A stretch of 64,000 bases of DNA, from positions 15 to 64,014 of the forward strand of contig DATJNM010000074.1 of the NCBI GenBank assembly GCA_035508155.1. The letters run 5' to 3'. This DNA is from Candidatus Sulfopaludibacter sp. Its GTDB lineage: Bacteria; Verrucomicrobiota; Verrucomicrobiia; Limisphaerales; UBA11358. Both the position numbers and the translations under genes were made by a program. Under the pieces are notes generated by a model, which saw nothing but the letters and a program-made list of their open reading frames with translations, made no database searches and was not told the origin of the DNA. Shown piece after piece: positions 1 through 64,000 of this stretch (the first letter of the stretch is position 1; every line of letters starts with the position of its first letter).

Positions 1-280
1 CAACGATCCGGCACACGGGCGGCGTCGCATTCGGGGAGATTTCCACCAGGTCCACCCCCTGTTGCCGGGCGAGCGCGAGTGCTTCGTTGAGCGAGATGAC
101 GCCGAGGTTCTTGTCGTGCGCGTCAATGACCCGCACTTCACGGGCACGAATCTTGCCGTTGACCCGGACGAACGAGGCGGAGGAAAAACTGCGTGGGGCA
201 AAAGGGCGGCTCAAGACACCCTCGTCGGTTGTGACTGTACTGGATGGTTCTGCATCAAAAAAACCGGCACCTGTCGTAAT
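1..280 (-). CDS. infC: Translation initiation factor IF-3, N-terminal part (gene runs off the window start)
   Basis: Not in the ORF track (no ATG, open at the edge). The minus frame reads ...[58 protein letters not shown], which matches the IF-3 N-domain. An in-frame TAA at 284-286 bounds the ORF. The only candidate starts are ATT (280-278) and TTG (214-212). Confidence 0.75.
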
Positions 281-315
281 AGATTACGATCTATAATTAA
301 GCAATTCATGGGCCT

Positions 316-1653
316 TTACGCAAGTAAAAAAACGGGACTATTACCCCGTAAAATGGCCCGATTTGCCGCTTCATAAATCTTTTTTAGCGGCACTTTTGCC
401 CGTGCCGCCAGCTTCTTGCACGACTCGAATTCCGGCGAAGCCTGAATAACTTTTTCGTTAAACTTGCCCAATTTCACCGTGATTTTGCCAAACGGCGTTT
501 TGATTTCGGAGAATTCACGCCGCAACTTGCGCCGTTCCGCCACGGTGCGCCGGACGCCAAAGGCGCTGGTCTCTCGCAGAATCCTTTCACTGAAATCATC
601 CGCCCGGGATTCTGTGCATAAAACCGTTAGCAACACGCCGGGCCGGTTCTTTTTCATCTGAATCGGCTGGTAAAAAACGTCCAATGCGCCCGCGACCAGC
701 GCCGTTTCGGCAAAATGGCCTAGAATTTCGGCGTTGATGTCGTCGAGGTTGGTTTCCAGGATCACGATGCGATCGGTTTCCCAATCCAATCCGTGATGGG
801 CGCCGGGTGACGGGTGACGGGATGCGCCGGCCCGCGGAGATTTCACGTCACGCGTCACTCGACGCTCGTCAGTTCCCAGCACGGCGCGTAAAACGTTGGG
901 TCGCGTTTTATTTTCGCGCGAGCCAAGACCGTACCCGATTTTTTCAGCAACCAGATTTCCCATCGGCCCAAAACTTTCAACAAATTCAGCCAGCAACGCC
1001 GCACCCGTCGGCGTGACCAATTCGTGCGGTTCGTTGCATTGTGTAATGCCAATGCCGCGCGCGCCGAGAATGGCCAGCGTTGCCGGCGCTGGAACCGGAA
1101 ATTGTCCGTGCGCGCAATCAATCCAACCGGTGCCTTCAATGACCGGCGCCGCGAGCACGCGCGGTTTGCCCAACATTTCCAGCGCCAGGCACGCACTCAC
1201 AATGTCGGCGATGGAATCCACGGCGCCGACTTCATGGAAATGGACGCGGGCCGGCGGCACCCCGTGAATGCGGCCCTCGGCGTCGGCGATGCGCTGGAAC
1301 ACGCCGATGGATTTTTTCTTCACCCAGTTAGAGAGCCGGCTGCGGGAGATGAGCCGTTTGATTTCGGCGAAATTGCGGCTGTCTTCAGGGGGATGATCGT
1401 GGTGTGGATGGTATGAGTGCTCCTGCCCCCGGTGTCGGGCCCTGGTTGCCCGGCCTTCGTGTACATGCACATCGAATTTAACCCCGGCGATGCCCGATTT
1501 TTGTTCGTGAAGAACGTGGAGATGCCAGCCGCCGAGCCTGAGCTTTTTCAATTCGCGCCCCAGCTTGCGCGGGTCCGCGCCCAGATCAATCAGCGCGCCG
1601 ACAAACATGTCGCCGCTGATGCCGCTGAAAAGGTCGAGGTAAAGCGATTTCAT
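316..1653 (-). CDS. larC: LarC-type nickel insertion protein (DUF111; NPN cofactor nickel chelatase)
   Basis: 445-aa ORF. The N-terminus [25 protein letters not shown] and the length fit the LarC family. Its start overlaps the larB stop in an ATGA at 1650-1653. Confidence 0.8.
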
Positions 1654-2403
1654 TTTTCGAACAACGTATTGATCTGGCTGGCGGCGTACGCCGCGCCGAA
1701 GCCGTTGTCAATATTCACCACGGTCACGCCGCTGGCGCAACTGTTCAACATCGCCAGCAAGGCCGCCACGCCGCCAAAACTCGCGCCGTACCCGACGCTG
1801 GTCGGCACGGCGATCACCGGGTGGGAAACCAGGCCGGCGATGACGCCGGGCAGCGCGCCTTCCATGCCGGCAACAACAATCAACACATTCGCGCTCTGGA
1901 GGACCTCGAGGTGGGGCAGCAGGCGGTGCAACCCCGAAACCCCGACATCGTGGACGCGCTCGACCCGGTTGCCCATGATTTCCGCCGTGACCGCAGCCTC
2001 TTCCGCGACCGGCAAGTCACTTGTGCCGGCGCAAACGACGGCGATGACGCCGGGCCGTTTCGGCGAGGGCTTTTTTTCAAGGGTCACGCAACGCGCCAAT
2101 TGGTGGTAAACCGCCATTTTAAATTTTCGTTTCAGTGCCCGGGCATGTTCCTCGCCGACGCGGGTCGCCAGCACACGCCGATCGCGTGCCAGAATTTCGG
2201 CTGCGATTTTGACGACCTGCGCGGGCGTTTTGCCTGCGCCGAAAATGACTTCGGGAAAACCCTTGCGCAAGGCGATGAGTGTCCACCTGGGCAAAGCCAA
2301 GATCGGCCACCGGCGCGGATTGAAACGCGTGCAGGACCTGGTCGCGGCTCACGCCGCCGGCCCGGAAATTTTCCAGCCACTGGATGGCTTCGGTCGTGGT
2401 CAT
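1650..2403 (-). pseudogene. larB: LarB (pyridinium-3,5-biscarboxylic acid mononucleotide synthase), split by a frameshift near 2265-2275
   Basis: The N-terminus (ORF 2119..2403: ...[13 protein letters not shown]) and the body (ORF 1650..2300: [15 protein letters not shown]...[13 protein letters not shown]...[12 protein letters not shown]...[10 protein letters not shown]) are in different frames. Joined, they reproduce the LarB consensus. Confidence 0.75.
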
Positions 2404-2408
2404 GGCGG

Positions 2409-2493
2409 GTTTATGATTTGCGATTTATGTTTTTAGCAAACAACCGTTCGTGGCGCCTCGCCATCATAAATCAAAAATCATCAATCACAAATA
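2409..2493. repeat. Heptamer-periodic imperfect palindrome (TTTATGA family)
   Basis: Left arm TTTATGA TTTGCGA TTTATGT. Right arm CATAAAT CAAAAAT CATCAAT CACAAAT. The arms are reverse-complementary with a 7-nt period. Confidence 0.7.
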
Positions 2494-2495
2494 TT

Positions 2496-2999
2496 TCAAC
2501 GAGGTTGCCGGAACAGTCGTTCCCGGTTTTTGAACAGGTACCAGACGACCGCCACGTTGATGATGAGGACAATCAACAACCCGAGGTAATAATGGCGTGG
2601 GGTGTGGGGGCGGGGAATCAATTCAGCGATCTCGATTGGGATAAAGAAGGCCGATTCACCAATGGTCAACCAGATGGCCCATTTGGCGCGAAAGGACAGT
2701 CCCACGCCCTCGACGAGCAGGAATAGGCCGCAAAGAAATGTACCGGAAGCCACCTCGCGGACATTGTTGGGTGTGATGGTATCGAGCCAGTCGCCGATCC
2801 TGGCGAAAAAGGTCCGCTCCGGGTCCAGATGCACCCAGCGCAGAAACTGATCAAACACGTCCGACAAATCCTTGTTCGCCAGCGTTAAAACTCCCAGCGC
2901 CAGCAGGAGAAGCGCCACGCCCTTGATCAACTTGATCGCGGCGATGAAATACAGGGTTGGCGCGCGCTTTTTGGCGGACTTGGTGTTTTCGGTGGCCAT
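2496..2999 (-). CDS. Small integral membrane protein (DUF2127-like)
   Basis: 167 aa with about four hydrophobic helices. The N-terminus KKRAPTLYFIAAIKLIKGVALLLLALGV resembles the DUF2127 family as I recall it. Confidence 0.55.
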   Translation of the reverse strand: MATENTKSAKKRAPTLYFIAAIKLIKGVALLLLALGVLTLANKDLSDVFDQFLRWVHLDPERTFFARIGDWLDTITPNNVREVASGTFLCGLFLLVEGVGLSFRAKWAIWLTIGESAFFIPIEIAELIPRPHTPRHYYLGLLIVLIINVAVVWYLFKNRERLFRQPR

Positions 3000-3021
3000 C
3001 GAATTCAGTCTCCAATCTACT

Positions 3022-4023
3022 TCAAACCGCCGCCGGTGGCGAGACGGCTGAGGGAGGTCCGGGTTCAGTCACCGTGTTGCGCGACGCTTCCACCTTGATG
3101 TAATGCAGGACCACCGGCGCGAGGATCATCCCGGGAACGCCCATCAGTTTTTCGCCCAGCACCAGCCCGATGAGGGTCAGCCACATCGGGCTTTTAATCC
3201 GGTCGCCAATAATTTTGCTGTTGAGGAAATATTCCAGTTTGTGGATGACGATGAGAAAAATGAGCGCGACGAGCGCCATGTTCGGTGAGAGGGTGAAACT
3301 GACCCCGACGATCAGGGTGTTGCTGATGATGTTGCCGATGATGGGCAACAAGCCGCACAGGAACGTAAAGGCGACGAGCACGGTGGCATACGGATAGCCG
3401 TTCCAAAATAGGAAACCGGAAGTCAAGGCCGTATTGATGATGGAAATGATGATTTGCGCGCCAATGACCCGGGAGAAGCTGCGGTAAAAGTTTCGCGCCC
3501 GAATATCCAATTCGCGCACGACCGTCGCGTACAAGCTGTCTCGCGCGGTCTGGGGGTCATTCTCGGCGCCCGAGGTCGCGTTCAGGAAAAGCCCCAGCGC
3601 CACCACAAGCCCGATGAACAAGAGGACGATCTGGAAGGCGGCGGCGCGCAGGAAGCGTCCGGCGTTGGCCACATCTTCCTTCACCTCGTTGATGGCGGCG
3701 GCCTTAAAGCTGGCCGGATCGCTGAACGGCAGCTCCACCCCCTGCTTTTCTGCGTACCCGACGACGGCGGGAATCGTGGTTTCGGCGATCCTGGGCGCCG
3801 CGATGTAAGCCTGGCGTGAAAAATAAAACACGCCCCAACCGATGGCCGCGACGGCGATGAGATAGAGGGTCACACCCCAAAATTTGCTGCGTCCAAAGCT
3901 GAATTGTTGCAAGGCGAAGTAACCGAACAGGACGGTGAGAATCAGGGTTCCCAGGTGTAACCCGCCGGCCAGGAGCAGCAGTACCGCCATGATGACATGG
4001 GAAATGCGCGCCGGCTGGCTCAT
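3022..4023 (-). CDS. AI-2E family transporter (PerM/UPF0118)
   Basis: Polytopic membrane protein. The ...GLLPIIGNIISNTLIVGVSF... region is typical of the family. The ATG at 4023 (MSQPARISH) is preferred; the ORF-track start at 4065 would overlap glyQS. Confidence 0.7.
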   Translation of the reverse strand: MSQPARISHVIMAVLLLLAGGLHLGTLILTVLFGYFALQQFSFGRSKFWGVTLYLIAVAAIGWGVFYFSRQAYIAAPRIAETTIPAVVGYAEKQGVELPFSDPASFKAAAINEVKEDVANAGRFLRAAAFQIVLLFIGLVVALGLFLNATSGAENDPQTARDSLYATVVRELDIRARNFYRSFSRVIGAQIIISIINTALTSGFLFWNGYPYATVLVAFTFLCGLLPIIGNIISNTLIVGVSFTLSPNMALVALIFLIVIHKLEYFLNSKIIGDRIKSPMWLTLIGLVLGEKLMGVPGMILAPVVLHYIKVEASRNTVTEPGPPSAVSPPAAV

Positions 4024-4040
4024 GGCTGATTCATACACCC

Positions 4041-5666
4041 TCAGCGGATTTTCGGCAGCAACCAATTCAGCAATTCGCCAATCGCCAGCCGCTCCTGTTT
4101 GCCGTCATCGCGATAGCGCACCGTTACGGTGTCCTGCCACTCGGGCTTCTCCCCCAGGGTGTCAAAATCAATCGTCACGCAGAACGGCGTGCCCGCTTCG
4201 TCCTGCCGGCGATATCGCCGGCCGATCGCGCCCGCGTCGTCATAGAAAACATTCATGTGCGGACGCAGCCGATCGCGCACTTCCCGCGCTTTTTTTACCA
4301 GCTCGGGCTTGTTTTTCAGCAACGGCAGCACGGCCGCCTTGATCGGCGCGACCCGCGGATGAAATTTCAGCACCACCCGCGTTTCCAGCTTGCCTTTTTC
4401 GTCGGGCATCTGGTCTTCGTGGTACGCATTGCAAATCAGCGCCAGGATGAGCCGGTCCACGCCCGCGGACGGCTCGATGACGTGCGGAATGTATTGGCCT
4501 TTGGCCAGTCCTTCCGCGTCTTCCCTGGCTTCCTTTTCCCCCTTTTCCGCCTCGACGCCCGTTTTCACAAGATACTTCAAGCGTGCCTCGTAATAGCGTT
4601 TCGACAAGTCGGCTTTCCTGGCCTCCTCGAGTTTGCCCCAGGCGGCGCGCAGTTCCTCGTCGAAAACCCCCATCGGCTTGCCGGAGAAACGTTCGTGCTG
4701 GCTCAAATCAAAATCGCTGCGGGCGGCAATGCCTTCCAGTTCCTCGCCTGTCAGCTCGCCGTTCTCGTCACGTTTGCTGAACGGGAATTTGTAAAGAATG
4801 TCCACCGTGGCGCGGGCGTAATGCGCCAATTCCTCAGGTTTTTGCCAGTACTCGACCAGCGTGTTCCGCGGCAGGCCGATGCCTTCGTAAAAGGCGATAC
4901 GCTGTTCGACCCAGTATTTGTGCCACGCTTCCCAGCCCCAATCCGAATTACCGATTTCCGATTTCCGATTTCCGATTTCAGCTGCCGTGGCGACACGACC
5001 GGCGATGGCCTCCACCACCTCGTCGGGCTTGATGAAAAATTCCAGTTCCATCTGCTCGAACTCGCGCGAGCGGAAGGTATAATTGCGGGGGGTGACCTCA
5101 TTGCGAAACGCCTTGCCGACCTGGGCAATGCCGAAGGGCACCTTCTGACGCGACGTTTCCATGACATTCTTGAACTGCGCGAAAATCGCCTGCGCGGTTT
5201 CCGGACGGAGATAAGCAACGGCGGAGGCGTCTTGCACGGGCCCAACATAGGTCTGGAACATGAGATTGAAGGCACGCGGCGCGGTCTTCTCGCCATGGCA
5301 TTCGGAAACCGATTTACTCGGTTTTTGCGGACAGGGAATTTCGCCGGTTTGGTCCGCCCGAAAGCGGCCCTTGCAGGTTTTACAGTCAATCATCGGATCG
5401 CTGAACGTGTCCACGTGGCCGCTGGCCTTCCAGATTTGCGGCGACATGATGATGGTGGCTTCCAGGCCGACCACGTCGTCGCGCTGGCGGGTCATGGCGT
5501 GCCACCAGAGCTCCTTGACGTTGCGCTTGAGTTCGGCGCCCAGCGGGCCGTAATCCCAAAAACCGTTGATGCCGCCGTAAATTTCCGATGACGGGTAGAT
5601 GAAGCCGCGCCGCTTGCACAGCGACACGATTTTTTCCATGAGCACGTTTTCTTTCGGGTCAGCCAC
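4041..5666 (-). CDS. glyQS: Glycine--tRNA ligase (class II, homodimeric GlyQS type)
   Basis: MEKIVSLCKRRGFIYPSSEIYGGINGFWDYGPLG and the class II motifs are present; 541 aa. An alternative start is the ATG at 5639 (MEKIV). Confidence 0.9.
   Translation of the reverse strand: MADPKENVLMEKIVSLCKRRGFIYPSSEIYGGINGFWDYGPLGAELKRNVKELWWHAMTRQRDDVVGLEATIIMSPQIWKASGHVDTFSDPMIDCKTCKGRFRADQTGEIPCPQKPSKSVSECHGEKTAPRAFNLMFQTYVGPVQDASAVAYLRPETAQAIFAQFKNVMETSRQKVPFGIAQVGKAFRNEVTPRNYTFRSREFEQMELEFFIKPDEVVEAIAGRVATAAEIGNRKSEIGNSDWGWEAWHKYWVEQRIAFYEGIGLPRNTLVEYWQKPEELAHYARATVDILYKFPFSKRDENGELTGEELEGIAARSDFDLSQHERFSGKPMGVFDEELRAAWGKLEEARKADLSKRYYEARLKYLVKTGVEAEKGEKEAREDAEGLAKGQYIPHVIEPSAGVDRLILALICNAYHEDQMPDEKGKLETRVVLKFHPRVAPIKAAVLPLLKNKPELVKKAREVRDRLRPHMNVFYDDAGAIGRRYRRQDEAGTPFCVTIDFDTLGEKPEWQDTVTVRYRDDGKQERLAIGELLNWLLPKIR
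4943..4978. repeat. Tandem heptamer repeat (CCGATTT x4 on plus strand, GAAATCG on the coding strand) inside glyQS
   Basis: Exact units lie at 4951-4957, 4958-4964, 4965-4971 and 4972-4978, with a degenerate copy at 4943-4950. It encodes AEIGNRKSEIGNS. Confidence 0.9.
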
Positions 5667-5872
5667 AGGATGGCCAGTGTTTGCGATGGGCGCGCAGCTG
5701 TAAATGAGATTTTAGCCGTCCTGGCGACGTTTGGATGCGTGAGTTTCACGCGCGAGGCGTGAAAATTTTACGCGCCGCGGCGTTTTTGACTTCGTGGACA
5801 ACCATTTTTCCGGGCTTTTGCCGGGAATTCCGTTTGGCACCGTCAGTGCTAGGAAAATTTCAGAATATTGTG

Positions 5873-5900
5873 TTGACAGCCAGTGCGGTTTGGCTAGATT
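5873..5900 (+). promoter_or_regulatory. Candidate sigma70-type promoter for the prepilin-type gene
   Basis: TTGACA (5873-5878), a 16-nt spacer, then TAGATT (5895-5900), about 45 nt upstream of the ATG at 5946. Confidence 0.35.
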
Positions 5901-5945
5901 CCGCCAACCATCACCGAAAGATAAAAATAAAAACCACGTGAACTT

Positions 5946-6809
5946 ATGAAAAAAATTCTAAGACAAAAAAAGGCCTTCACCCTGATTGAACTGCTGGTGG
6001 TGATCGCCATTATCGCCATTCTGGCGGCCATGCTGCTGCCGGCGCTCGCCGCCGCCAAGCGCAAGGCGCAACGCATCAATTGTATCAGCAATCTCAAACA
6101 AATTGGCATCTCCTTCCGGATGTGGGGCGATGACAACGGCGGCCAATATCCCAGCACGGTTCTTTGCGCCAATGGCGGCGCCGAAGAAAATGTTTACAGT
6201 GCGCAAAATACAACTCTCCCTGCTCCGGCGAGCCCCTATACCCAAGGTTATTATCCGGCGCAGTGCTTTACCGTGATGTCAAACACGCTGGATAATCCGG
6301 CATTGCTGGCCTGCCCCTCGGATTCCACCGCACCACACAGCACTCCCGCGACGAATTGGGCTCAATTTTTCGCTGTAACTGGCGGGACTCCCTCCGGCTC
6401 GACTGCCATCAACGACAGCTATCTAAGTTATTTTGTTTGTGGCGATTCCATTGATACCCAACCCCAGTCAATCCTGTGCGGTGACCGCAATATTGGTAAC
6501 GGTGGCACTCCAGCAGGTCAGGCAGCTGCCGGGATTTGTAGCGCCTCAAGTACTTCCACCGGGCAAGCGGCATCCAATGGCCTCGGCAATGGCGGACAAG
6601 CCGGCACTCCCAGTGTGGCAAGTGTAGGTCTTAAAGGGGTTGATTTTGCCCTGTGGTCATGGAGCGCCAATGACATCCACCTGGGGGCCGGCAACCTTTT
6701 GTTGGGTGACGGCAGCGCCCAACAGGCAACCATATCCGATTTGCAGAAGGATTTGTTGAACGCTACGAATGGGCCAACCATCTATCCGTATTATAATTTC
6801 CCGAACTAG
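5946..6809 (+). CDS. Prepilin-type N-terminal cleavage/methylation domain protein with H-X9-DG motif (DUF1559-like)
   Basis: N-terminus [28 protein letters not shown]-terminal motif [14 protein letters not shown] (H-X9-DG). Confidence 0.85.
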
Positions 6810-6841
6810 TTCGTAGTTTTCGGACGTCCTTGTCCCGGCAC

Positions 6842-6872
6842 CGAGGCGCCTTTCCCGGCGCCTCGTTTTTTA
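6842..6872 (+). terminator. Rho-independent terminator
   Basis: Stem CGAGGCGCC / GGCGCCTCG, loop tttccc, followed by TTTTTTA. Confidence 0.75.
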
Positions 6873-6935
6873 TTAAGTGACGATGCGGGTACCACCGCGG
6901 TTTGCAGAAATTCTCCCGGGAATTTTCAGCGCTCG

Positions 6936-7027
6936 GGCGGTTGGATTGGCATGGGTACAGGCTGGTGGGGCGGGGCTGTTGACGAGCCGGCTCGCGGGGA
7001 CGCTCACCCTGCCGAAAATGGCAAACC
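6936..7027. repeat. GC-rich structured palindromic element (core TGACGAGCCGGCTCGCGGG), copy 1
   Basis: Aligns over about 90 nt with 29649-29743. It contains the perfect 12-nt palindrome CGAGCCGGCTCG. Confidence 0.75.
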
Positions 7028-7033
7028 ATGTCC

Positions 7034-7534
7034 CTACCGTTGTGTTTCCTTTTTTGCCTTTTCTAAAAGTCGTTGTTCCAGGAAAAATTTTTGCAACAGC
7101 GCGCGGCACTCCAGCTCGCGCACGCCGGAGGTAATTTCACAACGATGATTTAACGTGGGCAATTGCAGCAGGTTCAGCGCACCACCGGCCGCCCCGGCCT
7201 TCGGATCACCGACGCCGAACACCACTCGCGTCAGCCGGGTGTGCACCACGGCCCCCGCACACATCGGACACGGCTCCTTGGTCACATACAGGGTGCCATC
7301 GGTCAGCCGCCAGTCGCCCATGACCTCCTCCGCCTGCGTGAGCGCAAGCATCTCCGCGTGGGCGGTCGCGTCTTTCAGTAATTCGACCTGGTTGCAGGCG
7401 CGGGCAATGACACGCCCTTCGCGCACAACCACCGCGCCGACCGGGACTTCGCCCGCCGCGTAAGCCTTGGCCGCCTGGCGCAGCGCCTCGCGCATGAAAT
7501 AGTCATCGCTGTGCAGGTCAATCACGGGCGCCAT
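7034..7534 (-). CDS. tadA: tRNA adenosine(34) deaminase
   Basis: HAEMLAL...PCPMCAGA deaminase zinc motifs; 166 aa. Confidence 0.9.
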   Translation of the reverse strand: MAPVIDLHSDDYFMREALRQAAKAYAAGEVPVGAVVVREGRVIARACNQVELLKDATAHAEMLALTQAEEVMGDWRLTDGTLYVTKEPCPMCAGAVVHTRLTRVVFGVGDPKAGAAGGALNLLQLPTLNHRCEITSGVRELECRALLQKFFLEQRLLEKAKKETQR

Positions 7535-7610
7535 AAATGTCGCAGGAAGAATGCAGCATGCAGAAGTAAAATCAAACGTGCAGCGTTAAAAATTTCTTGA
7601 TGCGGCCTTC

Positions 7611-8108
7611 TTATTTCAGCCTTGCCTCTTCGAGCGTCCATTCATTCCGGCCGTCCGGAGGGCAATGGCAATGGGCCGCAAAAAAGCCGCCACGGTATTG
7701 CCAAAACCACGGCCAGATCTGTTCGCGGTCGGTTTGGGGAATTTTCAGCGAGGCCAATGCTTCCCGCGGGAAGAATTGAAACCGGCCCTCGGCATGATCC
7801 GGCGGCGGGGCTTTCAACTTCAATTTCAATTCGAACAAAAACATCAGCCAATGGGTCTGGCCTTGATAACCGTGCTCGCTGACCAGGCCGGTCAGATGTA
7901 GATCCATTGTTCGGACCGGGATGCCGAGTTCTTCCCCGGCCTCGCGGCTGGCACAGGCATAAGGCGACTCCCCGATGTCCATTTTCAATTTGCCGCCGCA
8001 CGGGCTCCAGAAACCGCGGTTGGGCTCCTGTGCGCGTTCGAGCAGAAGCACGTCGTCCCGCTCATTGAAGCAGTACAGCAACGTCGCGACTTTGTAGGGC
8101 AGCGGCAT
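7611..8108 (-). CDS. NUDIX hydrolase
   Basis: Nudix box GGKLKMDIGESPYACASREAGEELGI. Confidence 0.8.
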   Translation of the reverse strand: MPLPYKVATLLYCFNERDDVLLLERAQEPNRGFWSPCGGKLKMDIGESPYACASREAGEELGIPVRTMDLHLTGLVSEHGYQGQTHWLMFLFELKLKLKAPPPDHAEGRFQFFPREALASLKIPQTDREQIWPWFWQYRGGFFAAHCHCPPDGRNEWTLEEARLK

Positions 8109-8189
8109 TTGCGATTTCAGACTTTCGATTTACGGTCGCTTCTCAATGAAACCGGTCCATCGTAGATCGTAAATCGCAAATCGTAAATT
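8108..8189. repeat. Heptamer-periodic imperfect palindrome (AAATCGN family)
   Basis: Left arm TTTGCGA TTTCAGA CTTTCGA TTTACGG. Right arm TCGTAGA TCGTAAA TCGCAAA TCGTAAA. Confidence 0.7.
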
Positions 8190-8258
8190 CTTCATTGTCT
8201 CCACGCGGCAAATGGCTAGCATAACCGGCCTGATTTCGATTGCAGGGATAAATAATAA

Positions 8259-9362
8259 ATGAAAACTTACGATATCGCACTTATGGGCGGCGACGGCACC
8301 GGGCCGGAGGTCGCCGCCGAAGGCGTCAAGGTCTCCGACGTCGCGGCCAAAAAGTTCGGTTTTAAAATCAACTGGCACAAATACGATTTTGGCGGCGAAC
8401 GCTATCTGAAAACCGGCGAAGTGTTGCCGGACAGCGCGGTGGCTGAATTGCGGAAGTTTAAGGCCATCTTTCTGGGCGCGGTGGGCCATCCGCAGGTCAA
8501 GCCCGGCATTCTGGAAAAAGGCATCCTGCTGCGACTCCGTTTCGAGCTGGAACAATACATCAATCTGCGCCCGGTCAAACTCTATCGCGCCGTGGACTGC
8601 CCACTCAAGGACAAGGGGCCGGAACACATTGACTTTGTCGTCGTGCGCGAAAACAACGAGGGCATTTACACCGGCTCGGGCGGCTTTATCTTCAAGAACA
8701 CGCCGCACGAAGTCGCCATCCAGGAATCGGTCAATACGCGGCGCGGCGTGGACCGCTGCTTGAAATATGCCTTCGACCTGGCGCAGAAACGCCGCGACGG
8801 CAAACCGTGGAAAGGCCTCAAGCCGGAGGATGTCCAGGCGGGTAAAACCGCGCAACTGACGCTGTGCGGCAAAACCAATGTCCTCACGTACGCCTTTGAT
8901 TTGTGGGAACGCGCCTTCCATGAACTCGGCGCGAAATATCCTTCCGTGAAGCGCGATTATGCGCACGTGGACGCCACGTGCATGTGGTTTGTGAAAAATC
9001 CCGAGTGGTTCGACGTGATTGTCACCGACAACATGTTCGGCGACATCATTACCGACCTGGCCGCGATGATTCAGGGCGGGCTGGGTGTTGCGGCGGGTGG
9101 CAATATCAATCCCGAAGGCACCAGCATGTTCGAACCGATGGGCGGCAGCGCGCCCAAGTACACCGGCCAGAACGTCATCAATCCCATTGCGGCCATTAAT
9201 GCCGCCGGCCTGATGCTGGATTTCCTCGGTGAAGCCAAGGCCGGCGCGGCCATGGAAGACGCCGTCGTGAGGGTCATCAATACGAAAATCAAGTCACTGG
9301 CCGCCGGCAAGATGGGTTATGGCACGCGCGAGGTCGGCGATTTGGTGGCGGCGGCGCTTTGA
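8259..9362 (+). CDS. Isocitrate/isopropylmalate dehydrogenase family oxidoreductase (LeuB / tartrate dehydrogenase-like)
   Basis: GGDGTGPEV near the N-terminus, plus [12 protein letters not shown]...[17 protein letters not shown]. Confidence 0.8.
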
Positions 9363-9380
9363 GGGCGCACAAGCGGAAGC

Positions 9381-9810
9381 TTGAACTCCCACGGTGAAAA
9401 GTCTGACCGAACTCTCTGGTTTGAAACGCCGCACCGGCGTGGGTACCTCAACATCACCGTCATGGTCGAATGACTCGTCCGCAAAAGCGGTGTGCAGGAG
9501 GGACGTTGCCTCATCAACGCCTGCACATCACCGCCAGCGCCTATATTAACGATGCCGAAGACGGCCTGTTACACGATTACGATTTCCGGCTCAACCGCTG
9601 GCGCCACACGAGCCAACATCGCAATACCAGCATAGTCGCACCGGCGAGGACAACGCCGACGCGCACTTGAAACGCCAGGTCATGGGGCGCGAGGTCGTCG
9701 TGGCCATCACCCAGGGCAAACTCGACCTCGGCCCGTGGGAACAGATTTTCTACGGCGAATTCGACGACCGCCATCGCAAATGTGTGCTGGTGAAAATCAT
9801 CGGCGAATAA
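9381..9810 (+). pseudogene. YjbQ/UPF0047 family (secondary thiamine-phosphate synthase-like) pseudogene
   Basis: The family consensus is recovered only by joining three frames: LWFETPHRRGYLNITVMVE, an in-frame TGA (9471-9473), LVRKSGVQEG..INA, a shift near 9521, [24 protein letters not shown], a shift near 9598, then [56 protein letters not shown]...VLVKIIGE. Confidence 0.8.
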
Positions 9811-9822
9811 TCTTTGTCGCGA

Positions 9823-10773
9823 TCAACGCCGGACCCGATAAAACTGCTGCGCGCCGTTCATTGGGTACACGGCGCGGAAATGTCCGGGGCTGGTTTGCGT
9901 GATGGTGGCGGCTGCATCACCAAAGCCATTCGAACACCGGTCAACGCATTGCAACGCGAAGGCCGACGGGCTGTCGCCGGCGTCACCGGTAAAATCAATC
10001 TGCACGTTTCCGTTGGTCAGGATGATGCCGGTAATATGAGGCGCGGCGGCGGGCACGCCGTTCGTCGTCCACGATAGCGAGAAATTGTCTATGCCAAAAG
10101 TAGCACGGCTACCCGATCCGGTCGCCGCCGAAAGTGCAACGATTCGAATCCAGACATTGGACGACGAGCCGTTGGCGTCTGGCCCCAAATTATATGTTTG
10201 GACTGTCACGCCGAAATTGGTTGCGTTGGTATAGTTGCCCAATGTGGTGAAGTTGGTGGGTGAATTACCGGCCGCATACTGAATGGTCCAAACGGTAGTG
10301 TACCCGTTTGTATGCAAAGTGCAGAGGTTCAGGCTCAAGGTCAGGTTGCTCAAACCGATGGTATTTGTGATCTGCAGCGTGAAGGCGGCTCCCGGATCAC
10401 CAAACGAGCCGGTCTGACGAATGGCCAGCGCGCGGTTGAGACAATTGGATTGGATTTGGGGAGATTCGTTTCCGATAAAATTCGTGCCCACATCGCTCAC
10501 GACGGAAGCGCAATTCCCGAATTCTCCGGCGGTACTTCCCCATGTCTTGGGTCCTGCACTGTAATTGTTAGTGATGGTACCCAAGCTGTTGGTCGTGGAA
10601 TTGATTCTGATCGACCAGCCTAACGGGATGCCATTGCTGATGGCATTGAAGTCCTGCGTGTAATTGGTGCCGGTAAGGGTGAGTTGTGCTTGAACGGATT
10701 GGTCGAACAATGCCGCGCCAAGAAACAGTGCCGCGCCGCAGAGGTACGAAACGTTTTTTTTCATTTGGTTCAT
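9823..10773 (-). CDS. Secreted hypothetical protein
   Basis: The internal ATG at 10773 gives a signal peptide, MNQMKKNVSYLCGAALFLGAALFDQSVQA. The C-terminus ends ...QQFYRVRR. No family recognised. Confidence 0.6.
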   Translation of the reverse strand: MNQMKKNVSYLCGAALFLGAALFDQSVQAQLTLTGTNYTQDFNAISNGIPLGWSIRINSTTNSLGTITNNYSAGPKTWGSTAGEFGNCASVVSDVGTNFIGNESPQIQSNCLNRALAIRQTGSFGDPGAAFTLQITNTIGLSNLTLSLNLCTLHTNGYTTVWTIQYAAGNSPTNFTTLGNYTNATNFGVTVQTYNLGPDANGSSSNVWIRIVALSAATGSGSRATFGIDNFSLSWTTNGVPAAAPHITGIILTNGNVQIDFTGDAGDSPSAFALQCVDRCSNGFGDAAATITQTSPGHFRAVYPMNGAQQFYRVRR

Positions 10774-11099
10774 TTTTTTTTGATTTGGATTTCGTGTGCG
10801 AAGAAAGAAATCTGGCGGGGTTTTCGTTAACTGAAACCGTGGGACCGGGTTACAGTTGTCCGTCCGTGCCCTGAGTAAGCGCCCGCGAAATCGAACCTGT
10901 CCTGACCGACCCTGCCCCGCTATTTCCATTCAACTCCCGTTTTGAATCAACAAAACTGCGTGAAGCAATATATGAAACTTAAAATATCTAATAATAGCTG
11001 GTTATTTCGACAAGCTTCCTTTTGGGGAAGCTTGCCCGCAAATGCTGCACAGCTCCTATAAATGGTTGTCGAAAGCCGCCGCGGTTGCGAAAATCGGAA

Positions 11100-12686
11100 A
11101 TGCAAACGAAAGCGATCCTCTGGCTTTTACTCACATCTCTGGCCATGACTGCCCCCGCGGCGGAAATCGCCAAAACCAATGCCCCAGCGGAGGAAACCAA
11201 TTCTCCAGCCGCGAAAAAACCGGAACTGGCCGCCATCCCCGACGCGACGCACAAGCCGGTCTTCACCACCAATACGATCACGATTGCCGGGAAGCGGGTG
11301 ACCTACGTGGCCGAAACCGGCATGTTGCCCATCCTCAAACCCGACGGCACGTCGCGCGCCTCGGTTTTTTACGTCGCTTATACGCGATTACAGCTGGAAG
11401 ACAGAAGCCAGAAGACGGAGAACAGAAAGCCGGCCTCTGACCTCGGGCCTCAGGCCTCTGACCGGCCGGTCACGTTTTGTTTCAACGGCGGTCCCGGCTC
11501 TTCCTCCGTTTGGTTGCACCTCGGCGCGCTCGGGCCGCGGCGCGTGAAAATGAATGAGGACGGGACATTGCCCAAACCGCCGTTTGGCCTGGAGGACAAT
11601 CCGTATTCGATTCTGGACGGAAGTGATCTGGTGTTCATTGACCCCGTCGCCACCGGTTTCAGCCGCGCGACGAAGGATGAATCGGCGGCCGCATTTTTCA
11701 GCCAGTCGGCCGATCTGGACTCGGTTGGCGAATTCATCCGGCTGTGGACGACGCGACATGAACGCTGGCTCTCGCCGAAATATCTCTGCGGCGAGAGTTA
11801 TGGGGTCTTTCGCGCCGCCGGGCTCGCGGAACGTCTGCGTTCGCGTTACGGCATGTATCTAAACGGCCTGATTCTGGTCTCGGGCGTTTTGGATTTTGCC
11901 ACCATTGATGACGGGACGGGCAACGATTTGCCGTTTGAACTCTTCCTGCCCAATTACACCGCCACGGCGTTTTACTTCAAGAAATTGCCGCCGGATTTGC
12001 AGAGTGATTTGCCGGCGGCATTGGCCGAGGCGCGCAAATTCGCCAAAGGCGAGTACGCTTCCGCCTTGCAACAGGGCGCGGCGCTGCCCGACACTGAGCG
12101 GGGACAGATTGTCGCCGAACTCGCGCGGCTGACCGGTTTGAAACCGCAGGTGATCGAAGACAACCATCTGCGGATTGACTCCGGCGTCTTTCGCAAGCAG
12201 TTGCTCCACGACCAGGGCCTGATTCTCGGCGCCTATGACGCGCGCATTACCGGACGTGACGACGACCCGGCCTCGTCGTATCCCGATTTCGATCCCTCCT
12301 ACGCGGCGACGTACGGACCGTTCGCGGCGGCCATGAACGCTTATGCGCGCCAGGAATTGAAATTCGAGGATGATCTGCCCTACGAAATCATCGCGGGCGT
12401 GCAACCCTGGAATTACGGTGCGCACAACGATTATCCGAGCGTGAGCGACCAGCTCGCGTCGGTGATGAATCAAAATCCTTATATGCGGGTGCTGGTGCTC
12501 AATGGGATGCGTGACCTGGTGTGTCCGCAGGACACGATGCGCTACGCACTCGACCACATGCAACTCGACCCGGTCTATCGCACGAACATTAGCTACGCCA
12601 CCTTCGAAGCCGGCCACATGATGTACGTGAACCTGCCGGATCTAAAAAAGATGCACGGCATGCTGGAAGATTTTATCAAGCAGTAG
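11100..12686 (+). CDS. Peptidase S10 (serine carboxypeptidase) family protein
   Basis: FCFNGGPGSSSVWLHLG and GESYG motifs. The ATG at 11100 gives a signal peptide, MQTKAILWLLLTSLAMTAPAAE. Confidence 0.8.
   Translation: MQTKAILWLLLTSLAMTAPAAEIAKTNAPAEETNSPAAKKPELAAIPDATHKPVFTTNTITIAGKRVTYVAETGMLPILKPDGTSRASVFYVAYTRLQLEDRSQKTENRKPASDLGPQASDRPVTFCFNGGPGSSSVWLHLGALGPRRVKMNEDGTLPKPPFGLEDNPYSILDGSDLVFIDPVATGFSRATKDESAAAFFSQSADLDSVGEFIRLWTTRHERWLSPKYLCGESYGVFRAAGLAERLRSRYGMYLNGLILVSGVLDFATIDDGTGNDLPFELFLPNYTATAFYFKKLPPDLQSDLPAALAEARKFAKGEYASALQQGAALPDTERGQIVAELARLTGLKPQVIEDNHLRIDSGVFRKQLLHDQGLILGAYDARITGRDDDPASSYPDFDPSYAATYGPFAAAMNAYARQELKFEDDLPYEIIAGVQPWNYGAHNDYPSVSDQLASVMNQNPYMRVLVLNGMRDLVCPQDTMRYALDHMQLDPVYRTNISYATFEAGHMMYVNLPDLKKMHGMLEDFIKQ
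11394..11465. repeat. Heptamer mini-palindrome inside the S10 peptidase gene
   Basis: CTGGAAG ACAGAAG CCAGAAG ACGGAGA ACAGAAA is followed by CCTCTGA CCTCGGG CCTCAGG CCTCTGA. It encodes LEDRSQKTENRKPASDLGPQASD. Confidence 0.8.
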
Positions 12687-12791
12687 GCCGCATGGCTGAA
12701 CTGTCGTAAGGATGATTTAACCTGTTTCCATGATGGCCAGGCTCCCATCATTTGTGGAATTGATTTGAAGTCAGGCGTCATTCAAACATTC

Positions 12792-13286
12792 ATGAAAATT
12801 GCATGCCTTATTCCAGTTCTGGCAGTGGCGCTTCTCGCCTCGTGCGCGCCGGCTCCACACGACGCCAATGCCACGACTTCGCAACAGTTGGCCAACGAGA
12901 GTAGTGCCGCATTAAATGCGAAGGACTATGTCAAAGCGCAGATGCTGGCCAAGCGGGCGACCAGCGTTGATCCGAAATTTGCCGAGGCTTGGGTCGGTTA
13001 TGGGATGGCATCCGCGCGTTTGGGACAGACTGACCGAGCCCGTGCGGCTTATGAACAGGCACTTTCGTTGCACCAGGCCCGTCATCTCCAGGATCCTTCC
13101 GACGGCGATCAGGTCGTCCAGCAGATTTTTTTGCTGACGCTGCTTGGACGCCAAGCGGAAGCTGAGACCTTACTGAAGCAAGCTCATACCGATTATCCGA
13201 GTGACCAGGCGATCACGAAGATGGTCGAAAATTTTACCACGATGAAGCAGGGATGGCAGAGTTGGGTGTTGAAAGCGAAACCATGA
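12792..13286 (+). CDS. TPR-repeat lipoprotein
   Basis: MKIACLIPVLAVALLASC lipobox, followed by TPR-like helices. Confidence 0.6.
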   Translation: MKIACLIPVLAVALLASCAPAPHDANATTSQQLANESSAALNAKDYVKAQMLAKRATSVDPKFAEAWVGYGMASARLGQTDRARAAYEQALSLHQARHLQDPSDGDQVVQQIFLLTLLGRQAEAETLLKQAHTDYPSDQAITKMVENFTTMKQGWQSWVLKAKP

Positions 13287-13329
13287 CGCCGCGCTAGAGC
13301 GTCTGACAGTGAGTCCGCCGCCAGCATGA

Positions 13330-14481
13330 CTATTCATGGACACGGATCAGGGTTTTGATGGCGTGATTGCCGGCGGCCATCTTCTTGAACAATTCCGGCA
13401 ACCGGCTGAGCAGACATTCGCCGTCCACAAAATCCCGCGCGCGAATCAGGCCGGCCTCGATCAATTCCAACGCCCGCCGGATGGCACGTGGCGTGTGATG
13501 GAAACTCGCCAGCAGGGTCAGGCTGGAATAATGAATCAATTCCGTGTCGAATGACGCCTTCGTGCCGGAGGGACAACCGCCAAAAAAATTGACCGACCCG
13601 CCTTTGCGGACGAGTTGCACGGCCGCTTCCCAGGTCTCAGGCCGGCCCACGGCTTCAATGACCACGTCAAATCGGGAGGGCCGCCGCGTCGGCGACCCCG
13701 AAATTCGGGACGGCGGCACGCCGTCCCTCCCAATCACGGCCTTGACCACGTCGCCGTCCTTTCCAACCTCAAAGACTTTTCCCGCGCCCACCCGCCGCGC
13801 GGTCTGCAATCTTTTTTCTCCGCGCCCGGCTATCGACACATTACAACCGGCGTTTTTCGCCAAGGCCACGAACATCAGGCCGATCGGGCCGGCGCCAATG
13901 ACCAGCACGTTTTGGCCGGTGCTCAGATTTGTGTCTGCCACTCCCTGGACAACACAGGCGAGCGGCTCGACGAGCGCGGCGTCACGGAAATCGGTTTCCG
14001 GTTTGAGCCGCAATAGGTTCTGCTGGACGATCCGCGCGGGAATGACAAGGGATTCGGCGTAAGCGCCGTTCAGGAACTGCAAATCTTCGCAGAGATTTTC
14101 CTGGCTGCAACGGCAGTGAAAACAGTCACCGCACGGCGCGGAGTTGGCCGCTACGACGCGGTCGCCGATTTTCCATGTCTCGATTGTCTGGGTCGGGTGC
14201 GTTACTCCGTGCGCGCCGTTTTTTTTGGCGGAATGTGCGGCGGGCAAGGGACTGCCCGTCCCACCACCGGCAACCTCGGAAATCACGCCGGCCAGTTCGT
14301 GGCCAAAGACCGCGGGCGGCACGATCATTTTGGCGTGGTAGCCGCGTTTGAATACCTTCAAATCCGTGCCACAGGTGAGCGCAGCCTCGATGCGGATACG
14401 AACTTCGCCTGGTTTCAACGGCGGCGGTTCGAGTTCCTCGATTTGAATCTGTCCCCGGCCGTGAAGGATGGCGGCTTTCAC
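13330..14481 (-). CDS. Zinc-dependent alcohol/polyol dehydrogenase (MDR family)
   Basis: GHELAG...GDRV...CGDCFHCR zinc sites and a GAGPIGL Rossmann motif. It carries two atypical inserts (see repeats). Confidence 0.85.
   Translation of the reverse strand: MKAAILHGRGQIQIEELEPPPLKPGEVRIRIEAALTCGTDLKVFKRGYHAKMIVPPAVFGHELAGVISEVAGGGTGSPLPAAHSAKKNGAHGVTHPTQTIETWKIGDRVVAANSAPCGDCFHCRCSQENLCEDLQFLNGAYAESLVIPARIVQQNLLRLKPETDFRDAALVEPLACVVQGVADTNLSTGQNVLVIGAGPIGLMFVALAKNAGCNVSIAGRGEKRLQTARRVGAGKVFEVGKDGDVVKAVIGRDGVPPSRISGSPTRRPSRFDVVIEAVGRPETWEAAVQLVRKGGSVNFFGGCPSGTKASFDTELIHYSSLTLLASFHHTPRAIRRALELIEAGLIRARDFVDGECLLSRLPELFKKMAAGNHAIKTLIRVHE
13674..13731. repeat. GC-rich palindrome (GGGAGGG...CCCTCCC family) inside the ADH gene
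   Basis: GGGAGGGCCGCCGCGTCGGCGACCCCGAAATTCGGGACGGCGGCACGCCGTCCCTCCC. Homologous to the intergenic copy at 54649-54702. It encodes ...DGVPPSRISGSPTRRPS... Confidence 0.75.
14191..14265. repeat. GC-rich element (GGTAGGGCG...GGCAGAGGACTGCCCGCCCTACC family) inside the ADH gene
   Basis: GGTCGGGTGCGTTACTCCGTGCGCGCCG...GCGGCGGGCAAGGGACTGCCCGTCCCACC aligns with 21097-21152 and, inverted, with 19609-19698. It is 75 nt (25 codons) and encodes GGTGSPLPAAHSAKKNGAHGVTHPT. Confidence 0.8.
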
Positions 14482-14756
14482 GAGGCCAGTTTAGAGAGCG
14501 ACCGGATGGCTCTAAAAGCGAATTTTTTTAAGTTTGTCCGGCGACGGGGACGCCGGATTCCTGGAATTCAGGTGGCGGTTGAGTGAGGCGCGTCAGCTTA
14601 TCCTGACCGCCGCGCCGACTGGCGCTTGTCCGATTTCACAAATTGTGCCATATTCGCCGTGACATTCCCGGCCACGCGCAGGACGTGCCGGCGACCGCCT
14701 GGTGACACAGGGGTTTGAAAATCAGGGCGTTCCGGGCGAGGCAACCCAAAGTACCG

Positions 14757-15158
14757 ATGTCAACCGTCGTGGACAGGCAACCCGCGTCGCACAAAAAGTG
14801 CGTGCTGATTGTGGACGACGACCTTGAATTGTCGTCGATCTACCAGCATCTCCTCGAAACGTTCAATTACGATGTCAACACCGCGGCTAATGGCAAGGTG
14901 GCTCTGGAAAAAATCCTCAGCCAGGATGTGGACGCCATTATCTGTGATCTCCGGATGCCGGAACTGGAAGGCGACTTGTTTTACAGCACCATCGAGCGGG
15001 TGAAACCCTATCTTTGCCGCCGTTTCATCTTCCTCACCGGCGCGGCGGACGATCCCAAATATCATTCGTTCCTCAACCAGGTGAAGTCACCGGTGCTCCA
15101 TAAGCCGGTCCATCCAGAGCGGTTGCTTATGGAATTGCGGCGACTGCCGGAGGTCTGA
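14757..15158 (+). CDS. Stand-alone response regulator receiver protein (CheY-like)
   Basis: VLIVDDD...D...K receiver pattern with no output domain. The start could also be 14715. Confidence 0.75.
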   Translation: MSTVVDRQPASHKKCVLIVDDDLELSSIYQHLLETFNYDVNTAANGKVALEKILSQDVDAIICDLRMPELEGDLFYSTIERVKPYLCRRFIFLTGAADDPKYHSFLNQVKSPVLHKPVHPERLLMELRRLPEV

Positions 15159-15302
15159 AACCTCGTCCTTCCTGTTCGGAAACTTCGTTTCGCGGGTGCG
15201 GCATTTGCCGAAGCCAAAACGGCGGAATTTCATGATTGCGGGGAGGATTGAATCTGCTAAGCTCGGCGCTCGTTTTTTACCGACCATTTAACCGAAAAAA
15301 TT

Positions 15303-15458
15303 ATGTCACAACATCGCAGTTTGCGCGCAGCGACCGTCCTGGGCGGCAAGCGCAATGTGCTCAAGCGTTTCGAGCGCGTCGAGCTTCTCAAAAAGCGCGG
15401 CCAGTGGAAGGACGGCGACCGCATTACCGGCCTCCGCAAAACCAAACCGGGCGTGTAA
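15303..15458 (+). CDS. Small basic protein (51 aa; PVC-type 'small basic protein' family)
   Basis: Missing from the ORF track (<60 aa). MSQHRSLRAATVLGGKRNVLKRFERVELLKKRGQWKDGDRITGLRKTKPGV matches my recollection of the conserved small basic protein family. Confidence 0.65.
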   Translation: MSQHRSLRAATVLGGKRNVLKRFERVELLKKRGQWKDGDRITGLRKTKPGV

Positions 15459-15521
15459 AACGTGACGAGCGACAAGTATCGCGTGACACGGAATCCGCTC
15501 TTGTCACCTGTCCCTTGTCAC

Positions 15522-16241
15522 ATGCCACCGGCCATACGTTTGCAAAAATTTCTGGCGGAAGCCGGAGTTGCTTCCCGCCGCGCGGCGGAGCAAATCATCC
15601 TGGCCGGACGCGTGCAGGTCAACGGCCAGCCGGTCCGCGTGCTGGGCAGCACGGTGGACCCCCACCGGGACGCGGTGACGTTGGACGGCAAACCCCTCCG
15701 GGCTCGTCGGAAATTGTATGTGGCGTTGCACAAGCCGGTCGGCTGTGTTTGTTCGCGCCGGGACGAGTTGGGTCGGCCGACGATTTATGATTTATTGCCC
15801 AGGGAATGGCAAAATCTTCACTACGCCGGCCGTCTGGATTTTAACACGGAAGGATTGCTTTTTTTAACCAATGATGGACAATTCGCCCTGCGCCTGACTC
15901 ATCCGCGCTATGGCGTTGGCAAAAAATACGTTGCAACGATTGAGGGTTGCGCTGACGGGGCAATTTTGGAACGATTCTTGCGGGGCGTATGGCACGCAGG
16001 CGAAAAACTCCAGGCGCAGGCGGCAAGACTCATTTCGGCCGGCCGCAAACGCAGTGTGGTGGAGCTTGAACTGGCCGAAGGCAAAAACCGCGAAGTGCGG
16101 CGGCTGTTTGAATCGCAGGGGTTGGCGGTCAAACGGCTGCAGCGGACTCAAATCGGCAAAATCAAATTGGGCGAATTGAAGCCCGGCCGATGGCGGACAT
16201 TGACAGAAACCGAGATTAAAACTTTACTTGCAGAATTATGA
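15522..16241 (+). CDS. rluB: Pseudouridine synthase, RsuA/RluB family (S4 domain + catalytic domain)
   Basis: IRLQKFLAEAGVASRRAAEQIILAGRVQVNG (S4 domain) and HYAGRLDFNTEGLLFLTNDG (catalytic Asp motif). Confidence 0.85.
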   Translation: MPPAIRLQKFLAEAGVASRRAAEQIILAGRVQVNGQPVRVLGSTVDPHRDAVTLDGKPLRARRKLYVALHKPVGCVCSRRDELGRPTIYDLLPREWQNLHYAGRLDFNTEGLLFLTNDGQFALRLTHPRYGVGKKYVATIEGCADGAILERFLRGVWHAGEKLQAQAARLISAGRKRSVVELELAEGKNREVRRLFESQGLAVKRLQRTQIGKIKLGELKPGRWRTLTETEIKTLLAEL

Positions 16242-17275
16242 AAACGAATTGCTGGTTAATGGTAGGCGTGCTGTTGGCAACAAGCGCAGTCGCGCAGGAC
16301 AACACCAACGCGGTATCCACCGCGCCCACTGCGCCACCGCCGGCCCAAGCCGCTCCCGCCGCGGCGCCGGCCACCGGGACGGCCGCGCCAGAGGCAAAAC
16401 CCAAGGCCGTCAAACACAAACACCATGCCGCGCCGGCCAGGGTGGCCCCGCTTTCTGAACCAACGGTCACATTGACTCCCGGCCCGGCGCAAGTCGCTGT
16501 CAAGAGCCTCACCGCCCGCGGCCAGGCCGGCCTCAAGGGCGAAGTGGTGGCCCATCTCAAGCAAGGAGACACGGTGACGGTTTTGTCCCAGATTAATCTG
16601 GAAAAGCACAAGGCGAACGAGCCCGCGCAGTGGGCGCAAATCGCTTATCCCTCCAGCGCCCATGTCTGGGTTTTTGCCAAATACATTGACAAGGAGAACC
16701 ACACGGTGCTGTCGAAAAAGATAAACCTGCGCGGCGGGCCGGGCGAAAACTACAGCATCCTCGGCACCATTGAACGCGGCACGACGGTGAACGCCATCCG
16801 TACCAAGGGCGAATGGATGGAAATTGAGCCGCCGACCAACGCCTATGCCTTTGTCGCCGCGATGTATTTGACGCAGACCGCCCCGGCGGCGGCGCCCACC
16901 ACCGTCGCCGAGCAGCAACCGCCGGCCGCTGCCCAGCCGGCTGCGCCGCCGGCCGCGCAACCGCCGCCCCCGACGGATCGCATCGTGTCGCACGAAGGTG
17001 TGGTGGGACCGGTCATGAGCCCGGTCGCCCCGACCAAATACATGTTGTACGATCCCGACACGTATCAGACGATTGATTATCTGTACACAACTGCGCCGGA
17101 CCTGGACCTGAGTCGTTACGTCAACATGCGCATCATTGTCACCGGCGTGGAGGGCATTGACCAGCGCTGGCCCAGCAGTCCCATCGTTGCCATCCAGAGC
17201 ATCCAGGTGGTGGCCACCAACGCGGTCAAACATGTTGACCTCCGAAGCCCCAGACAGCGTGGGAACACTCATTGA
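16238..17275 (+). CDS. Secreted SH3b-domain protein with Pro/Ala-rich linkers
   Basis: Signal peptide MKTNCWLMVGVLLATSAVA. Two SH3b-like segments (e.g. LNLRGGPGENYSILGTIERGTTVNAI..GEWMEIE). Confidence 0.65.
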   Translation: MKTNCWLMVGVLLATSAVAQDNTNAVSTAPTAPPPAQAAPAAAPATGTAAPEAKPKAVKHKHHAAPARVAPLSEPTVTLTPGPAQVAVKSLTARGQAGLKGEVVAHLKQGDTVTVLSQINLEKHKANEPAQWAQIAYPSSAHVWVFAKYIDKENHTVLSKKINLRGGPGENYSILGTIERGTTVNAIRTKGEWMEIEPPTNAYAFVAAMYLTQTAPAAAPTTVAEQQPPAAAQPAAPPAAQPPPPTDRIVSHEGVVGPVMSPVAPTKYMLYDPDTYQTIDYLYTTAPDLDLSRYVNMRIIVTGVEGIDQRWPSSPIVAIQSIQVVATNAVKHVDLRSPRQRGNTH

Positions 17276-18137
17276 CGGGCGCGCCATTGCCGCGCAAATC
17301 CAGCGTGAACTGGCCGGGCGCATCGCCGCGTTGAAAGAGCGCGGGATCGTGCCCGGCCTCGCCTTTGTGCGCGTCGGCGAGGATCCCGCCTCCAGGGTTT
17401 ACGTCGGCCGCAAGGAAAAGGCCTGCGCCGAGCTTGGAATTTTTTCGGAAACGCACGTTCTGCCGGAGCAAACCCCTGAAAGTGATTTGCTCGCGTTGCT
17501 GGAAAGACTGAACGCCGATTCGCGCGTACAGGGGGTTCTCGTCCAGGCCCCTTTGCCAAAGCAAATCCGGGAGTCCGTCGTTTATGCGACCGTGTCGCCG
17601 CAAAAGGACGTGGATGGGTTCCATCCGGTCAACGTCGGCAAATTGATGCTGGGCGACCCAACGGGTTTCCAGCCCTGCACCCCGGCGGGTGTCCGCGAGC
17701 TGCTGGTCCGCTCGCTGGTGAACACGCGCGGTGCGGAGGTGGTGATTCTGGGCCGCGGCAACATCGTGGGCAAACCGATGGCCGCGATGCTTTGTCAAAA
17801 AGACAAAAATGCAAACGCCACCGTGACAATTTGCCACTCCGCCACCCGCGACCTCGCGGCCCATTGCCGTCGCGCGGATATTTTGATCGCCGCGATGGGC
17901 GTCGCGGAATTTGTCAAAGCGGAGATGGTCAAGCCCGGGGCGACCGTGATTGACGTGGGTGTTAACCGCGTGAAGGATCCGACGGCGAAAAACGGTTCGC
18001 GGCTGGTGGGCGACGTGGATTTTGCCGCCGTCCAGAAAATCGCCGGTCAGATCACCCCCAACCCCGGCGGGGTCGGCCCGATGACCATTGCGATGTTGAT
18101 GCAAAACACCGTGCGGGCGGCGGAGACGACCTTGTAG
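17232..18137 (+). CDS. folD: Bifunctional methylenetetrahydrofolate dehydrogenase/cyclohydrolase
   Basis: LIDGRAIAAQI...PGLAFVRVGEDPAS.VYV..K...VQAPLP...GRGNIVGKP...NPGGVGPMT. The alternative GTG start is at 17259. Confidence 0.9.
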   Translation: MLTSEAPDSVGTLIDGRAIAAQIQRELAGRIAALKERGIVPGLAFVRVGEDPASRVYVGRKEKACAELGIFSETHVLPEQTPESDLLALLERLNADSRVQGVLVQAPLPKQIRESVVYATVSPQKDVDGFHPVNVGKLMLGDPTGFQPCTPAGVRELLVRSLVNTRGAEVVILGRGNIVGKPMAAMLCQKDKNANATVTICHSATRDLAAHCRRADILIAAMGVAEFVKAEMVKPGATVIDVGVNRVKDPTAKNGSRLVGDVDFAAVQKIAGQITPNPGGVGPMTIAMLMQNTVRAAETTL

Positions 18138-18203
18138 CGGCGATCTGTGATCGTCGCATTTTGAAACATGAAATAATCAGCGGCCGTCACAGACTGCCGC
18201 TAC
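18134..18203. repeat. GC-rich double-hairpin palindrome (GTAGCGGCG.TCTGTGA.CG.CGC family)
   Basis: GTAGCGGCGATCTGTGATCGTCGC ... GCGGCCGTCACAGACTGCCGCTAC. The folD stop codon TAG (18135-18137) lies inside the left arm. Confidence 0.8.
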
Positions 18204-18215
18204 AATAACAAGAAC

Positions 18216-18668
18216 ATGACTCCTACTCGAATTCTACCCGATCTCCAATGCTCGCTGGTGTGTGAAGAAGTGCGCCAGGAATCCAATGGCAATTTTTTCC
18301 TCGTCGGCGTTATCAACTTCCTGCGCGTGCCGCAACTGCCCGTGGTGGCCGGGCGGTTGTGCGTTTTCAACCGCTGGACGGCCGGCATCGGCCAGTTCAT
18401 CGAAAGCATCAAGTTCATTGCCCCCGACCAGACGACCGTTCTGCGCAAAGGCGAGATGAAATTTGAATTGAAGGACGCGGCGGTGCACGCCACCAACGTC
18501 ATGGTCTTTGGCCAGATCGAATTCAAAACCGCCGGAACGTACTTCGTCGAAGTGCTCGTGGATGACGTGATGAAATTGCGCTATCCCATTCCGGTCATAC
18601 ACACGCCGTCGCCGGAACAAAACCCGCCGTCCACGCCGCCGGCGCCATCAGCGGAACCGCAAACCTGA
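18216..18668 (+). CDS. Hypothetical protein (150 aa, soluble)
   Basis: ORF with coding-like composition. No motif recognised with confidence. Confidence 0.55.
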   Translation: MTPTRILPDLQCSLVCEEVRQESNGNFFLVGVINFLRVPQLPVVAGRLCVFNRWTAGIGQFIESIKFIAPDQTTVLRKGEMKFELKDAAVHATNVMVFGQIEFKTAGTYFVEVLVDDVMKLRYPIPVIHTPSPEQNPPSTPPAPSAEPQT

Positions 18669-18674
18669 TTTTCA

Positions 18675-18751
18675 AGCCACAGATGAAACACGGATTGAAC
18701 ACAGATTCTAAAATCATTTTATCTGTGTTTCATCTGTGACAATCTGTGGCT
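18675..18751. repeat. Imperfect palindrome (CACAGAT family)
   Basis: AGCCACAGATGAAACACGGATTGAACACAGAT ... ATCTGTGTTTCATCTGTGACAATCTGTGGCT. It ends 3 nt before the next ATG. Confidence 0.8.
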
Positions 18752-18753
18752 GA

Positions 18754-19569
18754 ATGAGCGTGCCGTCCGAAGAATCCGTTTTCGCCTGGGAACCTTTCAC
18801 CCCGCGCGGCGTGGCGGCGTTCGCCCGCGTGGGACTCGGGCGCCTGCTGCTCGTGCAGTTCCTCGTGGCCTTGCTCGCCGCGGGCGCAGTCGTTTGGTTC
18901 GCCGACAAGATCGGTTTCCCGGCCGTGGCCGCCTCCATCCGCAAGTTGCCGCCCACCGGCGAAATCCGCGCCGGCCGACTGGCCTGGCCCGGCCATTCAC
19001 CGGAATTGCTGGCCACCGGTCGTATCCTGGCACTGGATGTGGACCTGGATCACTCCGGTCAGATCGGCCCCACCGCCGACCTTCAAATCGAATTTGGCAG
19101 GGAAACCATCCGCTCTTTTTCGCTGTTCGGCTATTGGGAATGGCATTACCCGCGTGATGAGGTCATCGCCTTCAATCGCAACACGCTGGAACCGCTGTGG
19201 GGGGCCTGGGCCATGGAACTCCTCATCCTGGTCGGGGTGGCCGCGGTCGTTGGCTGCTTGCTGAGCTGGTGGTTATTGGCAGCCCTTTACTTCCTGCCGC
19301 TCTGGCTGCTCGGCTTCTATGCGAACCGTGATTTGAGTTTCCGCCAAAGCTGGCGGCTGGCGGGCGCCGCCTTGATACCGGGAGCCGTGCTGATGGCAGT
19401 GGCGGTTTTCCTTTATGGCCTTGGATTTCTGAATCTGGTGTCCTTTGGTTTTATCTTCGGCGCTCATTTTGTCATCGGCTGGATTTATCTGTTCGTCAGC
19501 CTGCTGTTCGTGCCGCGCGCGCCAACCATAACCAACCGGGGCAATCCGTTCAAGATCAGGACGAAATGA
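18754..19569 (+). CDS. Hypothetical polytopic membrane protein
   Basis: 271 aa with several hydrophobic helices. No family recognised. Confidence 0.55.
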   Translation: MSVPSEESVFAWEPFTPRGVAAFARVGLGRLLLVQFLVALLAAGAVVWFADKIGFPAVAASIRKLPPTGEIRAGRLAWPGHSPELLATGRILALDVDLDHSGQIGPTADLQIEFGRETIRSFSLFGYWEWHYPRDEVIAFNRNTLEPLWGAWAMELLILVGVAAVVGCLLSWWLLAALYFLPLWLLGFYANRDLSFRQSWRLAGAALIPGAVLMAVAVFLYGLGFLNLVSFGFIFGAHFVIGWIYLFVSLLFVPRAPTITNRGNPFKIRTK

Positions 19570-19608
19570 TGAAGAACTCAAAAATGATTGTCTCCCAATT
19601 TCAAATTC

Positions 19609-19698
19609 GGGTAGGGCAGGTAGTCCTCTGCCCGCTGCGACCGTGGAGAACGGCACGCACGGACTCCGATGAATCGCGAGCGGCTGGCGCGTTCTACC
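19609..19698. repeat. GC-rich element (GGTAGGGCG... family), inverted copy with internal insertion
   Basis: GGGTAGGGCAGGTAGTCCTCTGCCCGCTGC...GGCGCGTTCTACC is the reverse complement of the 21097-21152 type. Confidence 0.7.
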
Positions 19699-19767
19699 GA
19701 GGTCTGCCACTGCCGGAACGGCAGCTTCATTGACACCCGCGCCACGGCTCTTTAGCCTCCCGGCATC

Positions 19768-21042
19768 ATGTCTCGGCTGCCGTTTGAATTCCTCCTCGCG
19801 CTGCGCTATCTGCGGCCCAAACGGACGTTCGTCTCCATCATCACGCTCATTTCCGTCGTCGGCGTCGCCCTCGGCGTGGCCGTGCTCATCATCGTCATCA
19901 GCGTCATGAGCGGATTCGACCACGATCTGCGTGCAAGAATCCTCGGTTTCAACGCCCACCTGCGCATCGTGGCGAACGGTGAAACCATGCAGAACTACGA
20001 CACGGTGATGAATCTGGTTTCTTCGAATAGAAATGTGGTCGGTGTGGCGCCATATGTCCTGGGCCCGGTGCTCATGGAAACGGAACCGGCCGGCAACCAA
20101 CAGCCGTTCTTTGCCGTGCCGTACTTGCGGGGCGCGGATCCTGCCCGCGAAAATGCGGTGAGCATGTTGCCCAAAAGCATCATCGCCGGAAAGTTCGACC
20201 TGAGCCGGCGCGGTCTGGTCATCGGCAGCGCGCTGGCCCAAAGCCTGAATCTGGCGGTCGGCGACCGGGTGGCGATTTATTCGCCGGACGAGTTGAAGAA
20301 AATGAAGGAACACCGGGGCAAATCGGACGAGGAGGCCGTCCTGCCGGATGATTACACCGTCACAGGCATTTTCGATGTGGGCTACTACGATTACAACTAT
20401 TCCATCGCCGTCACCTCGCTCGAAAACGCGCAGGAGCTTTACGACCTCGGCGACAGCGTGCATGGGTTGACGGTGATGTTGCGAGATCCCTATCAGGCAC
20501 CGGCGGTGGCCAAGGAACTGGCGGCCGTGTTGGGGCCGGGCTATGCCGTCACCACCTGGATGCAGGAAAATTCCGCCATTCTCGGCGCCGTGCTCGTTGA
20601 AAAAAATGTGATGTTTTACCTGCTGTTCTTCATCGTCATTGTGGCGGCGCTGTGCATTCTGAGCGCGCAAATCACCTTCGTGGTCCAGAAGACGCGCGAA
20701 ATCGGCATGTTGAAGGCGCTCGGCGCCACCCACCGGCAAATCTCCGGCGTGTTTCTTGCTCAAAGCGCCATCATCGGCGTATTAGGCGTGCTCATCGGCT
20801 ACGGTCTCGGGATCCTCGCGCTGACCTATCGCAATGAATTTCTGCACGTCATGAACCGGCTGACGGGCTGGGAGCTTTTTCCCGCCAAAATCTACGGCTT
20901 CAGCGAACTGCCGGCGATCATTGATGTCCGGGACATCATGCTGATTTGCGGAAGTTCGTTCGTCATTTGCATATTGGGTGGTGTGCTCCCTGCGTGGCGC
21001 GCCGGCCGTCTGAAACCCGTGGAGGCGTTGCGTTATGAGTAA
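19768..21042 (+). CDS. Lipoprotein-releasing system permease, LolC/LolE family (FtsX-like)
   Basis: MSRLPFEFLLALRYLRPKRTFVSIITLISVVGVALGV plus a C-terminal FtsX domain. Confidence 0.85.
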   Translation: MSRLPFEFLLALRYLRPKRTFVSIITLISVVGVALGVAVLIIVISVMSGFDHDLRARILGFNAHLRIVANGETMQNYDTVMNLVSSNRNVVGVAPYVLGPVLMETEPAGNQQPFFAVPYLRGADPARENAVSMLPKSIIAGKFDLSRRGLVIGSALAQSLNLAVGDRVAIYSPDELKKMKEHRGKSDEEAVLPDDYTVTGIFDVGYYDYNYSIAVTSLENAQELYDLGDSVHGLTVMLRDPYQAPAVAKELAAVLGPGYAVTTWMQENSAILGAVLVEKNVMFYLLFFIVIVAALCILSAQITFVVQKTREIGMLKALGATHRQISGVFLAQSAIIGVLGVLIGYGLGILALTYRNEFLHVMNRLTGWELFPAKIYGFSELPAIIDVRDIMLICGSSFVICILGGVLPAWRAGRLKPVEALRYE

Positions 21043-21052
21043 AAAAATGGGG

Positions 21053-21190
21053 AACATTCAACATTTAACATCCAACCTCCAGCAACCAACGATTGCGGTA
21101 GGGCGCGCCACTCCATGCACGCCGCGGCGGGCAGAGGACTGCCCGCCCTACCACTGGGTGTTGAATGTTGAACGTTGGAAGTTGAATGTT
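21053..21190. repeat. Composite element: AACATTC-heptamer palindrome arms (21053-21096, 21153-21190) enclosing a GGTAGGGCG-family element (21097-21152)
   Basis: Left arm AACATTC AACATTT AACATCC AACCTCC AGCAACC AACGATT. Right arm ...GGTGTTGAATGTTGAACGTTGGAAGTTGAATGTT. The centre is GGTAGGGCGCGCCACTCCATGCACGCCGCGGCGGGCAGAGGACTGCCCGCCCTACC. Confidence 0.8.
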
Positions 21191-21216
21191 TTATTCCGTT
21201 CCCGCGGAGGCCCGCC

Positions 21217-21915
21217 ATGAACGAGCCATTGCTTTCTGCTCGTGCGCTGACCAAGTCCTATACCATGGGCCGGCGAACGCTCGAGGTCCTGCGCGGTGTC
21301 AATCTTGAGGTGGCCCGGGGCGAATTTCTGGCGTTGCGCGGCGCGTCCGGCGCGGGCAAAAGCACCCTGCTGCATTTGATCGGCGGCTTGGATTCGCCCA
21401 ACGCCGGTGAAATTCGGTTTGCCGGACAAAACATCGCCGCCTTTTCCGACCGGCAATTGACCGACTTCCGCAATCGCCGCGTCGGATTTGTTTTCCAGGC
21501 TTACCATCTGTTGCCGGAACTTGACGCGCTGGAAAACGTTTGCCTGCCGGCGCGCGTCGCCAGAATTTCCGCGGGCGATGCAGAAAAACGCGGACGCGAA
21601 TTGCTGGCCCGGGTCGGTCTCAGCGACCGCCGGGAGCACAAACCCTTCGAACTTTCCGGTGGCGAACAGCAGCGCGTCGCCATCGCCCGCGCCCTGATCA
21701 ACGAACCGGAACTGGTCCTGGCCGACGAGCCCACCGGCAATCTGGATTCGCACACGGGCGGCGAAATCATCGAATTGCTCAAAAAGTTGCACGCGGAAAA
21801 ACAAACCACGCTCATCATTGCCACGCATGATGCCAAGGTGGCCGCGCACGCCCGGCGCGTCTTTGAACTGGCGGACGGTTGCATTGTCGAAGATGTGCAG
21901 CAAAGTGACCGTTGA
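21217..21915 (+). CDS. lolD: Lipoprotein-releasing system ATP-binding protein
   Basis: Walker A GASGAGKST, signature LSGGEQQRVAIARAL, Walker B LVLADEPTG. Confidence 0.85.
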   Translation: MNEPLLSARALTKSYTMGRRTLEVLRGVNLEVARGEFLALRGASGAGKSTLLHLIGGLDSPNAGEIRFAGQNIAAFSDRQLTDFRNRRVGFVFQAYHLLPELDALENVCLPARVARISAGDAEKRGRELLARVGLSDRREHKPFELSGGEQQRVAIARALINEPELVLADEPTGNLDSHTGGEIIELLKKLHAEKQTTLIIATHDAKVAAHARRVFELADGCIVEDVQQSDR

Positions 21916-21949
21916 AAACAGGTTTTCCGGGAATCAGCTTGCGTCCATT

Positions 21950-22885
21950 ATGCTTGAAGATCGTGATTACATGCGCCAGCCGGATTATTACCGGCCGTAT
22001 CTGTCGTTGACCATGGCGTTGCTGGTCGTGAACGCCATCGTCTTTCTGGTCGAGTGCATCCTTTCCTCCAACCCGATGCGGTTGGTGCCGGACAATCCGT
22101 TCATTTACTACTATTTTGCGTTGAGCCTCGAGGGGTTGCAGCATGGTTTCGTCTGGCAGCTGCTGACCTACCAGTTCATGCACAGCGGCCTATTGCATAT
22201 TTTCCTGAACTGTTGGGCCATTTACGTTTTCGGGCGGGCCATGGAGGAGGCCTTGGGTCCCCGGAAATTCCTGATGTTGTATTTTTCCAGCGGCGTTCTC
22301 GGTGGATTGGTCCAGATGCTGGGGGCGCTGGTCTGGCCCAGTCATTTCGGCACGGCTGTGGTGGGCGCCTCGGCCGCTGCGCTCGGCCTGGTTGCGGCGT
22401 TCGCCGCTCTTTATCCGGAGCAACAATTGACCCTGCTCCTGTTTTTCGTATTGCCAGTCACACTGCGGGCGAAATACCTGCTTTGGGGCACGGCGTTGTT
22501 GAGCGTGTTCTGCATCGTTTTTCCGGATTCGTGGCTGGCGGTGTTAGTGGGAGGGAACATCGCTCATGCCGCACATCTGGGCGGCATGTTGACGGGCATC
22601 GTTTTCGTGCGCCTGTTCATCCAAGGCCGCTGGTCCTGGCCACAACGGGGAATCCCGTCGTCGCGCCCGGCCGGGTCGCGGGAATTTGCCGTCACGCGCG
22701 CCGGCAAGGGCAGATTCTGGCGTTCGGCGGGAGGCAAACCCGACGAGGAACTTTCCACCGACGAATTTGTGAAAAATGAAGTGGACCCCATTCTCGAAAA
22801 GATTTCTGCGCACGGCATCCAAAGTCTCACCGCCCGCGAGCGCGAAATCCTGGAAAAGGCCCGCAGCAAGATGGCGAAGCATTAA
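21950..22885 (+). CDS. Rhomboid family intramembrane serine protease
   Basis: HIFLN..., GASAAALG (catalytic Ser) and AHAAHLGG (His) motifs, with a soluble C-terminal extension. Confidence 0.8.
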   Translation: MLEDRDYMRQPDYYRPYLSLTMALLVVNAIVFLVECILSSNPMRLVPDNPFIYYYFALSLEGLQHGFVWQLLTYQFMHSGLLHIFLNCWAIYVFGRAMEEALGPRKFLMLYFSSGVLGGLVQMLGALVWPSHFGTAVVGASAAALGLVAAFAALYPEQQLTLLLFFVLPVTLRAKYLLWGTALLSVFCIVFPDSWLAVLVGGNIAHAAHLGGMLTGIVFVRLFIQGRWSWPQRGIPSSRPAGSREFAVTRAGKGRFWRSAGGKPDEELSTDEFVKNEVDPILEKISAHGIQSLTAREREILEKARSKMAKH

Positions 22886-22888
22886 CCT

Positions 22889-22913
22889 GTAGCGTCGGTC
22901 TGTGACCGTCGCC
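22889..22913. repeat. Half-copy (single hairpin arm) of the GTAGCGGCG family
   Basis: GTAGCGTCGGTCTGTGACCGTCGCC lies immediately after the rhomboid stop codon. Confidence 0.6.
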
Positions 22914-23014
22914 GTTTCCCGGTGTTCCGGGAGCGCCGTTGCCAACCATCGTCCTTGGGCGCGCTGAAGCGAAAGCGGCTCGACACCTGTTCTCCGCCCT
23001 TTTACCCTCGCCCT

Positions 23015-24421
23015 GTGATAACGCGCTATTCCCGGCCGGAAATGCGGGCCATCTGGACCGACGAAAACAAGCTTCGCCTCTGGCTTCAAATCGAGCTGCT
23101 GGCCGGCGAAGCCCTGGTCAAAGAGCGCATCGTACCTCGAGCCGATTTCGCCAAAATCAAACGCGGCGCGGACAAATGGTTCGCCAATCTGCCCGGCCTC
23201 GTGCTCCGCCAGAAAGAACTGGAAAGGACGCTTAACCACGACGTCATCGGCTTTACCACCGCGGTCGCCGAGAAAATTGATGGGCAAAGAGCAGATGTTG
23301 TGGCGGTCTGTGACCGCCGGGCGGAAAATCAGCGACGGTCGCAGACCGCTGCTAAAAACGCCAGCCGCTGGTTCCACTTCGGCCTGACCAGCAGCGACAT
23401 TATTGACACTGCGTTCGCTGTCCAGATGGTCCAAAGCGCCGATATCCTGATCCAGGATGTGCGGACCGTTCGTGCTTCCATTGCGAAACAGGCGCGCCAA
23501 TACAAGTCTACCCCCTGCATCGGCCGCAGCCACGGCATCCATGCCGAACCGACCACCTTCGGGCTGAAACTCGCGCTGATGTACGACGAATTTGGCCGCG
23601 CGCTCCGGCGCCTTGAACGCACGCGCGGGGACGTTGCCATCGGCAAACTCAGCGGCGCGGTTGGCACCAGCGCGCATCTTTCGCCGCGCATCGAGGCTGC
23701 GGTCTGCAAAAAGCTTGGGTTGCGTCCGGCGCCGATTGCCACCCAGGTCGTCCAGCGTGACATTCACGCCGAATTCATGACCACGCTGGCGCTGGTCGGC
23801 GCGAGCATCGAACGCTGGGCCGTCGAGTTCCGTCATCTCCAGCGCACGGAAGTGCTCGAAGCCGAGGAACCGTTTAGTCAAGGTCAGAAAGGCAGCAGCG
23901 CCATGCCGCACAAGCGCAATCCCATCACTTGGGAACGCCTGACCGGGCTCGCTCGCGTGCTCCGCGGCAACGCCCTGGCCGCGCTGGAAAACGTCGCCCT
24001 CTGGCACGAACGCGACATCAGCCACAGCAGCGTCGAACGCATCATCTTTCCCGACTCGTGCACCTTGCTGGATTACATGCTGGGGCTGCTCACGCGGCTG
24101 ATGGACGGCCTCGCCGTTTATCCGGAGAACATGCGCAAAAACCTCGGTCTCTCGCTCGGCATGTGGAATTCGCAGACGGTCCTGCTGGCGCTCATCAAAA
24201 AGGGCCTCACTCGCGAAGCGGCCTACAAACTCGTTCAAGACGCCGCGATGAAGACCTGGGAAGTCAAGCACACTGGCCGTGATAACGCCGACTTTGTCCA
24301 GCAATTGAAAGCCGAGCCGGCGGTAGCCAGGCATTTCAGGCCGGGCGAGCTGGAAAAACTTTGCTCGCTGGAATTCCATTTCAAGGAAGTGAACGGCCGG
24401 TTCAAGAAACTGGGACTTTAA
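23015..24421 (+). CDS. purB: Adenylosuccinate lyase
   Basis: A GTG start gives VITRYSRPEMRAIWTDENK. HFGLTSSD and SSAMPHKRNP signatures are present. It carries an atypical ~27-aa insert. Confidence 0.9.
   Translation: MITRYSRPEMRAIWTDENKLRLWLQIELLAGEALVKERIVPRADFAKIKRGADKWFANLPGLVLRQKELERTLNHDVIGFTTAVAEKIDGQRADVVAVCDRRAENQRRSQTAAKNASRWFHFGLTSSDIIDTAFAVQMVQSADILIQDVRTVRASIAKQARQYKSTPCIGRSHGIHAEPTTFGLKLALMYDEFGRALRRLERTRGDVAIGKLSGAVGTSAHLSPRIEAAVCKKLGLRPAPIATQVVQRDIHAEFMTTLALVGASIERWAVEFRHLQRTEVLEAEEPFSQGQKGSSAMPHKRNPITWERLTGLARVLRGNALAALENVALWHERDISHSSVERIIFPDSCTLLDYMLGLLTRLMDGLAVYPENMRKNLGLSLGMWNSQTVLLALIKKGLTREAAYKLVQDAAMKTWEVKHTGRDNADFVQQLKAEPAVARHFRPGELEKLCSLEFHFKEVNGRFKKLGL
23297..23355. 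repeat. GTAGCGGCG-family palindrome inserted in frame in purB
   Basis: GTTGTGGCGGTCTGTGACCGCCGGGCGGAAAATCAGCGACGGTCGCAGACCGCTGCTAA aligns with both arms of 18134-18203, including the shared AATCAGCG. It encodes ..VVAVCDRRAENQRRSQTAAK.. Confidence 0.8.
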
Positions 24422-24427
24422 CCAATC

Positions 24428-25420
24428 ATGTATTCCCCCGCCGCGACCCGTTACAACTCGCCTGAATTTTACCGCCGCTGCGGTTGTTCCGGCATCCGGC
24501 TGCCGCTGATTTCACTCGGCCTATGGCACAATTTCGGCGGCAAGGATTCTTATGACAATGCCCGCGCCATCGCCTGCCGCGCCTTTGACCACGGCATCAC
24601 GCACTTTGACCTTGCCAACAACTACGGCCCGCCCGACGGCTCGGCGGAGGAAACCTTCGGCCGCATTTTGCGCGAAGATCTCGGCAAATCGCGCGACGAA
24701 CTCATCATCTCCACCAAAGCCGGTTATTTGATGTGGCCCGGCCCCTACGGCGAATGGGGTTCGCGCAAATATCTGTTGGCGTCCCTGGATCAGTCCCTCC
24801 GCCGGATGGGCCTCGACTACGTTGACATTTTTTATTCCCACCGACCCGACCCCGACACGCCGCTGGAGGAAACCATGGGGGCGGTCGCCCACGCCGTCCA
24901 CGTCGGCAAGGCGCTGTACGCCGGCATCTCGAATTATCCGCCCGCCGAAACCGTTCGCGCGGCGAAGCTGCTGCGCGACATGGGCGCGCCGTGCCTCATC
25001 CACCAGCCGCACTACAACATGTTCGACCGCTGGGTGGAACCGCAACTGCTCGACACGCTGGCGCAGGAAGGCATCGGCTGCATCGTCTTCTCGCCGCTGG
25101 CCAAGGGCCTGCTCACCGACCGTTATTTCAAGGGCGTGCCCGCCGATTCCCGAGCCAGCCGCGACCCGCGATTTCTCAGGCCCGCCGACATCACCGACGC
25201 CGTGCTGGCCAAGACAAAAAAACTCCACGACCTCGCCCAGTCGCGCGGCCAGACACTGGCGCAAATGGCGCTGGCGTGGGTGTTGCGACATCGAGCCGTG
25301 ACGAGCGCGTTGATTGGCGCGAGCAAAGTCAGCCAGGTGGACGATTGCGTCGGCGCGGCGCGGAACTTGAAATTCTCGGACGCGGAACTGGGTCAAATTG
25401 AAAAGATTCTGGCGGAATAA
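24428..25420 (+). CDS. Aldo/keto reductase (YghZ / Kv-beta-like)
   Basis: GITHFDLANNYGPPDGSAEE...YVDIFYSHRPD...; 330 aa. Confidence 0.85.
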   Translation: MYSPAATRYNSPEFYRRCGCSGIRLPLISLGLWHNFGGKDSYDNARAIACRAFDHGITHFDLANNYGPPDGSAEETFGRILREDLGKSRDELIISTKAGYLMWPGPYGEWGSRKYLLASLDQSLRRMGLDYVDIFYSHRPDPDTPLEETMGAVAHAVHVGKALYAGISNYPPAETVRAAKLLRDMGAPCLIHQPHYNMFDRWVEPQLLDTLAQEGIGCIVFSPLAKGLLTDRYFKGVPADSRASRDPRFLRPADITDAVLAKTKKLHDLAQSRGQTLAQMALAWVLRHRAVTSALIGASKVSQVDDCVGAARNLKFSDAELGQIEKILAE

Positions 25421-25559
25421 ATTTACCTTCGACAGGGAGACGCCAAATGAAGGGATCGAAGATTATCTCCGGTCTTTGTTATCTTCATTTCCTTCTGTGG
25501 AAAATTGGGCGGTGCGCACGGAGTGCGTCGCCCTGCCCTGCATGTTCTTTTCCGCCTCC

Positions 25560-26180
25560 ATGAGATTACGGCGCGACAAGTGCGGTTTGGAGCAAATTCA
25601 AAAGCGTCATGGCCGCAAAAAAGCGCTGGCCAAGGGCAACGCCTACGCCAGCAGCGTGCCGCTGAACCATTCCTCGGACATCAAAACCTGGTCGGAGATT
25701 TTCCATCTGCCGTTCGTCAGCAATCCCATTCCGACGAACGAGACGGACGTGACCGGCATCGGCTACAACCACGTCGCCATTGTCAACGACCTGAGCGACC
25801 TGTTTGTGCCGGGAGCGATTCCGGCAGCGCCGCAATTCTCGGTGACCCACACCCGTCCGTTTGTGGATCCCCAAACTCACAATGCCTATGAGTTGGCCTT
25901 CGTCACCAATGTCGGCTTCACACCGGTGCCCGCACCGTTATGGCTGGTGCTGGATAATCTGAGTGCCCATGCGACGCTGCTGAACGCGGCGGGAACGGCC
26001 TCCATCCTCGCGCCGCTCGGCAGCCCGTGTGTCGGCGTGCCCGTCGGCGACGGCGATGGTGACCGTGACGAGGTTTTGTTTCCGTTCCAGACGCGGACCG
26101 TGCTGTTGGAGTTCAATGATTCGACGGGCGGTAACATCGACTACACCCCGCGGGTGCTGGAGGCGACGCCGACGCCGTAG
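25560..26180 (+). CDS. Hypothetical protein (start uncertain)
   Basis: The ORF-track start at 25398 overlaps the AKR gene, so the ATG at 25560 is used. The C-terminal part (PLWLVLDNLSAHATLLNAAG...IDYTPRVLE) resembles a beta-sandwich tail seen in exported proteins. No signal peptide is visible. Confidence 0.4.
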   Translation: MRLRRDKCGLEQIQKRHGRKKALAKGNAYASSVPLNHSSDIKTWSEIFHLPFVSNPIPTNETDVTGIGYNHVAIVNDLSDLFVPGAIPAAPQFSVTHTRPFVDPQTHNAYELAFVTNVGFTPVPAPLWLVLDNLSAHATLLNAAGTASILAPLGSPCVGVPVGDGDGDRDEVLFPFQTRTVLLEFNDSTGGNIDYTPRVLEATPTP

Positions 26181-26225
26181 CGGAGAAAATATTCAAGGAA
26201 GTTGCGCACCGCGTTTGAGCAGCCG

Positions 26226-26260
26226 GCCGCTCCGGGAGACTGGAGCGGCTTTTTGTTTTG
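26226..26260 (+). terminator. Rho-independent terminator
   Basis: Stem GCCGCTCC / GGAGCGGC followed by TTTTTGTTTT. Confidence 0.75.
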
Positions 26261-26275
26261 CTAAACCAGAACCAT

Positions 26276-26307
26276 GCGGCAGGACAGGCGCGATGCCTGT
26301 CCTACGC
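26276..26307. repeat. Short GC-rich hairpin element (AGGACAGGC gcgat GCCTGTCCT)
   Basis: Perfect 9-bp stem at 26281-26303. Single copy in this window. Confidence 0.5.
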
Positions 26308-26374
26308 TGCGCTGTCCGCTGCTCGTTTGGTGGATTGCGAGGAGTCAGGCTTTGCCGCACCATTTACTTAAACT

Positions 26375-26905
26375 TTGAACGCCAAAAAATCATCCGCCGT
26401 GCAAATCATTCGCGCCAGTGAGGGGCATCTGCCGGCCATCGCGGAACTGGCCCGCGTCATCTGGCGCGCGTGTTATCCGGGCATTATTTCGTCGGAGCAA
26501 ATCGAATACATGCTGGCACGGATGTATGCACTGGATACGATGCGCGACGAGATTCGGTCACGGGGAATCTGCCATGACCTTTTGATGATGGCTGGCAAGC
26601 CGGCGGGGTTCGCATCTTATGGACCGACTTCCAACGCCGGTGAAATGAAGCTTCACAAGCTCTACTTGTTGCCGGAACTGCACGGTCAGGGACTGGGCAG
26701 CCGGTTGCTACAGCATGTCGAAACTGAGGCCCGCGCCACCGGGGCACGCCGGTTGATTCTTTCCGTGAACAAGCGCAATGCCACGGCCGTTGCCGCCTAC
26801 CAAAGCAATGGTTTTATCATCGCGGAATCCGTGGTGACGGACATCGGCGGCGGATTCGTGATGGACGATTACATCATGGCGAAGGAATTCAATTTCAGCC
26901 GGTGA
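26375..26905 (+). CDS. GNAT family N-acetyltransferase
   Basis: LYLLPELHGQGLGSRLLQHVE acetyl-CoA binding motif. The start is TTG at 26375 or GTG at 26399. Confidence 0.75.
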   Translation: MNAKKSSAVQIIRASEGHLPAIAELARVIWRACYPGIISSEQIEYMLARMYALDTMRDEIRSRGICHDLLMMAGKPAGFASYGPTSNAGEMKLHKLYLLPELHGQGLGSRLLQHVETEARATGARRLILSVNKRNATAVAAYQSNGFIIAESVVTDIGGGFVMDDYIMAKEFNFSR

Positions 26906-26941
26906 AGCCGGCTTGCGGCAGATTTGCGGTCCATTTGGATG

Positions 26942-27481
26942 TCAGGCGCTGATCCGGGCAGCTTCCGCACGACCCACAAACGCGAACAGGAGCAGGACCA
27001 GGCCTGCCGTCCAGCCGCCGAGGCTGAAAACAGTTGGAAACCACAGTGCGATGGCCAGGCCGGCCGTCAACAGCAGGGCCGAGAGCCCGATGAACGAGCG
27101 CATTCCGTAAAGAAACCTAAAAGGAAGATAGTGTGCGCCGAGCAGCACCATCATGGCTGGAAAGAACCAGTTCAGCCGCAAGGTTGCGACCGGGGCGACC
27201 AACGGCATGGAAAGCGGCAGCACGAAGGCCACCTGCATGGCCAGCTAGCGCAGCGGTTTGCGTGCGGGGAGAGAGGCCGGCCGGCCGAGCAGGCGGAGCA
27301 GGGTCATAACGGCTGGAAAGATGAAAAAGCCGCCCACGACCAGCGTAAGAATAGCGGCGCGAGCGGAAAGCCCGGTTCCCAGCGCCGCCGCCGCCAGCCA
27401 CAGGATGCTGGCGATGAGCTGGCCGAAGAAGCCGCCCTCGTAAACGGAGCGGACCTCGGTTTTGGCTTTGGCAATCAACAT
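26942..27481 (-). pseudogene. Four-helix membrane protein interrupted by an in-frame TAG (27245-27247)
   Basis: ORFs 27245..27580 and 26942..27238 are in the same frame, separated only by TAG-CTG-GCC. The join ...ARKPLR*LAMQVAFVLPL... reads as one continuous family-like sequence. Confidence 0.65.
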
Positions 27482-27861
27482 TGATGGACTTTCGGGCATA
27501 AACATTCGTGCGCTTAAAAAACAACAGACGGCTCGTTTTTGCAACCGATCCCGTTGTCTTTGAATGACCGTAAATCCCATTGCGAGGCCCGTCCAGCATT
27601 ATCTCGAACCGATGAACTCAAACGCCCGGCGTTGATCCGCTTCGCCGGACGATCGGGATGCCGCCAATCTTCGGCTGGCCGGCGGAGCTGTGCCTGACCT
27701 TTTTTGTTTCGTCTATTTCGCTGGTCAAAACCTCTGCGTCCGTGCGTCTCTGCGGCAACAACACGACCCGTGGGTACGCTCCCATCATTTGTGTCCATCT
27801 GCGGCTGAAGCACGGCTCGTGAGGACGTTGCCCCACCAGATGGCGCGCCCTACTGTTACTG

Positions 27862-29115
27862 TTATGGCGTTTCACCCAACGGGAGGGTTGCTTTGATGCC
27901 AGAACTGCTCTCCTGCGGACGCGTGGTTCCGGAATATTTTCCGTGGTACGCCGAAAGGAAATAAATAATCACCACACCGACCGTTACGGTGACTCCATTC
28001 CAGAAGAGCGGCCATTGGGTGCCACCGGGTTGCGCACAGGCGTTGAACCACCAGCCGGTGCCGAGATAACCCAGGAGGCTGCCGACGCCGTTGACCATCA
28101 ACGCCATCATCGCCTGCGCCCGCGCCCGCCATTCGGCGCTGACGCGTTCATTAATGTAAATCTGCGCCGTGATGAAATACAGAGTGAACGTCAGGCCGTG
28201 CAGGCTGGTGCCTGCCAGCACGCAGACGGGGCTGTTCACCGCGCACAGGATGAATCGTAACAGCCCGGCGCCAAGTCCCGCCGCAAAAATCCATTTCAGC
28301 CGCCAGCGCAGGAACAATCCTGCCAGCGAGAACATGGCGATGAGTTCCGTGCTTTGCGCCAGCGTCATCCAGGCCGAGGTATGCCGGAAGCCGAGCTGTT
28401 GCAGGTGCAGGGGTGTGAAGGGATAAAATGCCGCGAGCGGAATGCTGAACAACGCCGCCGTGACGAAGACCGCCCGGTGGTCAGGATTTTTCATCAACAC
28501 AATTGCGTCCCAGCCGAGCCGCTGGAGCAGCGTGGGGTGGCCGGCGGTTCTTGGGGGCGGCACGTTCGGCAGCAGGAAGGTGAACGCCGCCAGGGCCAGC
28601 CAGGTCACGGCGCAGGTGTATTCCGAAAGCGTCGAGGTGTCGGCGTTCAACGCGCTGACCAGCCAGCAGCCGCCCACCCAGCCCAGGGTGGCGCCCGCAC
28701 GGATCGGCCCGAATTGTCGTTGGGAATCCTGCAACCGCGAAAAGACAACGGCGCTGACAATGCTACCGGTGGGCGCCGAACAGAGCGCATAAGATTGGAC
28801 CAACAACAGCACCAGTCCCGCCGGCCAGTCCGACTTGATGCTCCAGGCAACGGCGCACATGGCCGCCGCGCTCGCCACGGATAATCCGCGCAACACGGCG
28901 ACGGGTGAGGCATGGCGGTCGGCCATCGCGCCGAAAATGAGCGGGGAGATAAGCGCGGCCAGGGCGGAGGTAGCGAAGGCGTAAGGCGCGATGCCGACCA
29001 GATGGTGGGCCTTCAAGACCACGCTCAAGGGCACGGTCCAGATGCCGACGGCCATGGACTGGATCAGGAACAGCACCGCCAATTCGCCGTATTCTCCCCA
29101 ACGAACGGTTTTCAC
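27862..29115 (-). CDS. MFS transporter (nucleoside:H+ symporter-like)
   Basis: 12-helix profile. The N-terminus WGEYGELAVLFLIQSMAVGIW... resembles the nucleoside-permease branch. The GTG start overlaps the upstream stop (GTGA). Confidence 0.65.
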   Translation of the reverse strand: MKTVRWGEYGELAVLFLIQSMAVGIWTVPLSVVLKAHHLVGIAPYAFATSALAALISPLIFGAMADRHASPVAVLRGLSVASAAAMCAVAWSIKSDWPAGLVLLLVQSYALCSAPTGSIVSAVVFSRLQDSQRQFGPIRAGATLGWVGGCWLVSALNADTSTLSEYTCAVTWLALAAFTFLLPNVPPPRTAGHPTLLQRLGWDAIVLMKNPDHRAVFVTAALFSIPLAAFYPFTPLHLQQLGFRHTSAWMTLAQSTELIAMFSLAGLFLRWRLKWIFAAGLGAGLLRFILCAVNSPVCVLAGTSLHGLTFTLYFITAQIYINERVSAEWRARAQAMMALMVNGVGSLLGYLGTGWWFNACAQPGGTQWPLFWNGVTVTVGVVIIYFLSAYHGKYSGTTRPQESSSGIKATLPLGETP

Positions 29116-29597
29116 GCGTAAAACTCCCTGGCCAGCAAACCGGTCAACTGATGCACCGCCAGTTGCAGGTCGGCCAGCCGGTCGAATTGCGCTTGCGGCA
29201 GTTCGCCATTTTCAGCCGCGCGCTGGCAGCGTTGGAAACGACGGCTCAAGGGCAACCGCACATTATTGAAATCCAGTTCGGCCAGAAGTTTTTCGACCCT
29301 GGCGGCCAATTCGCGGGCCGTGCGGATTTGACCCAACGCGTCTTGGGTGGTCGTCGTGCCGGTGCGAACGCCGAGGAGCTGGCGGCATTCAAATTTGCGG
29401 CAACGCGCCGGGCGTTCGGCATAAATGGCGCAGGCGCACGTCTCGGCGTTGAACGCCGGACAGGGCTGGGTCATGCGCGCACGGCCACCGTGGAACAACG
29501 GCGAGGCATCGCCGGGTTCCGGGCGAACGTCGGCAAACAGGACGCCGTTGCAACACAGGCCGCATTGGAGGCAAAGTGCGTCAATGATCTTGTCCAT
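29112..29597 (-). CDS. YkgJ family cysteine-cluster protein (UPF0153)
   Basis: [10 protein letters not shown]...C.AF....C.IY..RP..C pattern. Confidence 0.75.
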
Positions 29598-29648
29598 TGC
29601 GAAATATGGGAGCGAATACTACAAAATCGGGGTCGGATCGGCAACAAA

Positions 29649-29743
29649 GGCGGAATCTTGGTACTGGCCTGCTTTGGTGGGCGAGGCTACTGACGAGCCG
29701 GCTCGCGGGTATGCTCGCCCCACCGAAACAGGCAAAGTAACCC
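29649..29743. repeat. GC-rich structured palindromic element (core TGACGAGCCGGCTCGCGGG), copy 2
   Basis: GGTGGGCGAGGCTACTGACGAGCCGGCTCGCGGGTATGCTCGCCCCACC with flanks aligning to 6936-7027. Confidence 0.75.
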
Positions 29744-29868
29744 ACTACCGGAACCTTTTCCGCTTCTATTTCCATAACCGCGCCTTGACAGAAGGCGTTT
29801 CAATGTTAATCTCCGCGCTCCGTCAAACGGAGATTTTCCCGCGCACCAGGCGCGAATTGAACCGATTT

Positions 29869-30006
29869 ATGAAACGCCAGTATCAACCGTCTAAAATCCG
29901 CCGCAAACGGCAGCACGGATTCCTTGCCCGCAAGTCCACCAAAAGCGGCCGCGCCACGCTGCGCAACCGCCGCCGGGTGGGGCGCAAACGCCTGACCCCC
30001 GTTTGA
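29869..30006 (+). CDS. rpmH: 50S ribosomal protein L34
   Basis: [45 protein letters not shown] (45 aa), embedded in a longer track ORF. Confidence 0.95.
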
Positions 30007-30016
30007 TCCGGCGCCC

Positions 30017-30412
30017 ATGCCCGCCTCGTTCCCAGACGCCGGAGGCCGGACACCGGAGGCCGGACGCCTGCGGTTGCGCCGCCCGGCGCGGCTTCAGCAG
30101 CAGCGCGAATTCGCGCGCGTGCGGCAGCAGGGACAGCGGCTCGCGCTGGGTTGCCTCATCGCCAACTGGAACACGTTGCCGGAAGGGGCGAGGCCGCGAT
30201 TGGGCGTCGTCACCAGCCGGAAAATCGGCGGGGCGGTGGTGCGCAGCCGGGCGCGGCGGTTGCTGCGCGAGAGTTTCCGTCAGCACCAGAACGAACTGGC
30301 GCGGCCGGTCGAACTGGTGCTGGTCGCCCGGAATTCCATCGCCGGGAAAAAATTTGTCGAGGTCGAAAAGGATTTTCTGACGACCCTGCGGCGGGCCGGT
30401 TTGTTGAAATGA
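30017..30412 (+). CDS. rnpA: Ribonuclease P protein component
   Basis: [22 protein letters not shown]...[23 protein letters not shown]. The true start may lie downstream of the heptamer tract. Confidence 0.85.
30039..30073. repeat. Tandem heptamers CCGGAGG CCGGACA CCGGAGG CCGGACG CCTGCGG at the rpmH/rnpA junction
   Basis: 7-nt period read directly. It lies in the putative rnpA N-terminal extension. Confidence 0.75.
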
Positions 30413-30420
30413 ACGTGAAA

Positions 30421-30516
30421 AACATTCAACATTCAACATTCAACAGCGAACGTCGAATGACGGCAGGAATACACCGTCGCTGGATGTTGGGCGTTGAATG
30501 TTGGTTGTTGAATGTT
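30421..30516. repeat. Heptamer-periodic imperfect palindrome (AACATTC family)
   Basis: Left arm AACATTC x3, AACAGCG AACGTCG AATGACGG. Right arm CCGTCGC TGGATGT TGGGCGT TGAATGT TGGTTGT TGAATGTT. Confidence 0.85.
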
Positions 30517-30783
30517 CCCCAATTTGTTCTGATCTTCGCCATCTGGCTGTACCGCTGGACGGTCTCGCCCCTGCTCGTTTTCCTGTTCGGGCCCACCGGC
30601 GGCTGCCGTTTCACGCCCAGTTGCTCGCAATACGCGGTGGACGCCATCCATTCGCAGGGCGTGTGGGCCGGCAGCGGGTTGGCGCTGCGGCGGATTTGCC
30701 GCTGCCATCCGTGGGGTGAGGGCGGGTACGATCCGGCGCCGGAACCGGAAGTCACAAGTCAGAAGTCAGAAGTCAGAACCTAA
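30484..30783 (+). CDS. yidD: Membrane protein insertion efficiency factor YidD
   Basis: YRWTVSPLL....[15 protein letters not shown]...G...[20 protein letters not shown]. The start is uncertain because the N-terminus lies in the repeat arm. Confidence 0.85.
30749..30779. repeat. Tandem heptamers AAGTCAC AAGTCAG x3, forming the yidD C-terminal tail
   Basis: Encodes ...[17 protein letters not shown], followed by the stop codon. Confidence 0.9.
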
Positions 30784-30785
30784 CT

Positions 30786-32606
30786 ATGGACCGCACCGGC
30801 ATCATCGTTGTCTCGCTCTGCGTCGTTCTGATGGGCGTGTGGTTTGTCACCGAACAGAAATATTACTCGCAAGTGGCCCGGTCGCCGGCGGGCACCAACG
30901 CGCCGGTCAACGTTCAAACTCCCAACGCCGGCGCCGCGCCCGGCACCGCACCCGCCGTCCCGACGGCGGGTGCGGGTGTCCCCTCCGGTTTTTCCTTCGA
31001 CACCAATGTGCCCGAGCAAACCATCGTGCTCACCCGGGCGCATGAGCGTTACACGTTTACTTCATGGGGGGGTGGATTGAAATCGGTTGAGTTGACGAAC
31101 TACCCGGAAACCGTTTCCGCCCGTTGGAAGCAGAAGACTTCAGCGGCAGGTTTTGCCACGCTGAATGCGCGCGTGTCCGAGCCGGTGATGGCGATTCTGG
31201 GCGAAGCCAGTCTGATCGGTGACGGCAACTGGACCTTGATAAAGACCGGCGACGGTGTTCACGCGGAAAAGATTTTCCCCAACGGCCTGCGGATTGTGAA
31301 GGATTTTCACATTGGCGCGGATGGTTTGCTCAACGTGACCATGGAGCTGGACAACACCTCGGACAAATCGCTGCCGTTGCCGACGCAGGAATGGGTTATC
31401 GGCACGGCGACCCCGATGGGGCCGGATGACAACAATTTCCCCATGTACGGGGGGATGATGTGGTATGACGGGGCCAGGGAGCAACAGATCAACCTGTCCT
31501 ACTTCAGCACCAACACCACATTTTTGTTCTTTTTTCCCCACACCCCCAAATCCGAATACCGCGAGGGGTCAAGCAATGTGGTCTGGGCGGCGGCGTACAA
31601 CCAGTTTTTCGTGCTGCTGGCGATGCCGCGGACGCCGGCCGCCCAGGTCCTGGCGCGCCCGGTTTATCTGCCGGCTTTCACCAATGTCGAATGGATGCCG
31701 GGCCTGCCGCTGCCGGAGGGCATTCAAACCGCCCTGGTGTATCCGGCGCAAACTCTCGGAACCAATCAGACGATCGAGCGGCAGATTGTTCTTTATGCGG
31801 GTCCGAAGGAATATCGGACGCTAGCGCACATTGGGGCGGAATTCCAGAACCATGCCGATCTGGCCATGAATTTTGGCAGGGGCTATATGAGTTTTTGGGG
31901 CGTCGGAACTTTTTTCGCCAAGGTGTTGCTGATTTGCATGAACTGGTTGCATGACGCCTTCAAGGTCAGTTACGGTTGGACCATTGTCTTGATCACCGTC
32001 CTGTTGCGGATCGCCTTTTGGCCATTGACCGCGGCCAGCACGCGTTCGATGAAGAAAATGCAGGCGTTGGCGCCGGAAATAAAGGCGCTCCAGGCGAAGT
32101 ACAAGGACGACATGCAGAAATTCACCCAGAAACAATGGGAACTGTACCGCAAGCACAAAGTCAGCCCCATGAGCGGCTGCCTGCCGATGATGATTCAGAT
32201 GCCGGTGTTCTTCGGCTTTTTCACCATGTTGCGCAGCGCGATTGAACTGCGCGGGGCGCATTTCCTGTGGGTCAGCGACCTGTCCAAACCCGACACACTG
32301 TTGATGATTCCAGGGTTGAATTTTCCGTTCAATCTGTTGCCGTTGTTGATGGTGGGCGTCATGGTGTGGCAGGCGCATCTGCAACCGCCGTCACCGGGCA
32401 TGGACCCCACCCAGGCAAAGATGATGCGCTACCTGCCGCTGATCTTTCTGGTGTTTCTCTATAATTATTCCTCGGGCATGGCGCTGTACATGACGATGAG
32501 CACGCTGATGAGCGTGATTCAGACCAAGTTCACCAAAATGAACCAGACTCCGGCTCCGGCCGCGGCGACGCCGGCATTGACGCCGCCGCCAAAAAAGAAA
32601 AAATGA
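30786..32606 (+). CDS. yidC: Membrane protein insertase YidC
   Basis: 606 aa with a large periplasmic domain and the conserved C-terminal core ...GWTIVLITVLLRIAFWPLT...MK.MQ.L.P....L..KYKDD. Confidence 0.9.
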   Translation: MDRTGIIVVSLCVVLMGVWFVTEQKYYSQVARSPAGTNAPVNVQTPNAGAAPGTAPAVPTAGAGVPSGFSFDTNVPEQTIVLTRAHERYTFTSWGGGLKSVELTNYPETVSARWKQKTSAAGFATLNARVSEPVMAILGEASLIGDGNWTLIKTGDGVHAEKIFPNGLRIVKDFHIGADGLLNVTMELDNTSDKSLPLPTQEWVIGTATPMGPDDNNFPMYGGMMWYDGAREQQINLSYFSTNTTFLFFFPHTPKSEYREGSSNVVWAAAYNQFFVLLAMPRTPAAQVLARPVYLPAFTNVEWMPGLPLPEGIQTALVYPAQTLGTNQTIERQIVLYAGPKEYRTLAHIGAEFQNHADLAMNFGRGYMSFWGVGTFFAKVLLICMNWLHDAFKVSYGWTIVLITVLLRIAFWPLTAASTRSMKKMQALAPEIKALQAKYKDDMQKFTQKQWELYRKHKVSPMSGCLPMMIQMPVFFGFFTMLRSAIELRGAHFLWVSDLSKPDTLLMIPGLNFPFNLLPLLMVGVMVWQAHLQPPSPGMDPTQAKMMRYLPLIFLVFLYNYSSGMALYMTMSTLMSVIQTKFTKMNQTPAPAAATPALTPPPKKKK

Positions 32607-32618
32607 AGGCGATGCAAA

Positions 32619-32711
32619 AGAGTCGAAAGCCGAGAGTCGAAGGTCGAGCGCGGGAAAATGCGCTTGCCTTCTGCTGTTCTGCTCTCGCCTCTCGGCCCTC
32701 GCCCCTCGACC
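32619..32711. repeat. Heptamer-periodic imperfect palindrome (GTCGAGG family)
   Basis: Left arm AGTCGAA AGCCGAG AGTCGAA GGTCGAG. Right arm CGCCTCT CGGCCCT CGCCCCT CGACC. Confidence 0.8.
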
Positions 32712-32719
32712 ACTGATTT

Positions 32720-33169
32720 ATGCCTGCTCAACCGAAAGAAACATTGGAAAAGATCCTGGAGACCCTGGGTTTCACCGCCACCATTGAGGAACACAAACTG
32801 GAAGAGGGCCTGTTGCTGGAAATTAAGACCGACGACGCCGGCCGGCTCATCGGCCGGCAGGGACAAACGCTCTCCGATCTGCAATACATCACCAACCGCC
32901 TGCTGTTTCAACAGGACACCACCGCGCCGAAGGTGATGGTGGACGTGGGCGGTTATCGCACCCAGGCGCGCGAAGCCCTGGTGAAGAAGGCGAAGAACGC
33001 CGCCGAAAAAGTCCGGCGCTGGGGCGACACAGTGGAATTGGAGCCGATGTCGGCGTTTGACCGTCGCGTGGTGCATCAGGCGCTCAAGGACGACCCCGAT
33101 GTGGAAACGCACAGCGTCGAAGTGGAAGGCTCGGAAAAGAAAGCCATCCTGCTCCGGCCCAGACACTGA
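32720..33169 (+). CDS. KH + R3H domain RNA-binding protein (Jag/KhpB-like)
   Basis: GRLIGRQGQTLSDLQYI (KH domain) and EPMSAFDRRVVHQAL (R3H domain). Its position after yidC is the canonical one. Confidence 0.8.
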   Translation: MPAQPKETLEKILETLGFTATIEEHKLEEGLLLEIKTDDAGRLIGRQGQTLSDLQYITNRLLFQQDTTAPKVMVDVGGYRTQAREALVKKAKNAAEKVRRWGDTVELEPMSAFDRRVVHQALKDDPDVETHSVEVEGSEKKAILLRPRH

Positions 33170-33175
33170 GCCTTG

Positions 33176-33553
33176 TTACTGGCCGAGAATGGTCAGGTTA
33201 TACGCCCGGGACGTGGCACTGTCGTGTTGGGGCGGCTTGCCGATGTCGTTGTACAGATACTCGAATTTGAAGCGGTAGGAGACATTGTTAACGCCGGGCG
33301 GCACGGGCACATAACCTTCCCAACGATTGGTGATGAGCGGCGTCGGGCGCATGTCATAGAGCTGGCCGTTGGCGACCACGTAGGGATGGAGGGAGTCCCA
33401 TCGCAACGATTGCTGCTGCGTTATGAAGGAGACTTCCACGGGATAAAGGTTGTTGGCGTTGCGCGGTTGCTCCAGCGGCGTCAGGTTGGTAAACGTCGCG
33501 GCGCAACCCGTCAGCAACAACACGGGGAGAACCGGCAAGATTTTCTTCCACAT
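33176..33553 (-). CDS. Small lipoprotein, hypothetical
   Basis: The internal ATG at 33553 gives MWKKILPVLPVLLLTGC (lipobox); 125 aa. Confidence 0.55.
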   Translation of the reverse strand: MWKKILPVLPVLLLTGCAATFTNLTPLEQPRNANNLYPVEVSFITQQQSLRWDSLHPYVVANGQLYDMRPTPLITNRWEGYVPVPPGVNNVSYRFKFEYLYNDIGKPPQHDSATSRAYNLTILGQ

Positions 33554-33646
33554 AATGGGGGCAGCTTTACACCAACGCCGGTGATTTGTAAAGTTGGATT
33601 TAGCACTTGAATCGCCTTCTTTTTTCCGGGTATTTTTTTCCTGCGT

Positions 33647-35008
33647 ATGAATTCCCCAAGTCAATCCCCGCCGGGTTTTCGTCATTATCGCTGGGTCATT
33701 TGCGCGCTGTTGTTTTTTTCCACCACTTGCAACTACCTGGACCGGCAGGTCATCAGTTATCTGCAACCATTTTTCTGCCGGCCGGAAACACAGGGCGGTT
33801 TCGGCTGGACCAATTCCGATTTTTCCTATCTGACGTCGGCTTTCACCGGCGTTTACGCGGCGGCAACGGTCTTCGCCGGCTGGCTGATTGACCGAATCGG
33901 CACGAAGCTGGGTTTGGCGCTTTCGCTGGTTGCGTGGTCCGTTTTCGGAATTATCAACGCCTTCGTCGGGCAGTTGCTGACGATGCATATTCTGGTACGA
34001 AGCCTGTTTGCCGTGAGCGAAGCAGGCAATTTTCCCGCGTCCATCAAGACCGTGGCCGAGTGGTTCCCCAAGCGCGAACGCGCGCTGGCCACTTCAATTT
34101 TCAACGCTGGTTCTAATGCCGGTGCCATGGTGGCGGCGCTCGTGGTCCCGACCTGCATGGTCTATCTGGGTGAGAAACAAGGCTGGAAATGGGCATTCAT
34201 CATCACCGGCGCCCTCGGGTTCTTGTGGTTGATCTTCTGGTTCCGGCTCTATCACCCGCCCGCGAAGCACCCGGGGCTCTCCAAATCTGAATACGATTAC
34301 ATTCACATTGACGACGAAAGCGTCGCCGGCGACCAGACGGGTGACAAAGCGAAAGTTCCGTGGCTGCGGCTGTTTGGCTATCGCCAACTCTGGGCCTTCA
34401 TCGCGGGCAAATTCATGACCGACGGGATTTGGTGGTTTTATCTGTTTTGGCTGCCGGCTTATTTACACGATCAATTTAAGATGACGCAAAGTGAAGTGCG
34501 GATGCCCACCTTCATCGTCTATGGGATTTCCATTCTCGGCAGCATTTATGGCAGCAGCATTCCGTTCACCCTCATCAAACGCGGCATGGCGGTTTATCGC
34601 GCGAGAATGACGACGATGTTCGTCATTGCCGTCTTTCCGCTGGCGGTTTTGTTGACCCAGTACTTTGGAGATGTGAACCGATTTGGCGGTCTGGCGGCCA
34701 CGCTCGCCGTGGCCATGATTTGCGTCGGCTGCACGGCGCATCAGGCCTGGTCGGCCAATCTCTTCACGACGGTTTCCGACATGTTCCCCAAGAAAACCGT
34801 CGCCTCGGTCACCGGCATTGGCACCATGGCGGGCGGCATCGGGGGCGTGCTGATCCAATTGCTTCAAGGCCGGCTGCGCGACGCCTTCGTCCAAACACCC
34901 CAAACGGCGTATCTCATCATGTTTGTGGTCTGCGCCCTGAGTTATCTGGTTGCGTGGGTCATCATGAAAGCACTCGTGCCACGCCACAAGCCGATTACCG
35001 ATTTGTGA
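33647..35008 (+). CDS. MFS transporter, anionic sugar (hexuronate ExuT-like, ACS family)
   Basis: YRWVICALLFFSTTCNYLDRQVISYL is typical of the ACS/hexuronate transporter N-terminus; 12 helices. Confidence 0.7.
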   Translation: MNSPSQSPPGFRHYRWVICALLFFSTTCNYLDRQVISYLQPFFCRPETQGGFGWTNSDFSYLTSAFTGVYAAATVFAGWLIDRIGTKLGLALSLVAWSVFGIINAFVGQLLTMHILVRSLFAVSEAGNFPASIKTVAEWFPKRERALATSIFNAGSNAGAMVAALVVPTCMVYLGEKQGWKWAFIITGALGFLWLIFWFRLYHPPAKHPGLSKSEYDYIHIDDESVAGDQTGDKAKVPWLRLFGYRQLWAFIAGKFMTDGIWWFYLFWLPAYLHDQFKMTQSEVRMPTFIVYGISILGSIYGSSIPFTLIKRGMAVYRARMTTMFVIAVFPLAVLLTQYFGDVNRFGGLAATLAVAMICVGCTAHQAWSANLFTTVSDMFPKKTVASVTGIGTMAGGIGGVLIQLLQGRLRDAFVQTPQTAYLIMFVVCALSYLVAWVIMKALVPRHKPITDL

Positions 35009-35013
35009 GAATT

Positions 35014-35093
35014 GTTGAAACGTTAAAGTGTTGAGGGTTGAAGCGGCTGCGCAATTTGCCCACTTCAACTCTTTAACTCTTCCACGCTTCAAC
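35014..35093. repeat. Heptamer-periodic imperfect palindrome (GTTGAAG family)
   Basis: GTTGAAACGTTAAAGTGTTGAGGGTTGAAGCGG ... CCACTTCAACTCTTTAACTCTTCCACGCTTCAAC. Confidence 0.75.
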
Positions 35094-35096
35094 GCA

Positions 35097-35870
35097 TCAA
35101 ATCGTCATGGCGTTAAAACCGCCGTCCACGACCAATTCCGCGCCGGTGATGAAGCTGCCCGCGTCGGACGCCAGCAACAACGCCGCGCCGACGAGTTCGT
35201 GAGCCTCGCCAAACCGTTTCATTGGCGTCTTGGTCATGATGGTGGCCACCCGGTCGGGGCTGAGCACTTTCCGGTTTTGCTCGGCGGGGAAAAAGCCCGG
35301 CACCAGGATGTTCACGCGCACGCCCTGGGTCGCCCATTCGCGCGCCAGATTTTTGGAGAGATTATGCACGGCGGCTTTCGATGCCGAATAGGTGAACACC
35401 CGTGACAAAGGATTCAAGCCCGACGCCGAGCCCACGTTGATGATGCTGCCCGAACCGCGCTCGACCATGTGCTTGCCAAAAATCTGGCAGGCCAGCATCG
35501 GGCCCTTCAAATTCACGTTGATGATTTTGTCGAATTCCTCCCCGGCAATGTCGAAAAACGGCGTCGGCGAATTTACGCCCGCGCCATTGACCAACACATC
35601 CACGCGTTTGAATTTGGCGACCACATCGGCCAGCAATTTTTGCAGACCGGACTTGGACGTCGTATCGCACGGGAAAAATTCCGCTTTGCTCCCGTCCCTG
35701 ATGATTTTGTCGAGGCGCTTCTGCGCCTTGACGGCGTCGCGGCCCACCAGGGCCACGGTTGCGCCGGCCGCCGCCAGCCCTTCCGCAATCGCACCGCACA
35801 ATTCGCCCGTGCCGCCGATAACGACCGCCACCTTGCCTTTGAGTGAAAAAAGTTCCGCCGGTGTTTTCAT
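35097..35870 (-). CDS. SDR family oxidoreductase (KduD / SDR-type UxuB-like)
   Basis: [17 protein letters not shown] glycine motif and YSASKAA catalytic motif. The ATG at 35870 is used. Confidence 0.75.
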
Positions 35871-35959
35871 AATTTCTTTTCGGAAGGACGAGTTATGCGA
35901 GTCCCTCAATTTAATTTTTATCCAGGGCCTCGTGTCCCTCGGCCCTCCGGTCCGCAATT

Positions 35960-37057
35960 CTACCGCTGCACCCGCGCGCTGCCGCCGCCCATGGTCTTCT
36001 CGACTTCCTTGCGCGTGGCCATGCTCGTGTCGCCGGGCGTGGTCGAGGCCAGCGCGCCGTGCGCCGCGCCGTAGTCCACGGCTTTTTGCGGGTCGTTGAA
36101 TTCGAGAAACCCGAATTGCAGGCCGCTGGCAAAGCTGTCGCCGCCGCCGACGCGGTCGAGAATCTCCAGTTCAGGGTATTTGCGGCTCTCGAAAAACTTT
36201 CCGTCGTGCCAGAGAATCGCGCTCCAGTCATTCTTCGTTGCGGTGATGACGCGGCGCAATGTCGTGGCGGCCACCTTGAAGTTCGGATACGCTTTTACCG
36301 CCGTGGCAATCATCGCCTTGAACGCCTCAGTCTCAATTTTGCTCAGGTTTTTGTCCTCGCCCTTCACCTCGAAACCGAGGCACGCGGTGAAATCCTCTTC
36401 GTTTCCGATCATCACGTCCACGTATTTGGCGATTTCCTTGTTTACCTCCTGTGCCTTCTTCTGGCCGCCGATGGACTTCCAGAGCGACGGGCGGTAATTC
36501 AAATCGTAACTGACCATCGTGCCGTGCTGCTTCGCGGCCTTCACCGCCTCAATCGTCAACGCCGCCGTGGTTTCGGACAGTGCCGCAAAGATGCCGCCGG
36601 TGTGGAACCAGCGCGAGCCGAGCTTGCCGAAAATGTGGTTCCAGTCGAAATCGCCGGGCTTGAGCTGCGACGCGGCGGAATGGCCGCGGTCCGGCACGCC
36701 GACCGCGCCGCGAAGGCCGAAGCCGCGCTCGGTGAAATTCAGGCCGTTGCGGATGCTGCGGCCGATGCCGTCGTCGGGGCGCCACAGGATGAAGTCCGTA
36801 TCCACGCCGCCCTGCATGATGAAATCCTCGATAAGATGACCGACCTCGTTGTCCACCAGCGCGGTGCAGGTGGCGGTCTTGAGCCGGAAACATTTGCGGA
36901 GGCCGCGCGAGGTATTGTATTCGCCGCCGCCTTCCCACGCCTTGAATTCGCGCGCGGTGCGGATGCGCCCTTCGCCGGGGTCGAGCCGCAGCATGATTTC
37001 GCCGAGGGAAATTTGATCGTATTTGCAGGATGATTTGTCTCGCAGTTGAATGCTCAT
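35960..37057 (-). CDS. PfkB-family sugar kinase (2-dehydro-3-deoxygluconokinase-like)
   Basis: [12 protein letters not shown]...GGGEYN N-terminus and a [13 protein letters not shown]-terminal PfkB signature. Confidence 0.75.
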
Positions 37058-37069
37058 AAGGCTTCTTTG

Positions 37070-37148
37070 TCCGCGAATTACGCCAATTTTCGCGAATTTC
37101 TTTTGTCATTTTAAGAATCAATTCGCGTCAATTCGCGAAATTAGCGGA
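37070..37148. repeat. Imperfect palindrome (AATTCGCG family, not heptameric)
   Basis: TCCGCGAATTACGCCAATTTTCGCGAATT ... AATTCGCGTCAATTCGCGAAATTAGCGGA. Confidence 0.7.
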
Positions 37149-37161
37149 TTCTATGTTCAGT

Positions 37162-38259
37162 TTATACTTGTGCTGTTTTGAATTCAGTTAAATTCCAGAC
37201 CGGTTCGCCGACTTCCCTGGCGAGGTGGTGGAACTCCTCAAGTTCGGCCCTGGTGAAAAGCAGGCCGCCGTATTTCCTGGATAGCTCGCCATTTCGTGCC
37301 TCCGGCTGGCCGGGCAACAGGCACTTCTCGTTGCCGTGGCCGAGAATGTCGGCGATGATTGCCTTGACGTTCTGCGCCTGCGTGCGGCCCCTGGCGTAAT
37401 CGTTACCCCGGAGTGCGTCGGGATGGATGACCTGGAAATAAAACGTAGAGGCGCGCTTCTCCTCCGGGTCGCCGAGCGCCGTGCCGCGGATTTGCGGCAG
37501 CCCACCGCCGATGTAAGCGGCGTAAAGTTCGTCAATCAAACCCAGGCCGTAGCCTTTGTGCTGGCCGAACGGCAACAGCGCGACGGCTTTGTTCGGATCG
37601 TCCGTTTCCTTGCCGTCGGCGTCCACGGCGCAGCCGGGCGGAAGTTTCTTGCCTTCGCGTTTGAGCACCTGCACGCGGCCCATCGCCACGGTTGAAGTCG
37701 CCCAATCAATCACGATGGGAAAGCCAATCGCGTCCTGCGTTGGGAACCCCCAGGAATGCGGGTTGGTGCCCATCGTCGGCGTCTTGCCGCCGAACGGCAC
37801 GACTTCGGACGTGGCCGAGGTGCAATTCGTGTAGGCGATGAAGCCCTTGAGCGCGGCGTCCATCACGTAGCCGCCGCCCCAGAGATAATGCGTCGCGTTG
37901 TCCACGCTCACCATGCCGACGCCGTACTGGTCGGCGAGCTTCATGCAGGTGTCCATGGCCTCGTAAGCCACGGCCTGGCCGAGCTTGAAATGCGCGTTCC
38001 AGGTTTCGGCGGCGGCGAAGCGCGACGGCAGCTTCTCGATTTTCGCGCCGGGCTTCCAGCGGCCGACCTTGCTGCCGAACAATTCATCCAGGTGCAGCGC
38101 CTTGAGGGCGTTGTGCGTGCGGATGCCGTAGTACGCCGCAAAGGAACAAAACCGCGTCCCGGCGGCAGCCTCGGCGTCGTCATAACCACGCTTGAGATAC
38201 GCTTTCTTTACGAGCGCATCGTGCTTTTCTTTAGGAACAATGAAATAGGTCTCGGGCAT
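37162..38259 (-). CDS. Ldh_2 family (malate/L-lactate/2,3-diketogulonate-type) dehydrogenase
   Basis: About 365 aa. ...NPHSWGFP...IVIDWATS.VAMG.V... is a pattern typical of the family. The ATG at 38259 is used. Confidence 0.7.
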   Translation of the reverse strand: MPETYFIVPKEKHDALVKKAYLKRGYDDAEAAAGTRFCSFAAYYGIRTHNALKALHLDELFGSKVGRWKPGAKIEKLPSRFAAAETWNAHFKLGQAVAYEAMDTCMKLADQYGVGMVSVDNATHYLWGGGYVMDAALKGFIAYTNCTSATSEVVPFGGKTPTMGTNPHSWGFPTQDAIGFPIVIDWATSTVAMGRVQVLKREGKKLPPGCAVDADGKETDDPNKAVALLPFGQHKGYGLGLIDELYAAYIGGGLPQIRGTALGDPEEKRASTFYFQVIHPDALRGNDYARGRTQAQNVKAIIADILGHGNEKCLLPGQPEARNGELSRKYGGLLFTRAELEEFHHLAREVGEPVWNLTEFKTAQV

Positions 38260-38260
38260 A

Positions 38261-38368
38261 AACAATTGTGAACATCGAACGTTCAACATTCACCGCCCAA
38301 CATTCAAGAAAACGCCCGCGATAATGCTTGCTGCACATTCGGTGTTGAATGTTGATTGTTGCCTGTTC
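38261..38368. repeat. Heptamer-periodic imperfect palindrome (AACATTC family)
   Basis: Left arm GAACATC GAACGTT CAACATT CACCGCC CAACATT. Right arm CATTCGGTGTTGAATGTTGATTGTTG. Confidence 0.75.
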
Positions 38369-38376
38369 ATCTTTCA

Positions 38377-39354
38377 TCACACCACTTTCTTCACCGGCAC
38401 TTCCGGATTGACCTGTGCGATGGGCTTCTCGCCCTTCATCGCGAGGATGAGATTTTTCACCGAAGTTGTTGCCTGGCGCACGACGCTTTCATAAGTGCGC
38501 GACGCGACATGCGGCGTGCAGACGACGTTGGGCAACTTGAGCAACGGATGGTCCGCTGGCGGCGGTTCCTTGTCCAGTACGTCGGTGCCGTAGCCGCCGA
38601 CCTGGCCGGATTTCAGCGCTTCCACCATGTCATTCGTATTCACAATCTCGCCCCGCGCGCAGTTCAAAATCAGAACGCCCTTCTTCATTTTGGCGAACGA
38701 TTTCTCGTTGATCATGCCGCGCGTTTCCGGCGTGAGGTTCGTGTGCAGCGAAATGTAGTCGCTGGCGGCGAAAATGTCGTCGAGGGTGGTGGCGCGTTTC
38801 ACGCCATGTTCCTTCGCGAATTTCTCGTCCCAGTAAATGTCGAAACCGATCGGCGCCATGCCGAAGGCCTTCGCGCGGATGGCGACTTCCCTGCCGATAC
38901 GGCCCAGGCCGACGATGCCGATGGTCTTTTCCAAAAGCTCGTGGCCGGTTTTGCGTTTCCATTCGCCTTTGCGGCTGGCGTCCACGCCGTAGAGGAAATT
39001 TTTCTCCAGCGCGAGCAGTAGCAGGAAAGTATGTTCGGCGACGGTGGTGTGATTGACACCGGGTGTGAAGAGGACGGGAATGCCGAGTTCGGTGCAGGAT
39101 TTCACGTCAATCTTGTCCACGCCGATGCCATATTTGCTGATGACCTTGAGCTTGGGTCGCGCTTTTTCGAGCACCTTGCGTGTGATGGCGTCGTCGCCGC
39201 AGATGTAGCCTTCGGCGTCGCCGACGAGCTTGAGCGTGTCAGCCTCATTGAGCGGGCCGCGGGCGCGGACGATTTCCCAGCCGGTCTGGGCAAGCAAATC
39301 GTGGTGCGCGCCGGGTGTGTCCTGGAACGAAGTCGTCGTCAGTAAAATTTTCAT
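38377..39354 (-). CDS. D-isomer-specific 2-hydroxyacid dehydrogenase family protein
   Basis: GIVGLGRIGREVA NAD-binding motif and the ...CARG..V... / TPH catalytic pattern. Confidence 0.8.
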   Translation of the reverse strand: MKILLTTTSFQDTPGAHHDLLAQTGWEIVRARGPLNEADTLKLVGDAEGYICGDDAITRKVLEKARPKLKVISKYGIGVDKIDVKSCTELGIPVLFTPGVNHTTVAEHTFLLLLALEKNFLYGVDASRKGEWKRKTGHELLEKTIGIVGLGRIGREVAIRAKAFGMAPIGFDIYWDEKFAKEHGVKRATTLDDIFAASDYISLHTNLTPETRGMINEKSFAKMKKGVLILNCARGEIVNTNDMVEALKSGQVGGYGTDVLDKEPPPADHPLLKLPNVVCTPHVASRTYESVVRQATTSVKNLILAMKGEKPIAQVNPEVPVKKVV

Positions 39355-39366
39355 GCCGAACAAGGT

Positions 39367-39402
39367 ATAAAAAAATCAGCCTCCGCATCAATCACGGAGG
39401 CT
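39367..39402 (-). terminator. Rho-independent terminator after the PilZ-like gene
   Basis: Minus strand: AGCCTCCG tgattgatg CGGAGGCT ga TTTTTTTATA. Confidence 0.75.
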
Positions 39403-39438
39403 AATGAAAAAGTGCCTGTAGTTGTGAAAATTTGGCAC

Positions 39439-39774
39439 TCAACCGGCGCCCAGTTCAGAATAAACCATCGAATTCAGCCGTGATTGAGCCTGTTTGGACA
39501 TGCCGGTAAAGAGGAGGGAGACGTGGTAGCCGACGTGTTTGTTGCCGGAACAGGCAATGACCACGCCGCTGCACTGGATGGGATTCTCCTCCCGGGGCGA
39601 TTGCAAGGCAATCGTCATTTCCGTCCACAAATTGAACGGCACGGGGCTGCGAAATTCGACGCCGCTTTTGTGGATTACGACCGAATCGGGGGAAAGTTCG
39701 AGGCGGGTTTGCCGCGCTTCGACAGTAATTTGTTGCTGGAATGAACCAACAGTTTCAAGCTTTCTTGCACTCAT
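39439..39774 (-). CDS. Small PilZ-like domain protein (putative)
   Basis: 111 aa with a beta-barrel-like pattern (VIHKSGVEFRS..P....EMTIAL......IQCSGVVIAC). The assignment is tentative. Confidence 0.4.
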   Translation of the reverse strand: MSARKLETVGSFQQQITVEARQTRLELSPDSVVIHKSGVEFRSPVPFNLWTEMTIALQSPREENPIQCSGVVIACSGNKHVGYHVSLLFTGMSKQAQSRLNSMVYSELGAG

Positions 39775-39843
39775 AAGAACAGTCTAAAATAACATGCCAA
39801 CGACAAACGTCAAATTAGCGTCTGCGATTGCCCGGATAAGTTT

Positions 39844-40869
39844 TTACCACTCAATGACTGCCGCGCCCCAGGTCAGGCCGGCGCCGAAAACGATCAGTAA
39901 AATCAGGTCGCCGTGATGGATTTTTCCCGAAGCAACGGCTTCGTCCAGGGCAATGGCCACCGAGGCCGCGGACGTGTTGCCGTAGCGGTTCACATTGACG
40001 AACAACTGGTGCGGCGCCGCGCCGAGGCGTTCGCCGACGGCATCAATGATGCGGCGATTGGCCTGGTGCGGAATGATGCATTTGATTTTGGAAATATCCA
40101 CTTCGCAACGGCGCAACGCCTCCTGGGCCGCCGTGCACATGGCCTGAACAGCGCTCTTGAATGTCTCGCGCCCTTCCATTTGCAGGTAATGCAGTTTTCC
40201 GGTCACCGTTTCCAGGCTGGCCGGACAACGGCTGCCGCCGCCGGGCATGAAGAGCAAATTCGACTTTCCGCCATCAGCACCCATCACCGCCGTCAGCAAA
40301 CCGTGGGCGTTGGGACGGTTTTGCAGAATCGCCGCCCCCGCCCCGTCGCCGAACAGGACGCACGTGTTGCGGTCGTTCCAATTCACAATGGACGAAAGTT
40401 TTTCCGCGCCGATGACGAGCACCGTGTCATAGGTGCGCGACATGATGAATTGCTGCCCGACTTCCAGGCCGTAAATGAACCCCGAGCAGGCCGCCTCCAG
40501 GTCAAAGGCCGCCGCGCGCCGGGCGCCGAGTTTTTGTTGCACCAGACACGCGGTGGCGGGAAACGGCATATCCGGCGTGATGGTGGCCACGGTGATCAGA
40601 TCGAGCTGCTCCGCGGTGACCCCGGCCATTTTCATCGCCCGTTGTGCGGCTTTGGCCGCCATGTCCGAAGTGAATTCATTCTTCGCCGCCACCCGCCGTT
40701 CCTTGATGCCGGTGCGGGTGGTGATCCATTCGTCCGAGGTGTCCACCATCTTTTCCAAATCGGCATTGGTAAGAACCCTGGCCGGCACATACGAGCCGAC
40801 GCCGGTGATGGAACAGGTGCGTCCCTGGAAATTAAACCGGGCGCGGGGATTTTTGAATTTTGGACTCAT
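39844..40869 (-). CDS. fabH: Beta-ketoacyl-ACP synthase III
   Basis: ITGVGSYVPARVLTNADLEKMVDTSDEWI..RTGI..R, AACSGF active-site Cys, HQAN, GNTSAAS. Confidence 0.9.
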   Translation of the reverse strand: MSPKFKNPRARFNFQGRTCSITGVGSYVPARVLTNADLEKMVDTSDEWITTRTGIKERRVAAKNEFTSDMAAKAAQRAMKMAGVTAEQLDLITVATITPDMPFPATACLVQQKLGARRAAAFDLEAACSGFIYGLEVGQQFIMSRTYDTVLVIGAEKLSSIVNWNDRNTCVLFGDGAGAAILQNRPNAHGLLTAVMGADGGKSNLLFMPGGGSRCPASLETVTGKLHYLQMEGRETFKSAVQAMCTAAQEALRRCEVDISKIKCIIPHQANRRIIDAVGERLGAAPHQLFVNVNRYGNTSAASVAIALDEAVASGKIHHGDLILLIVFGAGLTWGAAVIEW

Positions 40870-41906
40870 TGAGGAACCGGACGGGAAACTGGCGACGCCT
40901 CCAGTTTTTCATTCGCGTGGGCGATTTCGCGGGCGATGAGATCGTTGATATGATGCTGCACCGCTTCGGCGGTGACTTGCAACGCGCTGGCGACGGCCCG
41001 TTCATGCGCCGACGCATGCGCCTTGAACACCAGCCCTTTGAAGCCGAGCAGCGGCGCGCCGCCATAGACTTCCGGGTCCATCCGCTTGCGGATGGCCTGA
41101 AACGCGCCTTTGGCGAGGAACGCGCCGATTTGTCGCTGGGCCGAATTCATCAACTCGCGTTTGAGCATCGAGAACATGGCGACGGCGAGGCTTTCGGAAG
41201 TTTTTAAAACAATGTTGCCGACAAACCCATCGCACACCACCACGTCCACGTGATCCTTGAACAAATCATGGCCTTCGACGTTGCCGATGAAATTCAGGTC
41301 CAGCCGCTGGCAAAGTTTAAAGGCTTCCAGGGTCAATTCATTGCCTTTGGAATCCTCCCGGCCGATGCTCAAGACGCCCACGCGCGGATGGCGTCGCCGC
41401 AAGACCTCGCGGGAATAGATGTTGCCCATCACCGCAAATTGCGCCAGGTGAACCGGCTTGCATTCGATATTGGCGCCGGCGTCCAGCAGGACAAATTCAT
41501 TGCCCTGCCGGGGAATGACCGTGGCAATGCAACCGCGGTCCACGCCGGGAATGCGGCCGACCTTGAAGGTGGCCGCGGCGAAGATGCCGCCGGTGTTGCC
41601 CAGGGAAACCAGCGCGTCGGCCTTGCCTTCGTGAACCAGTTCCGCGGCGCGGGCGATGGAACTGTCGCGTTTTTTGCGAAGCGCCGTGGCCGGTTTATCC
41701 TCCATTTCCACGACTTCGCTGGTGTGCACGACGCGCACGCGATGGTCGCGAAAACCGCGGGCCGGGAGGGCGGCGTGGATGCTGGCCTGGTTGCCGACCA
41801 GATAGAGGGCGGTGATTTTCTTGTTTTCCTCCAGTGCCCGCCTGACGCCTTCGATGACGACTCCGCATCCGTGGTCGCCGCCCATGACATCCACCGCTAT
41901 TCGCAT
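40866..41906 (-). CDS. plsX: Phosphate acyltransferase
   Basis: MRIAVDVMGGDHG...; 346 aa. Overlaps fabH by 4 nt. Confidence 0.9.
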   Translation of the reverse strand: MRIAVDVMGGDHGCGVVIEGVRRALEENKKITALYLVGNQASIHAALPARGFRDHRVRVVHTSEVVEMEDKPATALRKKRDSSIARAAELVHEGKADALVSLGNTGGIFAAATFKVGRIPGVDRGCIATVIPRQGNEFVLLDAGANIECKPVHLAQFAVMGNIYSREVLRRRHPRVGVLSIGREDSKGNELTLEAFKLCQRLDLNFIGNVEGHDLFKDHVDVVVCDGFVGNIVLKTSESLAVAMFSMLKRELMNSAQRQIGAFLAKGAFQAIRKRMDPEVYGGAPLLGFKGLVFKAHASAHERAVASALQVTAEAVQHHINDLIAREIAHANEKLEASPVSRPVPQ

Positions 41907-41942
41907 AGATGGAGACGGAAATTTCCCGCCGAGGGCGGCCGC

Positions 41943-42131
41943 TTAAGTACCGGCCGTAACGCTCAACACCTGGCGGCCTTTATAATAGCCGCAGGCCGGA
42001 CAAACCCGGTGAGGCACATAAGGCGCGGCGCATTGCGGGCAGGTACTCAGTTGCGGCAGCGTCATGACGCTGTTGTAAGCGCGGCGCATGCGCTGCCGGC
42101 TGCGGGATGGTTTGCGTTTGGGAACACCCAT
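41943..42131 (-). CDS. rpmF: 50S ribosomal protein L32
   Basis: MGVPKRKPSRSRQRMRRA...CPQCAAPYVPHRVCPACGYYKGRQV. Confidence 0.9.
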   Translation of the reverse strand: MGVPKRKPSRSRQRMRRAYNSVMTLPQLSTCPQCAAPYVPHRVCPACGYYKGRQVLSVTAGT

Positions 42132-42132
42132 A

Positions 42133-42243
42133 ATTTGGTGATTGGCAATTTGTGGTTGGTTGAATTGTCAAAGGGTGGCCAGCCGCCCGTTTCACCAATC
42201 ACTTGTTTAACTTTTTAACTTAAATTCAATTTGTCCAATTCAG
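42133..42243. repeat. Possible heptamer-type element (TGATTGG/TGGTTGG words) at the rpmF/yceD junction
   Basis: AATTTGG TGATTGG CAATTTG TGGTTGG TTGAATT, with partial inverse partners CACCAATCAC and AATTCAATTTGTCCAATTC. Weaker than the others. Confidence 0.3.
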
Positions 42244-42691
42244 TCCACGCGGACGGGGCAAATTCATCAGCGTTTTTCCGGGCCTTGCCGGTCTTTGTTT
42301 TCAGTCCGCCACAATCCGGTTTGCACAGCGGATGCTGCGGAAATTCCAAGAGCATATCTTCACGCACAAACGGCGTCAAGTCTGCGCAATCGTTGACGAC
42401 GGCCACCCGGTCTTCGCCGGCAAACGGCAGATGACAGGTCCAGGTCTTCAATTCCAGCCGGCGGGTGAACGGTTGCAAACACCGCACGCAATGGCAGGCC
42501 AGCTCCAGCCGCAGCGCACCGCGGACCAACAGACCGTCTTCCAATTTTTGGACCTCGAGGTCGTACTGCAATGGCCCGGCCACCTGAATCATTTCGTCCC
42601 CCGTTTCCATGTCCAGTTCCGCCGCGGGCAGTTCGCCGCACAAGGTTACGTTGTGCTCCTCCAGATGGCGCAGATTGACAGTCAACGGCAT
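42215..42691 (-). CDS. yceD: YceD family (DUF177) protein
   Basis: C..C...CVRCL CxxC pattern. The position upstream of rpmF-plsX is the canonical one. Confidence 0.8.
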   Translation of the reverse strand: MPLTVNLRHLEEHNVTLCGELPAAELDMETGDEMIQVAGPLQYDLEVQKLEDGLLVRGALRLELACHCVRCLQPFTRRLELKTWTCHLPFAGEDRVAVVNDCADLTPFVREDMLLEFPQHPLCKPDCGGLKTKTGKARKNADEFAPSAWTELDKLNLS

Positions 42692-42703
42692 GACTTGCTC
42701 CGT

Positions 42704-43195
42704 TCAAGATGTCCTTGTTCCGGGAAACTTTTTTGCCAGGGCGGTTCGCACGTTGGGCGGCACGAAGGCATCCACGTCGCCGCCCAGCCGCGCGATCTCC
42801 TTCACGATGCGTGAGCTTAAAAACGTGTACGTGTCCTTCGGCATCATGAAGATCGTTTCGATGTTTTCGTTCAGCTTGCGGTTCATCAGCGCGAGTTGAA
42901 ATTCGAATTCAAAATCCGACACCGCGCGCAATCCCCGCACCACGGCCTGCGCCTTCCGGTCCACCACGTATTCGATGAGCAGGCCGTCAAAGGTGTCGGC
43001 TTCGACGCCCGGCAGATGGCGCACCGCCTGTTTTACCAGCGCGAGCCTTTCATTCAAGGTGAACAGGGGGCGTTTGTCCTCGTTCTTGGCAATGGCTATC
43101 ACCACCCGATCGAACAGCTTGGCCGCGCGCTGAACGACGTCCAAATGACCGTTGGTCAGTGGATCAAAACTGCCGGGATAAATTGCCATGCGCAT
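42704..43195 (-). CDS. coaD: Phosphopantetheine adenylyltransferase
   Basis: MRMAIYPGSFDPLTNGHLDVVQRA... The track start at 43204 is a GTG. Confidence 0.9.
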   Translation of the reverse strand: MRMAIYPGSFDPLTNGHLDVVQRAAKLFDRVVIAIAKNEDKRPLFTLNERLALVKQAVRHLPGVEADTFDGLLIEYVVDRKAQAVVRGLRAVSDFEFEFQLALMNRKLNENIETIFMMPKDTYTFLSSRIVKEIARLGGDVDAFVPPNVRTALAKKFPGTRTS

Positions 43196-43240
43196 CACCG
43201 TCACTTTAACACGCGCGGCGAAATTGACGAGAAAGAAAAA

Positions 43241-45484
43241 TCATTTTGCCTCCGGCAACTGCCACGGCACTTCATAGACCCGCACGGCGGCGCGGATGCC
43301 CTTGATCGTGACCGGGAACATCTCGAGGCACGCCGCCGCCAGCGCGTGATCATCGCGGCGCAAACGCTTATAGGTCGTATCGCTGATGATGATTCGGCCG
43401 CTGCCGGAAAAGTTTTCCAGGCGGCTGGCGAGGTTTACCTCCCGGCCAAAAACCGTGTAGTTATATTGGTGCGCTTCCGAGCCCATCAAACCGACCGTCA
43501 CCAGGCCGGTATTGATGCCGGTGCCAAACTGGAGCGCGGTCAACTGCGGCAGGGGCGGCAGGCCGGCGGAAATCCGCAAACGATTTTCGGCGTCACGCTT
43601 GGGGGTATCGGCCAGGCGTCTTTGATTCAACTCATGAACGGCGCGTTGCGTGTCAATCGCCGCGCGCACGCATGCCAGGGCGTGCTTCTCGTTGGGCGTG
43701 GGCGCGCCCCAAAACGCCATGACGCAGTCGCCGATGTATTTGTCCAGGGTGCCCCCGTTTTTTTTCACCGCATCCGCGACGACGGCGAGATAAAGATTGA
43801 CGGTGTTCAGCATTTCGCGGGCCGATTCATCAAAATAGGCTTCTTCCGTTGCCTTATCCCATTGATGTTTGTGGATGGCTTCCGCCACACGTTCCTGGGT
43901 TTCATCCGTCATGGAGGTAAAACCGCGGATGTCGGCGAAAAACACGGTCACTTCGCGGCGCGCGCCGCCCAGGGAAAGTTTTTTCGCGTTAAGCAATTCG
44001 TTCATCACGTCCGGCGAAACGATTTTAGAAAAGACGGATTTGACGCGGCGTTGTTCGCTTTCTTCGAACGCGACGCGATAAGTTACCAGGCTTAAATGCT
44101 CGACCAGTATGCCGGCGACCGGGAAGACCAGCGGCAGCCAGACGCGGAACTCCACGAACGCGTAGAAACCGGCGGCAACGTAAGCCAGCACCAACAGAAA
44201 GACCGTTGTCGAGGCAACGTCCACACGCAATTGCCAGGTCAGAAAGGCGGTCAACACCCCCAGAAACACAACGAGCGCCAGTTCGGTGTTCAGCGAGGCG
44301 CGGCGGACAAATCGGCCGGTGATGATGGAATTGGCGACGTTCCAATGTTTGCTGACCAGCAGTGTGTCTTTTTCCAGGGGGGTTGCGCCGCGATCGGTCA
44401 GGTCGTTGCCCTGCGCTGCCGAACCGACCACGACCAGTTTGCCCCGAAAGGCATTGCTGAGTCCGTTGGTCTCGCCGTTCAAACGCTCCTTGTCCTGCTC
44501 CAGCAAGGTTTCAATCGGCGCGCTGGTGAGACGCGGGTCATTTGGCTTCAGTCTCCAATCCACATAAAAATAGCCCTTGGCGTCCACGGGAATCACCCGC
44601 ACCAGGTCATTGGTGCCATGCAGAGTAATCCGGCCATCCGGCAAATCCACATCGGCCTGAGCCAGATCCAGTCCCAATTCCCGCGCAGCGAGGACGATGC
44701 CCATATGCCAGACACGTTCGTCAGTGAACGGTCTGGCTTTCGTGGGTCGCCCCGCCGAAGTCTTTCCGCCGTTAATGTCCATCTCGCCATTGTTATCGAG
44801 CGGGATTTCCAGTGCTTGCCCGTCTTCCAGCGGCAGGATGAGCTGGCCTTTTTCAACCAGGATATCGCTCAAACTGACACCATGGGTTTGCGCCACTCGC
44901 TCCACGAGCGGATGCCAGCGACGAACCATCTGGAAGGCTTTCACGCGCCGCAAGACACCGTCGGAATCTTTCTCGGTCGTGATGTCGCCCAGCGCGAGCA
45001 CGTTGGTGGCAAATAAACTGGGCGGCACCAGGTCGGGCGTGGCAGCCAGAATGACGTTGCCGGCCAACCGGCATTGCAACGCAAAAAAGACGTCGGAATC
45101 AATCAATCCACCGTCGGCCATTCGCACGGGGGGATGGTCCGGCCGTAATTCACCGAACTGCACATCGAAAGCGATGGCTTTGGCGCCCTGCGCCGCGAGT
45201 TCTTCCACGAGCCGGCCATAGACCTGCCGCGGCCACTTCAGTCCATACTGGTATCCCAGCCGGCCGCTTTGCACCGCTACAATACTGGAATCTTGAATGG
45301 CCACGAAGGCGAGATTGGTTGCCGCTGGCGCAGGAAAATGCAAGGCGGTCCGCGCGCGCAAGTCGTAGGTGATCCCCTCCACCTGCTCCAGAAAATTCAG
45401 TTGCAACAAACGGACAACGCAAACACAAAGAAGGATTGCCGCGGCCAAAAGAGCCGGCGTCCGCTGAATGGGTTTGAACTGCAC
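43241..45484 (-). CDS. CHASE2 sensor domain-containing class III adenylate/guanylate cyclase
   Basis: N-terminal extracytoplasmic CHASE2-like region, three TM helices, then the cyclase core VTVFFADIRGFTSM...YIGDCVMAFWGAP...GINTG.V.VG..GS......YTVFG..VN.ASRLE. Confidence 0.85.
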   Translation of the reverse strand: MQFKPIQRTPALLAAAILLCVCVVRLLQLNFLEQVEGITYDLRARTALHFPAPAATNLAFVAIQDSSIVAVQSGRLGYQYGLKWPRQVYGRLVEELAAQGAKAIAFDVQFGELRPDHPPVRMADGGLIDSDVFFALQCRLAGNVILAATPDLVPPSLFATNVLALGDITTEKDSDGVLRRVKAFQMVRRWHPLVERVAQTHGVSLSDILVEKGQLILPLEDGQALEIPLDNNGEMDINGGKTSAGRPTKARPFTDERVWHMGIVLAARELGLDLAQADVDLPDGRITLHGTNDLVRVIPVDAKGYFYVDWRLKPNDPRLTSAPIETLLEQDKERLNGETNGLSNAFRGKLVVVGSAAQGNDLTDRGATPLEKDTLLVSKHWNVANSIITGRFVRRASLNTELALVVFLGVLTAFLTWQLRVDVASTTVFLLVLAYVAAGFYAFVEFRVWLPLVFPVAGILVEHLSLVTYRVAFEESEQRRVKSVFSKIVSPDVMNELLNAKKLSLGGARREVTVFFADIRGFTSMTDETQERVAEAIHKHQWDKATEEAYFDESAREMLNTVNLYLAVVADAVKKNGGTLDKYIGDCVMAFWGAPTPNEKHALACVRAAIDTQRAVHELNQRRLADTPKRDAENRLRISAGLPPLPQLTALQFGTGINTGLVTVGLMGSEAHQYNYTVFGREVNLASRLENFSGSGRIIISDTTYKRLRRDDHALAAACLEMFPVTIKGIRAAVRVYEVPWQLPEAK

Positions 45485-45496
45485 CCCGCCGGATTA

Positions 45497-45530
45497 AACG
45501 AAAAACCAGAGCAACTCAAGGCTGCTCTGG
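45497..45530 (-). terminator. Rho-independent terminator after the FecR-like gene
   Basis: Minus strand: CCAGAGCA gccttgagt TGCTCTGG TTTTTCGTTT. Confidence 0.65.
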
Positions 45531-45561
45531 TTTTGCCTTTTGCCACAAGGCAGGATAAAGC

Positions 45562-46452
45562 TCAGTAAAAATGCAGAATATTGACTCTCGATCCGCAAGT
45601 TTGCGTGGAGTCCACGCCGATGGCGGTGTCAGGACCACCGGAGGATTGATATGTGGTTGACACGGACAGAGCCGTGTTGCCAAGGCCGTTCAGGACAGGT
45701 CCCGGCATGACTGATGGTGTGAGATTGCCGCTCAGGGAGTTGAACCAAGATCCCGCATTAACCACCACAGTAATGGGCGAGCCACCATTAGGGGGAATAA
45801 AGGAAAGCACCCCGGAACCAGCTCCCATGGCCAGCTCAACGCCTGGATTGGGGGTGGTTTTGGGAGTTTTGCTATCATCGGGGCTCGTGACATCAACAGC
45901 CAGAAAACCCCAGGAACCACGAATGCCGGCAACCCCATTGGGAATTTTGATGATAAATTGCGAAGTGGCGGACATTTTCTTTACGTTGAAGAAGATGCGG
46001 CCTGCGCGCAGATCAAGTTCCGTATCGCTGATCGTCTGCACGCCTGTGTCGAACTGGGTCAGCTTGTCAACGGCCAGCACGGTGTTCCCCCACATCCGGA
46101 TCACGTTTTGTTCAACCGCGGGTTTGTAGGAAACCAATCCGCGGACGTTCGGGTCGGGAGCGAATGCGATCGTACTGGGAGACGGGGCGGCTTGAGGCAT
46201 GGCCACCGCGTTTCCACCAAACACAATGTCCACCGATGAATTGACCGCGCTTTGAATAATGGCGCCAGCTCCGAGCAGCTTGCCGACAACCAGCGGGTGC
46301 CATTGATTATCACCCAATGAATAGCGCGCCTGGCCCTGAATACGCACAACGGTTACGATACAAGGTTTAACGGTCTGGGCTACCCCACTGCTGCCCAGTG
46401 CCAGAACGGCGCCGCCAACCACCATGGTAATCAACGCTGGTATGTATTTCAT
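45562..46452 (-). CDS. FecR-domain secreted protein
   Basis: Signal peptide MKYIPALITMVVGGAVLALGSSGVAQT, then G.ARYS.....W.PL..G..L..GA.I.T...S..D (FecR-like). Confidence 0.6.
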   Translation of the reverse strand: MKYIPALITMVVGGAVLALGSSGVAQTVKPCIVTVVRIQGQARYSLGDNQWHPLVVGKLLGAGAIIQSAVNSSVDIVFGGNAVAMPQAAPSPSTIAFAPDPNVRGLVSYKPAVEQNVIRMWGNTVLAVDKLTQFDTGVQTISDTELDLRAGRIFFNVKKMSATSQFIIKIPNGVAGIRGSWGFLAVDVTSPDDSKTPKTTPNPGVELAMGAGSGVLSFIPPNGGSPITVVVNAGSWFNSLSGNLTPSVMPGPVLNGLGNTALSVSTTYQSSGGPDTAIGVDSTQTCGSRVNILHFY

Positions 46453-46519
46453 AATAGTCGCCCTTCGATAACGGTTTACTGTATGCAAAGTATAAATCTC
46501 CGCACGCAAATGTCAAATC

Positions 46520-48442
46520 TCATTTTTGTGTTGGAAGCTCCTGGAAATCAGCGGGTAAAAGGCTCTGGCTGCAGGCGTTTTCGACCAGTTTACGCTCGCA
46601 TATTTCCAAATAGGAACGACCGATTACATTGTCTTGCCAATGGAGCTGCATGGACCGTGCCAGCCATGACCGGGCCGCAGCGTAATCTTCGATCTGCACG
46701 AAATGCCAGCCTACGTTGGCAACCGTGTAATACCCATTGGGATCGAGCACCTCCGCACGGCTGAAATATGGCCATGCCTCGGCATGTTGTCCCAGCCAGT
46801 CGAGACACATCCCGTAGCGTAAATCATTGTAGCCGTCGTAAGGGTCCAGTTTCAGGCTGCGCGCATACCATTGCATCGCCGTCTTTGCAAGCTCCTCGTA
46901 GTTTTGACCGCCCTTGAAACTTTGAAGGCGGTACGCTTCGCCAATACGATAGGCCGTTTCGAAATTCATCGGCTCGGCGTCAAACGCCTTGGTCAAAGAC
47001 GCAGCCCAGGCGGAAGAATATTCCGGCAGCTGATAAGCGCGTATCAGCCAAAATTGTTCACGAGTCCCGCGCCATTCCTGCAGGCCCAGGCACACCACTC
47101 CGCCAATCAACATCAAAGTCGCCAGCGTTCTGGCCCGAGGCTGTGCCGTCAGCCAATAACGTTCCGTGGCCAATGGCAGGCTGCTGCTCAATAACGCCAG
47201 CAGGGTGACTCCGAGAATCGCATTGGCCGGAATGTGGAGATTGAAATCCGCCAGTGAATGGACCGCCAGCGCCAGCAGGCCGGAGGAGGCGCCGAGGAAA
47301 AAGGCGAACTGGCTGCTCAGGCCGCGGCCAGGATCGTTTTCCGGCGGACGGACCTGTTTCCTTGTTTTCAACAACCCGGCGACGAAGACGACCATGCCCG
47401 CCAAGACAATGACTCCACCGACCGTGCCCCAGTCCGCCAGCAAGTTCAGGTAATCATTATGCGCCCACTCAGGACGCATCTGCATGCTTTCAGGGCGATA
47501 TTCCCTGAAACGGTAGTCGTAATGCCCGGGCCCGACCCCCCACCAGAAATGATCACGCCACATTCGCAGGGCGGCGCCCCACATGTCGCGCCGCATACCC
47601 CAGTCGGTTTGCACGAACGTCTCCGGAGTTTTTATTCGTTGAACGTAGCCTGGCGCAGTCGCTGAATATTTCGTGACAAAAATCGTTCCGCCGACCACCA
47701 GGATGATTAACAAACCAAGCGCGGGAAAACGATGATTGCGGTGGCAGCCGAGAATCAGCAACAGAGTCAACAAGCCCACCGCGGTTGCCGCCCAGCCGCC
47801 GCGTGAAAAGGTCACCGCCAACCCGGCCATGATGCCGAACACCGCGTAAGTGAGCAGTGCGCGCATCAAGGGTTTGATGCGTCCGACCAGCGCGTAAGCG
47901 ACCGCCAGCGGCAAAAGCATTTCCAGAAGCCCGGCCAAATCATTTGGTGAGATATAGGTGCCCGATCCCCGCCCCGGATAAGGCGAGGCAAACGTCCATA
48001 CCAGATAGCTGCGCGTAAGATACTGATAGGCCGCGTAGCCCGAAATTCCCGCCGCCAGAAAAATCAGCGTGAAGCTGATGATCTGCGCCGATTCCGGTTG
48101 CTGCAAATTATTGACGATGGCAAAAAACAAAAAGGTGTACACCAACACCTGGATCGTTTCCTGCCGTGCCACGTATTCAATATCAGCGGTGAGGTAACGG
48201 CCGATGGCATAGACGGCAAACGCCAGCACCACCCAACCGATCGGCGGGCAGAACAGCCGGGGATGGGGGCTGATCCACAACCGCAACGCCCAAACCAGCA
48301 TCACGCCGATCGCCAGGGCTTGAATAATGAGAAACGCCCACGCGTCCACCGCGCCCATCGCCAGCGGGCCAAAGACGAGGATGGCGAGCACAAGAAAGAG
48401 GATGCCCCGCCCGCACCAACGATCCAAAGCTTCACAATTCAT
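46520..48442 (-). CDS. O-antigen ligase (Wzy_C)-like polytopic membrane protein with C-terminal TPR repeats
   Basis: More than 10 TM helices with a ...FSRGGWAATAVG.. loop, plus C-terminal TPR-like repeats (AYRIGEAYR..., YARSLKLDP...). Confidence 0.7.
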   Translation of the reverse strand: MNCEALDRWCGRGILFLVLAILVFGPLAMGAVDAWAFLIIQALAIGVMLVWALRLWISPHPRLFCPPIGWVVLAFAVYAIGRYLTADIEYVARQETIQVLVYTFLFFAIVNNLQQPESAQIISFTLIFLAAGISGYAAYQYLTRSYLVWTFASPYPGRGSGTYISPNDLAGLLEMLLPLAVAYALVGRIKPLMRALLTYAVFGIMAGLAVTFSRGGWAATAVGLLTLLLILGCHRNHRFPALGLLIILVVGGTIFVTKYSATAPGYVQRIKTPETFVQTDWGMRRDMWGAALRMWRDHFWWGVGPGHYDYRFREYRPESMQMRPEWAHNDYLNLLADWGTVGGVIVLAGMVVFVAGLLKTRKQVRPPENDPGRGLSSQFAFFLGASSGLLALAVHSLADFNLHIPANAILGVTLLALLSSSLPLATERYWLTAQPRARTLATLMLIGGVVCLGLQEWRGTREQFWLIRAYQLPEYSSAWAASLTKAFDAEPMNFETAYRIGEAYRLQSFKGGQNYEELAKTAMQWYARSLKLDPYDGYNDLRYGMCLDWLGQHAEAWPYFSRAEVLDPNGYYTVANVGWHFVQIEDYAAARSWLARSMQLHWQDNVIGRSYLEICERKLVENACSQSLLPADFQELPTQK

Positions 48443-48552
48443 GCCGCAAGATGAAAATGACTAAAGAAGAGGAAGAATGAAGAAGCGATTTTGCACAAGC
48501 TCAATTTCTTGACGGCCATTTTGGCATTCTCCATTCTGCCTGAGAGCTTTTT

Positions 48553-49662
48553 ATGACCGATCCGCGTTACTCAAAACTGGCCAGACTGCTGGTGGTCTAT
48601 TCGACCGAATTGAAAAAGGGCGACCGCGTCCTGCTCGACATGATTGACGTGCCCGATGAATTCGCCATTGAACTCATCCGCGCCGTCCGCGCGGCGGGTG
48701 CCACGCCCCTGGTGGAAGTCCGGCACACGCGGGTTTCCCGCGAGCTGTTGCTGGGAATGAACGACCGGCACGCCGCGCTCGTTCGTGACCTCGAGTTATT
48801 CCGCATGAAAAAAGTGCAGGCCTACATCGCCATTCGCGGCAGCGAAAATGCGAGTGAAAATTCCGACGTGCCGGGTCATCGCATGGCGCTTTACTCGCGC
48901 CTCACGCGGCCGGTGCTGGATTGGCGCATCAACAGAACGCGCTGGTGCGTCCTGCGCTGGCCGACGCCGAGCATGGCCCAGGCCGCCGGCATGAGCACCG
49001 AGGCGTTCGAGGATTTGTATTTTGACGTTTGCACGATGGATTACGCGAAAATGGCGCGGGCGATGGTTCCGCTCGAGCGGCGGATGAGGCGGGCCGACCG
49101 GGTTCAGCTTAAAGCGCCGGGAACGGATTTGAAATTCAGCATCAAGGGTATCGGCGCCAAGATGTGCCGGGGCGACCGTAACATTCCCGACGGCGAAGTG
49201 TTTTCCTGCCCGGCCAGGGATTCGGTGAACGGCGTGATACAATTCAACACGCCGACGATTTATTCGGGAACGAAATTCGAGAATATCCGGCTGGAGTTCA
49301 AAGACGGCAAAATCGTTGATGCGCTGGCGAATAATCCAAGGCGGTTGAATGAAATTTTGAACACGGACGCCGGGGCGCGCTACGTGGGGGAATTCTCGCT
49401 GGGTTTCAATCCCTATATCCTGAATCCGATGTGCGACATTCTCTTTGACGAAAAAATCGCCGGTTCACTGCATTTCACGCCCGGCCAGGCTTACGAAGAA
49501 TGCGACAACGGCAACCGCTCGGCGGTGCACTGGGACATGGTGCTGATTCAACGCAAGGAATGGGGCGGCGGCGAGGTATGGTTCGACGGCGAACTCATCC
49601 GCAAGGACGGCATGTTTGTCCCGAAGGATTTGAAGCCCCTGAATCCCGCGAATCTGAAATAA
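48553..49662 (+). CDS. Aminopeptidase, M29 family (AmpS/PepS-like)
   Basis: YSKLARLLVVYSTELKKGDRVLL...NIPDGEVF..P....NG.I.F......G.....I.L.F.DG.I...GEF..G.N...HWDMV. Confidence 0.8.
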   Translation: MTDPRYSKLARLLVVYSTELKKGDRVLLDMIDVPDEFAIELIRAVRAAGATPLVEVRHTRVSRELLLGMNDRHAALVRDLELFRMKKVQAYIAIRGSENASENSDVPGHRMALYSRLTRPVLDWRINRTRWCVLRWPTPSMAQAAGMSTEAFEDLYFDVCTMDYAKMARAMVPLERRMRRADRVQLKAPGTDLKFSIKGIGAKMCRGDRNIPDGEVFSCPARDSVNGVIQFNTPTIYSGTKFENIRLEFKDGKIVDALANNPRRLNEILNTDAGARYVGEFSLGFNPYILNPMCDILFDEKIAGSLHFTPGQAYEECDNGNRSAVHWDMVLIQRKEWGGGEVWFDGELIRKDGMFVPKDLKPLNPANLK

Positions 49663-49666
49663 GTTC

Positions 49667-50548
49667 TTAAATCGAATCTTTGAGGATCGTCAGAAACTGC
49701 TTCATGGCCGGCGAAAGGACCTTGTTTTTCTTGTAGAGGACGGCCAGGGGCCGGAAGAAGGAGCCGTCTTCCAGGGGCACGGCGGCCAGGGTTTGCTTGG
49801 CGACTTCCTGCGCGACGGTGCCTTCCGGCACGATGGAAACCCCCGCGTCAATTTCCACCGCGCGTTTCACCGTTTCGATATTATCGAATTCCATGACGTT
49901 GTTCACGTTCACGTCGTACTCCTTCAAAATCTTGTCCAGCGCCTTGCGCGTTGGGATGTCCGGTTCGAAGCCGATGAATTTCTGGCCGGCGAGTGTCTTG
50001 AGTTTGACCGATTTTGATTTGGCAAACGGATGCTGGGGATGGCAGATCAGCACCAGCGGCTCTTTGCGCAACGGGATGATTTCCAGCTTGGAGTCCTTTA
50101 TCGGATACGCCACCAGTCCCATGTCCACGACATTGCCCAGCACGTCTTCATAAACCTGATTGGCGCGGCGGTATTCGACATGAACATTCACCGTCGGATA
50201 AACCTTCATGAATTTTTTGATGTACGGCGGCAAATCGTGCAGACCGATGCTGTAAATCGTCGCTACGCGAATCGTGCCGGAAATAATGTCCTTCAACTCC
50301 TGCAGTTTGCTGTGCAGGGACTCGTAAGTCTGGATGATCTGTTTGCTGTAGTCGTACAGGACCTGGCCTTCGCGCGTGAGGCGAAACTTCTTTTTGCTGC
50401 GTTCGATGAGCAGGGATTTGAAGGTGCGTTCGAGTGAACTGATTTGCTGGCTCACCGCGGATTGGGTCACGCCGTTGATTTGCGCGGCCTTGGTAAAGCT
50501 TTCGGTTTCAGCCAAATCACAGAATACTTTCAGGCTTTCGATTTGCAT
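49667..50548 (-). CDS. LysR family transcriptional regulator
   Basis: MQIESLKVFCDLAETESFTKAAQINGVTQSAVSQQISSLE (wHTH) plus a substrate-binding domain. Confidence 0.9.
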   Translation of the reverse strand: MQIESLKVFCDLAETESFTKAAQINGVTQSAVSQQISSLERTFKSLLIERSKKKFRLTREGQVLYDYSKQIIQTYESLHSKLQELKDIISGTIRVATIYSIGLHDLPPYIKKFMKVYPTVNVHVEYRRANQVYEDVLGNVVDMGLVAYPIKDSKLEIIPLRKEPLVLICHPQHPFAKSKSVKLKTLAGQKFIGFEPDIPTRKALDKILKEYDVNVNNVMEFDNIETVKRAVEIDAGVSIVPEGTVAQEVAKQTLAAVPLEDGSFFRPLAVLYKKNKVLSPAMKQFLTILKDSI

Positions 50549-50594
50549 GGGTTATTTGTTTAGCAGAAAACCTAAACATCAGTCAACATTATGT

Positions 50595-52172
50595 TCACCC
50601 ATTATGTTCAGCCGCTGGTTCAGCCGATTCCACCGCCAGGGCCTGGCGCACTTTGCCAAGCAATTCCCGGCTGGTGTAGGGCTTTTGCAGAAACAGCAGG
50701 CCGATCTGCTGGTCCGGCGGCAATACACAGCCGCTCGCGCACAAAATGCGTATCTTCGGCAGGAGCTGGCGAATCCTTTCGACGAATTCGCGACCGCCCA
50801 TGGTCGGCATCACGAGGTCCGTCACAACCAAATCCACGTGCGCGTCGTCGCGCGATAACAGCGCCAGCGCCTTTTGGGCGCTGTTGGCCGTCAGCACGTG
50901 ATAGCCGTATTCGGACAGGATCGTCTCCGCCATCGTCAGCAAAATATCTTCGTCGTCCACCACCAGGACGGTTTCCGTGCCGTTCAGGTTCTCCTCGGTG
51001 TCCGCGCTTTCCCGGACGAAGTGTTTCTCCGCCGGCAGATAAACGCGCGTGGAAGTGCCCGTGCCCGGCTGGCTCGACACGGCCACGCCGCCCGCGTGAT
51101 TGGTCACAATGCCGTAAACCAATGCCAGTCCGAGTCCGCGGTGCCCGCTGCCTTTGGTGGTGAAAAACGGTTCAAAAATCCGCGGCAACACGTCCGGCTC
51201 GATCCCTTTCCCGTTGTCCACAATCTCGACGCAGACGTACGTGCCGGCATTGAGGTGCACGCTGCAGTCCTGGGTGGACTCGGTGAGTTCAATGTTGCGC
51301 GTCTGCACGGCGATTTGTCCCATGCCATTGAGCGCTTCCACCGCGTTCTCCAGAATTTTCGTCATCGCCTGTTGTACTTTGGCCTCGTCAAAGCGCACGG
51401 CAAACAATTCCCGCTCGAACTGGGTGTGCCAGATGATTTGCCCGGCATTGGCGTTGCGGAAAAATTCCACGCAGCGCTGGGTCACGGCATTCAAATTGCC
51501 CGGCGGCACCCGGCGCGCCTGTTGCCGCTCTTGCTGGCTGAACATGGCGAGTTCGTTGGCGATTTCCGCCGCCTTGGAGGCGGATTTTTCCACCTCCAGC
51601 AACGAATGTCGCCACGGATGCCCGGGTTCGGCCTTGCTCAATAAAAATGATGTGTGGCCGAGAATACTCGTGAGCGCATTGTTGAAATCCAGTGACATCG
51701 TGCGGGCCAGTTGCAGGGCGCAATCCAGTCTCTGTTTGAGGGTCAGTCCCGCGTCGGCTTCGGTTTTGTTCTCGGCCGGGGGTGAGACCGGAGGGGAAGC
51801 CGCGGGCGCCGCCGGCGGGTTCGTTGCGGACGGCGGCGTGGACAGGGGCAACAATTGGAAAACAAACCATTTTCGGCCGTCCTTGGCGAAGGTGCAGATG
51901 GAAACGGTGCAGGCGACCATGGGGCCGTTCGGCGCGCGAAATTTCAAATTGACCACCGGCGTGGGCGACCGCTCCCAGCGCGTGAGGAAGTCCACCGCCG
52001 TCGTGCCGTTTTCCGCGGGCCAGATGGCCGACAGCAACGGCGCCTCACCCGACAGCACCGCGCCGAAGGCGGCCGACGCGGAGGTATTGGCGCGCATAAT
52101 CACACCGTTGGCGTCCACCAGCAACGCGGGCCAGGCGGAGCTCTCCAAACCAAATACAATTTCCGGCTTCAT
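50595..52172 (-). CDS. Hybrid sensor histidine kinase/response regulator (PAS-HisKA-HATPase-REC)
   Basis: H-box FNNALTSILGHTSF, N/G boxes (NAVEAL...DNGKGI...GLGLA), and a C-terminal receiver (VLVVDDE...DLVVTDLVMP). Confidence 0.85.
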   Translation of the reverse strand: MKPEIVFGLESSAWPALLVDANGVIMRANTSASAAFGAVLSGEAPLLSAIWPAENGTTAVDFLTRWERSPTPVVNLKFRAPNGPMVACTVSICTFAKDGRKWFVFQLLPLSTPPSATNPPAAPAASPPVSPPAENKTEADAGLTLKQRLDCALQLARTMSLDFNNALTSILGHTSFLLSKAEPGHPWRHSLLEVEKSASKAAEIANELAMFSQQERQQARRVPPGNLNAVTQRCVEFFRNANAGQIIWHTQFERELFAVRFDEAKVQQAMTKILENAVEALNGMGQIAVQTRNIELTESTQDCSVHLNAGTYVCVEIVDNGKGIEPDVLPRIFEPFFTTKGSGHRGLGLALVYGIVTNHAGGVAVSSQPGTGTSTRVYLPAEKHFVRESADTEENLNGTETVLVVDDEDILLTMAETILSEYGYHVLTANSAQKALALLSRDDAHVDLVVTDLVMPTMGGREFVERIRQLLPKIRILCASGCVLPPDQQIGLLFLQKPYTSRELLGKVRQALAVESAEPAAEHNG

Positions 52173-52530
52173 TCCGCTGAAAAAAACCAGATTACGCTTC
52201 GGGTCAAAAATTTCAAGGTGCGGCCATTGGAATGGCGCTGGCCGAGGTTTTTACCCACCCATTGCCGACGCCGGTCAACGCGCGGTTGTTTCTGTTCGAC
52301 GCCGCCACGCCCTATCAGTTTTGCCATATAAATTCATGAAGTTTTTCAGCAATTCCACTGCCAAAAGCTCCACCTTTTTTGCGGTTTTCAACACTTCCGC
52401 GTGCGACAACGGGCCATTAGCCGTGCCCGCCGCCGGATTGGTGATCCCAACACCATCGTCAGCGTCGGGCGTAACCGGGAAATCTGTTTTAATCGGGCGT
52501 CGGCGGTGCCGGGCAAAACAGGGTGTTCCA

Positions 52531-52974
52531 TTACAGACCTCTCATAAAGGCGATGGTTATGGCCAGACAAACAACGAAAAGGAACATGCCGCCGATGGCC
52601 GTGAGGAAATGCCCGACCAGTAAAGAAGCGCCGAAGAACGAAAGCATCAATTGGAACAACAGCAGCACGATGATTTCGTACCGGCTCCAGTCTTCGAGAT
52701 GGGTGAGCTTGTAAATAATTCCTACGATGATGGCCGGAACGAATAAACGTGAGGCCAGGAACGGTCCGGTAAGGGGCAGGAACGTGACAACCGCCCAAAC
52801 GCTGGCTCCTTCAATCAGCGAAGCCACAACTGCTATGGCGGCCTCCTTCCCCAGGCTGTGCAGGGTGAGGTCATTTTCAATCAAGGCAAAAAAAACCGCA
52901 GACAGCAAAAGGGCAAGCCCAAGCGTCACGAACGCAAGCACCCAGAGTTCAAAAATGTGCAATACCGGCTGCAT
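52531..52974 (-). CDS. Hypothetical membrane protein (four helices)
   Basis: 147 aa, strongly hydrophobic. No family recognised. Confidence 0.5.
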   Translation of the reverse strand: MQPVLHIFELWVLAFVTLGLALLLSAVFFALIENDLTLHSLGKEAAIAVVASLIEGASVWAVVTFLPLTGPFLASRLFVPAIIVGIIYKLTHLEDWSRYEIIVLLLFQLMLSFFGASLLVGHFLTAIGGMFLFVVCLAITIAFMRGL

Positions 52975-53019
52975 GGCTTGATTTATGCAACTTTTGCCAT
53001 ATTATGGCTTGCTCGAATC

Positions 53020-54159
53020 ATGGAATTGAACAATGACGAAATCCGCCGTTACTCGCGGCACTTGATTCTGCCAGATGTGGGTCTGGCCGGCCAAAAGAAA
53101 ATCAAGGCCACCAGCGTCCTGTGCATCGGCGCCGGCGGCCTCGGCTCGCCCATCGCCCTGTACCTCGCCGCCGCCGGCATCGGCAAGCTCGGCATCGTGG
53201 ATTTCGACATCGTGGATTATTCCAACCTCCAACGCCAGATTCTTCACACTGACGCGGACGTGGGCCGTTCGAAAGCCGAGTCCGCCAAAGAAACCATTCA
53301 AGGCATCAATCCGAATGTTGAAGTCGTCCTCCACAACACGCGCATCACGTCCGAAAACGCGCTCGACCTCATCCGGCCCTACGACATCGTGGTGGATGGC
53401 ACAGATAATTTCCCGACGCGCTATCTCACCAACGACGCCTGCGTGCTTCTGAAGAAACCCAATGTTTATGGCTCGATCTTCCGGTTCGAGGGCCAGGCCA
53501 GCGTGTTCGCCCCGCATCTCGGGGGGCCGTGTTACCGCTGTCTGTATCCCGAACCGCCGCCGCCCGGCATGGTGCCCAGTTGCGCGGAAGGTGGCGTGCT
53601 CGGCGTATTGCCCGGCATCATTGGTTGCATCCAGGCCACGGAGATTTTGAAGCTCGCCATCGGCCGGGGCGGTTCGCTCGTCGGCCGACTGCTGTTGTTC
53701 AATGCCCTCGACATGAAGTTCCGCGAACTGAAATTGCGGCGCGACCCCGAATGTCCCATTTGCGGCGAGCATCCCACCATCAAGGAATTGATTGATTATG
53801 AAATGTTCTGCGGCATTCAACCGGAGCTGGCGGAAAATGCCAACGAAGTGACGGTACAGGAAATGAAGAAGGCATTGGACGATCCGAAGCTTGGCGTCAA
53901 GGTGATTGACGTGCGCGAGCCGTTTGAATATGAAATCGCGCACGTTGACGGCGTGCCGTTGTTGCCCCTGAGCCAGCTCCGCCAACGTTTTACCGAACTC
54001 GACCCGAACCAGCAGTACTATCTGCTCTGCAAGGTTGGCGCGCGCTCGCATCAGGCGGCGGAATTTCTGCGCGAGCAGGGTTTCAAATACGTCAAAAACG
54101 TCCGGGACGGCATCAACGCGTGGTCGGAGGAAATTGATTCCAACGTGCCGCGGTATTGA
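53020..54159 (+). CDS. moeB: Molybdopterin-synthase/ThiF-family adenylyltransferase with C-terminal rhodanese domain
   Basis: RYSRHLILPDVGLAGQKKI....VLCIGAGGLGSP, CxxC pairs (CYRCL, CPIC), and a rhodanese tail (..VIDVREPFEYEIAH..G..LLP...YYLLCKVGARS). Confidence 0.85.
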   Translation: MELNNDEIRRYSRHLILPDVGLAGQKKIKATSVLCIGAGGLGSPIALYLAAAGIGKLGIVDFDIVDYSNLQRQILHTDADVGRSKAESAKETIQGINPNVEVVLHNTRITSENALDLIRPYDIVVDGTDNFPTRYLTNDACVLLKKPNVYGSIFRFEGQASVFAPHLGGPCYRCLYPEPPPPGMVPSCAEGGVLGVLPGIIGCIQATEILKLAIGRGGSLVGRLLLFNALDMKFRELKLRRDPECPICGEHPTIKELIDYEMFCGIQPELAENANEVTVQEMKKALDDPKLGVKVIDVREPFEYEIAHVDGVPLLPLSQLRQRFTELDPNQQYYLLCKVGARSHQAAEFLREQGFKYVKNVRDGINAWSEEIDSNVPRY

Positions 54160-54163
54160 AATC

Positions 54164-54649
54164 ATGACTGACGAATTGCAGAAACGCATTCAGGCTGCCC
54201 TCGCCAACCCGCAGAACTTAGGCGAACTGGCCAACGCGGATGCCGTCGGCACGGTGGGCAACGCCGATTGCGGCGAGATGCTGCGACTCTGGGTGAAATT
54301 CAAGGAGCAGAACGGCAAAAAAGTGATTGACCGCGCCACGTTTCAATCGTTTGGCTGCGAAACCGCCATCGCTGTGGCCAGCCTCGCCACCGAATTGATC
54401 CGCGGTAAAACCGCCGAGGAAGCGCTGGCGCTCAAGACCGAAGAACTGGCGGGCGAACTCGGCCCGTTGCCGCCCATGAAAATCCATTGCGCCCAGCTCG
54501 TCGAAGGCGCGCTCCGTTCCGCGCTCGAACCGGGAAAGGTGGAAAGCGAAACGGCCGCTCCCGCCCACTCACCGACCTTGCTCGACAGCTTTTCCCGACC
54601 CCAGGACGGTCCCGTAAAATTGACCTTCCTGGATGAGGAGAAAAAGTAG
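54164..54649 (+). CDS. IscU/NifU N-terminal-like Fe-S scaffold protein
   Basis: Three conserved Cys in context: GNADCGEML, FGCETAIA, IHCAQL. Starts 4 nt after the moeB stop. Confidence 0.7.
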   Translation: MTDELQKRIQAALANPQNLGELANADAVGTVGNADCGEMLRLWVKFKEQNGKKVIDRATFQSFGCETAIAVASLATELIRGKTAEEALALKTEELAGELGPLPPMKIHCAQLVEGALRSALEPGKVESETAAPAHSPTLLDSFSRPQDGPVKLTFLDEEKK

Positions 54650-54702
54650 GGACGTTGCGTTGGCGGTCCAAATTTCGGGGACGGCGACACGTCCTCCCTC
54701 CC
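54649..54702. repeat. GC-rich palindrome (GGGAGGG...CCCTCCC family), intergenic copy between convergent genes
   Basis: GGGACGTTGCGTTGGCGGTCCAAATTTCGGGGACGGCGACACGTCCTCCCTCCC aligns with 13674-13731. Confidence 0.7.
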
Positions 54703-54703
54703 G

Positions 54704-55396
54704 CTAAGGTTTTTCACCCCGCAACTTTTTCAACGCCGCCCGGGCCGCGTCGCTCTCGGCGGTTTTTTTGCTCTTGCCGGAACCGCGCGCCAGTTCCACC
54801 CCGGCGTGCTGCACGACACATTCAAATACCCGGTCATGATCGGGTCCGGTGGCGGCGAGGACATAGTATTCCGGCGCTTCGGGCGAGCGCGCCTGTAAGA
54901 ACTCCTGCAGCTCGCCCTTTGGATTTTCGATGGTCGGCGGCACGCTTAACTTGCTGAACGCCGCGCTGAATTGGCGCAAAACAAATTCCCGCGCCACGCC
55001 GAAACCGCCATCCAGAAAAATTGCGCCGAGCAGGGACTCAAATGCGTCCGCGAGCGTGGACGTCCGCTCCCGCCCGCCGCTGGTTTCTTCGCCGTGGCTG
55101 AGAATCAGGTGCGCGCCCAGATCGAGTCCGCGGGCCTGCTCGGCCAACGTGCGGCGGTTGACCAGTTTGGCGCGGCCCTTGGTCAGCGGTCCCTCATCGA
55201 ACGCGGGAAACTTTTCGTAAAGCTCGTGGGTCAGGATGAGCTGCAACACGGCGTCGCCGAGGAATTCCAGACGCTGATTGTGCGGCACCGGCACACCGCC
55301 TTCATGCGCAACCGACGGATGCGTCAGCGCCAGCCGCAGCAGACCCTCGTCGCGAAAGGTGTAGCCAAGGCGGGTCTGAAGGTCGGCGAGAGACAT
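54704..55396 (-). CDS. rnc: Ribonuclease III
   Basis: NQRLEFLGDAVL signature plus a C-terminal dsRBD (G.GKSKK.AE..AA). Confidence 0.9.
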   Translation of the reverse strand: MSLADLQTRLGYTFRDEGLLRLALTHPSVAHEGGVPVPHNQRLEFLGDAVLQLILTHELYEKFPAFDEGPLTKGRAKLVNRRTLAEQARGLDLGAHLILSHGEETSGGRERTSTLADAFESLLGAIFLDGGFGVAREFVLRQFSAAFSKLSVPPTIENPKGELQEFLQARSPEAPEYYVLAATGPDHDRVFECVVQHAGVELARGSGKSKKTAESDAARAALKKLRGEKP

Positions 55397-55504
55397 TTAT
55401 GATTTACAATTTATGATTGATGATTCCCCGACTACGAAACGATTTTCACCATGACCCGCGTGAATGTCTGCAATCGCAAATCGTGAAGCATAAATCATAA
55501 ATCA
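55397..55504. repeat. Heptamer-periodic imperfect palindrome (TTTATGA / AAATCGN words)
   Basis: Left arm TTTATGA TTTACAA TTTATGA TTGATGA. Right arm CAATCGC AAATCGT GAAGCAT AAATCAT AAATCAC. It abuts the rnc start and contains the upstream gene's stop codon. Confidence 0.8.
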
Positions 55505-56095
55505 CCCTTGCGCGGGTGTTCCGGCAGGTTGTCCGGAAGGCGTCTGCGACAAAGTGTCAGTTTGAGCCGGCACCGGCGGATTCAATCCGCGTTCGAGCAA
55601 CTCGGCCACGTCGCGCTGGACTTCCTCCAGCTGATCCAGCCGCAGTGCCGGGTCGGCAATGGCGAACACGTCGCCGGTCCGGGGCTGCTCGTAAATGAAC
55701 ACGCGCTTGCCCTCCCGCACCACCTCTTCCTTCACCTTGAGGATGCGCTTGCGTTCGAGCATGACGGCGAGGATGTAGCCGGCAGGCGCGTAACGCGGGT
55801 CGTTCTGTTCAATGAGTTTCCGCAGCAGGGTCTCGGCGGTGTCTTTGTGGATCGCGTCCGTGGCCGGCGCGGGCGCTTCATAAATGGTTTGCCAATGGGA
55901 AATGAACCCCTTCCGTTCGCGCGCGCCCTCGCTGAACTGGTTTTGCCAGCACGCTTCGCACACGTCCAGGCGGCGCAAATTCTCCGCGTGCTCGTTAAAG
56001 AGCAGCGTGTGCAGCGTCTGCCGGTCGGCAAACGGCTGTGCGCACGCCTCGCACGCCGAGGCGCGGGATTGAATGTTCCAATCGTTCATGGACAC
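55502..56095 (-). CDS. Hypothetical protein with N-terminal CxxC...CxxC zinc-ribbon-like motif
   Basis: 197 aa with CEACAQPF...CEACWQ. GTG start at 56095 or ATG at 56089. Confidence 0.55.
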   Translation of the reverse strand: MSMNDWNIQSRASACEACAQPFADRQTLHTLLFNEHAENLRRLDVCEACWQNQFSEGARERKGFISHWQTIYEAPAPATDAIHKDTAETLLRKLIEQNDPRYAPAGYILAVMLERKRILKVKEEVVREGKRVFIYEQPRTGDVFAIADPALRLDQLEEVQRDVAELLERGLNPPVPAQTDTLSQTPSGQPAGTPAQG

Positions 56096-56227
56096 GGAAA
56101 TTTAACCACGAATGACACGATTGGACACGAAGAAATTTCCGTTTTGACACGGATTGCACGAATTTTCACCGATGACCAAAAACGGAATTCCCAATTTGTA
56201 TCCGTGTCAATCCGTGCAATCCACGTC
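56091..56227. repeat. Imperfect palindrome (GACACGA / CACGAAT words, ~10-nt spacing)
   Basis: ...CCACGAATGACACGATTGGACACGAAG...GACACGGATTGCACG ... TCCGTGTCAATCCGTGCAATCCACGTC. Confidence 0.7.
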
Positions 56228-56422
56228 TCAACCGGCGAAATCGAAATCCGAGCAGCTCATGAAATAATGGCAGCGCGGACAGCGCAACTTGCATTTTTCA
56301 TTGATCAACTCATGCCCGCATTGCGGACAATAACGCCAGTGCTCGCCGGAAATGTCCTTGTCAGACGGCGGAAGGCTGGTCTTATTTTCTCCGCCTTCAG
56401 GCTTCGTGCGCCGCTCTTTCAT
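56228..56422 (-). CDS. Small zinc-ribbon protein (64 aa)
   Basis: CPQCGH...CKLRCPRCHY. Its ATG overlaps the mutL stop (ATGA at 56419-56422). Confidence 0.55.
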   Translation of the reverse strand: MKERRTKPEGGENKTSLPPSDKDISGEHWRYCPQCGHELINEKCKLRCPRCHYFMSCSDFDFAG

Positions 56423-58392
56423 TGCGTGCGCCCAAATTTTTTCTCCAGTTCGCGGTAATTCATTTCAATCAACGTCGGTCGGCCATGCGGACAGGTGTAG
56501 GGCATGGCGCAATGGCGCAAATCCTCGACGAGATTTTCCAGCTCCGGCCCGGCGAGCGGGTCGTTGGCCTTGACCGCGTGCCGACAGACGGTCTTGGCCA
56601 CGGTGTGCTCGCCCAGCCGCGCCAGGTTGACCTCGCGCCCGGCAGCGCGCAGTTCGTCCACGAGGTCGAATACAAACCGGCGCGGATCGGCGGCCTTCAC
56701 GAACGGTGGCAGCGCGTCGAGCAGGAACGTCCGTTCGCCAAACTCACTCAAGCCGACCCCGAGTTTGGTCAGCACCGCCAGTTGCTCGCGCAGGAACTGC
56801 GCGTCACGCGGTGGCAGCTCGATGGTTTCGGGCAGCAACAGCTTTTGCGACGGCGCGGCGGCGTTCTGCTCAATGCGGTTCATCATTTGCTCGAACAGAA
56901 TCCGCTCGTGCGCCGCGTGCTGGTCCAGCAACACCAGGCCGCGGTCCGACTCCAGCAGGACATAGAGCTTGCCGATGACGCCGACGAGTCGAAGCGGGAC
57001 GTTGAGCAGCGGTGTCACGCCGGTTGAGGGCGCAACGGGTTGTGAAAATGGGAGATCCGGAGTCGGCGCAGGCGTCGCTTTGGAAAACCCCATGCGCAAG
57101 GGTGGCTGTTCGGCCGGTGGTGACGGCCATTCGGGGACCGGCGTGGGCGGCAGAGGAAATTCCGGCAACGACGGCGTGGAAAGCTCCGGTGCCGGTCTGA
57201 TTTCAACCGGTTTTCCGATGGCTTCCGCGGGTTCTTCTCTGCGCGCTTGCGTTTCTGCGCGGGGAATTGATGTTGTCTTCTCCGGCTCAGTGTGAAAGGC
57301 CAGCAAGGTTTCCCTGACTGCCTCGGCAACCCGCTTCCGGATTTCGGATTCGCGATGGAATTTCACCTCGCGCTTGGCCGGGTGAATGTTCACGTCCACT
57401 GCCGCGGGATCAATTTCCAGGAACAGGCAGCAGACCGGATAACGGCCTTTCATCAACGACGTGTGATACCCTTCGATCAGCGCGTAGTTGAGTCCGCGAT
57501 TTTCCACCGGCCGGCGATTGACAAAAACGAACTGGCTGTCGCGGGTCGTGCGGGAAACCCCCGGCGCGCCGATCAAACCCCAGATTCGGAGGTCAAGGGT
57601 CGGTGGCCGGAGGTCGGATTTTTCCGGCGACGACGCCTCAAAAATTTCGGATTCCTCGGGCTTGAAATCCCCGGCCAAGGACGCGGCAAAATCCACGGGC
57701 AAAAGTTTTTCATCGCCGAGCAGGGCGCGATAGCGTTCGCGCAAGGCTTCCTGGCGGCTGGAGACCGACGAGCCGGATTTTTGCGCCGGCAGTTGCCAGA
57801 TGGTGCGGCCGTCCTTTACAAACGTGAACGCGACTTCCGGGTGCGCCAGCGCCGCCAGCGTCAGGTAATGCTGGGCGTGCGCCGCCTCGGTTTCCTCGGC
57901 CCGCAGAAATTTCCGGCGCGCGGGCAGGTTGAAGAAGAGTTGCCGGACCTCGACACTCGTGCCGGGCGCGCTGCCGGCCGCCTTGACCTCGGCAATTTTC
58001 CCGCCATTGACGATGATTTGAGTGCCTTCGGGCGAATTGCCGTCACGTTCCCGCGTTGTCAAAGTAAACCGGCTGACGCTGGCGACACTGGGCAGCGCTT
58101 CACCGCGAAAACCCATCGAGGCGATGGCCGCCAAATCCTCCGCTCGCAGGATTTTGCTCGTGGCGTGGCGTTCCAGGCAGAGCAGCGCGTCGTCGCGGCT
58201 CATACCCGTGCCGTCGTCGGTCACGCGCACGAGACTGCGCCCGCCGGCCTGAATCTCGATGGTGATGCGCGCTGCCTGCGCGTCGAGCGCGTTTTCGACC
58301 AGTTCCTTCACGACGCTGGCGGGGCGTTCGACCACTTCGCCCGCGGCGATCTGGTTGGCGACGTGTTCGGGCAACAGACGGATGCGATTCAT
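56419..58392 (-). CDS. mutL: DNA mismatch repair protein MutL
   Basis: IRLLPEHVANQIAAGEVVERPASVVKELVENALDA...; C-terminal DQHAAHERILFE and CPHGRP motifs. Confidence 0.9.
   Translation of the reverse strand: MNRIRLLPEHVANQIAAGEVVERPASVVKELVENALDAQAARITIEIQAGGRSLVRVTDDGTGMSRDDALLCLERHATSKILRAEDLAAIASMGFRGEALPSVASVSRFTLTTRERDGNSPEGTQIIVNGGKIAEVKAAGSAPGTSVEVRQLFFNLPARRKFLRAEETEAAHAQHYLTLAALAHPEVAFTFVKDGRTIWQLPAQKSGSSVSSRQEALRERYRALLGDEKLLPVDFAASLAGDFKPEESEIFEASSPEKSDLRPPTLDLRIWGLIGAPGVSRTTRDSQFVFVNRRPVENRGLNYALIEGYHTSLMKGRYPVCCLFLEIDPAAVDVNIHPAKREVKFHRESEIRKRVAEAVRETLLAFHTEPEKTTSIPRAETQARREEPAEAIGKPVEIRPAPELSTPSLPEFPLPPTPVPEWPSPPAEQPPLRMGFSKATPAPTPDLPFSQPVAPSTGVTPLLNVPLRLVGVIGKLYVLLESDRGLVLLDQHAAHERILFEQMMNRIEQNAAAPSQKLLLPETIELPPRDAQFLREQLAVLTKLGVGLSEFGERTFLLDALPPFVKAADPRRFVFDLVDELRAAGREVNLARLGEHTVAKTVCRHAVKANDPLAGPELENLVEDLRHCAMPYTCPHGRPTLIEMNYRELEKKFGRTQ
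57581..57620. repeat. Tandem heptamers (plus strand GGAGGTC AAGGGTC GGTGGCC GGAGGTC) inside mutL
   Basis: 7-nt period read directly. It encodes ..KSDLRPPTLDLRI.. Confidence 0.6.
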
Positions 58393-58465
58393 TGTCGGTT
58401 AAACCACTGCAGGGTTGGGGTGTTGCAGCGGGATGTCCAGAGGAATTGCAACTCCACACTGCCGC

Positions 58466-59587
58466 TTATCCCTTCAATGCGTCAACGTCCTTCGCCAAGG
58501 GCAAGGCAAAGGAAAAAATCGCGCCATGGCCCGGTTCACTTCGCGCTGCCAGCCGACCGCCGTGGTCTTCAATGGTTTTTTTGCAAATGGAAAGTCCGAG
58601 ACCGGTGCCGTGGGGCTTGCCGTGCGTGGCGAACGGCTGAAAAAGCCGGTCGGCCATTTCCGGCGCGATGCCGGGGCCGGTATCCTCCAGTTCGGTAATG
58701 ACTTCCTGTTCGCCGCGTCGAAAACGCAGAAAGATTTTGCCGCCCTCGGGCATAACGTCCGCGGCGTTGTGAAGCAAATTAATAAAGACCCGGCGCAGAC
58801 GGCGGGCATCCAGCAGGAGCCGAACGGACGGTGGTTGATTTTGCATTTCGACACGCACGGACTTGATCCCGGCATCCGCATTCAATTCGGGCAACAGTTC
58901 GTTGATGAATTGGTGGTAATCGGCGGGCGCGAGCGCCGTGTGGGTGGCGGCACCCTGCGAGAATGCCAGGATGTCGCCGATCAACTCGTTGATGTGCCCG
59001 ACCTGGTTGCGGATGTAATCGAGCGATTGCGCCTTTTTCTCCGGGACGAGGCCGGGCCGGTCCAATGTTTCCACGGCCAGACTGATGACGGTCAGCGGAT
59101 TCTTCAAATCGTGGAGGATGGCACGGGCAAAGTTGCCGACCACGGCCAGACGCTCGGCCTGAATAACTTCGCGCAGATGCAGTTGGTTGAAATCGCGCAG
59201 GCGCCGGCTGATTTCCTGCAACAGGTTAAAGGCAAGCCCCGGCGACCGCTTGAGCAAGGCGAGCATTTCATCGCGGGGAATGAAATAGACCCGCGTATCT
59301 CCGGCGCCGATGGCGGTGGCCGAACGCGGAAGGTTTTCGATCACGGCCATCTCGCCAAAAATTTCACCGGGCCCGAGCCGGGAGAACACACGGTGTTCCT
59401 TCCCATCCACGAAGTGCGCAATTTCCACCTGGCCGTCGCGGATCACATAGACCCCGTCGCCCGGGTCTCCCTCGCGAAAGATTTCCTGCCTGGTGGCGAA
59501 CCGCCGTTCCTGCGCGATGCCGCGCAGGCTTTGCCATTCGCCGGCATTCAATCCCTGAAAAAGCCCCACTAATTCCAATTCGACCAT
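58466..59587 (-). CDS. Cyclic-nucleotide-binding domain-containing histidine kinase (soluble)
   Basis: N-terminal CAP-type cNMP domain (GEIFGEMAVIENLPRSATA), then H-box ILHDLKNPLT and the N/G boxes. Confidence 0.8.
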   Translation of the reverse strand: MVELELVGLFQGLNAGEWQSLRGIAQERRFATRQEIFREGDPGDGVYVIRDGQVEIAHFVDGKEHRVFSRLGPGEIFGEMAVIENLPRSATAIGAGDTRVYFIPRDEMLALLKRSPGLAFNLLQEISRRLRDFNQLHLREVIQAERLAVVGNFARAILHDLKNPLTVISLAVETLDRPGLVPEKKAQSLDYIRNQVGHINELIGDILAFSQGAATHTALAPADYHQFINELLPELNADAGIKSVRVEMQNQPPSVRLLLDARRLRRVFINLLHNAADVMPEGGKIFLRFRRGEQEVITELEDTGPGIAPEMADRLFQPFATHGKPHGTGLGLSICKKTIEDHGGRLAARSEPGHGAIFSFALPLAKDVDALKG

Positions 59588-59789
59588 AACGTAACTTTAT
59601 GGAAAAGTTTAGCGGCGTAAAGCCTGGAAAGGGGCCGGGGCTGAAATAGTTGCGCCAGTGAACGATAACTTGTTGACAAAGGTTTACAAAAAAGTAACAT
59701 TGATGCATTCGGGTGGCAGTACGTTTCTTCAGCGGGGTTCCCCACCCCCACCTCCTTGGCGTCTGCCGCCCGAATGTTTGTAAAGTCAC

Positions 59790-59818
59790 TTGACGCTCCC
59801 GCAGGCATTTTTTAGCTT
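59790..59818 (+). promoter_or_regulatory. Candidate promoter for tRNA-Asp
   Basis: TTGACG (59790-59795), a 17-nt spacer, TAGCTT (59813-59818), 14 nt before the mature tRNA 5' end. Confidence 0.4.
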
Positions 59819-59832
59819 CGCCGTCCCCGGTG

Positions 59833-59909
59833 GGGGGTGTAGCTCAATTGGTTAGAGCGCTGCCCTGTCACGGCAGAGGTTACGGGTTCGAGCCCCGCCA
59901 CTCCCGCCA
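59833..59909 (+). tRNA. tRNA-Asp (anticodon GTC), CCA encoded
   Basis: Hand-folded. Acceptor GGGGGTG/CACTCCC (one G-U pair), D-arm GCTCAATTGGTTAGAGC, anticodon stem CTGCC/GGCAG with loop CTGTCAC, T-loop TTCGAGC, discriminator G plus CCA. Confidence 0.9.
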
Positions 59910-60254
59910 GTTTTATTTCAATGAACACCGTCGCCGGTTGGCCATTGACCAACCCTGACTTGCCAATACTGGCTGTCTTGTCCGGGTCGGGTTCATCCAG
60001 TGTGCCATAGTCGCCGGTTTTTTTAAGCCATGTTGTTCGGCCGCCGTGGCCAGTCGGAACAGCGCACGCGCACACGCCAGTCCGCCCGGGCAAGCGATTT
60101 CTTTTTTGTTCCTTCCCTGTTCGTTTTAACGTCCGCCTTGTCTCCACGTCGACCTTTAAACCCACATGCCCTTTCGGGCATATTGGTAAAAGGTCCAAAG
60201 ACTTTACAATAGTTCCACGTAGTCAAAGTTGTATTGGTTGTGAAGAAGTTGAAA

Positions 60255-60974
60255 ATGTTGTGCCTCCTCGGAAGGGCTTGGGTGGTTTCGATGGTGATGA
60301 TTCTCCACGCTGTAACCGCAAGTGCCAGTACTGTCATATATCAATTCGAACCGGTTTCTCCCGGCCTGCCTGTCGGCGGCCAGATTCCATGGGTGGAGGC
60401 GACTTTCCAGGACACAGACCCCGGGAAGGTCCTTTTAACCATCAGCACAGCGAATCTGGGCGGCGGCGAATTCCTGGGTGATTTGTATTTTAATTTTGAT
60501 CCGGCAGAGAACGTGAACCGCCTGCTTTTTGCCCGCCGCTACAACCTGCCCGGCCCGCTCTTCTCGGTGGTTTCCACCGGCGACAATTCGTTCAAGCTTG
60601 CCGGTTATGGAGATTATGACATTCAAGTGGCTTTCAGCGGGATCATCCGGGGAAAATCTTCCGGTGCCAGGTGCGTAAGCTACCTGATTTCGGAACCCGG
60701 CCTGGACGCTCTCGATTTTGTATTCGCTGCCCCCTTCGGGACTGCCGGATCGTATGATGCCTTAGCTCGAATTCAGGGAGTCTGCGGCAACAGTTTCTGG
60801 CTGGGTTGTTCTGCCGCTTCATTGCAACCCGTGCCCGAACCGGCTGCGCTCGGGTTGCTTTCCCTGACCGCTGGTCTGGCGTGCGCCCTCTGGCACGGAA
60901 AAAAACAACGTGACCGGGGAACTGAGTGTCGCTCCGACGGGCCGCGCCGCCATTTTTCCAGAGCCGGGGAGTGA
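60255..60974 (+). CDS. PEP-CTERM sorting-domain protein
   Basis: Signal peptide MLCLLGRAWVVSMVMILHAVTASA. C-terminal VPEPAALGLLSLTAGLACALWHGKKQR (PEP motif, TM helix, basic patch) followed by an unusual ~24-aa tail. Confidence 0.7.
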   Translation: MLCLLGRAWVVSMVMILHAVTASASTVIYQFEPVSPGLPVGGQIPWVEATFQDTDPGKVLLTISTANLGGGEFLGDLYFNFDPAENVNRLLFARRYNLPGPLFSVVSTGDNSFKLAGYGDYDIQVAFSGIIRGKSSGARCVSYLISEPGLDALDFVFAAPFGTAGSYDALARIQGVCGNSFWLGCSAASLQPVPEPAALGLLSLTAGLACALWHGKKQRDRGTECRSDGPRRHFSRAGE

Positions 60975-61081
60975 CGGCTGTTGTGGCGGACGAGGTCGCG
61001 GCTTAAGACCGTTCAAGGCTTGAAAAATGGCGGGAGGCGGAACATGCTTGATTTCATCTGAATTGTCCCAGCCATTTTTTC

Positions 61082-62998
61082 TTGCGCTGGCGCCGGAAGT
61101 CGGAAAGGGCTTTGGTGGCGGCGCTGGTTTTCGGTTCGATGTCTTTTGGCTTGCCTGAATGTCAGGCGCAGGCGGCAACCGGGGTGCCCGGCTCGCGGAC
61201 GATACGGGTCTTGATGATCTTCAACGAGGGTACAGACGTACCCGGGAACATCGTGTTGGAACACGCCGTGCGGACGGAGATGCAGAAGGCGGTCACCAAC
61301 CAGATTGAGTTTCTGACCGAATATCTCGACGCCAGCCATTTTTCGGACAAGCAGCACTTTCGCCTGTTCCAGGATTACCTCGGCGGAAAATACGCCGGAC
61401 AAAAACTTGATCTCATCATGGCATTTCCGTCGAGAGACTACCGGCTTGCGGGCGAGTTGCCGGCTGCCCTCTTTCCGGATGTGCCGGTCGTCTTTGTCGC
61501 GATCAACGAGATGGAAGTGCCGGAGGCGATCAGGAAGTTCGGTGTTACCGGGATTGTGCAGCGGTTCGACCTGCGGGGCACGTTGGGGCTGATGATGCGT
61601 CTGCAGCCGGACACGCGCCGCATCGTGGTGATTGGAGGCACATCGGACGTGGATCGCGCGACCCTCGGCCGGATTGGGGAGGCGTCGCGGGCTCTGGAGG
61701 GAATCGAATTCGATTTCTGGACCAACCGGCCGGTGACGGAATTGCCGGAAGCTGTAAAGTCGTTGCCCGAAGGTACGGTGGTTTTGATCAGTACGGTTGT
61801 CCGCGATGTAAGTGGCCAGACCTATTATATGTCGCAACTGGCGCAAATGCTGGCGCCTTCGGCCAGCGTGCCGGTGTACGCGCTGGGGGCATGGGTGCTG
61901 GGCAGCGGGGCGGTGGGCGGGTCGGTGGTGGATTCGGAAGATTTGGGCACGCGGGCGGCGGATCTGGCGGTGCGCGTACTGAACGGCACAAACCCTGAAA
62001 AACTGCCCATTGAGGTGGCGACGAAGGGAACGCCGATGGTGGACTGGCGCGCACTGGAACGCTGGGATATAAAACAAAGCCGGTTGCCGGCAAACTGCGT
62101 GATTCGCTACCGCCCGCACTCAGTGTGGGAGCAACATCGGGCATTAATCATGTTTGTCGGGGCGGTCTTGCTGGCGCAAGCGATAACGATCGCGGCATTG
62201 CTGGTGCAACGGCGGCAACGCCGCCGGGCGGAACTGGAAATTCAACGACAACGGATGGAACTGGTGCATGTGGCAAGAGTTTCGACGGTGGGCCAATTGG
62301 CGTCGGCGCTGACTCATGAACTGAACCAGCCGCTCGGTGCCATTTTGCGGAACGCGGAGGCGGCGGAAATCTTTCTTCAAAACCACCAGCCCAACCTGGA
62401 CGAAGTCCGGGCAATCCTGGCTGACATCCGCCGGGACGACAAACGGGCTGGAGATGTGATTGACCGGATGCGGACTTTATTTAAGCGGCGGAAGCTGGCG
62501 TTGGATCGTTTGAATCTGCCCGATCTCGTTGCCGATACCGTTGTTCTGGCGAAACCGGACGCCAATACCCGCCAAATCCAATTAACCGTGCAAATCTCAC
62601 CCCAATTGCCGGCGGTACGGGGAGACCGGGTGCATTTGCAGCAGGTACTCCTGAACCTCATCCTGAACGGCATGGATGCGATGGATGCCCTGCCTCGATA
62701 TCGGCGGTCGTTGGTTGTGCGGGTGGGCGAGACGGAGGCGGGAGATGTGCAAGTGGCCGTAAGCGATTGCGGGATGGGCATTGCCCCGGACGCAGCCGCC
62801 CACATTTTTGAACCGTTCTTTACCACAAAGCCCGATGGCATGGGCATGGGACTGGCCATTTCACGGACCATCATTGAAGCCCATGGCGGGAACATCCGGG
62901 TGGAGGAGAACGCGTCGCAAGGAACCACGTTCACGTTCACCCTGCCGCGGGTGAAATCGGAGCGGGCGCCGGATGGCGGCTTGCCAGCGACCGGTTGA
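61082..62998 (+). CDS. Sensor histidine kinase with periplasmic substrate-binding-protein-like sensor domain
   Basis: About 300-aa periplasmic domain, one TM helix, H-box LASALTHELNQPLGAI, then N/G boxes (LNLILNGMDAM...DCGMGI...GMGLAIS). TTG start, uncertain. Confidence 0.8.
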   Translation: MRWRRKSERALVAALVFGSMSFGLPECQAQAATGVPGSRTIRVLMIFNEGTDVPGNIVLEHAVRTEMQKAVTNQIEFLTEYLDASHFSDKQHFRLFQDYLGGKYAGQKLDLIMAFPSRDYRLAGELPAALFPDVPVVFVAINEMEVPEAIRKFGVTGIVQRFDLRGTLGLMMRLQPDTRRIVVIGGTSDVDRATLGRIGEASRALEGIEFDFWTNRPVTELPEAVKSLPEGTVVLISTVVRDVSGQTYYMSQLAQMLAPSASVPVYALGAWVLGSGAVGGSVVDSEDLGTRAADLAVRVLNGTNPEKLPIEVATKGTPMVDWRALERWDIKQSRLPANCVIRYRPHSVWEQHRALIMFVGAVLLAQAITIAALLVQRRQRRRAELEIQRQRMELVHVARVSTVGQLASALTHELNQPLGAILRNAEAAEIFLQNHQPNLDEVRAILADIRRDDKRAGDVIDRMRTLFKRRKLALDRLNLPDLVADTVVLAKPDANTRQIQLTVQISPQLPAVRGDRVHLQQVLLNLILNGMDAMDALPRYRRSLVVRVGETEAGDVQVAVSDCGMGIAPDAAAHIFEPFFTTKPDGMGMGLAISRTIIEAHGGNIRVEENASQGTTFTFTLPRVKSERAPDGGLPATG

Positions 62999-63014
62999 AA
63001 CGTAAATTGAAGCC

Positions 63015-63677
63015 ATGACGGCCACGCTTTTCAACCGATCCGGCACGATTTTCATTGTGGATGACGACGCGTCCTTCCTGCGGTCGGTGTCTCGTTTGTT
63101 GCGTGCCGTCGGTTTTAGCGTGCAGACTTTTGAATCAGCGCAGGAATTTCTGGCCGGGCTGACTCCGGAAATGTCCGGCTGTGTCGTGGCCGATTTGCAG
63201 ATGCCCGGAATGAACGGGTTGGAATTGCAGGATGCGTTGAGACGGTCGGTGAACCCGATGCCGGTCATTTTTCTGACGGGACAGGGGGACATTCCGACGA
63301 CGGTCAATGCGATGCGCAGCGGGGCGGAGGATTTTTTGACGAAGCGCGCCCGGAAGGAAGAGCTGTTGGCGGCGGTGGAGCGGGCGTTTGAACGTGACGT
63401 GCAGGAGCGGCAGCAACGCGAACGGTTGCGAGACCTGCGTCATCGTTTTGCCGGGCTTAGCAAACGCGAGCTGGAGGTATTGGGGCACGTGGTGCGGGGC
63501 CAGATGAACAAACAGATTGCCGCCGACCTCCATATCAATGAGCGCACCGTGAAATTACACCGGACGAACATCACAAGAAAATCAGGAGTACAGTCAGTCG
63601 CCGAACTGACGCGCCTGGTGGATGAAGCCGGGTTGTTCCATAAGCCGCAGATAACCGGATCCAGTGATCCTGACTGA
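63015..63677 (+). CDS. Response regulator, FixJ/LuxR family (REC + HTH_LuxR)
   Basis: IFIVDDD...VVADLQMPGMNG...K receiver, then LSKRELEVLGHVVRGQMNKQIAADLHINERTVKLHR. Confidence 0.9.
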   Translation: MTATLFNRSGTIFIVDDDASFLRSVSRLLRAVGFSVQTFESAQEFLAGLTPEMSGCVVADLQMPGMNGLELQDALRRSVNPMPVIFLTGQGDIPTTVNAMRSGAEDFLTKRARKEELLAAVERAFERDVQERQQRERLRDLRHRFAGLSKRELEVLGHVVRGQMNKQIAADLHINERTVKLHRTNITRKSGVQSVAELTRLVDEAGLFHKPQITGSSDPD

Positions 63678-64000
63678 ATCAGAGGCGCCGGCAAATTCCG
63701 TGGCAATGTCGCTTCGTGTCTCAATTTGCGTCACTTTGAAATTCAGAATCAGGTGTTTGCCCGTTTCATCGCGCCGACGAGTGAGATAATTCCTGCGTTT
63801 CCAACCGGAAGAGGTCCGCTAAAGGATCGGCTACGTGCCCTTAGGGGCAGTTATAGGCCTTTTGGTCTTTTGAATGCTGATTTTCCAGGGCATGCGGTTG
63901 CATCAGGCAATCAGTGAACAAAACCGAACTCATAGTAACCCGCCTGTTGCGCGTTCACACCGTTAAAAGCAGAAAGAGAAAGAGTAGTATGAAAATGAAA

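Follow-up and report, generated by a model that had tools for sequence, protein, structure and literature searches.

Hairpins of repeated seven-base words at gene junctions in a soil Verrucomicrobium

The cyanobacterial STRR repeats (Mazel, 1990; Elhai, 2008) are reportedly intergenic tandem heptamers with several word families per genome, and very small palindromic elements are said to be nested within their arrays. In Rickettsia, palindromic elements (Ogata et al., 2000) reportedly lie in frame within genes, in surface loops, and leave the protein intact. Intergenic tandem heptamers, typically of about four units, are also found in Xanthomonas (GGGAATC) and Nostoc (GGGGAYT) (Rehm et al., 2015, PMC4692102). 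Each Xanthomonas genome holds 70-75 inverted (convergent, opposite-strand) pairs of GGGAATC arrays; 83% of the repeats keep the same gene context in a sister species while varying in length and sequence, the single or paired type is usually kept between species, and the function is unknown (PMC4692102). Direct repeats of TAACTGA occur in Beggiatoaceae, Cyanobacteria and Bacteroidetes, so that one word recurs in distant phyla (MacGregor, 2015, PMC4679880). They form arrays of 2-6 units a few nucleotides upstream of start codons, and some lie within ORFs (PMC4679880). Heptamer arrays, inverted pairs included, are already described from Xanthomonas, cyanobacteria and Beggiatoaceae, and the elements presented here are an under-described variant; we found no paper in the literature describing such elements in PVC bacteria.

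The window, a stretch of 64,000 nt from a soil Verrucomicrobium, carries hairpin-forming DNA of about 100 bases (80-140 nt) with arms made of a repeated 7-base word. An earlier note on this DNA had described heptamer-built imperfect palindromes of several word families at gene junctions, and every sequence that it named was found in its place. Periodicity, hairpins and junction comparison bear this description out: seven or eight of its ten named palindromes are heptamer-built hairpins, and three listed ones are without a heptamer period. The palindromes are as follows, with the strand where one applies and the folding z.

2409..2493: E1, heptamer hairpin of ATTTRYG/CRYAAAT words, z -2.6/-3.0, filling the space from the DUF2127 stop (2496) to the true larB ATG (2403), with gaps of 5 and 2 nt to these genes
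8106..8190: E2, heptamer hairpin of the ATTTGCG/CGTAAAT family, z -4.2/-2.5, its left arm overlapping the NUDIX start codon (8108)
11394..11465, plus strand: E3, 72-nt heptamer palindrome (CAGAAGA... / ...TCTGACC), lag-7 score 20, in frame within an S10 peptidase loop, immediately before FNGGPGSSS
21053..21190: E4, AACATTC/GAATGTT ("Type A") hairpin, z -7.1/-7.2, between lolC-like and lolD-like genes, with a nested GC-rich repeat in its loop (21097-21152)
30421..30516: E5, AACATTC/GAATGTT Type A hairpin, z -8.0/-8.1, in the rnpA-yidD spacer; comparison with relative L007 puts the probable yidD start at a TTG (30508) in its last repeat units
32619..32711: E6, AGTCGAG/CTCGACC hairpin, z -3.4/-3.0, in the yidC-khpB spacer
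35014..35093: E7, word-repeat hairpin GTTGAAnn of period 8, z -5.3/-6.2, between convergent MFS and SDR genes
38261..38369: E8, AACATTC/GAATGTT Type A hairpin, z -4.5, filling the gap between the 2-Hacid_dh stop and the Ldh_2 start
42133..42243: E9, a weak hairpin in the rpmF-yceD spacer, z -2.2/-1.8
48452..48542: E10, a weak inverted repeat where the Wzy_C and M29 genes diverge, z -0.7/-2.1
55397..55504: E11, ATTTATG/CATAAAT hairpin, z -2.8/-4.4, adjoining the RNase III (rnc) start codon (55396)

Copies of one family within the window have their word arrays in common, but not their loops. The RNA folding check proposed with the first description gave z -7 to -8 at 21053-21190 and 30421-30516, and -1.9 to -4.4 for the elements at 2409, 8106, 32619, 38261 and 55397 (38261 separately -4.5); it was weak at 42133 and 48452. 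Some assignments had to be changed. E7 is a good hairpin but consists of 8-nt words, its arms matching at fractions of 0.52/0.70 at lag 8 and 0.46/0.29 at lag 7. E9 and E10, listed as possible heptamer elements, are weak (z -0.7 to -2.2), and per-arm lag matches revealed no clear 7-nt period in E10, nor is there one in E9. E3, first taken for a tandem-only array, is a palindrome inside a gene.

STRR and REP/BIME had been named as the nearest analogues. They are similar, but the inverted GGGAATC pairs of Xanthomonas are closer (PMC4692102). Intergenic heptamer arrays are shared with both Xanthomonas and Nostoc, and inverted pairs with Xanthomonas. However, each of those genomes uses one G-rich, quadruplex-forming word, whereas a single genome here uses at least six unrelated words, mostly A/T-rich and without G-runs. 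Here, too, the elements fill the space from stop to start, alternate with other families or empty sites and have in-frame genic copies, and the two other hosts belong to another phylum. Nested elements like those of STRR occur in rnpA arrays, in the L086 array of the S10 gene and inside the loop of E4, but the STRR words CCCCAGT, TTGGTCA and CAACAGT are not used, and STRR are mostly long direct arrays, whereas a balanced inverted pair with 4-6 units per arm is typical here. The Rickettsia elements share the in-frame palindromic insertion within genes; they are, however, 100-150 nt long, have a family consensus but lack any short internal period, and belong to an obligate intracellular host of another phylum. 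TAACTGA arrays resemble ours in standing just before starts and sometimes inside ORFs, but comprise 169 direct sets against one indirect, with a single word and no hairpin, where ours form hairpins of many words (PMC4679880). REP/BIME and REPINs are likewise abundant intergenic hairpins of about 100 nt made of two inverted units (PMC3116915, PMC3333891), with several families per genome, within-genome spread, and positions between operon genes or at 3' ends. The REP unit, however, is an imperfect palindrome of 20-40 nt whose head is conserved, and it has no tandem 7-mer array. REPINs are also tied to RAYT transposases (Bertels and Rainey, 2011, PMC3116915; Ton-Hoang, 2012, PMC3333891), whereas the Pfam matches of the window genes include neither a transposase or RAYT nor any other gene for mobilisation.

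Self-matches at lags 7 and 14 stand about 10-100 times above other lags and shuffles. Under strict scoring (+1/-2, segment score at least 10, dinucleotide-preserving shuffles as control), the window has 8 segments at lag 7 and 9 at lag 14, against 0-2 at each remaining lag from 4 to 15 and about 0.1 in shuffles. Lax scoring (+1/-1, segment score at least 11) gives 16 and 13, against 0-5 at other lags and 0.1-0.4 in shuffles. Ten of the 16 lax lag-7 segments fall in non-coding DNA, which is 14% of the window, and the density of lag-7/lag-14 self-matches is about ten times higher there than in coding DNA. The lag-7 excess is present in the window and extends to 858 kb from 49 related Verrucomicrobiia genomes, with 111 lag-7 segments as against 3-16 at lags 4, 5, 8, 10, 11, 13, 16 and 17. 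Individual arms show the same period: at 2409-2493, 8106-8190, 21053-21190, 30421-30516, 32619-32711, 38261-38369 and 55397-55504 the per-arm match fraction is 0.50-0.82 at lag 7, and 0.03-0.47 at lags 5, 6, 8 and 9.

Arrays also lie inside coding sequence. Those at 4943-4978, 30039-30073 and 30749-30779, previously listed as tandem-only, are indeed present, but they are not intergenic: they are translated (ProRS, RnpA, YidD).

4947..4979, minus strand: in-frame array AAATCGG x4.5 in ProRS, lag-7 score 24
30032..30068, plus strand: in-frame array CCGGAGG/CCGGACG in the RnpA N-terminal extension, seen as a lag-7 segment and in translation
30749..30778, plus strand: single array AAGTCAG x4, forming the non-conserved YidD C-terminal tail, lag-7 score 21
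798..868, minus strand: two heptamer arrays (GGGTGAC / GTCACGC) forming a weak inverted pair in the LarC CDS, where the peptide may be linker-like
57581-57620: marginal array in MutL, score 9

The ProRS array encodes EIGNRKSEIGNS in a variable loop, where relative L085 has (AATCCGC)x4. At the E3 site the S10 loop is about 17 residues shorter in most orthologues, and other lineages carry other arrays. Across the close clade the RnpA array is found at the same position, and in distant relatives a short basal sequence takes its place. In L005, L014, L016, L017 and L039 a mini-palindrome of about 24 nt is nested within the array, as another element is in the S10 array of L086.

Orthologous junctions do not all share one conserved sequence. 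From relative to relative, one junction may keep its element, be cleanly empty, or have a hairpin that belongs to a different word family. The AACATTC hairpin occupies rnpA-yidD in the window and in L005, L006, L008, L009, L013, L014, L015 and L037; the site is cleanly empty in L007 (ttgaaATGAATGTTcccc), L011, L016 and L017, and L010 and L012 have a hairpin with the word AATGACT. The yidC-khpB and MFS-SDR junctions each show three or four alternative states, canonical terminator-like hairpins among them, and the E2 site in L085 has an array of a different word. The earlier suggestion that the elements may be mobile or slippage-generated is supported by gain, loss, replacement and array length differences, but the search for a mobilising gene gave none and no target-site duplication was demonstrable in the empty/filled comparison; one such pair fits a 4-nt TGAA repeat, and deletion between short repeats fits equally. 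The arms stay complementary in nine elements from rnpA-yidD: paired cells make up 88.5%, as against 84.3% in shuffles (0/500 reach 88.5%) and 21-45% when the partner is slid, and seven pairs changed on both sides. This arm covariation could come from selection for a functional hairpin instead of concerted evolution.

As the first description expected, related copies exist beyond the window, in relatives and metagenomes. A metagenome scan for (AACATTC)3 returned at least 120 stretches; among the matches listed, 36 of 80 loci have an inverted partner and only one is the orthologous rnpA-yidD site. Flanking genes are shared by only two pairs of the 17 Type A copies. Of 143 arrays, 45 have an inverted partner whose score clearly exceeds that of shuffled flanks, and about 1.4 Mb yielded 125 hairpins. 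Assembly artefacts do not account for the elements: they are identical in an independent ENA contig (99.95% identity), and other projects have long contigs (to 2.2-4.6 Mb) with related elements. Between two nearly identical strains, with 17 differences over about 51 kb, no array varies, so slippage or mobility at present is not seen directly.

We moderately favour dispersed REP/MITE-like hairpin elements that are made of slippage-prone heptamer arrays and are most likely selfish or neutral DNA. In each, a degenerate 7-nt word is repeated in tandem along both arms, in inverted orientation, and single arrays of like kind occur too. Within an array, units would be gained, lost and homogenised, probably through slipped-strand mispairing; orthologous length differences, a shorter in-frame array with its frame kept, and array-wide word change at a fixed site all point to this turnover. 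Over species-divergence time whole elements would come, go or give way to others, both at junctions and in variable protein loops, as suggested by junctions filled, cleanly empty or taken by another family in close relatives, together with dispersal to at least 14 unrelated junctions, and a copy-and-paste process presumably exists. The genes on either side of a filled spacer are probably co-transcribed, and a folded hairpin would then place stop and start codons side by side. Harm would be limited by hairpin shape, stop-free words and in-frame lengths. Any putative effect on mRNA processing, 3'-end protection or translational coupling would be secondary.

Local replication slippage might suffice: heptanucleotide long SSRs would grow from chance seeds without dispersal, and palindromes would form by local inverted duplication or template switching. 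A 7-nt period is a known mark of over-represented long SSRs, for which polymerase slippage has been proposed (PMC4692102, citing Mrazek 2007). The yidD-yidC site, where the array stops 7 nt before the yidC ATG, carries an array in most of 45 Verrucomicrobiia loci; it stays in place while its word differs between lineages, in many forms. In-frame arrays vary in length among relatives with the reading frame kept (L008 has a shorter one in RnpA). The empty rnpA-yidD site of L007 holds just one GAATGTT unit, which overlaps the yidD start and could act as a seed. By YidC identity, however, L007 falls among the element-bearing relatives, and it retains an element-derived GTT codon, which favours loss over seeding. 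AACATTC copies at no fewer than 14 unrelated junctions in metagenomes are alike beyond the word, in size and in an inner architecture whose degenerate units AACGCCC-AAYATCSAA are common to eight loci. AAATCGG, the word of the ProRS loop in the window, recurs in other lineages in the S10 loop, and different families occupy one junction in closely related genomes. Slippage without dispersal is accordingly unlikely, in our judgement.

The elements could also have been selected as RNA: as RNase III/RNase E processing sites, 3'-end stabilisers, partial terminators or attenuators, or translational-coupling devices. Such an origin seems rather improbable. The elements do span the spacer from upstream stop to downstream start, with the stem base 0-12 nt from the stop and, at most co-directional junctions, 0-8 nt from the start. 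Shine-Dalgarno sites are rare in the genome (6 of 63 genes), so leader structure should matter for initiation. Many Type A copies have an A-run before the stem and a T-run after it, arm complementarity co-varies among relatives, and the convergent MFS-SDR junction has an ordinary terminator hairpin in some relatives and a word-repeat hairpin in others. One element, E11, lies directly upstream of rnc; in E. coli the rnc leader hairpin is cleaved by RNase III in autoregulation. Against this, stem mismatches on the transcribed strand of 49 co-directional hairpins comprise 50 G·U and 51 A·C, about 100 mismatches with crude, ORF-based strand calls, and this equality gives no sign of RNA-level selection; it is why selfish or neutral DNA appears most likely. 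Nor did folding energies consistently favour the transcribed strand, the canonical terminator scan flagged no full element while catching canonical terminators elsewhere, and no Rfam family matched. Junctions work element-free in close relatives, and in-frame copies within genes go unexplained.

Recognition of the arrays by a binding protein is very unlikely, even though many end 0-10 nt upstream of start codons, as reported for TAACTGA repeats (PMC4679880), and Shine-Dalgarno sites are scarce. A sequence-specific binder is hard to reconcile with unrelated words within one genome that change between relatives at a fixed site, the complement word makes up half of every palindrome, and arrays also lie at stop codons, between convergent genes and within ORFs. 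Integron-type attC recombination sites, which in form resemble imperfect palindromes of 60-140 nt between genes, are barely credible: the AACATTC family, rotated to ATTCAAC ... GTTGAAT, fits the core consensus RYYYAAC ... GTTRRRY in the correct order, but its flanks are core housekeeping genes syntenic in at least 40 genomes (rpmH-rnpA-yidD-yidC, lolCD, gatCA), integrase is absent from the window, other word families are missing AAC/GTT cores, the core recurs 3-6 times per arm, unlike attC, and Type B copies show the cores in reverse order.

As for the two weakest hairpins, E9 has only short words in common with other-junction hairpins of relatives, a similarity no better than that of shuffled controls. 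E10 shares the 13-mer AATGACTAAAGAA with the rnpA-yidD hairpins of L012 and L048, a marginal similarity.

When periodicity is scored as self-alignment at a fixed offset, with dinucleotide shuffles as controls, strict scoring gives eight segments at lag 7 in the window and nine at lag 14. The remaining lags from 4 to 15 give 0-2 segments, and dinucleotide shuffles of the window about 0.1. Lax scoring gives 16 and 13 segments at these two lags, 0-5 at the others, and 0.1-0.4 in the shuffles. Ten of the 16 lag-7 segments fall in non-coding DNA, which makes up 14% of the window, a roughly ten-fold enrichment. Both the window and 858 kb from relatives show lags 7 and 14 exceeding the rest of lags 4-22 as well as the shuffles, as in long SSRs. 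The heptamer-periodic palindromes reported in an earlier note are thus real, and all of the sequences it quoted are found where it had placed them. In seven of the palindromes it named, the lag-7 match fraction is 0.50-0.82 per arm, and is far lower at lags 5, 6, 8, and 9. RNA folding puts 21053-21190 and 30421-30516 at 7-8 SD below shuffled sequence, 35014-35093 at 5-6, and the remaining elements at 2-4. The arms consist of non-palindromic 7-mers, or words, in tandem array, and the stems are 30-45 bp long, A/T-rich, and imperfect. No word contains a G3 run, whether AACATTC, ATTTRCG, AGTCGAG, AAGTCAG, or the others. The hairpin candidates (E1-E11) and single arrays of the window are as follows:

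Hairpin candidates and word arrays in the window
E1, 2409-2493: hairpin of the ATTTRYG/CRYAAAT family
E2, 8106-8190: hairpin of the ATTTRYG/CRYAAAT family, in a divergent spacer, adjoining the NUDIX start codon
E3, 11394-11465: hairpin of the CAGAAGA/TCTGACC family
E4, 21053-21190: hairpin of the AACATTC/GAATGTT family
E5, 30421-30516: hairpin of the AACATTC/GAATGTT family
E6, 32619-32711: hairpin of the AGTCGAG/CTCGACC family
E7, 35014-35093: hairpin occupying a convergent stop-stop spacer
E8, 38261-38369: hairpin of the AACATTC/GAATGTT family
E9, 42133-42243: hairpin candidate, stem base overlapping the end of yceD
E10, 48452-48542: hairpin candidate
E11, 55397-55504: hairpin of the ATTTRYG/CRYAAAT family
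ProRS array: ATTTRYG/CRYAAAT family, read as AAATCGG
rnpA array: CCGGASG word
yidC leader array: AAGTCAG word

The earlier interpretation is supported overall, with corrections. The words of 35014-35093, taken for a heptamer palindrome, are 8 nt long, and the two elements proposed as possible heptamer palindromes (42133-42243 and 48452-48542) are weak hairpins with no 7-nt period. Alignments of these two with families at other junctions did no better than shuffled controls, barring one 13-mer, and their membership was rejected. The element at 11394-11465, described as tandem-only, is in fact a palindrome and is coding. The tandem arrays at 4943-4978, 30039-30073, and 30749-30779 do exist, but they are translated rather than intergenic, while that at 57581-57620 is marginal. 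Four further intergenic hairpins (18132-18205, 18676-18745, 37066-37152, and 56137-56236) are strong (z -4.7 to -8), with arms built from 9-11-nt words in tandem, e.g., CACAGATGAAA and CGCGAATTn. Since longer words also build hairpins, arms made of tandem words are a general rule in this genome, with 7 nt the commonest period. Short GC-rich repeats are present as well. One of about 56 nt (GGTAGGGCGGGCAGTCCTCTGCCCGCC...) is found once alone (19618-19650) and once inverted inside the E4 loop (21097-21152), and the loop of an unrelated metagenomic AACATTC element (L105) has an insert homologous to it. Another, GACGAGCCGGCTCGCGGG, lies in palindromic contexts in two intergenic regions (6981-6998 and 29692-29709).

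The source organism is a Verrucomicrobiia MAG, with a G+C content of 58.3% in the window. YidC places it amid uncultured soil and peat Verrucomicrobiia, several of them labeled Limisphaerales, the closest species representative having 89% YidC identity. The gene map rests on the gene calls of the ENA metagenome contig ERZ27256562:k141_3171323, which matches the window at 99.95-99.98% identity, and was completed by Pfam matches for the final 13 kb. Comparison corrected the larB start to the ATG at 2403, and from relatives the yidD start is most probably the TTG at 30508. The larB gene (AIRC; 1650-2403, minus strand) looks frameshifted near 2265-2275: its conserved N-terminus from ATG 2403 is in another frame than the called ORF (1650-2300), and both assemblies are identical throughout the gene. 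A 42-residue YjbQ fragment (9682-9810) and a DUF7010 gene broken into two ORFs (26942-27481) are pseudogene-like. A protein look-up for MutL found no record. The tRNA-Asp (GTC) at 59833-59909 is the sole Rfam or ARAGORN match in the window; at Rfam gathering thresholds, the elements are unmatched. Shine-Dalgarno-like motifs at -6 to -18 precede only 6 of the 63 mapped genes, so initiation of translation is largely SD-independent.

The elements fill the spacers in which they lie. At the seven co-directional junctions 0-12 nt separate the stem base from the upstream stop codon, and at five of these the stem base also lies within 0-8 nt of the downstream start codon or overlaps it. The single AAGTCAG x4 array forms the unconserved YidD tail, and ends 7 nt 5' of the yidC ATG. 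This stop-to-start geometry suggests a reason why the elements are tolerated: a folded hairpin would set the upstream stop beside the downstream start, in an organism not reliant on Shine-Dalgarno sites. The long stems would also be plausible RNase III substrates. Directly upstream of the start codon of RNase III itself (rnc, 54704-55396) lies the 108-nt imperfect hairpin 55397-55504, of about 38 bp. In E. coli, a leader hairpin is the autoregulatory target of RNase III.

Comparison with relatives drew on 858 kb in 49 yidC-centered loci of other Verrucomicrobiia. These hold 111 lag-7 segments (12.9 per 100 kb), against 0.35-1.9 per 100 kb for eight other lags that are not multiples of 3, so the excess predicted beyond the window is found there too, and it peaks in the closest relatives. 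The excess is only mild in 31 outgroup loci, among which a Pirellulales MAG has a heptamer palindrome (GGCTGTC/GACAGCC; L058, 17810-17890) and Saprospiraceae have arrays. An inverted partner accompanies 45 of 143 arrays, far above the expectation from shuffled flanks, and 125 hairpins were detected in which arrays of one word lie close by on opposite strands. Orthologous junctions carry the same element, an empty site, or another family, rather than one conserved sequence. At rnpA-yidD, the window shares the AACATTC hairpin with eight relatives (most at 78-89% YidC identity, one at 64%). The relative L007 (85% YidC identity) has a clean empty site, ttgaaATGAATGTTcccc, in which a single GAATGTT unit is left and the stop of rnpA overlaps the start of yidD. 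L007 and the window form the sole clean empty/filled pair; it is compatible with a TGAA repeat as a possible target-site duplication, but this repeat overlaps the array word. In L011, L016, and L017 the genes overlap by ATGA without trace of an element, L010 and L012 have another hairpin made of AATGACT words, and more distant lineages have still others. Between yidC and khpB, the window and L007 share the AGTCGAG hairpin, four relatives (L005, L006, L008, and L015) have one of TTAAATG words, three (L019, L020, and L053) have a single CTCAACT array, and nine have an empty spacer of about 30 nt. Across relatives the convergent MFS-SDR junction is occupied by four different word hairpins, or by nothing; in L009, L013, and L050 the hairpin there resembles an ordinary terminator and has a T-run. 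Most lineages, to as low as 53% YidC identity, have an array between yidD and yidC, with widely varying words (GAAGTCA, GAATTCC, AGAATTC, AAGTGAG, AAGGCGG, and GCAGATG among them), the pattern that would be expected of concerted evolution via unit turnover. In the nine rnpA-yidD elements, 88.5% of arm cells are paired compared with 84.3% in shuffles (0 of 500 reach this value) and 21-45% when the partner is slid, and seven pairs have changes on both sides.

Copies are also found inside genes. Most S10 peptidase orthologues have a short loop (e.g., ETN..AAT) ahead of the conserved RPVTFCFNGGPGSSS, and in the window and its nearest relatives about 17 residues are added there by a 72-nt palindrome. 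Other lineages have KSEIGNRKSE or longer inserts at the same site. The DNA of two insert-bearing relatives has (AAATCRG)n arrays, one with a further nested element. A wrong start call was considered for 11394-11465 and discarded, as orthologue alignment reveals an in-frame loop insertion. Similarly, a ProRS loop reads EIGNRKSEIGNS from (AAATCGG)n in the window, and SAIRNPQSAIRNPQS from (AATCCGC)n in the comparison locus L085. The close clade has an in-frame array at the RnpA N-terminus, of which L008 has a shorter version that preserves the frame. Mini-palindromes of about 24 nt (TCCCGCCAGGCGGGA-type) are nested in frame in the rnpA 5'-end arrays of L005, L014, L016, L017, and L039, and in L086 (10388-10460) a very small palindrome within a heptamer array encodes PVPRSTAEGG, again in frame. 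In L085, a zinc-ADH gene (11645-12375) is called as two ORFs, and its disruption may be linked to the (ATTTGCG)x4.5 array that it contains (11991-12022).

The AACATTC word is widely dispersed. Scanning metagenome contigs for (AACATTC)3 gave at least 120 stretches. Of 80 loci among the matches listed, 36 combine the array with an inverted partner, and only a single locus corresponds to the orthologous rnpA-yidD site. Two types can be distinguished, each reading identically on both strands. Type A, as in the window, is (AACATTC)n-loop-(GAATGTT)n, about 100 nt long with a G+C of about 0.58; type B is (GAATGTT)n-short loop-(AACATTC)n, with a G+C of 0.45-0.68. At least eight type A loci have in common the degenerate inner units AACGCCC-AAYATCSAA beside perfect outer units. 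Among the 17 type A copies in the matches listed, similarity of the flanking genes is limited to two pairs, which means at least 14 distinct junctions with this architecture. The copies at these junctions share internal sequence and a size of about 100 nt, much as MITE copies do. Among the matches listed, type B is present in a contig of Prevotella (its PurD shares 89-90% identity with proteins of that genus) and in contigs with MurA 86-88% identical to proteins labeled Thermoanaerobaculia or Acidobacteriota, labels that can be unreliable for MAGs. Palindromes of AACATTC words thus occur, among the matches listed, in contigs of Verrucomicrobiota, of Prevotella, and with an Acidobacteriota label, the last two lying outside this lineage (L104 and L132).

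The results are consistent with dispersed hairpin elements of a REP/MITE-like kind that would be made of slippage-prone heptamer arrays. Sequence comparison reveals unit turnover within arrays, along with gain, loss, and replacement of whole elements. Four other explanations were weighed: slippage acting only locally, RNA elements under selection, arrays bound by protein, and sites akin to attC. Polymerase slippage has been proposed as the cause of the over-representation of heptameric repeats among bacterial SSRs (PMC4692102), and between species both the length and the word of orthologous arrays vary. However, independent local slippage does not explain one type A architecture at 14 or more distinct junctions. 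Selection on RNA would concern stem transitions, which yield G·U pairs (tolerated by RNA) or A·C pairs depending on the strand. Among 49 hairpins flanked by co-directional ORFs, the inferred transcribed strand has 50 G·U versus 51 A·C. When the two strands of the elements are folded, it is not consistently the sense strand that has the lower energy. Intrinsic terminators have a short GC-rich stem and a small loop, followed directly by a U-tract; a consensus terminator scan of 20500-40000 left the full elements E4-E8 unflagged while flagging canonical sites at 26225 and 39405. Mismatch counts, energies, and terminator scan thus give no positive evidence for RNA-level selection, nor does strain comparison for rapid, phase-variation-like instability, as the 17 differences that separate the window from the 99.95%-identical contig all fall outside the arrays. 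This independent contig also led to the rejection of an assembly artifact. ATTCAAC/GTTGAAT fits the attC core consensus (RYYYAAC ... GTTRRRY) three to six times per arm, in the AACATTC family only; integron attC sites were rejected, the flanking genes being syntenic core genes and integrase being absent from the window.

Dispersed REP/MITE-like elements could extend to a broader reading that we consider improbable: a cross-phylum class of mobile heptamer-array hairpins, targeting stop/start junctions and exposed protein loops, and tolerated by design. The (AACATTC)n arm is open in each of the three frames, and every frame of the (GAATGTT)n arm has a TGA-ATG stop-restart pair. By juxtaposing upstream stop and downstream start, the stem would allow translational coupling to survive a 100-nt insertion. 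The mobilizing machinery would possibly be new: no transposase is found among the window genes, nor any Y1_Tnp (RAYT) Pfam match, and no RAYT or IS partner is evident. The loci compared also showed no candidate for an autonomous insertion sequence with matching terminal repeats.

Heptamer repeats have been an oddity since 1990 (STRR), and their over-representation was noted in 2007. For Nostoc, STRR repeats and small dispersed repeats that are nested were reportedly described by Mazel (1990) and Elhai (2008). The nested mini-palindromes here recall these dispersed repeats, while the STRR words CCCCAGT, TTGGTCA, and CAACAGT are absent from our word table. Nostoc also has GGGGAYT arrays, and each Xanthomonas genome contains some 185 arrays of GGGAATC, 70-75 cases being inverted pairs, with 83% syntenic between two species and varying in length (PMC4692102). 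The pairing of opposite-strand arrays is the same as here, but the G-rich, quadruplex-capable word is not. TAACTGA arrays lie just 5' of start codons, and sometimes inside ORFs, in Beggiatoaceae, Cyanobacteria, and Bacteroidetes (PMC4679880). REP/REPIN elements share the inverted doublet, the hairpin of about 100 nt, and intergenic dispersal, but in place of tandem 7-mer arms they have units of 20-40 nt, each an imperfect palindrome that bears a conserved head. In line with the earlier note, a literature search on intergenic tandem heptamers in Verrucomicrobia or other PVC bacteria found no description; nor was any found of the AACATTC word, and the literal words AACATTCAACATTC and GAATGTTGAATGTT led only to an unrelated plant-transgene paper. 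The kind of element is therefore already known. What is new here is the many non-G-rich word families within one genome, the predominance of balanced hairpins filling stop-to-start spacers, the turnover of families at fixed junctions, the in-frame colonization of protein loops, and the recurrence of palindromes of one word in three phyla.

The lineage provides a clean comparative system, with several word families in a single genome, translated copies in conserved enzymes, and orthologous junctions that are filled, empty, or swapped among species at 78-89% protein identity. Copy-and-paste spread versus growth in place, the mobilizing agent, and the effect of stop-to-start hairpins on operon expression in a bacterium largely devoid of Shine-Dalgarno sites can all be tested in it. 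The elements also mislead gene callers, as with the yidD start called within a hairpin and the repeat-derived peptides in predicted proteins, and they can inflate apparent protein variability. Outside this lineage, a contig of 66% G+C (L142, 1123-5891) has four heptamer palindromes of different words within 5 kb, and another locus (L160) has 22 arrays in 6.3 kb.

Follow-up and report, generated by a model that had tools for sequence, protein, structure and literature searches.

Two non-autonomous palindromic repeats have very probably landed in a functional gene for an MDR Zn-dependent dehydrogenase, where they are read as predicted extra loops and carried as passengers. The gene encodes 383 amino acids at 13330..14481 (-) of the window, by which we mean the whole 64,000-nt stretch of DNA that was analyzed, and was delimited by its open reading frame and Pfam matches (ADH_N at residues 23-152, ADH_zinc_N at residues 199-342). 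One repeat, a decayed 75-nt GTAG-type REP dimer (REPIN-like) that we assign to family A with nhmmer, lies in frame at 14191..14265 (-) as residues 73-97. The other, a 58-nt double-hairpin palindrome of family B (GGGAGGGACGGCGTGCCGCCGTCCC-GAATTTC-GGGGTCGCCGACGCGGCGGCCCTCCC), detected as inverted-repeat pair I1 and by nhmmer, lies in frame at 13674..13731 (-) as residues 251-269 (GRDGVPPSRISGSPTRRPS). The original prediction of a GC-rich repeat inserted in frame was borne out for the first of these, and it missed the second, the decay, the genome-wide spread, and the precedent in Verrucomicrobia (PMC3733652).

Judging from its invariant zinc ligands and NAD motif and from its being the sole genomic copy, the enzyme appears intact. 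Residues C37, H61, E62, E172, C117, C120, C123, C131 and G196/G198/G201 are invariant among 29 dehydrogenase orthologues, and the genome (G000) holds a single orthologue copy with no second close one. The protein combines a GroES-like ADH_N and a Rossmann ADH_zinc_N domain with the catalytic and structural zinc ligands and the GxGxxG motif, and its structure model matched 4ej6/4ejm in Foldseek with a TM of 0.76. Against NCBIfam equivalogs, all scores were far below cut-off (TIGR00692, 129.7 bits vs 458; NF003808, 127 vs 380), so identity as L-threonine 3-dehydrogenase or sorbitol (L-iditol) dehydrogenase was rejected; "L-iditol 2-dehydrogenase" is a source label only.

For insert A, the predicted boundaries of an in-frame insertion of 75 nt or 25 codons proved correct to the base: it comprises exactly codons 73-97, which read GGTGSPLPAAHSAKKNGAHGVTHPT. 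In the sense direction, unit 1 occupies 14265-14239 (GGTGGGACGGGCAGTCCCTTGCCCGCC), the spacer 14238-14218, and unit 2 14217-14191 (GGCGCGCACGGAGTAACGCACCCGACC). Iterated nhmmer searches of the whole 3.7-Mb assembly matched the insert at E=4e-10, and a model built without it still recovered it genome-wide (leave-one-out E=1.8e-7, 31.9 bits), far better than chance, which upholds its proposed origin as one of the copies of a GC-rich palindromic repeat family dispersed in the genome. Sister genomes lack the insert, the same-genus and same-order orthologues being 343-347 aa long; orthologues from nine other species-representative genomes (genus and order) have 343-349 aa and a loop of 7-12 residues at this position (site 1), and no orthologue beyond a sub-clade of one genus has the extra segment. 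Element B was detected in the dehydrogenase at E=2e-10 (leave-one-out E=3.1e-10), folds as RNA at -40.8 kcal/mol (z=-3.3), and is absent from most orthologues. Its 58 nt are not a multiple of 3, and the reading frame was kept because bases of the loop were lost or gained alongside it.

As had been proposed, insert A has the catalytic-zinc ligands (C37, H61, E62) on one side and the structural-zinc lobe (C117, C120, C123, C131) on the other. It falls in the turn of the beta-hairpin that follows the GHE zinc-ligand strand in the GroES-like catalytic domain; insert B occupies a loop of the Rossmann domain that precedes its FDxVIEAVG strand (site 2). Their placement in surface loops relies mainly on how the protein aligns with solved MDR structures and on what is generally known of the fold: the PDB relatives 4ej6 and 2dfv align on either side of insert A but not over residues 74-99, the alignments breaking at 74-100, and the PDB alignments are gapped at site 2. 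The structure model, built from 29 close orthologues, is poor overall (mean pLDDT 65), with values below 50 at residues 74-99 and 253-265 and low values in other segments too. One predicted tryptic peptide, NGAHGVTHPTQTIETWK, would span an insert junction.

Family A is a GTAG-tagged REP dimer (REPIN-like) with about 15 loci in the 3.7-Mb genome by iterated nhmmer, built of two inverted 27-nt hairpin units (GGCGCG-TCACTCCGT-GCGCGCC and GGCGGGCAG-AGGA-CTGCCCGCC) that are each headed by GGTAGGG and separated by a variable spacer. At least six genomic copies, as well as an orthologous copy in a relative (L016), have the consensus ends GGTAGGGCG...CGCCCTACC. For family B, nhmmer found about 31 loci, double hairpins with GGGAGGG...CCCTCCC ends. 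Full-length A copies are all dimers of 50-72 nt whose spacers measure about 0-25 nt, and the B copies are dimers too (49-65 nt); copies that are intact have fold z-scores from -3.3 to -4.5.

Within the window, both further A copies named at the outset hold up. The one at 21097..21152 (+) is an intact intergenic element of 56 nt with a short spacer (pairs I12 and I17; nhmmer E=1.5e-12; fold z=-3.4). AACATTC-type heptamers form a larger palindrome around it, with arms at 21053-21088 and 21155-21190 (flanking inverted-repeat score 13.5 vs 8 for the null 99th percentile), and this copy lies exactly at its apex. The other, claimed at 19609-19698 and delimited here as 19610..19698 (-), is degenerate (pair I11; nhmmer core 19613-19663, E=1.2e-5 genome-wide), with unit 1 intact (GGTAGGGCAGGTAGTCCTCTGCCCGC), unit 2 interrupted or diverged, and flanks with no coding signal and negative codon-usage scores on both sides. 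The half copy suggested at about 25506-25540 fared less well, giving only a marginal leave-one-out match at 25509..25535 (-) (9.2 bits; E=0.04 for the 64-kb window), possibly the relic of a single unit. An intergenic B copy (pair I1; nhmmer E=1e-8) lies at 54648..54701 (+) between convergent or differently stranded coding signals; the frame test placed left and right coding on different strands.

Genome-wide, roughly one in three of all A and B copies is embedded in frame in a housekeeping gene (PurL, PurM, AcnA, TrpE, RibD and HrpB among others). Besides the two in the dehydrogenase, the codon-frame test identified 5 A and 10 B copies in frame, and Pfam domains flank or span the element in 14 of these 15 further hosts, marking them as real genes; the 194-aa open reading frame at C58:76591 had no Pfam match and was not counted. 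The six in-frame A copies all point the same way with respect to the host gene, and in five the first unit is in the same frame, encoding GRAG(S/G)(P/S/L)LPAA-type peptides. No target-site duplication or common target motif was found in the flanks of the 46 copies (15 A and 31 B). Two of the 15 A copies, both intergenic, lie exactly at another palindrome's apex, and in either case none of 3,000 null positions scored as high; by the same flanking inverted-repeat test, the dehydrogenase inserts are not nested in another palindrome (p=0.45 for A, 0.22 for B).

Searches for the repeat arms in 31 relatives found the A arm in 19 (0-45 matches per genome) and the B arm in 10, all of the same genus (0-69 matches), with no match to the reversed pattern used as a control in any of the 31; G001 and G009 are rich in both families. 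This control, set against up to 45 real matches, together with the leave-one-out result (E=1.8e-7), makes it hardly credible that insert A reflects an assembly chimera at a repeat or a lineage-specific loop with a chance GC-rich resemblance. Such an error might be suspected because the assembly is of metagenome type with 90 contigs and the sequence is GC-rich and of low complexity, but the frame is intact, both flanks are colinear with orthologues, and the same insertion occurs at the same codons in independent assemblies from other samples, namely in P0002 of L016 (JGI) and, as the A-arm variant GGCGGGCAAGGGACTGCCC, in the G004 orthologue. An intein, an intron or programmed bypass was also rejected, as splicing motifs are absent and the insert belongs to a mostly intergenic repeat family.

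RAYTs are REP-associated tyrosine transposases, Y1 HUH enzymes, and the 93% complete assembly has one, at about 87-700 (-) of contig C76 (PF01797, 32.5 bits; NF047646, 81 bits vs a cut-off of 80). On its flanks lies a third REP-like sequence, (T)AGGAGCGCGGCTGTCCCAGCCGCAG, which is neither A nor B. Because this RAYT lies near a third family and scores barely above the cut-off, we only infer that A and B were mobilized by such an enzyme, probably as single-stranded hairpins. Insertions into coding sequence would then survive only where the net length keeps the frame, the frame is free of stops, and the receiving surface loop is tolerant; the encoded Gly/Pro/Ser/Ala/Arg-rich peptides would be passengers and no new functional modules. 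Both loops would have been occupied independently in relatives by many repeat families, with the resulting loop alleles probably passed around by homologous recombination.

Comparison across orthologues bears on the last two steps. In 131 orthologues, every internal indel falls in the two loops, which are the protein's only indel-tolerant places, and we counted at least 10 unrelated insert types at site 1 and at least 6 at site 2. Extra segments are nested within insert A in several orthologues, for instance in P0045 and P0064 (GAHG-LSRRSLAKAEV-TRPT in these two) and in P0059. The alleles P0013 (with A) and P0107 (empty) differ at 43 positions, all in nt 47-318 with none in the rest of the gene, and their 1.5-kb downstream flanks are 99.9% identical, a pattern that points to swapping of loop alleles by homologous recombination. 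Parsimony gave 51 and 23 changes of loop state on a poorly resolved tree with 12 well-supported branches, counts that overstate events because recombination spreads a few old alleles; with so few well-supported branches and with recombination, we took the distinct insert types alone, as a lower bound.

The diversity of inserts could also mean that the loops are preferred integration targets, with hairpin repeats drawn to these codons or to a hairpin already in place, and then nested in or replacing it, which we consider unlikely. It would account for the many unrelated types at both sites with indels nowhere else internally, for the segments nested within insert A, for the two A copies at palindrome apices above all 3,000 null positions, and for the identical orientation of the six in-frame A copies, and accounts of REPs describe insertion sequences that target them (PMC3733652, PMC10969869). 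Yet the dehydrogenase sites share neither a target motif nor a duplication, and they have no inverted repeats on their flanks (p=0.45 and 0.22); empty alleles carry ordinary 7-9-residue loops, and strong purifying selection elsewhere in a highly conserved enzyme would give the same pattern. Recombination spreads a few old alleles, which makes events look more numerous than they are, and the tree is poorly resolved; the orthologue sample is also skewed towards the query's relatives, only 4 of 16 orthologues in an unbiased species set having a site-1 insert. The wider proposal, that across a Verrucomicrobiota genus or order these few codons of a conserved enzyme are standing slots, refilled always in frame by unrelated hairpin-forming repeats (GTAG REP dimers, family B, arrays of heptamers and seven or more further families), is similarly unlikely. 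If it were true, integration would be directed by structure at or into resident hairpins, as opposed to random insertion followed by selection, and the population would hold a recombining pool of loop alleles.

Returning to the inserts as passengers, the orthologous A copy in L016 (P0002) gives a measure of their age. It is intact, also 75 nt long with the ends GGTAGGGCG...CGCCCTACC, and folds with z=-4.5, in a gene 85% identical to ours; from this comparison, insert A would predate the split from a relative at that DNA identity. The window copy differs from it at 14 of 78 positions, against 13-18% in the flanks, and has 7 non-synonymous to 4 synonymous codon changes where the flanks have 10:25, 21:31 and 15:27. 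Its GTAG ends are mutated to GGTGGGA and GGTCGGG, and the hairpin predicted for it has no advantage over shuffled sequence (z=-0.5). Insert A thus appears to change at the gene's rate and to have lost its GTAG ends and hairpin stability. Element B differs from its orthologous copy at only 4 of 60 positions, compared with about 14% in its flanks, and this low divergence could reflect constraint at the DNA or RNA level or gene conversion instead of pure neutrality.

The conservation of B relative to its flanks, with its -40.8 kcal/mol hairpin kept, the persistence of insert A since before 15% DNA divergence, and the shared frame and peptide type of the first unit in five of six in-frame A copies might instead suggest that the peptides or mRNA hairpins have been recruited (to tune oligomerization, the binding of partners, the rate of translation or the stability of the mRNA, for example) and are maintained by selection. 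We regard such recruitment as highly improbable, since non-synonymous changes outnumber synonymous ones in A, its hairpin has decayed, and near-identical enzymes have unrelated sequence or nothing in these loops; moreover, the same elements occur in 14 unrelated enzymes, and the peptides are of low complexity and predicted to be disordered.

Among known systems, the closest is that of the GTAG REPs, for which intragenic dimers encoding 20-30 aa, sometimes twice per open reading frame, have been described, with Verrucomicrobia richest in them and Opitutus terrae having the highest number (PMC3733652; Di Nocera, De Gregorio & Rocco 2013). Our elements share with those (PMC3733652) the units of 20-40 nt headed by GTAG, the inverted pairs with variable spacer, the dispersal in multiple copies and several families in a genome that has a RAYT gene, as for REPINs, and the in-frame dimers coding for 20-30 aa, here with two elements in one open reading frame. 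Family A has these features of the class: a short imperfect palindromic unit with a 6-9-bp stem, GTAG at the outer end, inverted dimers and dispersed multiple copies. Differences from that work (PMC3733652) are that B has GGGAGGG instead of GTAG and therefore lacks the tag, that the RAYT stands beside a third family, that copy numbers are low (15 and 31), and that the sequence families are probably others than those published. Reuse of loops by unrelated families and recombinational swapping of alleles are not described there.

Rickettsia palindromic elements (RPEs) lie in frame in unrelated housekeeping genes, nearly half of RPE-1 being intragenic (Ogata et al. 2000, as cited in PMC10969869 and PMC3733652). 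As far as those citing accounts go, the likeness covers selfish palindromes in frame in housekeeping genes (about a third of copies intragenic here vs nearly half of RPE-1), a preferred frame that yields a conserved peptide, and a predicted location compatible with the fold; insertion into intact housekeeping genes was found here twice in the dehydrogenase and in 14 other genes supported by Pfam. By the same accounts, RPEs are about 100-150 bp long and restricted to Rickettsia, whereas ours, presumably unrelated to them in sequence, are REP dimers of 56-75 nt in a free-living soil verrucomicrobium; given the different phylum and size class, we say only that they work like RPEs, with no claim of family membership. 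MITEs (Correia/NEMIS, ERIC, Nezha) are similar in being short and non-autonomous, with terminal inverted repeats (9 nt in A, GGTAGGGCG/CGCCCTACC), hairpins and occasional in-frame positions, but typical MITEs (70-300 bp) are much longer than our elements, which consist of two REP hairpins and no degenerate IS, and the target-site duplication that accompanies MITE inverted repeats was absent from the 15 A and 31 B flanks. As in-frame GTAG REP dimers (Verrucomicrobia, Opitutus terrae) and RPEs have already been published, this kind of phenomenon is known, and the recurrent use of the same loops as slots is the one aspect that is moderately new.

Overall, the dehydrogenase is a well-documented case of in-frame tolerance of REP-type selfish DNA within a single-copy metabolic enzyme, offering base-exact boundaries, an empty site, an orthologous copy that is intact, recombination tracts and a gauge of decay, from an uncultured soil lineage in which about a third of two families' copies are intragenic. 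Two loops of the MDR fold are singled out by it as accepting 12-48 extra residues. Such repeats would account for unusual low-complexity loops in Verrucomicrobiota proteins and for their variable lengths, as well as for spurious "hypothetical proteins" read from the repeats themselves. The use of the same loops by many families provides a system for asking whether REP-like elements choose their sites or are filtered by selection.

The insert lies in a 383-aa minus-strand open reading frame (13330-14481) encoding an MDR Zn-dependent dehydrogenase (ADH), with Pfam matches to ADH_N at residues 23-152 and ADH_zinc_N at 199-342. The ADH_N match stretches over 130 residues to cover 99 profile positions, an excess of about 30. 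The 75-nt in-frame insert that the original prediction placed at 14191-14265 (minus strand) corresponds exactly to codons 73-97 (GGTGSPLPAAHSAKKNGAHGVTHPT), which follow the strand GHELAGVISEV and precede WKIGDRV. The catalytic Zn ligands C37, H61 and E62, together with E172, the structural-Zn cysteines C117, C120, C123 and C131, and the GxGxxG motif were invariant across 29 orthologues, and the protein with its inserts looks like a functional enzyme. It reached no NCBIfam equivalog cut-off (best 130 bits versus a cut-off of 458), and a six-frame search of the window's genome found no second ADH orthologue.

Using the intergenic copy at 21097-21152 as seed, iterated nhmmer searches of the whole assembly (3.70 Mb, 90 contigs, GC 57.6%; the window being C74:15-64014) converged at about 15 loci of a repeat termed family A, with the ADH insert matching at E=4e-10. 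With the insert left out of the model, the search again recovered it at 31.9 bits (E=1.8e-7 genome-wide), so its likeness to a dispersed repeat, as first proposed, is not an accident of GC-rich sequence. Of the other copies previously named, 21097-21152 (E=1.5e-12) and 19613-19663 (E=1.2e-5) were recovered by nhmmer, whereas the half copy at about 25506-25540 gave only a marginal match near 25509-25535 (E=0.04 within the window). Aligned copies comprise two inverted 27-nt units with a spacer of about 0-25 nt between them, each unit starting with GGTAGGGCG followed by a hairpin (GGCGCG-TCACTCCGT-GCGCGCC and GGCGGGCAG-AGGA-CTGCCCGCC), and whole elements span 50-75 nt with termini GGTAGGG...CCCTACC. 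GTAG-tagged REPs in dimeric arrangement (REPINs) have this architecture; such REPs and their dimers have been described, along with RAYT "REPtrons" (Di Nocera et al. 2013; PMC3733652). Intact copies fold much more stably than shuffled sequence, at z=-3.4 (21097-21152) and z=-4.5 (the orthologous copy in a relative, locus L016), while the window's intragenic copy does not (z=-0.5).

The same gene carries a second element. A repeat search of the window paired 13673-13728 with 54648-54703, and nhmmer from that seed converged at about 31 loci across the whole assembly (family B; consensus GGGAGGGACGGCGTGCCGCCGTCCC, then TGAATTT, then GGGTCGCCGACACGGCGACCCTCCC). The 58-nt ADH copy (minus strand, sense 13731-13674; nhmmer E=2e-10, leave-one-out E=3.1e-10) encodes GRDGVPPSRISGSPTRRPS (residues 251-269), directly preceding the FDVVIEAVG strand, and folds at -40.8 kcal/mol in the mRNA sense (z=-3.3). 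We refer to the loops holding the A and B copies as sites 1 and 2. Foldseek assigned the model of the window protein to the MDR fold (TM 0.76 to 4ej6/4ejm, targets of 333-358 residues). Mean pLDDT of the AlphaFold model is 65, a mediocre value, with dips below 50 at residues 74-99 and at 253-265, as floppy loops at the two inserts would produce, although this is not strong evidence. The solved MDR structures 4ej6 and 2dfv aligned on either side of residues 74-100, not across them, with a gap at site 2.

Sister genomes proved to hold orthologues without either insert. Six-frame searches of 30 genomes of related species returned orthologues at 67-76% identity, nine of which (L004-L012; 343-349 aa) have a site-1 loop of 7-12 residues (e.g. 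IAPDVRL-W) and a site-2 aligned segment of 16-18 residues versus 30 in the window protein, whose site-1 and site-2 loops are longer by about 26 and about 14 residues, respectively. An 86% identical protein from an independent JGI metagenome (P0002, likewise 383 aa; gene at L016, 85% DNA identity) has both inserts at the same codons, and there the A copy forms a perfect GGTAGGGCG...CGCCCTACC element of 75 nt that shares the spacer of the window copy; the A insertion is therefore older than the split, and the window copy has decayed since. Differences from P0002 within the A insert (14/78) equalled the flank rate (13-18%), and the ratio of non-synonymous to synonymous differing codons, 7:4 in the insert and 10:25, 21:31 and 15:27 in flanks, points to relaxed protein-level constraint. 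The B copy (13674-13731) differs from its L016 counterpart at 4 of 60 positions, compared with about 14% for the surrounding gene, which could reflect hairpin constraint, conversion from other copies, or chance. In the same genus, an orthologue with the same A-arm variant GGCGGGCAAGGGACTGCCC (G004:C9:49079-50187) was matched piecewise, in three segments that differ in frame and include one TGA; either a frameshifted pseudogene or an error of assembly may account for this.

For the two loops we aligned 131 orthologues, namely the 120 best from the database (67-86% identity, 342-409 aa, labelled Verrucomicrobiota/Limisphaerales MAGs) and 11 from species genomes. Sites 1 and 2 accounted for all indels other than start-site differences at the N-terminus and one gapped column close to the C-terminus (column 510 of 523). 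Site 1 held family A peptides in 49 orthologues, no insert in 24, a 12-residue heptad-like SPKSKVQ type in 14, RESAH...SRLTSAAT in 11, a 45-residue PPHPDPLPR...AEREKNQE type, a ...GEGGRRPGEG type and a GVHA...DKLKLELQ type in 9 each, a CSVRPVAE type in 3, family B in 1 and singletons in 2; site 2 held no insert in 97, KSEIGNRKSEI heptad arrays in 17, GVRGHVRALKSGDMSPQSK in 7, family B in 6 and others in 4. These amount to 10 or more distinct insert types for site 1 and 6 or more for site 2, in mixed combinations, in a sample biased to the query's relatives (only 4 of 16 in an unbiased species set had a site-1 insert). On a tree built without these columns the minimum state changes were 51 and 23, respectively, but with a tree of poor resolution and counts inflated by recombination, we relied on the distinct types instead. 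Insertions into the insertion were also seen: the site-1 A inserts of P0045, P0050, P0054, P0059, P0060, P0064, P0078 and P0082 have nested segments (LSRRSLAKAEV between GAHG and TRPT; AIHRSS in the first arm).

Two orthologues on contigs from sister metagenome samples, P0013 (L014; A insert) and P0107 (L015; no insert), have identical backbones. At the DNA level they show 43 differences, all of them within nt 47-318 around site 1, which together with a 60-nt indel make up a patch of about 270 nt in which the loop residues adjoining the insert differ as well (VAE...AD versus LGAGSSALG). Outside it there were 0 differences in the other 780 nt, and the 1.5-kb downstream flank was 99.9% identical. 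Loop alleles are thus swapped by homologous recombination in patches of a few hundred bases, not by in-place excision, and the patch reads as a clean recombination tract in which a repeat-bearing loop was exchanged for an empty one.

Genome-wide, in-frame copies were called by a codon-usage frame test on 180 nt each side of every copy, followed by translation. Both flanks were coding in one frame for 5 further A and 10 further B copies, 14 of these 15 lying in real genes with Pfam domains both sides of or across the element: a CCA-adding/poly(A) polymerase-family enzyme, a 1234-aa MFS-acyltransferase-AMP-ligase fusion (C11:19292-22993), TrpE, a B12-binding radical-SAM protein, RibD (C43:53099-54418), PrmC, a histidine-methyltransferase-family protein, PurM, PurL (C55:28793-31255), HrpB, a CobA/HemD fusion, aconitase, a HisS/HisZ-like protein and PabB (C59:33285-34865). 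With ADH counted twice, 16 of 46 A and B copies (35%) lie in frame within genes. All 6 in-frame A copies share one orientation relative to the host gene, and 5 of the 6 use the same frame through the first unit, yielding GRAG(S/G)(P/S/L)LPAA-type peptides. Stop codons do not account for this bias, since the reverse orientation likewise has two frames without stops. Family B is read in either orientation (GRDGVPPS...TRRPS or EGRRVGDPN...GDGGTPSLP). Further suspicious low-complexity segments in PurL (GKSEIGNRKSEIANN), RibD (QSSKSKVQGSKQ), PabB (AGNPLPAAGQPRTNGRRAPSDGPCRK) and the 1234-aa fusion (RERQSPTGRETDSREQPGTPDTGSARSGNAGEPAEP) suggest multiple repeat insertions per gene.

Among aligned A and B copies and their flanks, we saw no target motif or target duplication. 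Two intergenic A copies, 21097-21152 and C55:6741, lie exactly at the apex of other palindromes, and for each, 0 of 3,000 null positions scored as high. The palindrome around the former (21053-21190) has arms of degenerate AACATTC heptamer arrays, so that one hairpin element is nested in another's apex. Similar heptamer palindromes also occur at 30421-30516 and 38270-38369, and a 72-nt direct repeat pair of a family other than A or B (6968-7039 and 29679-29750, 78% identical, GGGCGGGGCTGTTGACGAGCCGGCTCGCGGGGACGCTCACCCTGCCGAAA...) is present in the window. The apex copies and the nested inserts in orthologues would fit hairpin-directed integration, which we nonetheless consider improbable; embedding of the ADH A and B copies in another palindrome was looked for and not found.

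The genome has one REP-associated tyrosine transposase (RAYT) gene, outside the window (C76:87-700, minus strand, L013; PF01797 32.5 bits; NF047646 81 bits versus a cut-off of 80). A third REP-like hairpin, (T)AGGAGCGCGGCTGTCCCAGCCGCAG, lies on either side of the gene. The TAGG-plus-hairpin build of this hairpin resembles family A, but it belongs to neither A nor B, so we infer mobilisation of A and B by a RAYT only as plausible. Across 31 genomes, the A arm was found in 19, from five genera of the order (0-45 matches), and the B arm in 10, of the window's genus only (up to 69 matches), with zero matches for reversed-pattern controls of either arm.

The classic case of palindromic repeats inserted in frame in genes is that of the Rickettsia palindromic elements (RPEs), as summarised in a passage of PMC10969869. 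Overall, what the original prediction observed is confirmed, and how it read the insert is supported. Added here are a second element in ADH, the first element's age and decay, the share of copies within genes (35%), the restriction to two loops with many families, and the recombination tract.

What the first reader, a model, noticed from the sequence alone, without database searches (positions are those of the whole stretch)
23283..23363. Palindromic repeat element inserted in frame in purB, next to a catalytic signature
PurB reads ...TTAVAEKIDGQRADVVAVCDRRAENQRRSQTAAKNASRWFHFGLTSSD... In the adenylosuccinate lyases I recall (for example Bacillus ...[21 protein letters not shown]), the segment between 'E..' and 'W.H.GLTS' is only a few residues long. 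Here about 27 extra residues are encoded by GTTGTGGCGGTCTGTGACCGCCGGGCGGAAAATCAGCGACGGTCGCAGACCGCTGC. This is the same double-hairpin element found intergenically at 18134-18203 (both arms plus the shared AATCAGCG) and as a half-copy at 22889-22913. The reading frame is preserved. The insert sits directly before the conserved H-[FY]-G-L-T-S-x-D region of the fumarase/aspartase superfamily. The only precedent I know for in-frame invasion of enzymes by palindromic repeats is the Rickettsia palindromic elements.
Basis: partly seen in the sequence, partly recalled or inferred. Interest (0 to 1): 0.65.

Follow-up and report, generated by a model that had tools for sequence, protein, structure and literature searches.

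The report
REP repeat translated inside purB
A small mobile DNA hairpin pair (a GTAG-type REP doublet, normally moved by a RAYT transposase) sits in frame inside the purine enzyme gene purB and adds 24 amino acids to a loop; this is real, but in-frame REPs were already described in the same phylum in 2013.

Summary
The window's purB (23015-24421, 468 aa) has 24 more residues than its closest orthologues (444 aa), just before the conserved SRWFHFGLTSSD segment.

- **What the insert is.** Sixty of the 72 extra bases (23297-23356) are a doublet of 23-nt palindromes of the form GTAG + GCGGCGGTC / TRT / GACCGCCG. The same unit occurs at 18134-18203 and 22889-22911 (5 arms found, 0.01 expected by chance).
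- **Family.** This is a GTAG-type REP family. Its exact 20-mer occurs in at least 120 genome stretches from Verrucomicrobiota and Acidobacteriota, mostly as inverted doublets. It flanks RAYT (Y1/HUH transposase) genes in five relatives.
- **Other in-frame copies.** The same doublet lies in frame in LeuRS, XseA, MetH, RNase R, a copper ATPase, a polyketide synthase (PKS), an aminotransferase and Cas9.
- **Gene state.** purB is under strong purifying selection (dN/dS about 0.07). The window's copy has lost both GTAG heads, so it is probably an immobile relic.
- **Second family.** An unrelated palindromic repeat family occupies the same PurB loop in other lineages.
- **Prior work.** Di Nocera et al. 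2013 described in-frame GTAG REPs, most abundant in the verrucomicrobium Opitutus terrae.

Verdict: a new member of a known kind. Open points are the patchy gain/loss pattern and the unusually conserved arms in some alleles.

The parts
23015..24421 (+). purB (adenylosuccinate lyase), 468 aa, GTG start
   Evidence: TIGR00928 score 475 bits. PDB ASL matches at E = 1e-127. Core dN/dS 0.06-0.08 against orthologues.
23282..23296 (+). 15-nt extension (GGGCAAAGAGCAGAT; G90-D94) 5' of the REP doublet. It is present only in the 468-aa alleles and its origin is unknown.
   Evidence: DNA comparison of the site in the window, L004 and L001.
23297..23319 (+). Left REP arm, GTTGTGGCGGTCTGTGACCGCCG. The head has degenerated from GTAG to GTTG. 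Encodes VVAVCDRR.
   Evidence: 3 mismatches to the family consensus GTAGCGGCGGTCTATGACCGCCG.
23320..23332 (+). Spacer GGCGGAAAATCAG. It shares GAAA(A/T)AATCAG with the spacer of the doublet at 18134-18203.
23333..23355 (-). Right REP arm, read on the minus strand as TTAGCAGCGGTCTGCGACCGTCG. The head has degenerated from GTAG to TTAG. Encodes RRSQTAAK on the plus strand.
   Evidence: 5 mismatches to the consensus. Pairs with the left arm in the predicted hairpin.
23363..23398 (+). Conserved SRWFHFGLTSSD segment of the fumarase/aspartase superfamily, starting two codons after the insert
   Evidence: R118, W119 and H121-D128 are invariant, and S117 and F120 nearly so, in 50 orthologues. Aligned to [10 protein letters not shown] of 1f1o.
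18134..18203 (.). Full REP doublet (arms 18134-18156 + and 18181-18203 -). Its left GTAG head supplies the TAG stop codon of folD.
   Evidence: An orthologous, diverged copy lies at the same place in L001, L002, L005 and L007. RNA fold -37.9 kcal/mol, z = -7.1.
22889..22911 (+). Single REP (GTAGCGTCGGTCTGTGACCGTCG), 3 nt after the rhomboid gene's stop codon and upstream of purB

Best explanation
The insert is a doublet (REPIN-like, heads outward) of a GTAG-type REP. Each unit has a GTAG head, an 8-9-bp perfect stem (GCGGCGGTC/GACCGCCG) and a 3-nt loop (TRT).

**How it arrived (inferred).** REPs of this kind are mobilised in trans, as single-stranded hairpins, by a RAYT (TnpA-REP), a Y1/HUH tyrosine transposase. 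One such doublet landed in the purB reading frame, in the short loop between the N-terminal domain and the conserved SRWxHxGLTSxD segment.

**Why it persists.**
- Its length is a multiple of three.
- The frame GTA-GCG-GCG-GTC-TAT-GAC-CGC-CG... has no stop codon.
- The loop tolerates extra length.

The doublet is therefore simply translated. With the unexplained 15-nt extension it adds 24 hydrophilic, arginine-rich residues in the window, and the enzyme stays functional. It is best read as a tolerated passenger, not an adaptation.

**State of the window's copy.** Both GTAG heads are mutated (GTTG and TTAG) and its arms have diverged at the background rate. It is probably an immobile relic.

**What is shown and what is inferred.**
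- Shown: identity as a REP doublet, the family's association with RAYT genes, recurrent in-frame insertion in other genes, and purifying selection on purB.
- Inferred: the transposition mechanism, by analogy with the E. coli and Stenotrophomonas TnpA-REP work; that the insert is translated; that it is neutral.
For: - **Repeat significance.** Arm consensus gives 5 hits against 0.01 expected in the window.
- **Clean copy in an orthologue.** The L001 allele carries an almost perfect copy, TGTAGCGGCGGTCTATGACCGCCGG-AAAAGAAATCAG-CGACGGTCACAGACCGCCGCTACA. Closest relatives L002 and L005 have the empty site ATCCACGACAA(T/C)GCC.
- **Family spread.** They hold 234 arms and 82 convergent doublets, with a spacer mode of 21-24 nt. 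Spacers are alike within a genome and differ between genomes.
- **RAYT association.** Y1_Tnp (PF01797) genes are flanked by these REPs in L041, L010 and L080 and by two perfect consensus REPs in L250/L251. L252 has a stem-variant REP. Public sources name these proteins REP-associated tyrosine transposase or RayT.
- **Other in-frame copies.** The same doublet lies in frame in Pfam-verified LeuRS, XseA, MetH, aminotransferase, PKS, Cu-ATPase and RNase R and in Cas9.
- **Gene function.** purB core dN/dS is 0.05-0.08 with or without the insert. Residues H75, H121 and the GSSAMPHKRNP loop are invariant.
- **Loop disorder.** In an AF2 model, residues 92-113 have pLDDT below 50.
- **Erosion in progress.** Some alleles keep only the right arm (L007, P0043, P0028).
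- **Head mutation.** GTTG abolished cleavage by the Stenotrophomonas RAYT in vitro (PMC8266576).
- **Prior description.** In-frame GTAG REPs in ORFs are reported in PMC3733652.
Against: - No RAYT gene lies in the 64-kb window. The source genome's copy number cannot be counted, so activity in this genome is unproven.
- No expression or protein data show that the insert is translated and kept.
- The structural model is of low quality (mean pLDDT 67.9; TM 0.60-0.64 normalised to the query, 0.64-0.69 normalised to the target, against the closest bacterial ASL structures). Surface exposure is therefore not shown.
- The insertion junction cannot be reconstructed to the nucleotide. The net gain is 57 nt in 463-aa alleles although the element is 60-61 nt.
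- The arms of L001 and L004 are identical (0 differences in 46 nt, P = 2.5e-4 given gene divergence). A purely neutral passenger does not predict this.
Confidence: 0.85

Rival explanations
1. The insert has been co-opted. Either the mRNA or DNA hairpin (translation pausing, mRNA stability, a RAYT or other protein binding site) or the Arg-rich peptide next to the active site is under selection. On this reading the element is kept in purB for a function.
For: - The REP arms of L001 and L004 are identical while the genes differ at 16.5% of core nucleotides and their spacers differ at 6 of 13 positions.
- Insert dS (0.13-0.46) is below core dS (0.8-0.9).
- All three stem substitutions in the window copy keep G.U pairing in the sense RNA.
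- The insert has persisted across lineages separated by dS of about 0.8.
Against: - Most close relatives lack the insert altogether (97 of 114 alleles that could be classified).
- Half-deleted and expanded versions exist.
- The window copy diverged at the background rate (6 of 46 positions).
- The spacer peptide is hypervariable.
- The same doublet sits in many unrelated proteins, and a different repeat family sits in the same loop. That pattern fits tolerance rather than function.
Confidence: 0.1
2. The loop is a recurrent landing site. The element has been inserted, excised or exchanged many times independently, as a dynamic polymorphism. On this reading there was no single ancient insertion followed by decay.
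For: - Insert-bearing alleles are scattered over the PurB tree, needing a minimum of 12 state changes.
- Several insert-bearing alleles are closest to empty alleles. P0006 differs from empty P0041 at 13 positions and from the nearest insert allele at 23. P0002 differs from P0014 at 20 against 31.
- L001 and L004 carry consensus-perfect left arms, as young copies would.
- A second repeat family uses the same loop.
Against: - All insert alleles share the same 3' junction, the same orientation (spacer end AATCAG next to the right arm), the same CGACGG variant and the I-D start. This points to common descent of the insert.
- Tree support is weak, with bootstraps of 67% or less on the DNA tree.
- No recombination tract is visible around the site.
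- All 97 empty alleles have exactly three residues, so they do not look like products of repeated deletion.
Confidence: 0.3
3. The segment is a lineage-specific loop that arose in situ by slippage or duplication, or it is an assembly or pseudogene artefact. The resemblance to the repeat would then be coincidental.
For: None beyond the fact that this loop varies in length among PurB proteins.
Against: - The nucleotide match to an interspersed family is far beyond chance.
- Orthologous alleles have near-perfect REP doublets.
- The insert recurs in independent assemblies.
- dN/dS of about 0.07 and invariant catalytic residues argue against a pseudogene.
Confidence: 0.02

Closest known systems
Intragenic GTAG-tagged REPs (Di Nocera, De Gregorio and Rocco 2013, BMC Genomics 14:522; PMC3733652), most numerous in Opitutus terrae (Verrucomicrobia)
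   Same: - GTAG head plus a short perfect palindrome.
- Frequent inverted dimers that encode 20-30 residues when they lie inside ORFs.
- Association with RAYT genes.
- The GTAG head supplying TAG stop codons, as at folD here.
- The same phylum.
   Different: - The sequence family is different. The O. terrae intragenic peptides listed (e.g. VGPALAAG, GTGVPPV) differ from ours, and our peptides and DNA core are absent from their supplement.
- purB is not among their listed target genes.
- Our family spans Verrucomicrobiota and Acidobacteriota with an identical 20-23-mer.
Rickettsia palindromic elements (RPE; Ogata et al. 2000, recalled from memory; summarised in PMC3733652)
   Same: Palindromic repeats inserted in frame into genes for functional proteins, and apparently tolerated in loops.
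   Different: - RPE-4 and RPE-6 are CGTC-tagged REPs with no dedicated transposase, and RPE-1 is longer (PMC3733652).
- The host there is an obligate intracellular alphaproteobacterium with a reduced genome.
- Here the element is GTAG-tagged, RAYT-associated and found in free-living bacteria with large genomes.
REPIN-RAYT systems (Bertels and Rainey 2011, PMC3116915) and the group 3 REPtron of Stenotrophomonas maltophilia (PMC8266576)
   Same: - Two inverted REPs plus a spacer behave as the replicating unit.
- A RAYT gene is flanked by REPs.
- The REP is 23 nt, with a GTAG head, an 8-bp perfect stem and a 3-nt loop, exactly as in REPSm.
   Different: - Those REPINs are described as essentially extragenic and lineage-specific.
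- Here roughly 5% of sampled units lie in frame inside genes.
- The REP sequence is shared across phyla.

Membership tests
GTAG-type REP / REPIN-RAYT (REPtron) system | Conserved 5' GTAG tetranucleotide next to the palindrome | tested here: met
   Of 234 arms within 4 mismatches of the consensus in 120 genome loci, 223 keep the GTAG head. The head positions are over 90% conserved in the 231-arm profile. The window copies at 18134, 18203 and 22889 have GTAG. The orthologous purB copies in L001 and L004 have GTAG on both arms.
GTAG-type REP / REPIN-RAYT (REPtron) system | Intact GTAG heads on the window's own purB copy, needed for RAYT cleavage | tested here: not met
   The left head is GTTG and the right head is TTAG. 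GTTG abolished cleavage in the S. maltophilia system (PMC8266576). This copy is a degenerate member.
GTAG-type REP / REPIN-RAYT (REPtron) system | Short (20-40 nt) palindrome forming a stem-loop | tested here: met
   8-9-bp stem GCGGCGGTC/GACCGCCG with loop TRT. The single REP folds at -12.3 kcal/mol.
GTAG-type REP / REPIN-RAYT (REPtron) system | Interspersed and multi-copy | tested here: met
   5 arms in the window against 0.01 expected. Copy number in the source genome cannot be tested from 64 kb.
GTAG-type REP / REPIN-RAYT (REPtron) system | Inverted doublets whose spacer is conserved within a genome (REPIN) | tested here: met
   82 convergent doublets against 8 divergent and 7 tandem. Same-genome spacers match in L047, L022 and L057/L058, and the window's two doublets share GAAA(A/T)AATCAG.
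GTAG-type REP / REPIN-RAYT (REPtron) system | Cognate RAYT (Y1/HUH) gene flanked by the same REPs | tested here: met
   Found in L041, L010 (frameshifted), L080, L250/L251 (perfect consensus REPs on both sides) and L252 (variant REP). No RAYT lies in the window. Presence in the source genome cannot be tested.
GTAG-type REP / REPIN-RAYT (REPtron) system | Predominantly extragenic location | tested here: inconclusive
   Seven to nine of about 155 sampled units lie inside Pfam-verified or probable genes. The remaining units were not checked against gene annotation.
Rickettsia palindromic elements (RPE) | In-frame insertion in ORFs that remain functional | tested here: met
   The frame is open and purB dN/dS is about 0.07.
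Rickettsia palindromic elements (RPE) | Sequence family of the RPEs (CGTC-tagged for RPE-4 and RPE-6; the long RPE-1) | tested here: not met
   The element here is GTAG-tagged and 23 nt per unit. PMC3733652 classes the intragenic R. conorii repeats as CGTC REPs. No RPE sequence was aligned directly.
MITE (non-autonomous derivative of a DDE insertion sequence) | Target-site duplication flanking terminal inverted repeats | tested here: not met
   The flanks are ...ATTGA|TGTAGC...GCTACA|AACGCC, with no direct repeat. Beyond the T before GTAG there is no conservation.
MITE (non-autonomous derivative of a DDE insertion sequence) | Ends matching those of a parent IS that encodes a DDE transposase | tested here: not met
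   The only gene found bracketed by the arms is a 150-165-aa Y1_Tnp protein.
Intein or other self-removing protein insert | Splicing domain with conserved junction residues | tested here: not met
   The insert is 24 aa and repeat-encoded, with no domain hit. The TIGR00928 match spans residues 1-466 of the protein against a 436-position profile, and residues 93-116 have no counterpart in solved PurB structures.

The most novel reading that the evidence does not exclude
The PurB loop between domain 1 and the SRWxHxGLTSxD segment may be a recurrent landing site, or safe harbour, for mobile hairpin repeats. RAYT-mobilised REP doublets, and independently a second palindromic family, would be repeatedly gained, refreshed to consensus and lost there. 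Intact copies inside the ORF would be kept at consensus by an active process, either RAYT-dependent re-copying or conversion, or selection on the hairpin. REPINs would then act as a standing generator of loop-length polymorphism in core enzymes across Verrucomicrobiota and Acidobacteriota.
Probability: 0.15. Interest if true: 0.6.

Novelty: new member of a known kind. Interest (0 to 1): 0.4.

Why it matters
This is a clean, well-delimited case of a mobile hairpin repeat being translated inside a core metabolic enzyme, a few residues from an active-site segment, in free-living bacteria.

- The comparison set is unusually rich: empty sites, full doublets, half-eroded copies, expanded spacers, and a second repeat family in the same loop.
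- It extends the 2013 report of intragenic GTAG REPs to a new family shared across phyla, which also decorates LeuRS, MetH, XseA, RNase R and Cas9.
- The allele series could be used to test how REPINs are gained, maintained and lost, and how much loop insertion enzymes tolerate.
- For annotation, peptides such as VAAVYDRR...RRSQTAAT or ...GGHRPPLQ mark repeat-derived segments, not protein motifs.

Tried and rejected
- **Peptide census.** A protein search with a synthetic REP-encoded peptide gave only 3 weak hits and was uninformative.
- **Independent contig.** A look-up of the contig encoding the near-identical P0001 found nothing on record.
- **Gene trees.** The protein NJ tree and a bootstrapped codon-DNA tree were too weakly supported to count gains and losses (splits 67% or less).
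- **Recombination tract.** Sliding-window identity around the site showed no tract.
- **TAG stop supply.** I tested whether the GTAG head preferentially supplies TAG stops to long ORFs. The counts were 29 arms in the TAG frame against 27 and 13 in the other two frames, so there is no clear enrichment.
- **Structure model.** The AF2 model was mediocre (mean pLDDT 67.9; TM about 0.6-0.69 to ASL structures). It shows a low-confidence insert but cannot prove surface exposure.
- **Rfam.** There was no hit at the site or in the purB leader.
- **LeuRS against PDB.** The alignment was ambiguous because that region is variable anyway.
- **Rejected classifications.** MITE (no target-site duplication, Y1 rather than DDE partner), intein, and pseudogene.

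Full report
**1. Observation**

The ORF 23015-24421 (+) is adenylosuccinate lyase, with a TIGR00928 score of 475 bits against a cutoff of 326. Its best solved relatives are bacterial PurB structures (1f1o, E = 2e-127). In those alignments query residues 93-116 have no counterpart, and the match resumes at SRWFHFGLTSSD.

The 120 closest orthologue clusters are Verrucomicrobiota/Limisphaerales-type metagenome genomes at 82-100% identity. Almost all are 444 aa, with three residues between AEKI and ASRW. The window has 27 residues there, a net gain of 24 aa.

The arm consensus GCGGCGGTCTGTGACCGTCGC, with up to 3 mismatches, hits five places in the window: 18137+, 18180-, 22892+, 23300+ and 23332-. 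Shuffles give 0.01. The alignment of the three loci also shows the shared spacer end AATCAG.

**2. Anatomy**

Orthologous alleles show the element in clean form.

- L001 (463 aa) reads ATTGA|TGTAGCGGCGGTCTATGACCGCCGG-AAAAGAAATCAG-CGACGGTCACAGACCGCCGCTACA|AACGCC.
- L002 and L005 (444 aa) read ATCCACGACAA(T/C)GCC at the empty site.

Each arm has a GTAG head, an 8-9-bp perfect stem and a TRT loop. The two arms are inverted with their heads outward.

In the window the doublet spans 23297-23356 and encodes VVAVCDRR-AENQ-RRSQTAAK. It is preceded by 15 nt of unknown origin (23282-23296). The sense RNA folds into a 17-bp hairpin at -35.8 kcal/mol (z = -4.3). Both GTAG heads are mutated, to GTTG and TTAG, and the arms carry 3 and 5 mismatches to the consensus.

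**3. Family**

- The hits come from Chthoniobacterales, Limisphaerales/Pedosphaera, Opitutia, Luteolibacter, Akkermansiaceae, many Terriglobia/Acidobacteriota and a few other bins.
- These loci hold 234 arms and 82 convergent doublets, with a spacer mode of 21-24 nt.
- Conservation stops sharply outside T-GTAG...CCG.
- Spacers differ between genomes but match within a genome.

Genes for 150-165-aa Y1_Tnp (PF01797) proteins with the HUH and Tyr motifs are bracketed by these REPs in several loci.

- L041, L010 (frameshifted) and L080.
- L250/L251, where two perfect consensus REPs flank the gene. One source names this protein 'REP-associated tyrosine transposase [Verrucomicrobiota]'.
- L252, a Terriglobia contig with a REP variant that carries a compensating G/C swap in the stem.

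The unit has the architecture of the 23-nt group 3 REP of Stenotrophomonas (GTAG head, 8-bp perfect stem, 3-nt loop). In that system GTTG abolishes cleavage (PMC8266576). The element is therefore a GTAG-type REP doublet of a REPIN/RAYT system. The window's purB copy is a degenerate and probably immobile member.

**4. Recurrent in-frame insertion**

Among about 155 sampled units, the same doublet lies in frame inside Pfam-verified genes:

- LeuRS (L015)
- XseA (L029)
- MetH, in the linker between domains (L035)
- a class I/II aminotransferase (L077)
- a polyketide synthase, in the DH-KR linker (L104)
- a copper P-type ATPase (L109)
- RNase R (L114)

Probable cases are a TPR protein (L059) and one unassigned protein (L118). 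A Cas9 carries one as well (L252). The encoded modules are (P)VAAVYDRR...RRSQTAAT or ...GGHRPPLQ, depending on spacer length.

**5. State of purB**

Core dN/dS is 0.05-0.08 in every comparison, whether or not the insert is present. H75, H121 and the GSSAMPHKRNP loop are invariant. An AF2 model gives pLDDT below 50 for residues 92-113. The model is mediocre, however (mean pLDDT 67.9; TM 0.6-0.69 to ASL structures), so surface exposure is suggested but not shown.

**6. History**

Fifteen of the 120 orthologue clusters carry REP-derived inserts at this site.

| Form | Length | Examples |
|---|---|---|
| Full doublet | 463 aa | P0004, P0006, P0008, P0009 |
| Full doublet plus 15-nt extension | 468 aa | window, P0002, P0003, P0005 |
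| Longer spacer | 469-472 aa | P0081, P0112, P0114 |
| Right arm only | 445-454 aa | P0025, P0028, P0043 |

All share the 3' junction, the orientation and the I-D start. The window, L001 and L004 also share the CGACGG variant. This argues for common descent of the insert.

Two results pull the other way. Insert-bearing alleles are scattered on the PurB tree, needing at least 12 state changes, although support is weak. Some are closest to empty alleles: P0006 differs from empty P0041 at 13 positions and from the nearest insert allele at 23. No recombination tract is visible around the site.

The arms of L001 and L004 are identical (0 of 46 differences) although the genes differ at 16.5% of core sites (P = 2.5e-4). 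The window copy differs from both at 6 of 46 positions, which is the background rate. The orthologous REP doublet at the folD stop codon has decayed in every lineage. How the insert came to be distributed this way is unresolved.

**7. A second family in the same loop**

L003, L128 and L129 carry a different GC-rich hairpin insert at this site. Its core, GGAGCGCACGCGGCTCGCGTGC, is itself an interspersed repeat. It occurs in at least 120 metagenome stretches and forms 56 convergent doublets. The loop is therefore a permissive or preferred site for hairpin repeats.

**8. Comparison with what is known**

Di Nocera et al. 2013 (PMC3733652) described GTAG- and CGTC-tagged REPs. They reported the RAYT association, the GTAG head supplying TAG stop codons, and REPs lying in frame within ORFs. 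[quoted passage not shown] Their supplementary lists do not contain this family's peptides or DNA core.

The finding is a new family and new target genes of a known phenomenon, not a new kind of system.

**9. Verdict**

Novelty: new member of a known kind. Interest is moderate (0.4), resting on the cross-phylum REP family, the double use of one enzyme loop by two repeat families, and the unexplained conservation and patchiness of the arms.

Noticed in passing
window 18133-18204: A full REP doublet whose GTAG head supplies the TAG stop codon of folD. An orthologous copy lies at the same place in L001, L002, L005 (collapsed to one hairpin) and L007, and each has diverged strongly.
   Followed up: partly
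window 22888-22911: A single REP 3 nt after the rhomboid protease stop codon, upstream of purB. It is absent from that spot in L001, L002 and L005.
   Followed up: partly
window 21126-21151 (-), also 14237-14270 and 19610-19639: A second GTAG-headed hairpin family, GTAGGGCGGGCAGTCCTCTGCCCGCC, with several copies in the window.
   Followed up: no
window 21041-21192, 30419-30528, 38269-38369: Inverted arrays of the heptamer AACATTC/GAATGTT in intergenic regions form another repeat family.
   Followed up: no
window 6968-7039 and 29679-29750: A 72-nt direct repeat at 78% identity, of unknown nature (family D6).
   Followed up: no
L252 1-3940 (Terriglobia contig): A RAYT gene flanked by REP clusters sits between cas1 and cas2 of a type II CRISPR-Cas locus. 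The cas9 gene itself carries an in-frame REP doublet (1232-1299; peptide kpvapvydrrekangegrrsqsgatdv).
   Followed up: partly
L003 5049-5156, L128 10265-10372, L129 6585-6647: A different palindromic repeat occupies the same PurB loop. Its core GGGGAGCGCACGCGGCTCGCGTGC is interspersed in at least 120 metagenome stretches, mostly as convergent doublets.
   Followed up: partly
window 22955-22995 (purB leader): The motif GCGCTGAAGCGAAAGCGGCTCGACACC is conserved upstream of purB in the window, L001, L004 and L007. It has no Rfam match.
   Followed up: no
L008-L127 (genome scan): An identical 20-23-nt REP is shared by Verrucomicrobiota and Acidobacteriota genomes. This is unusual for REP/RAYT systems, which are usually described as lineage-specific and vertically inherited.
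   Followed up: partly
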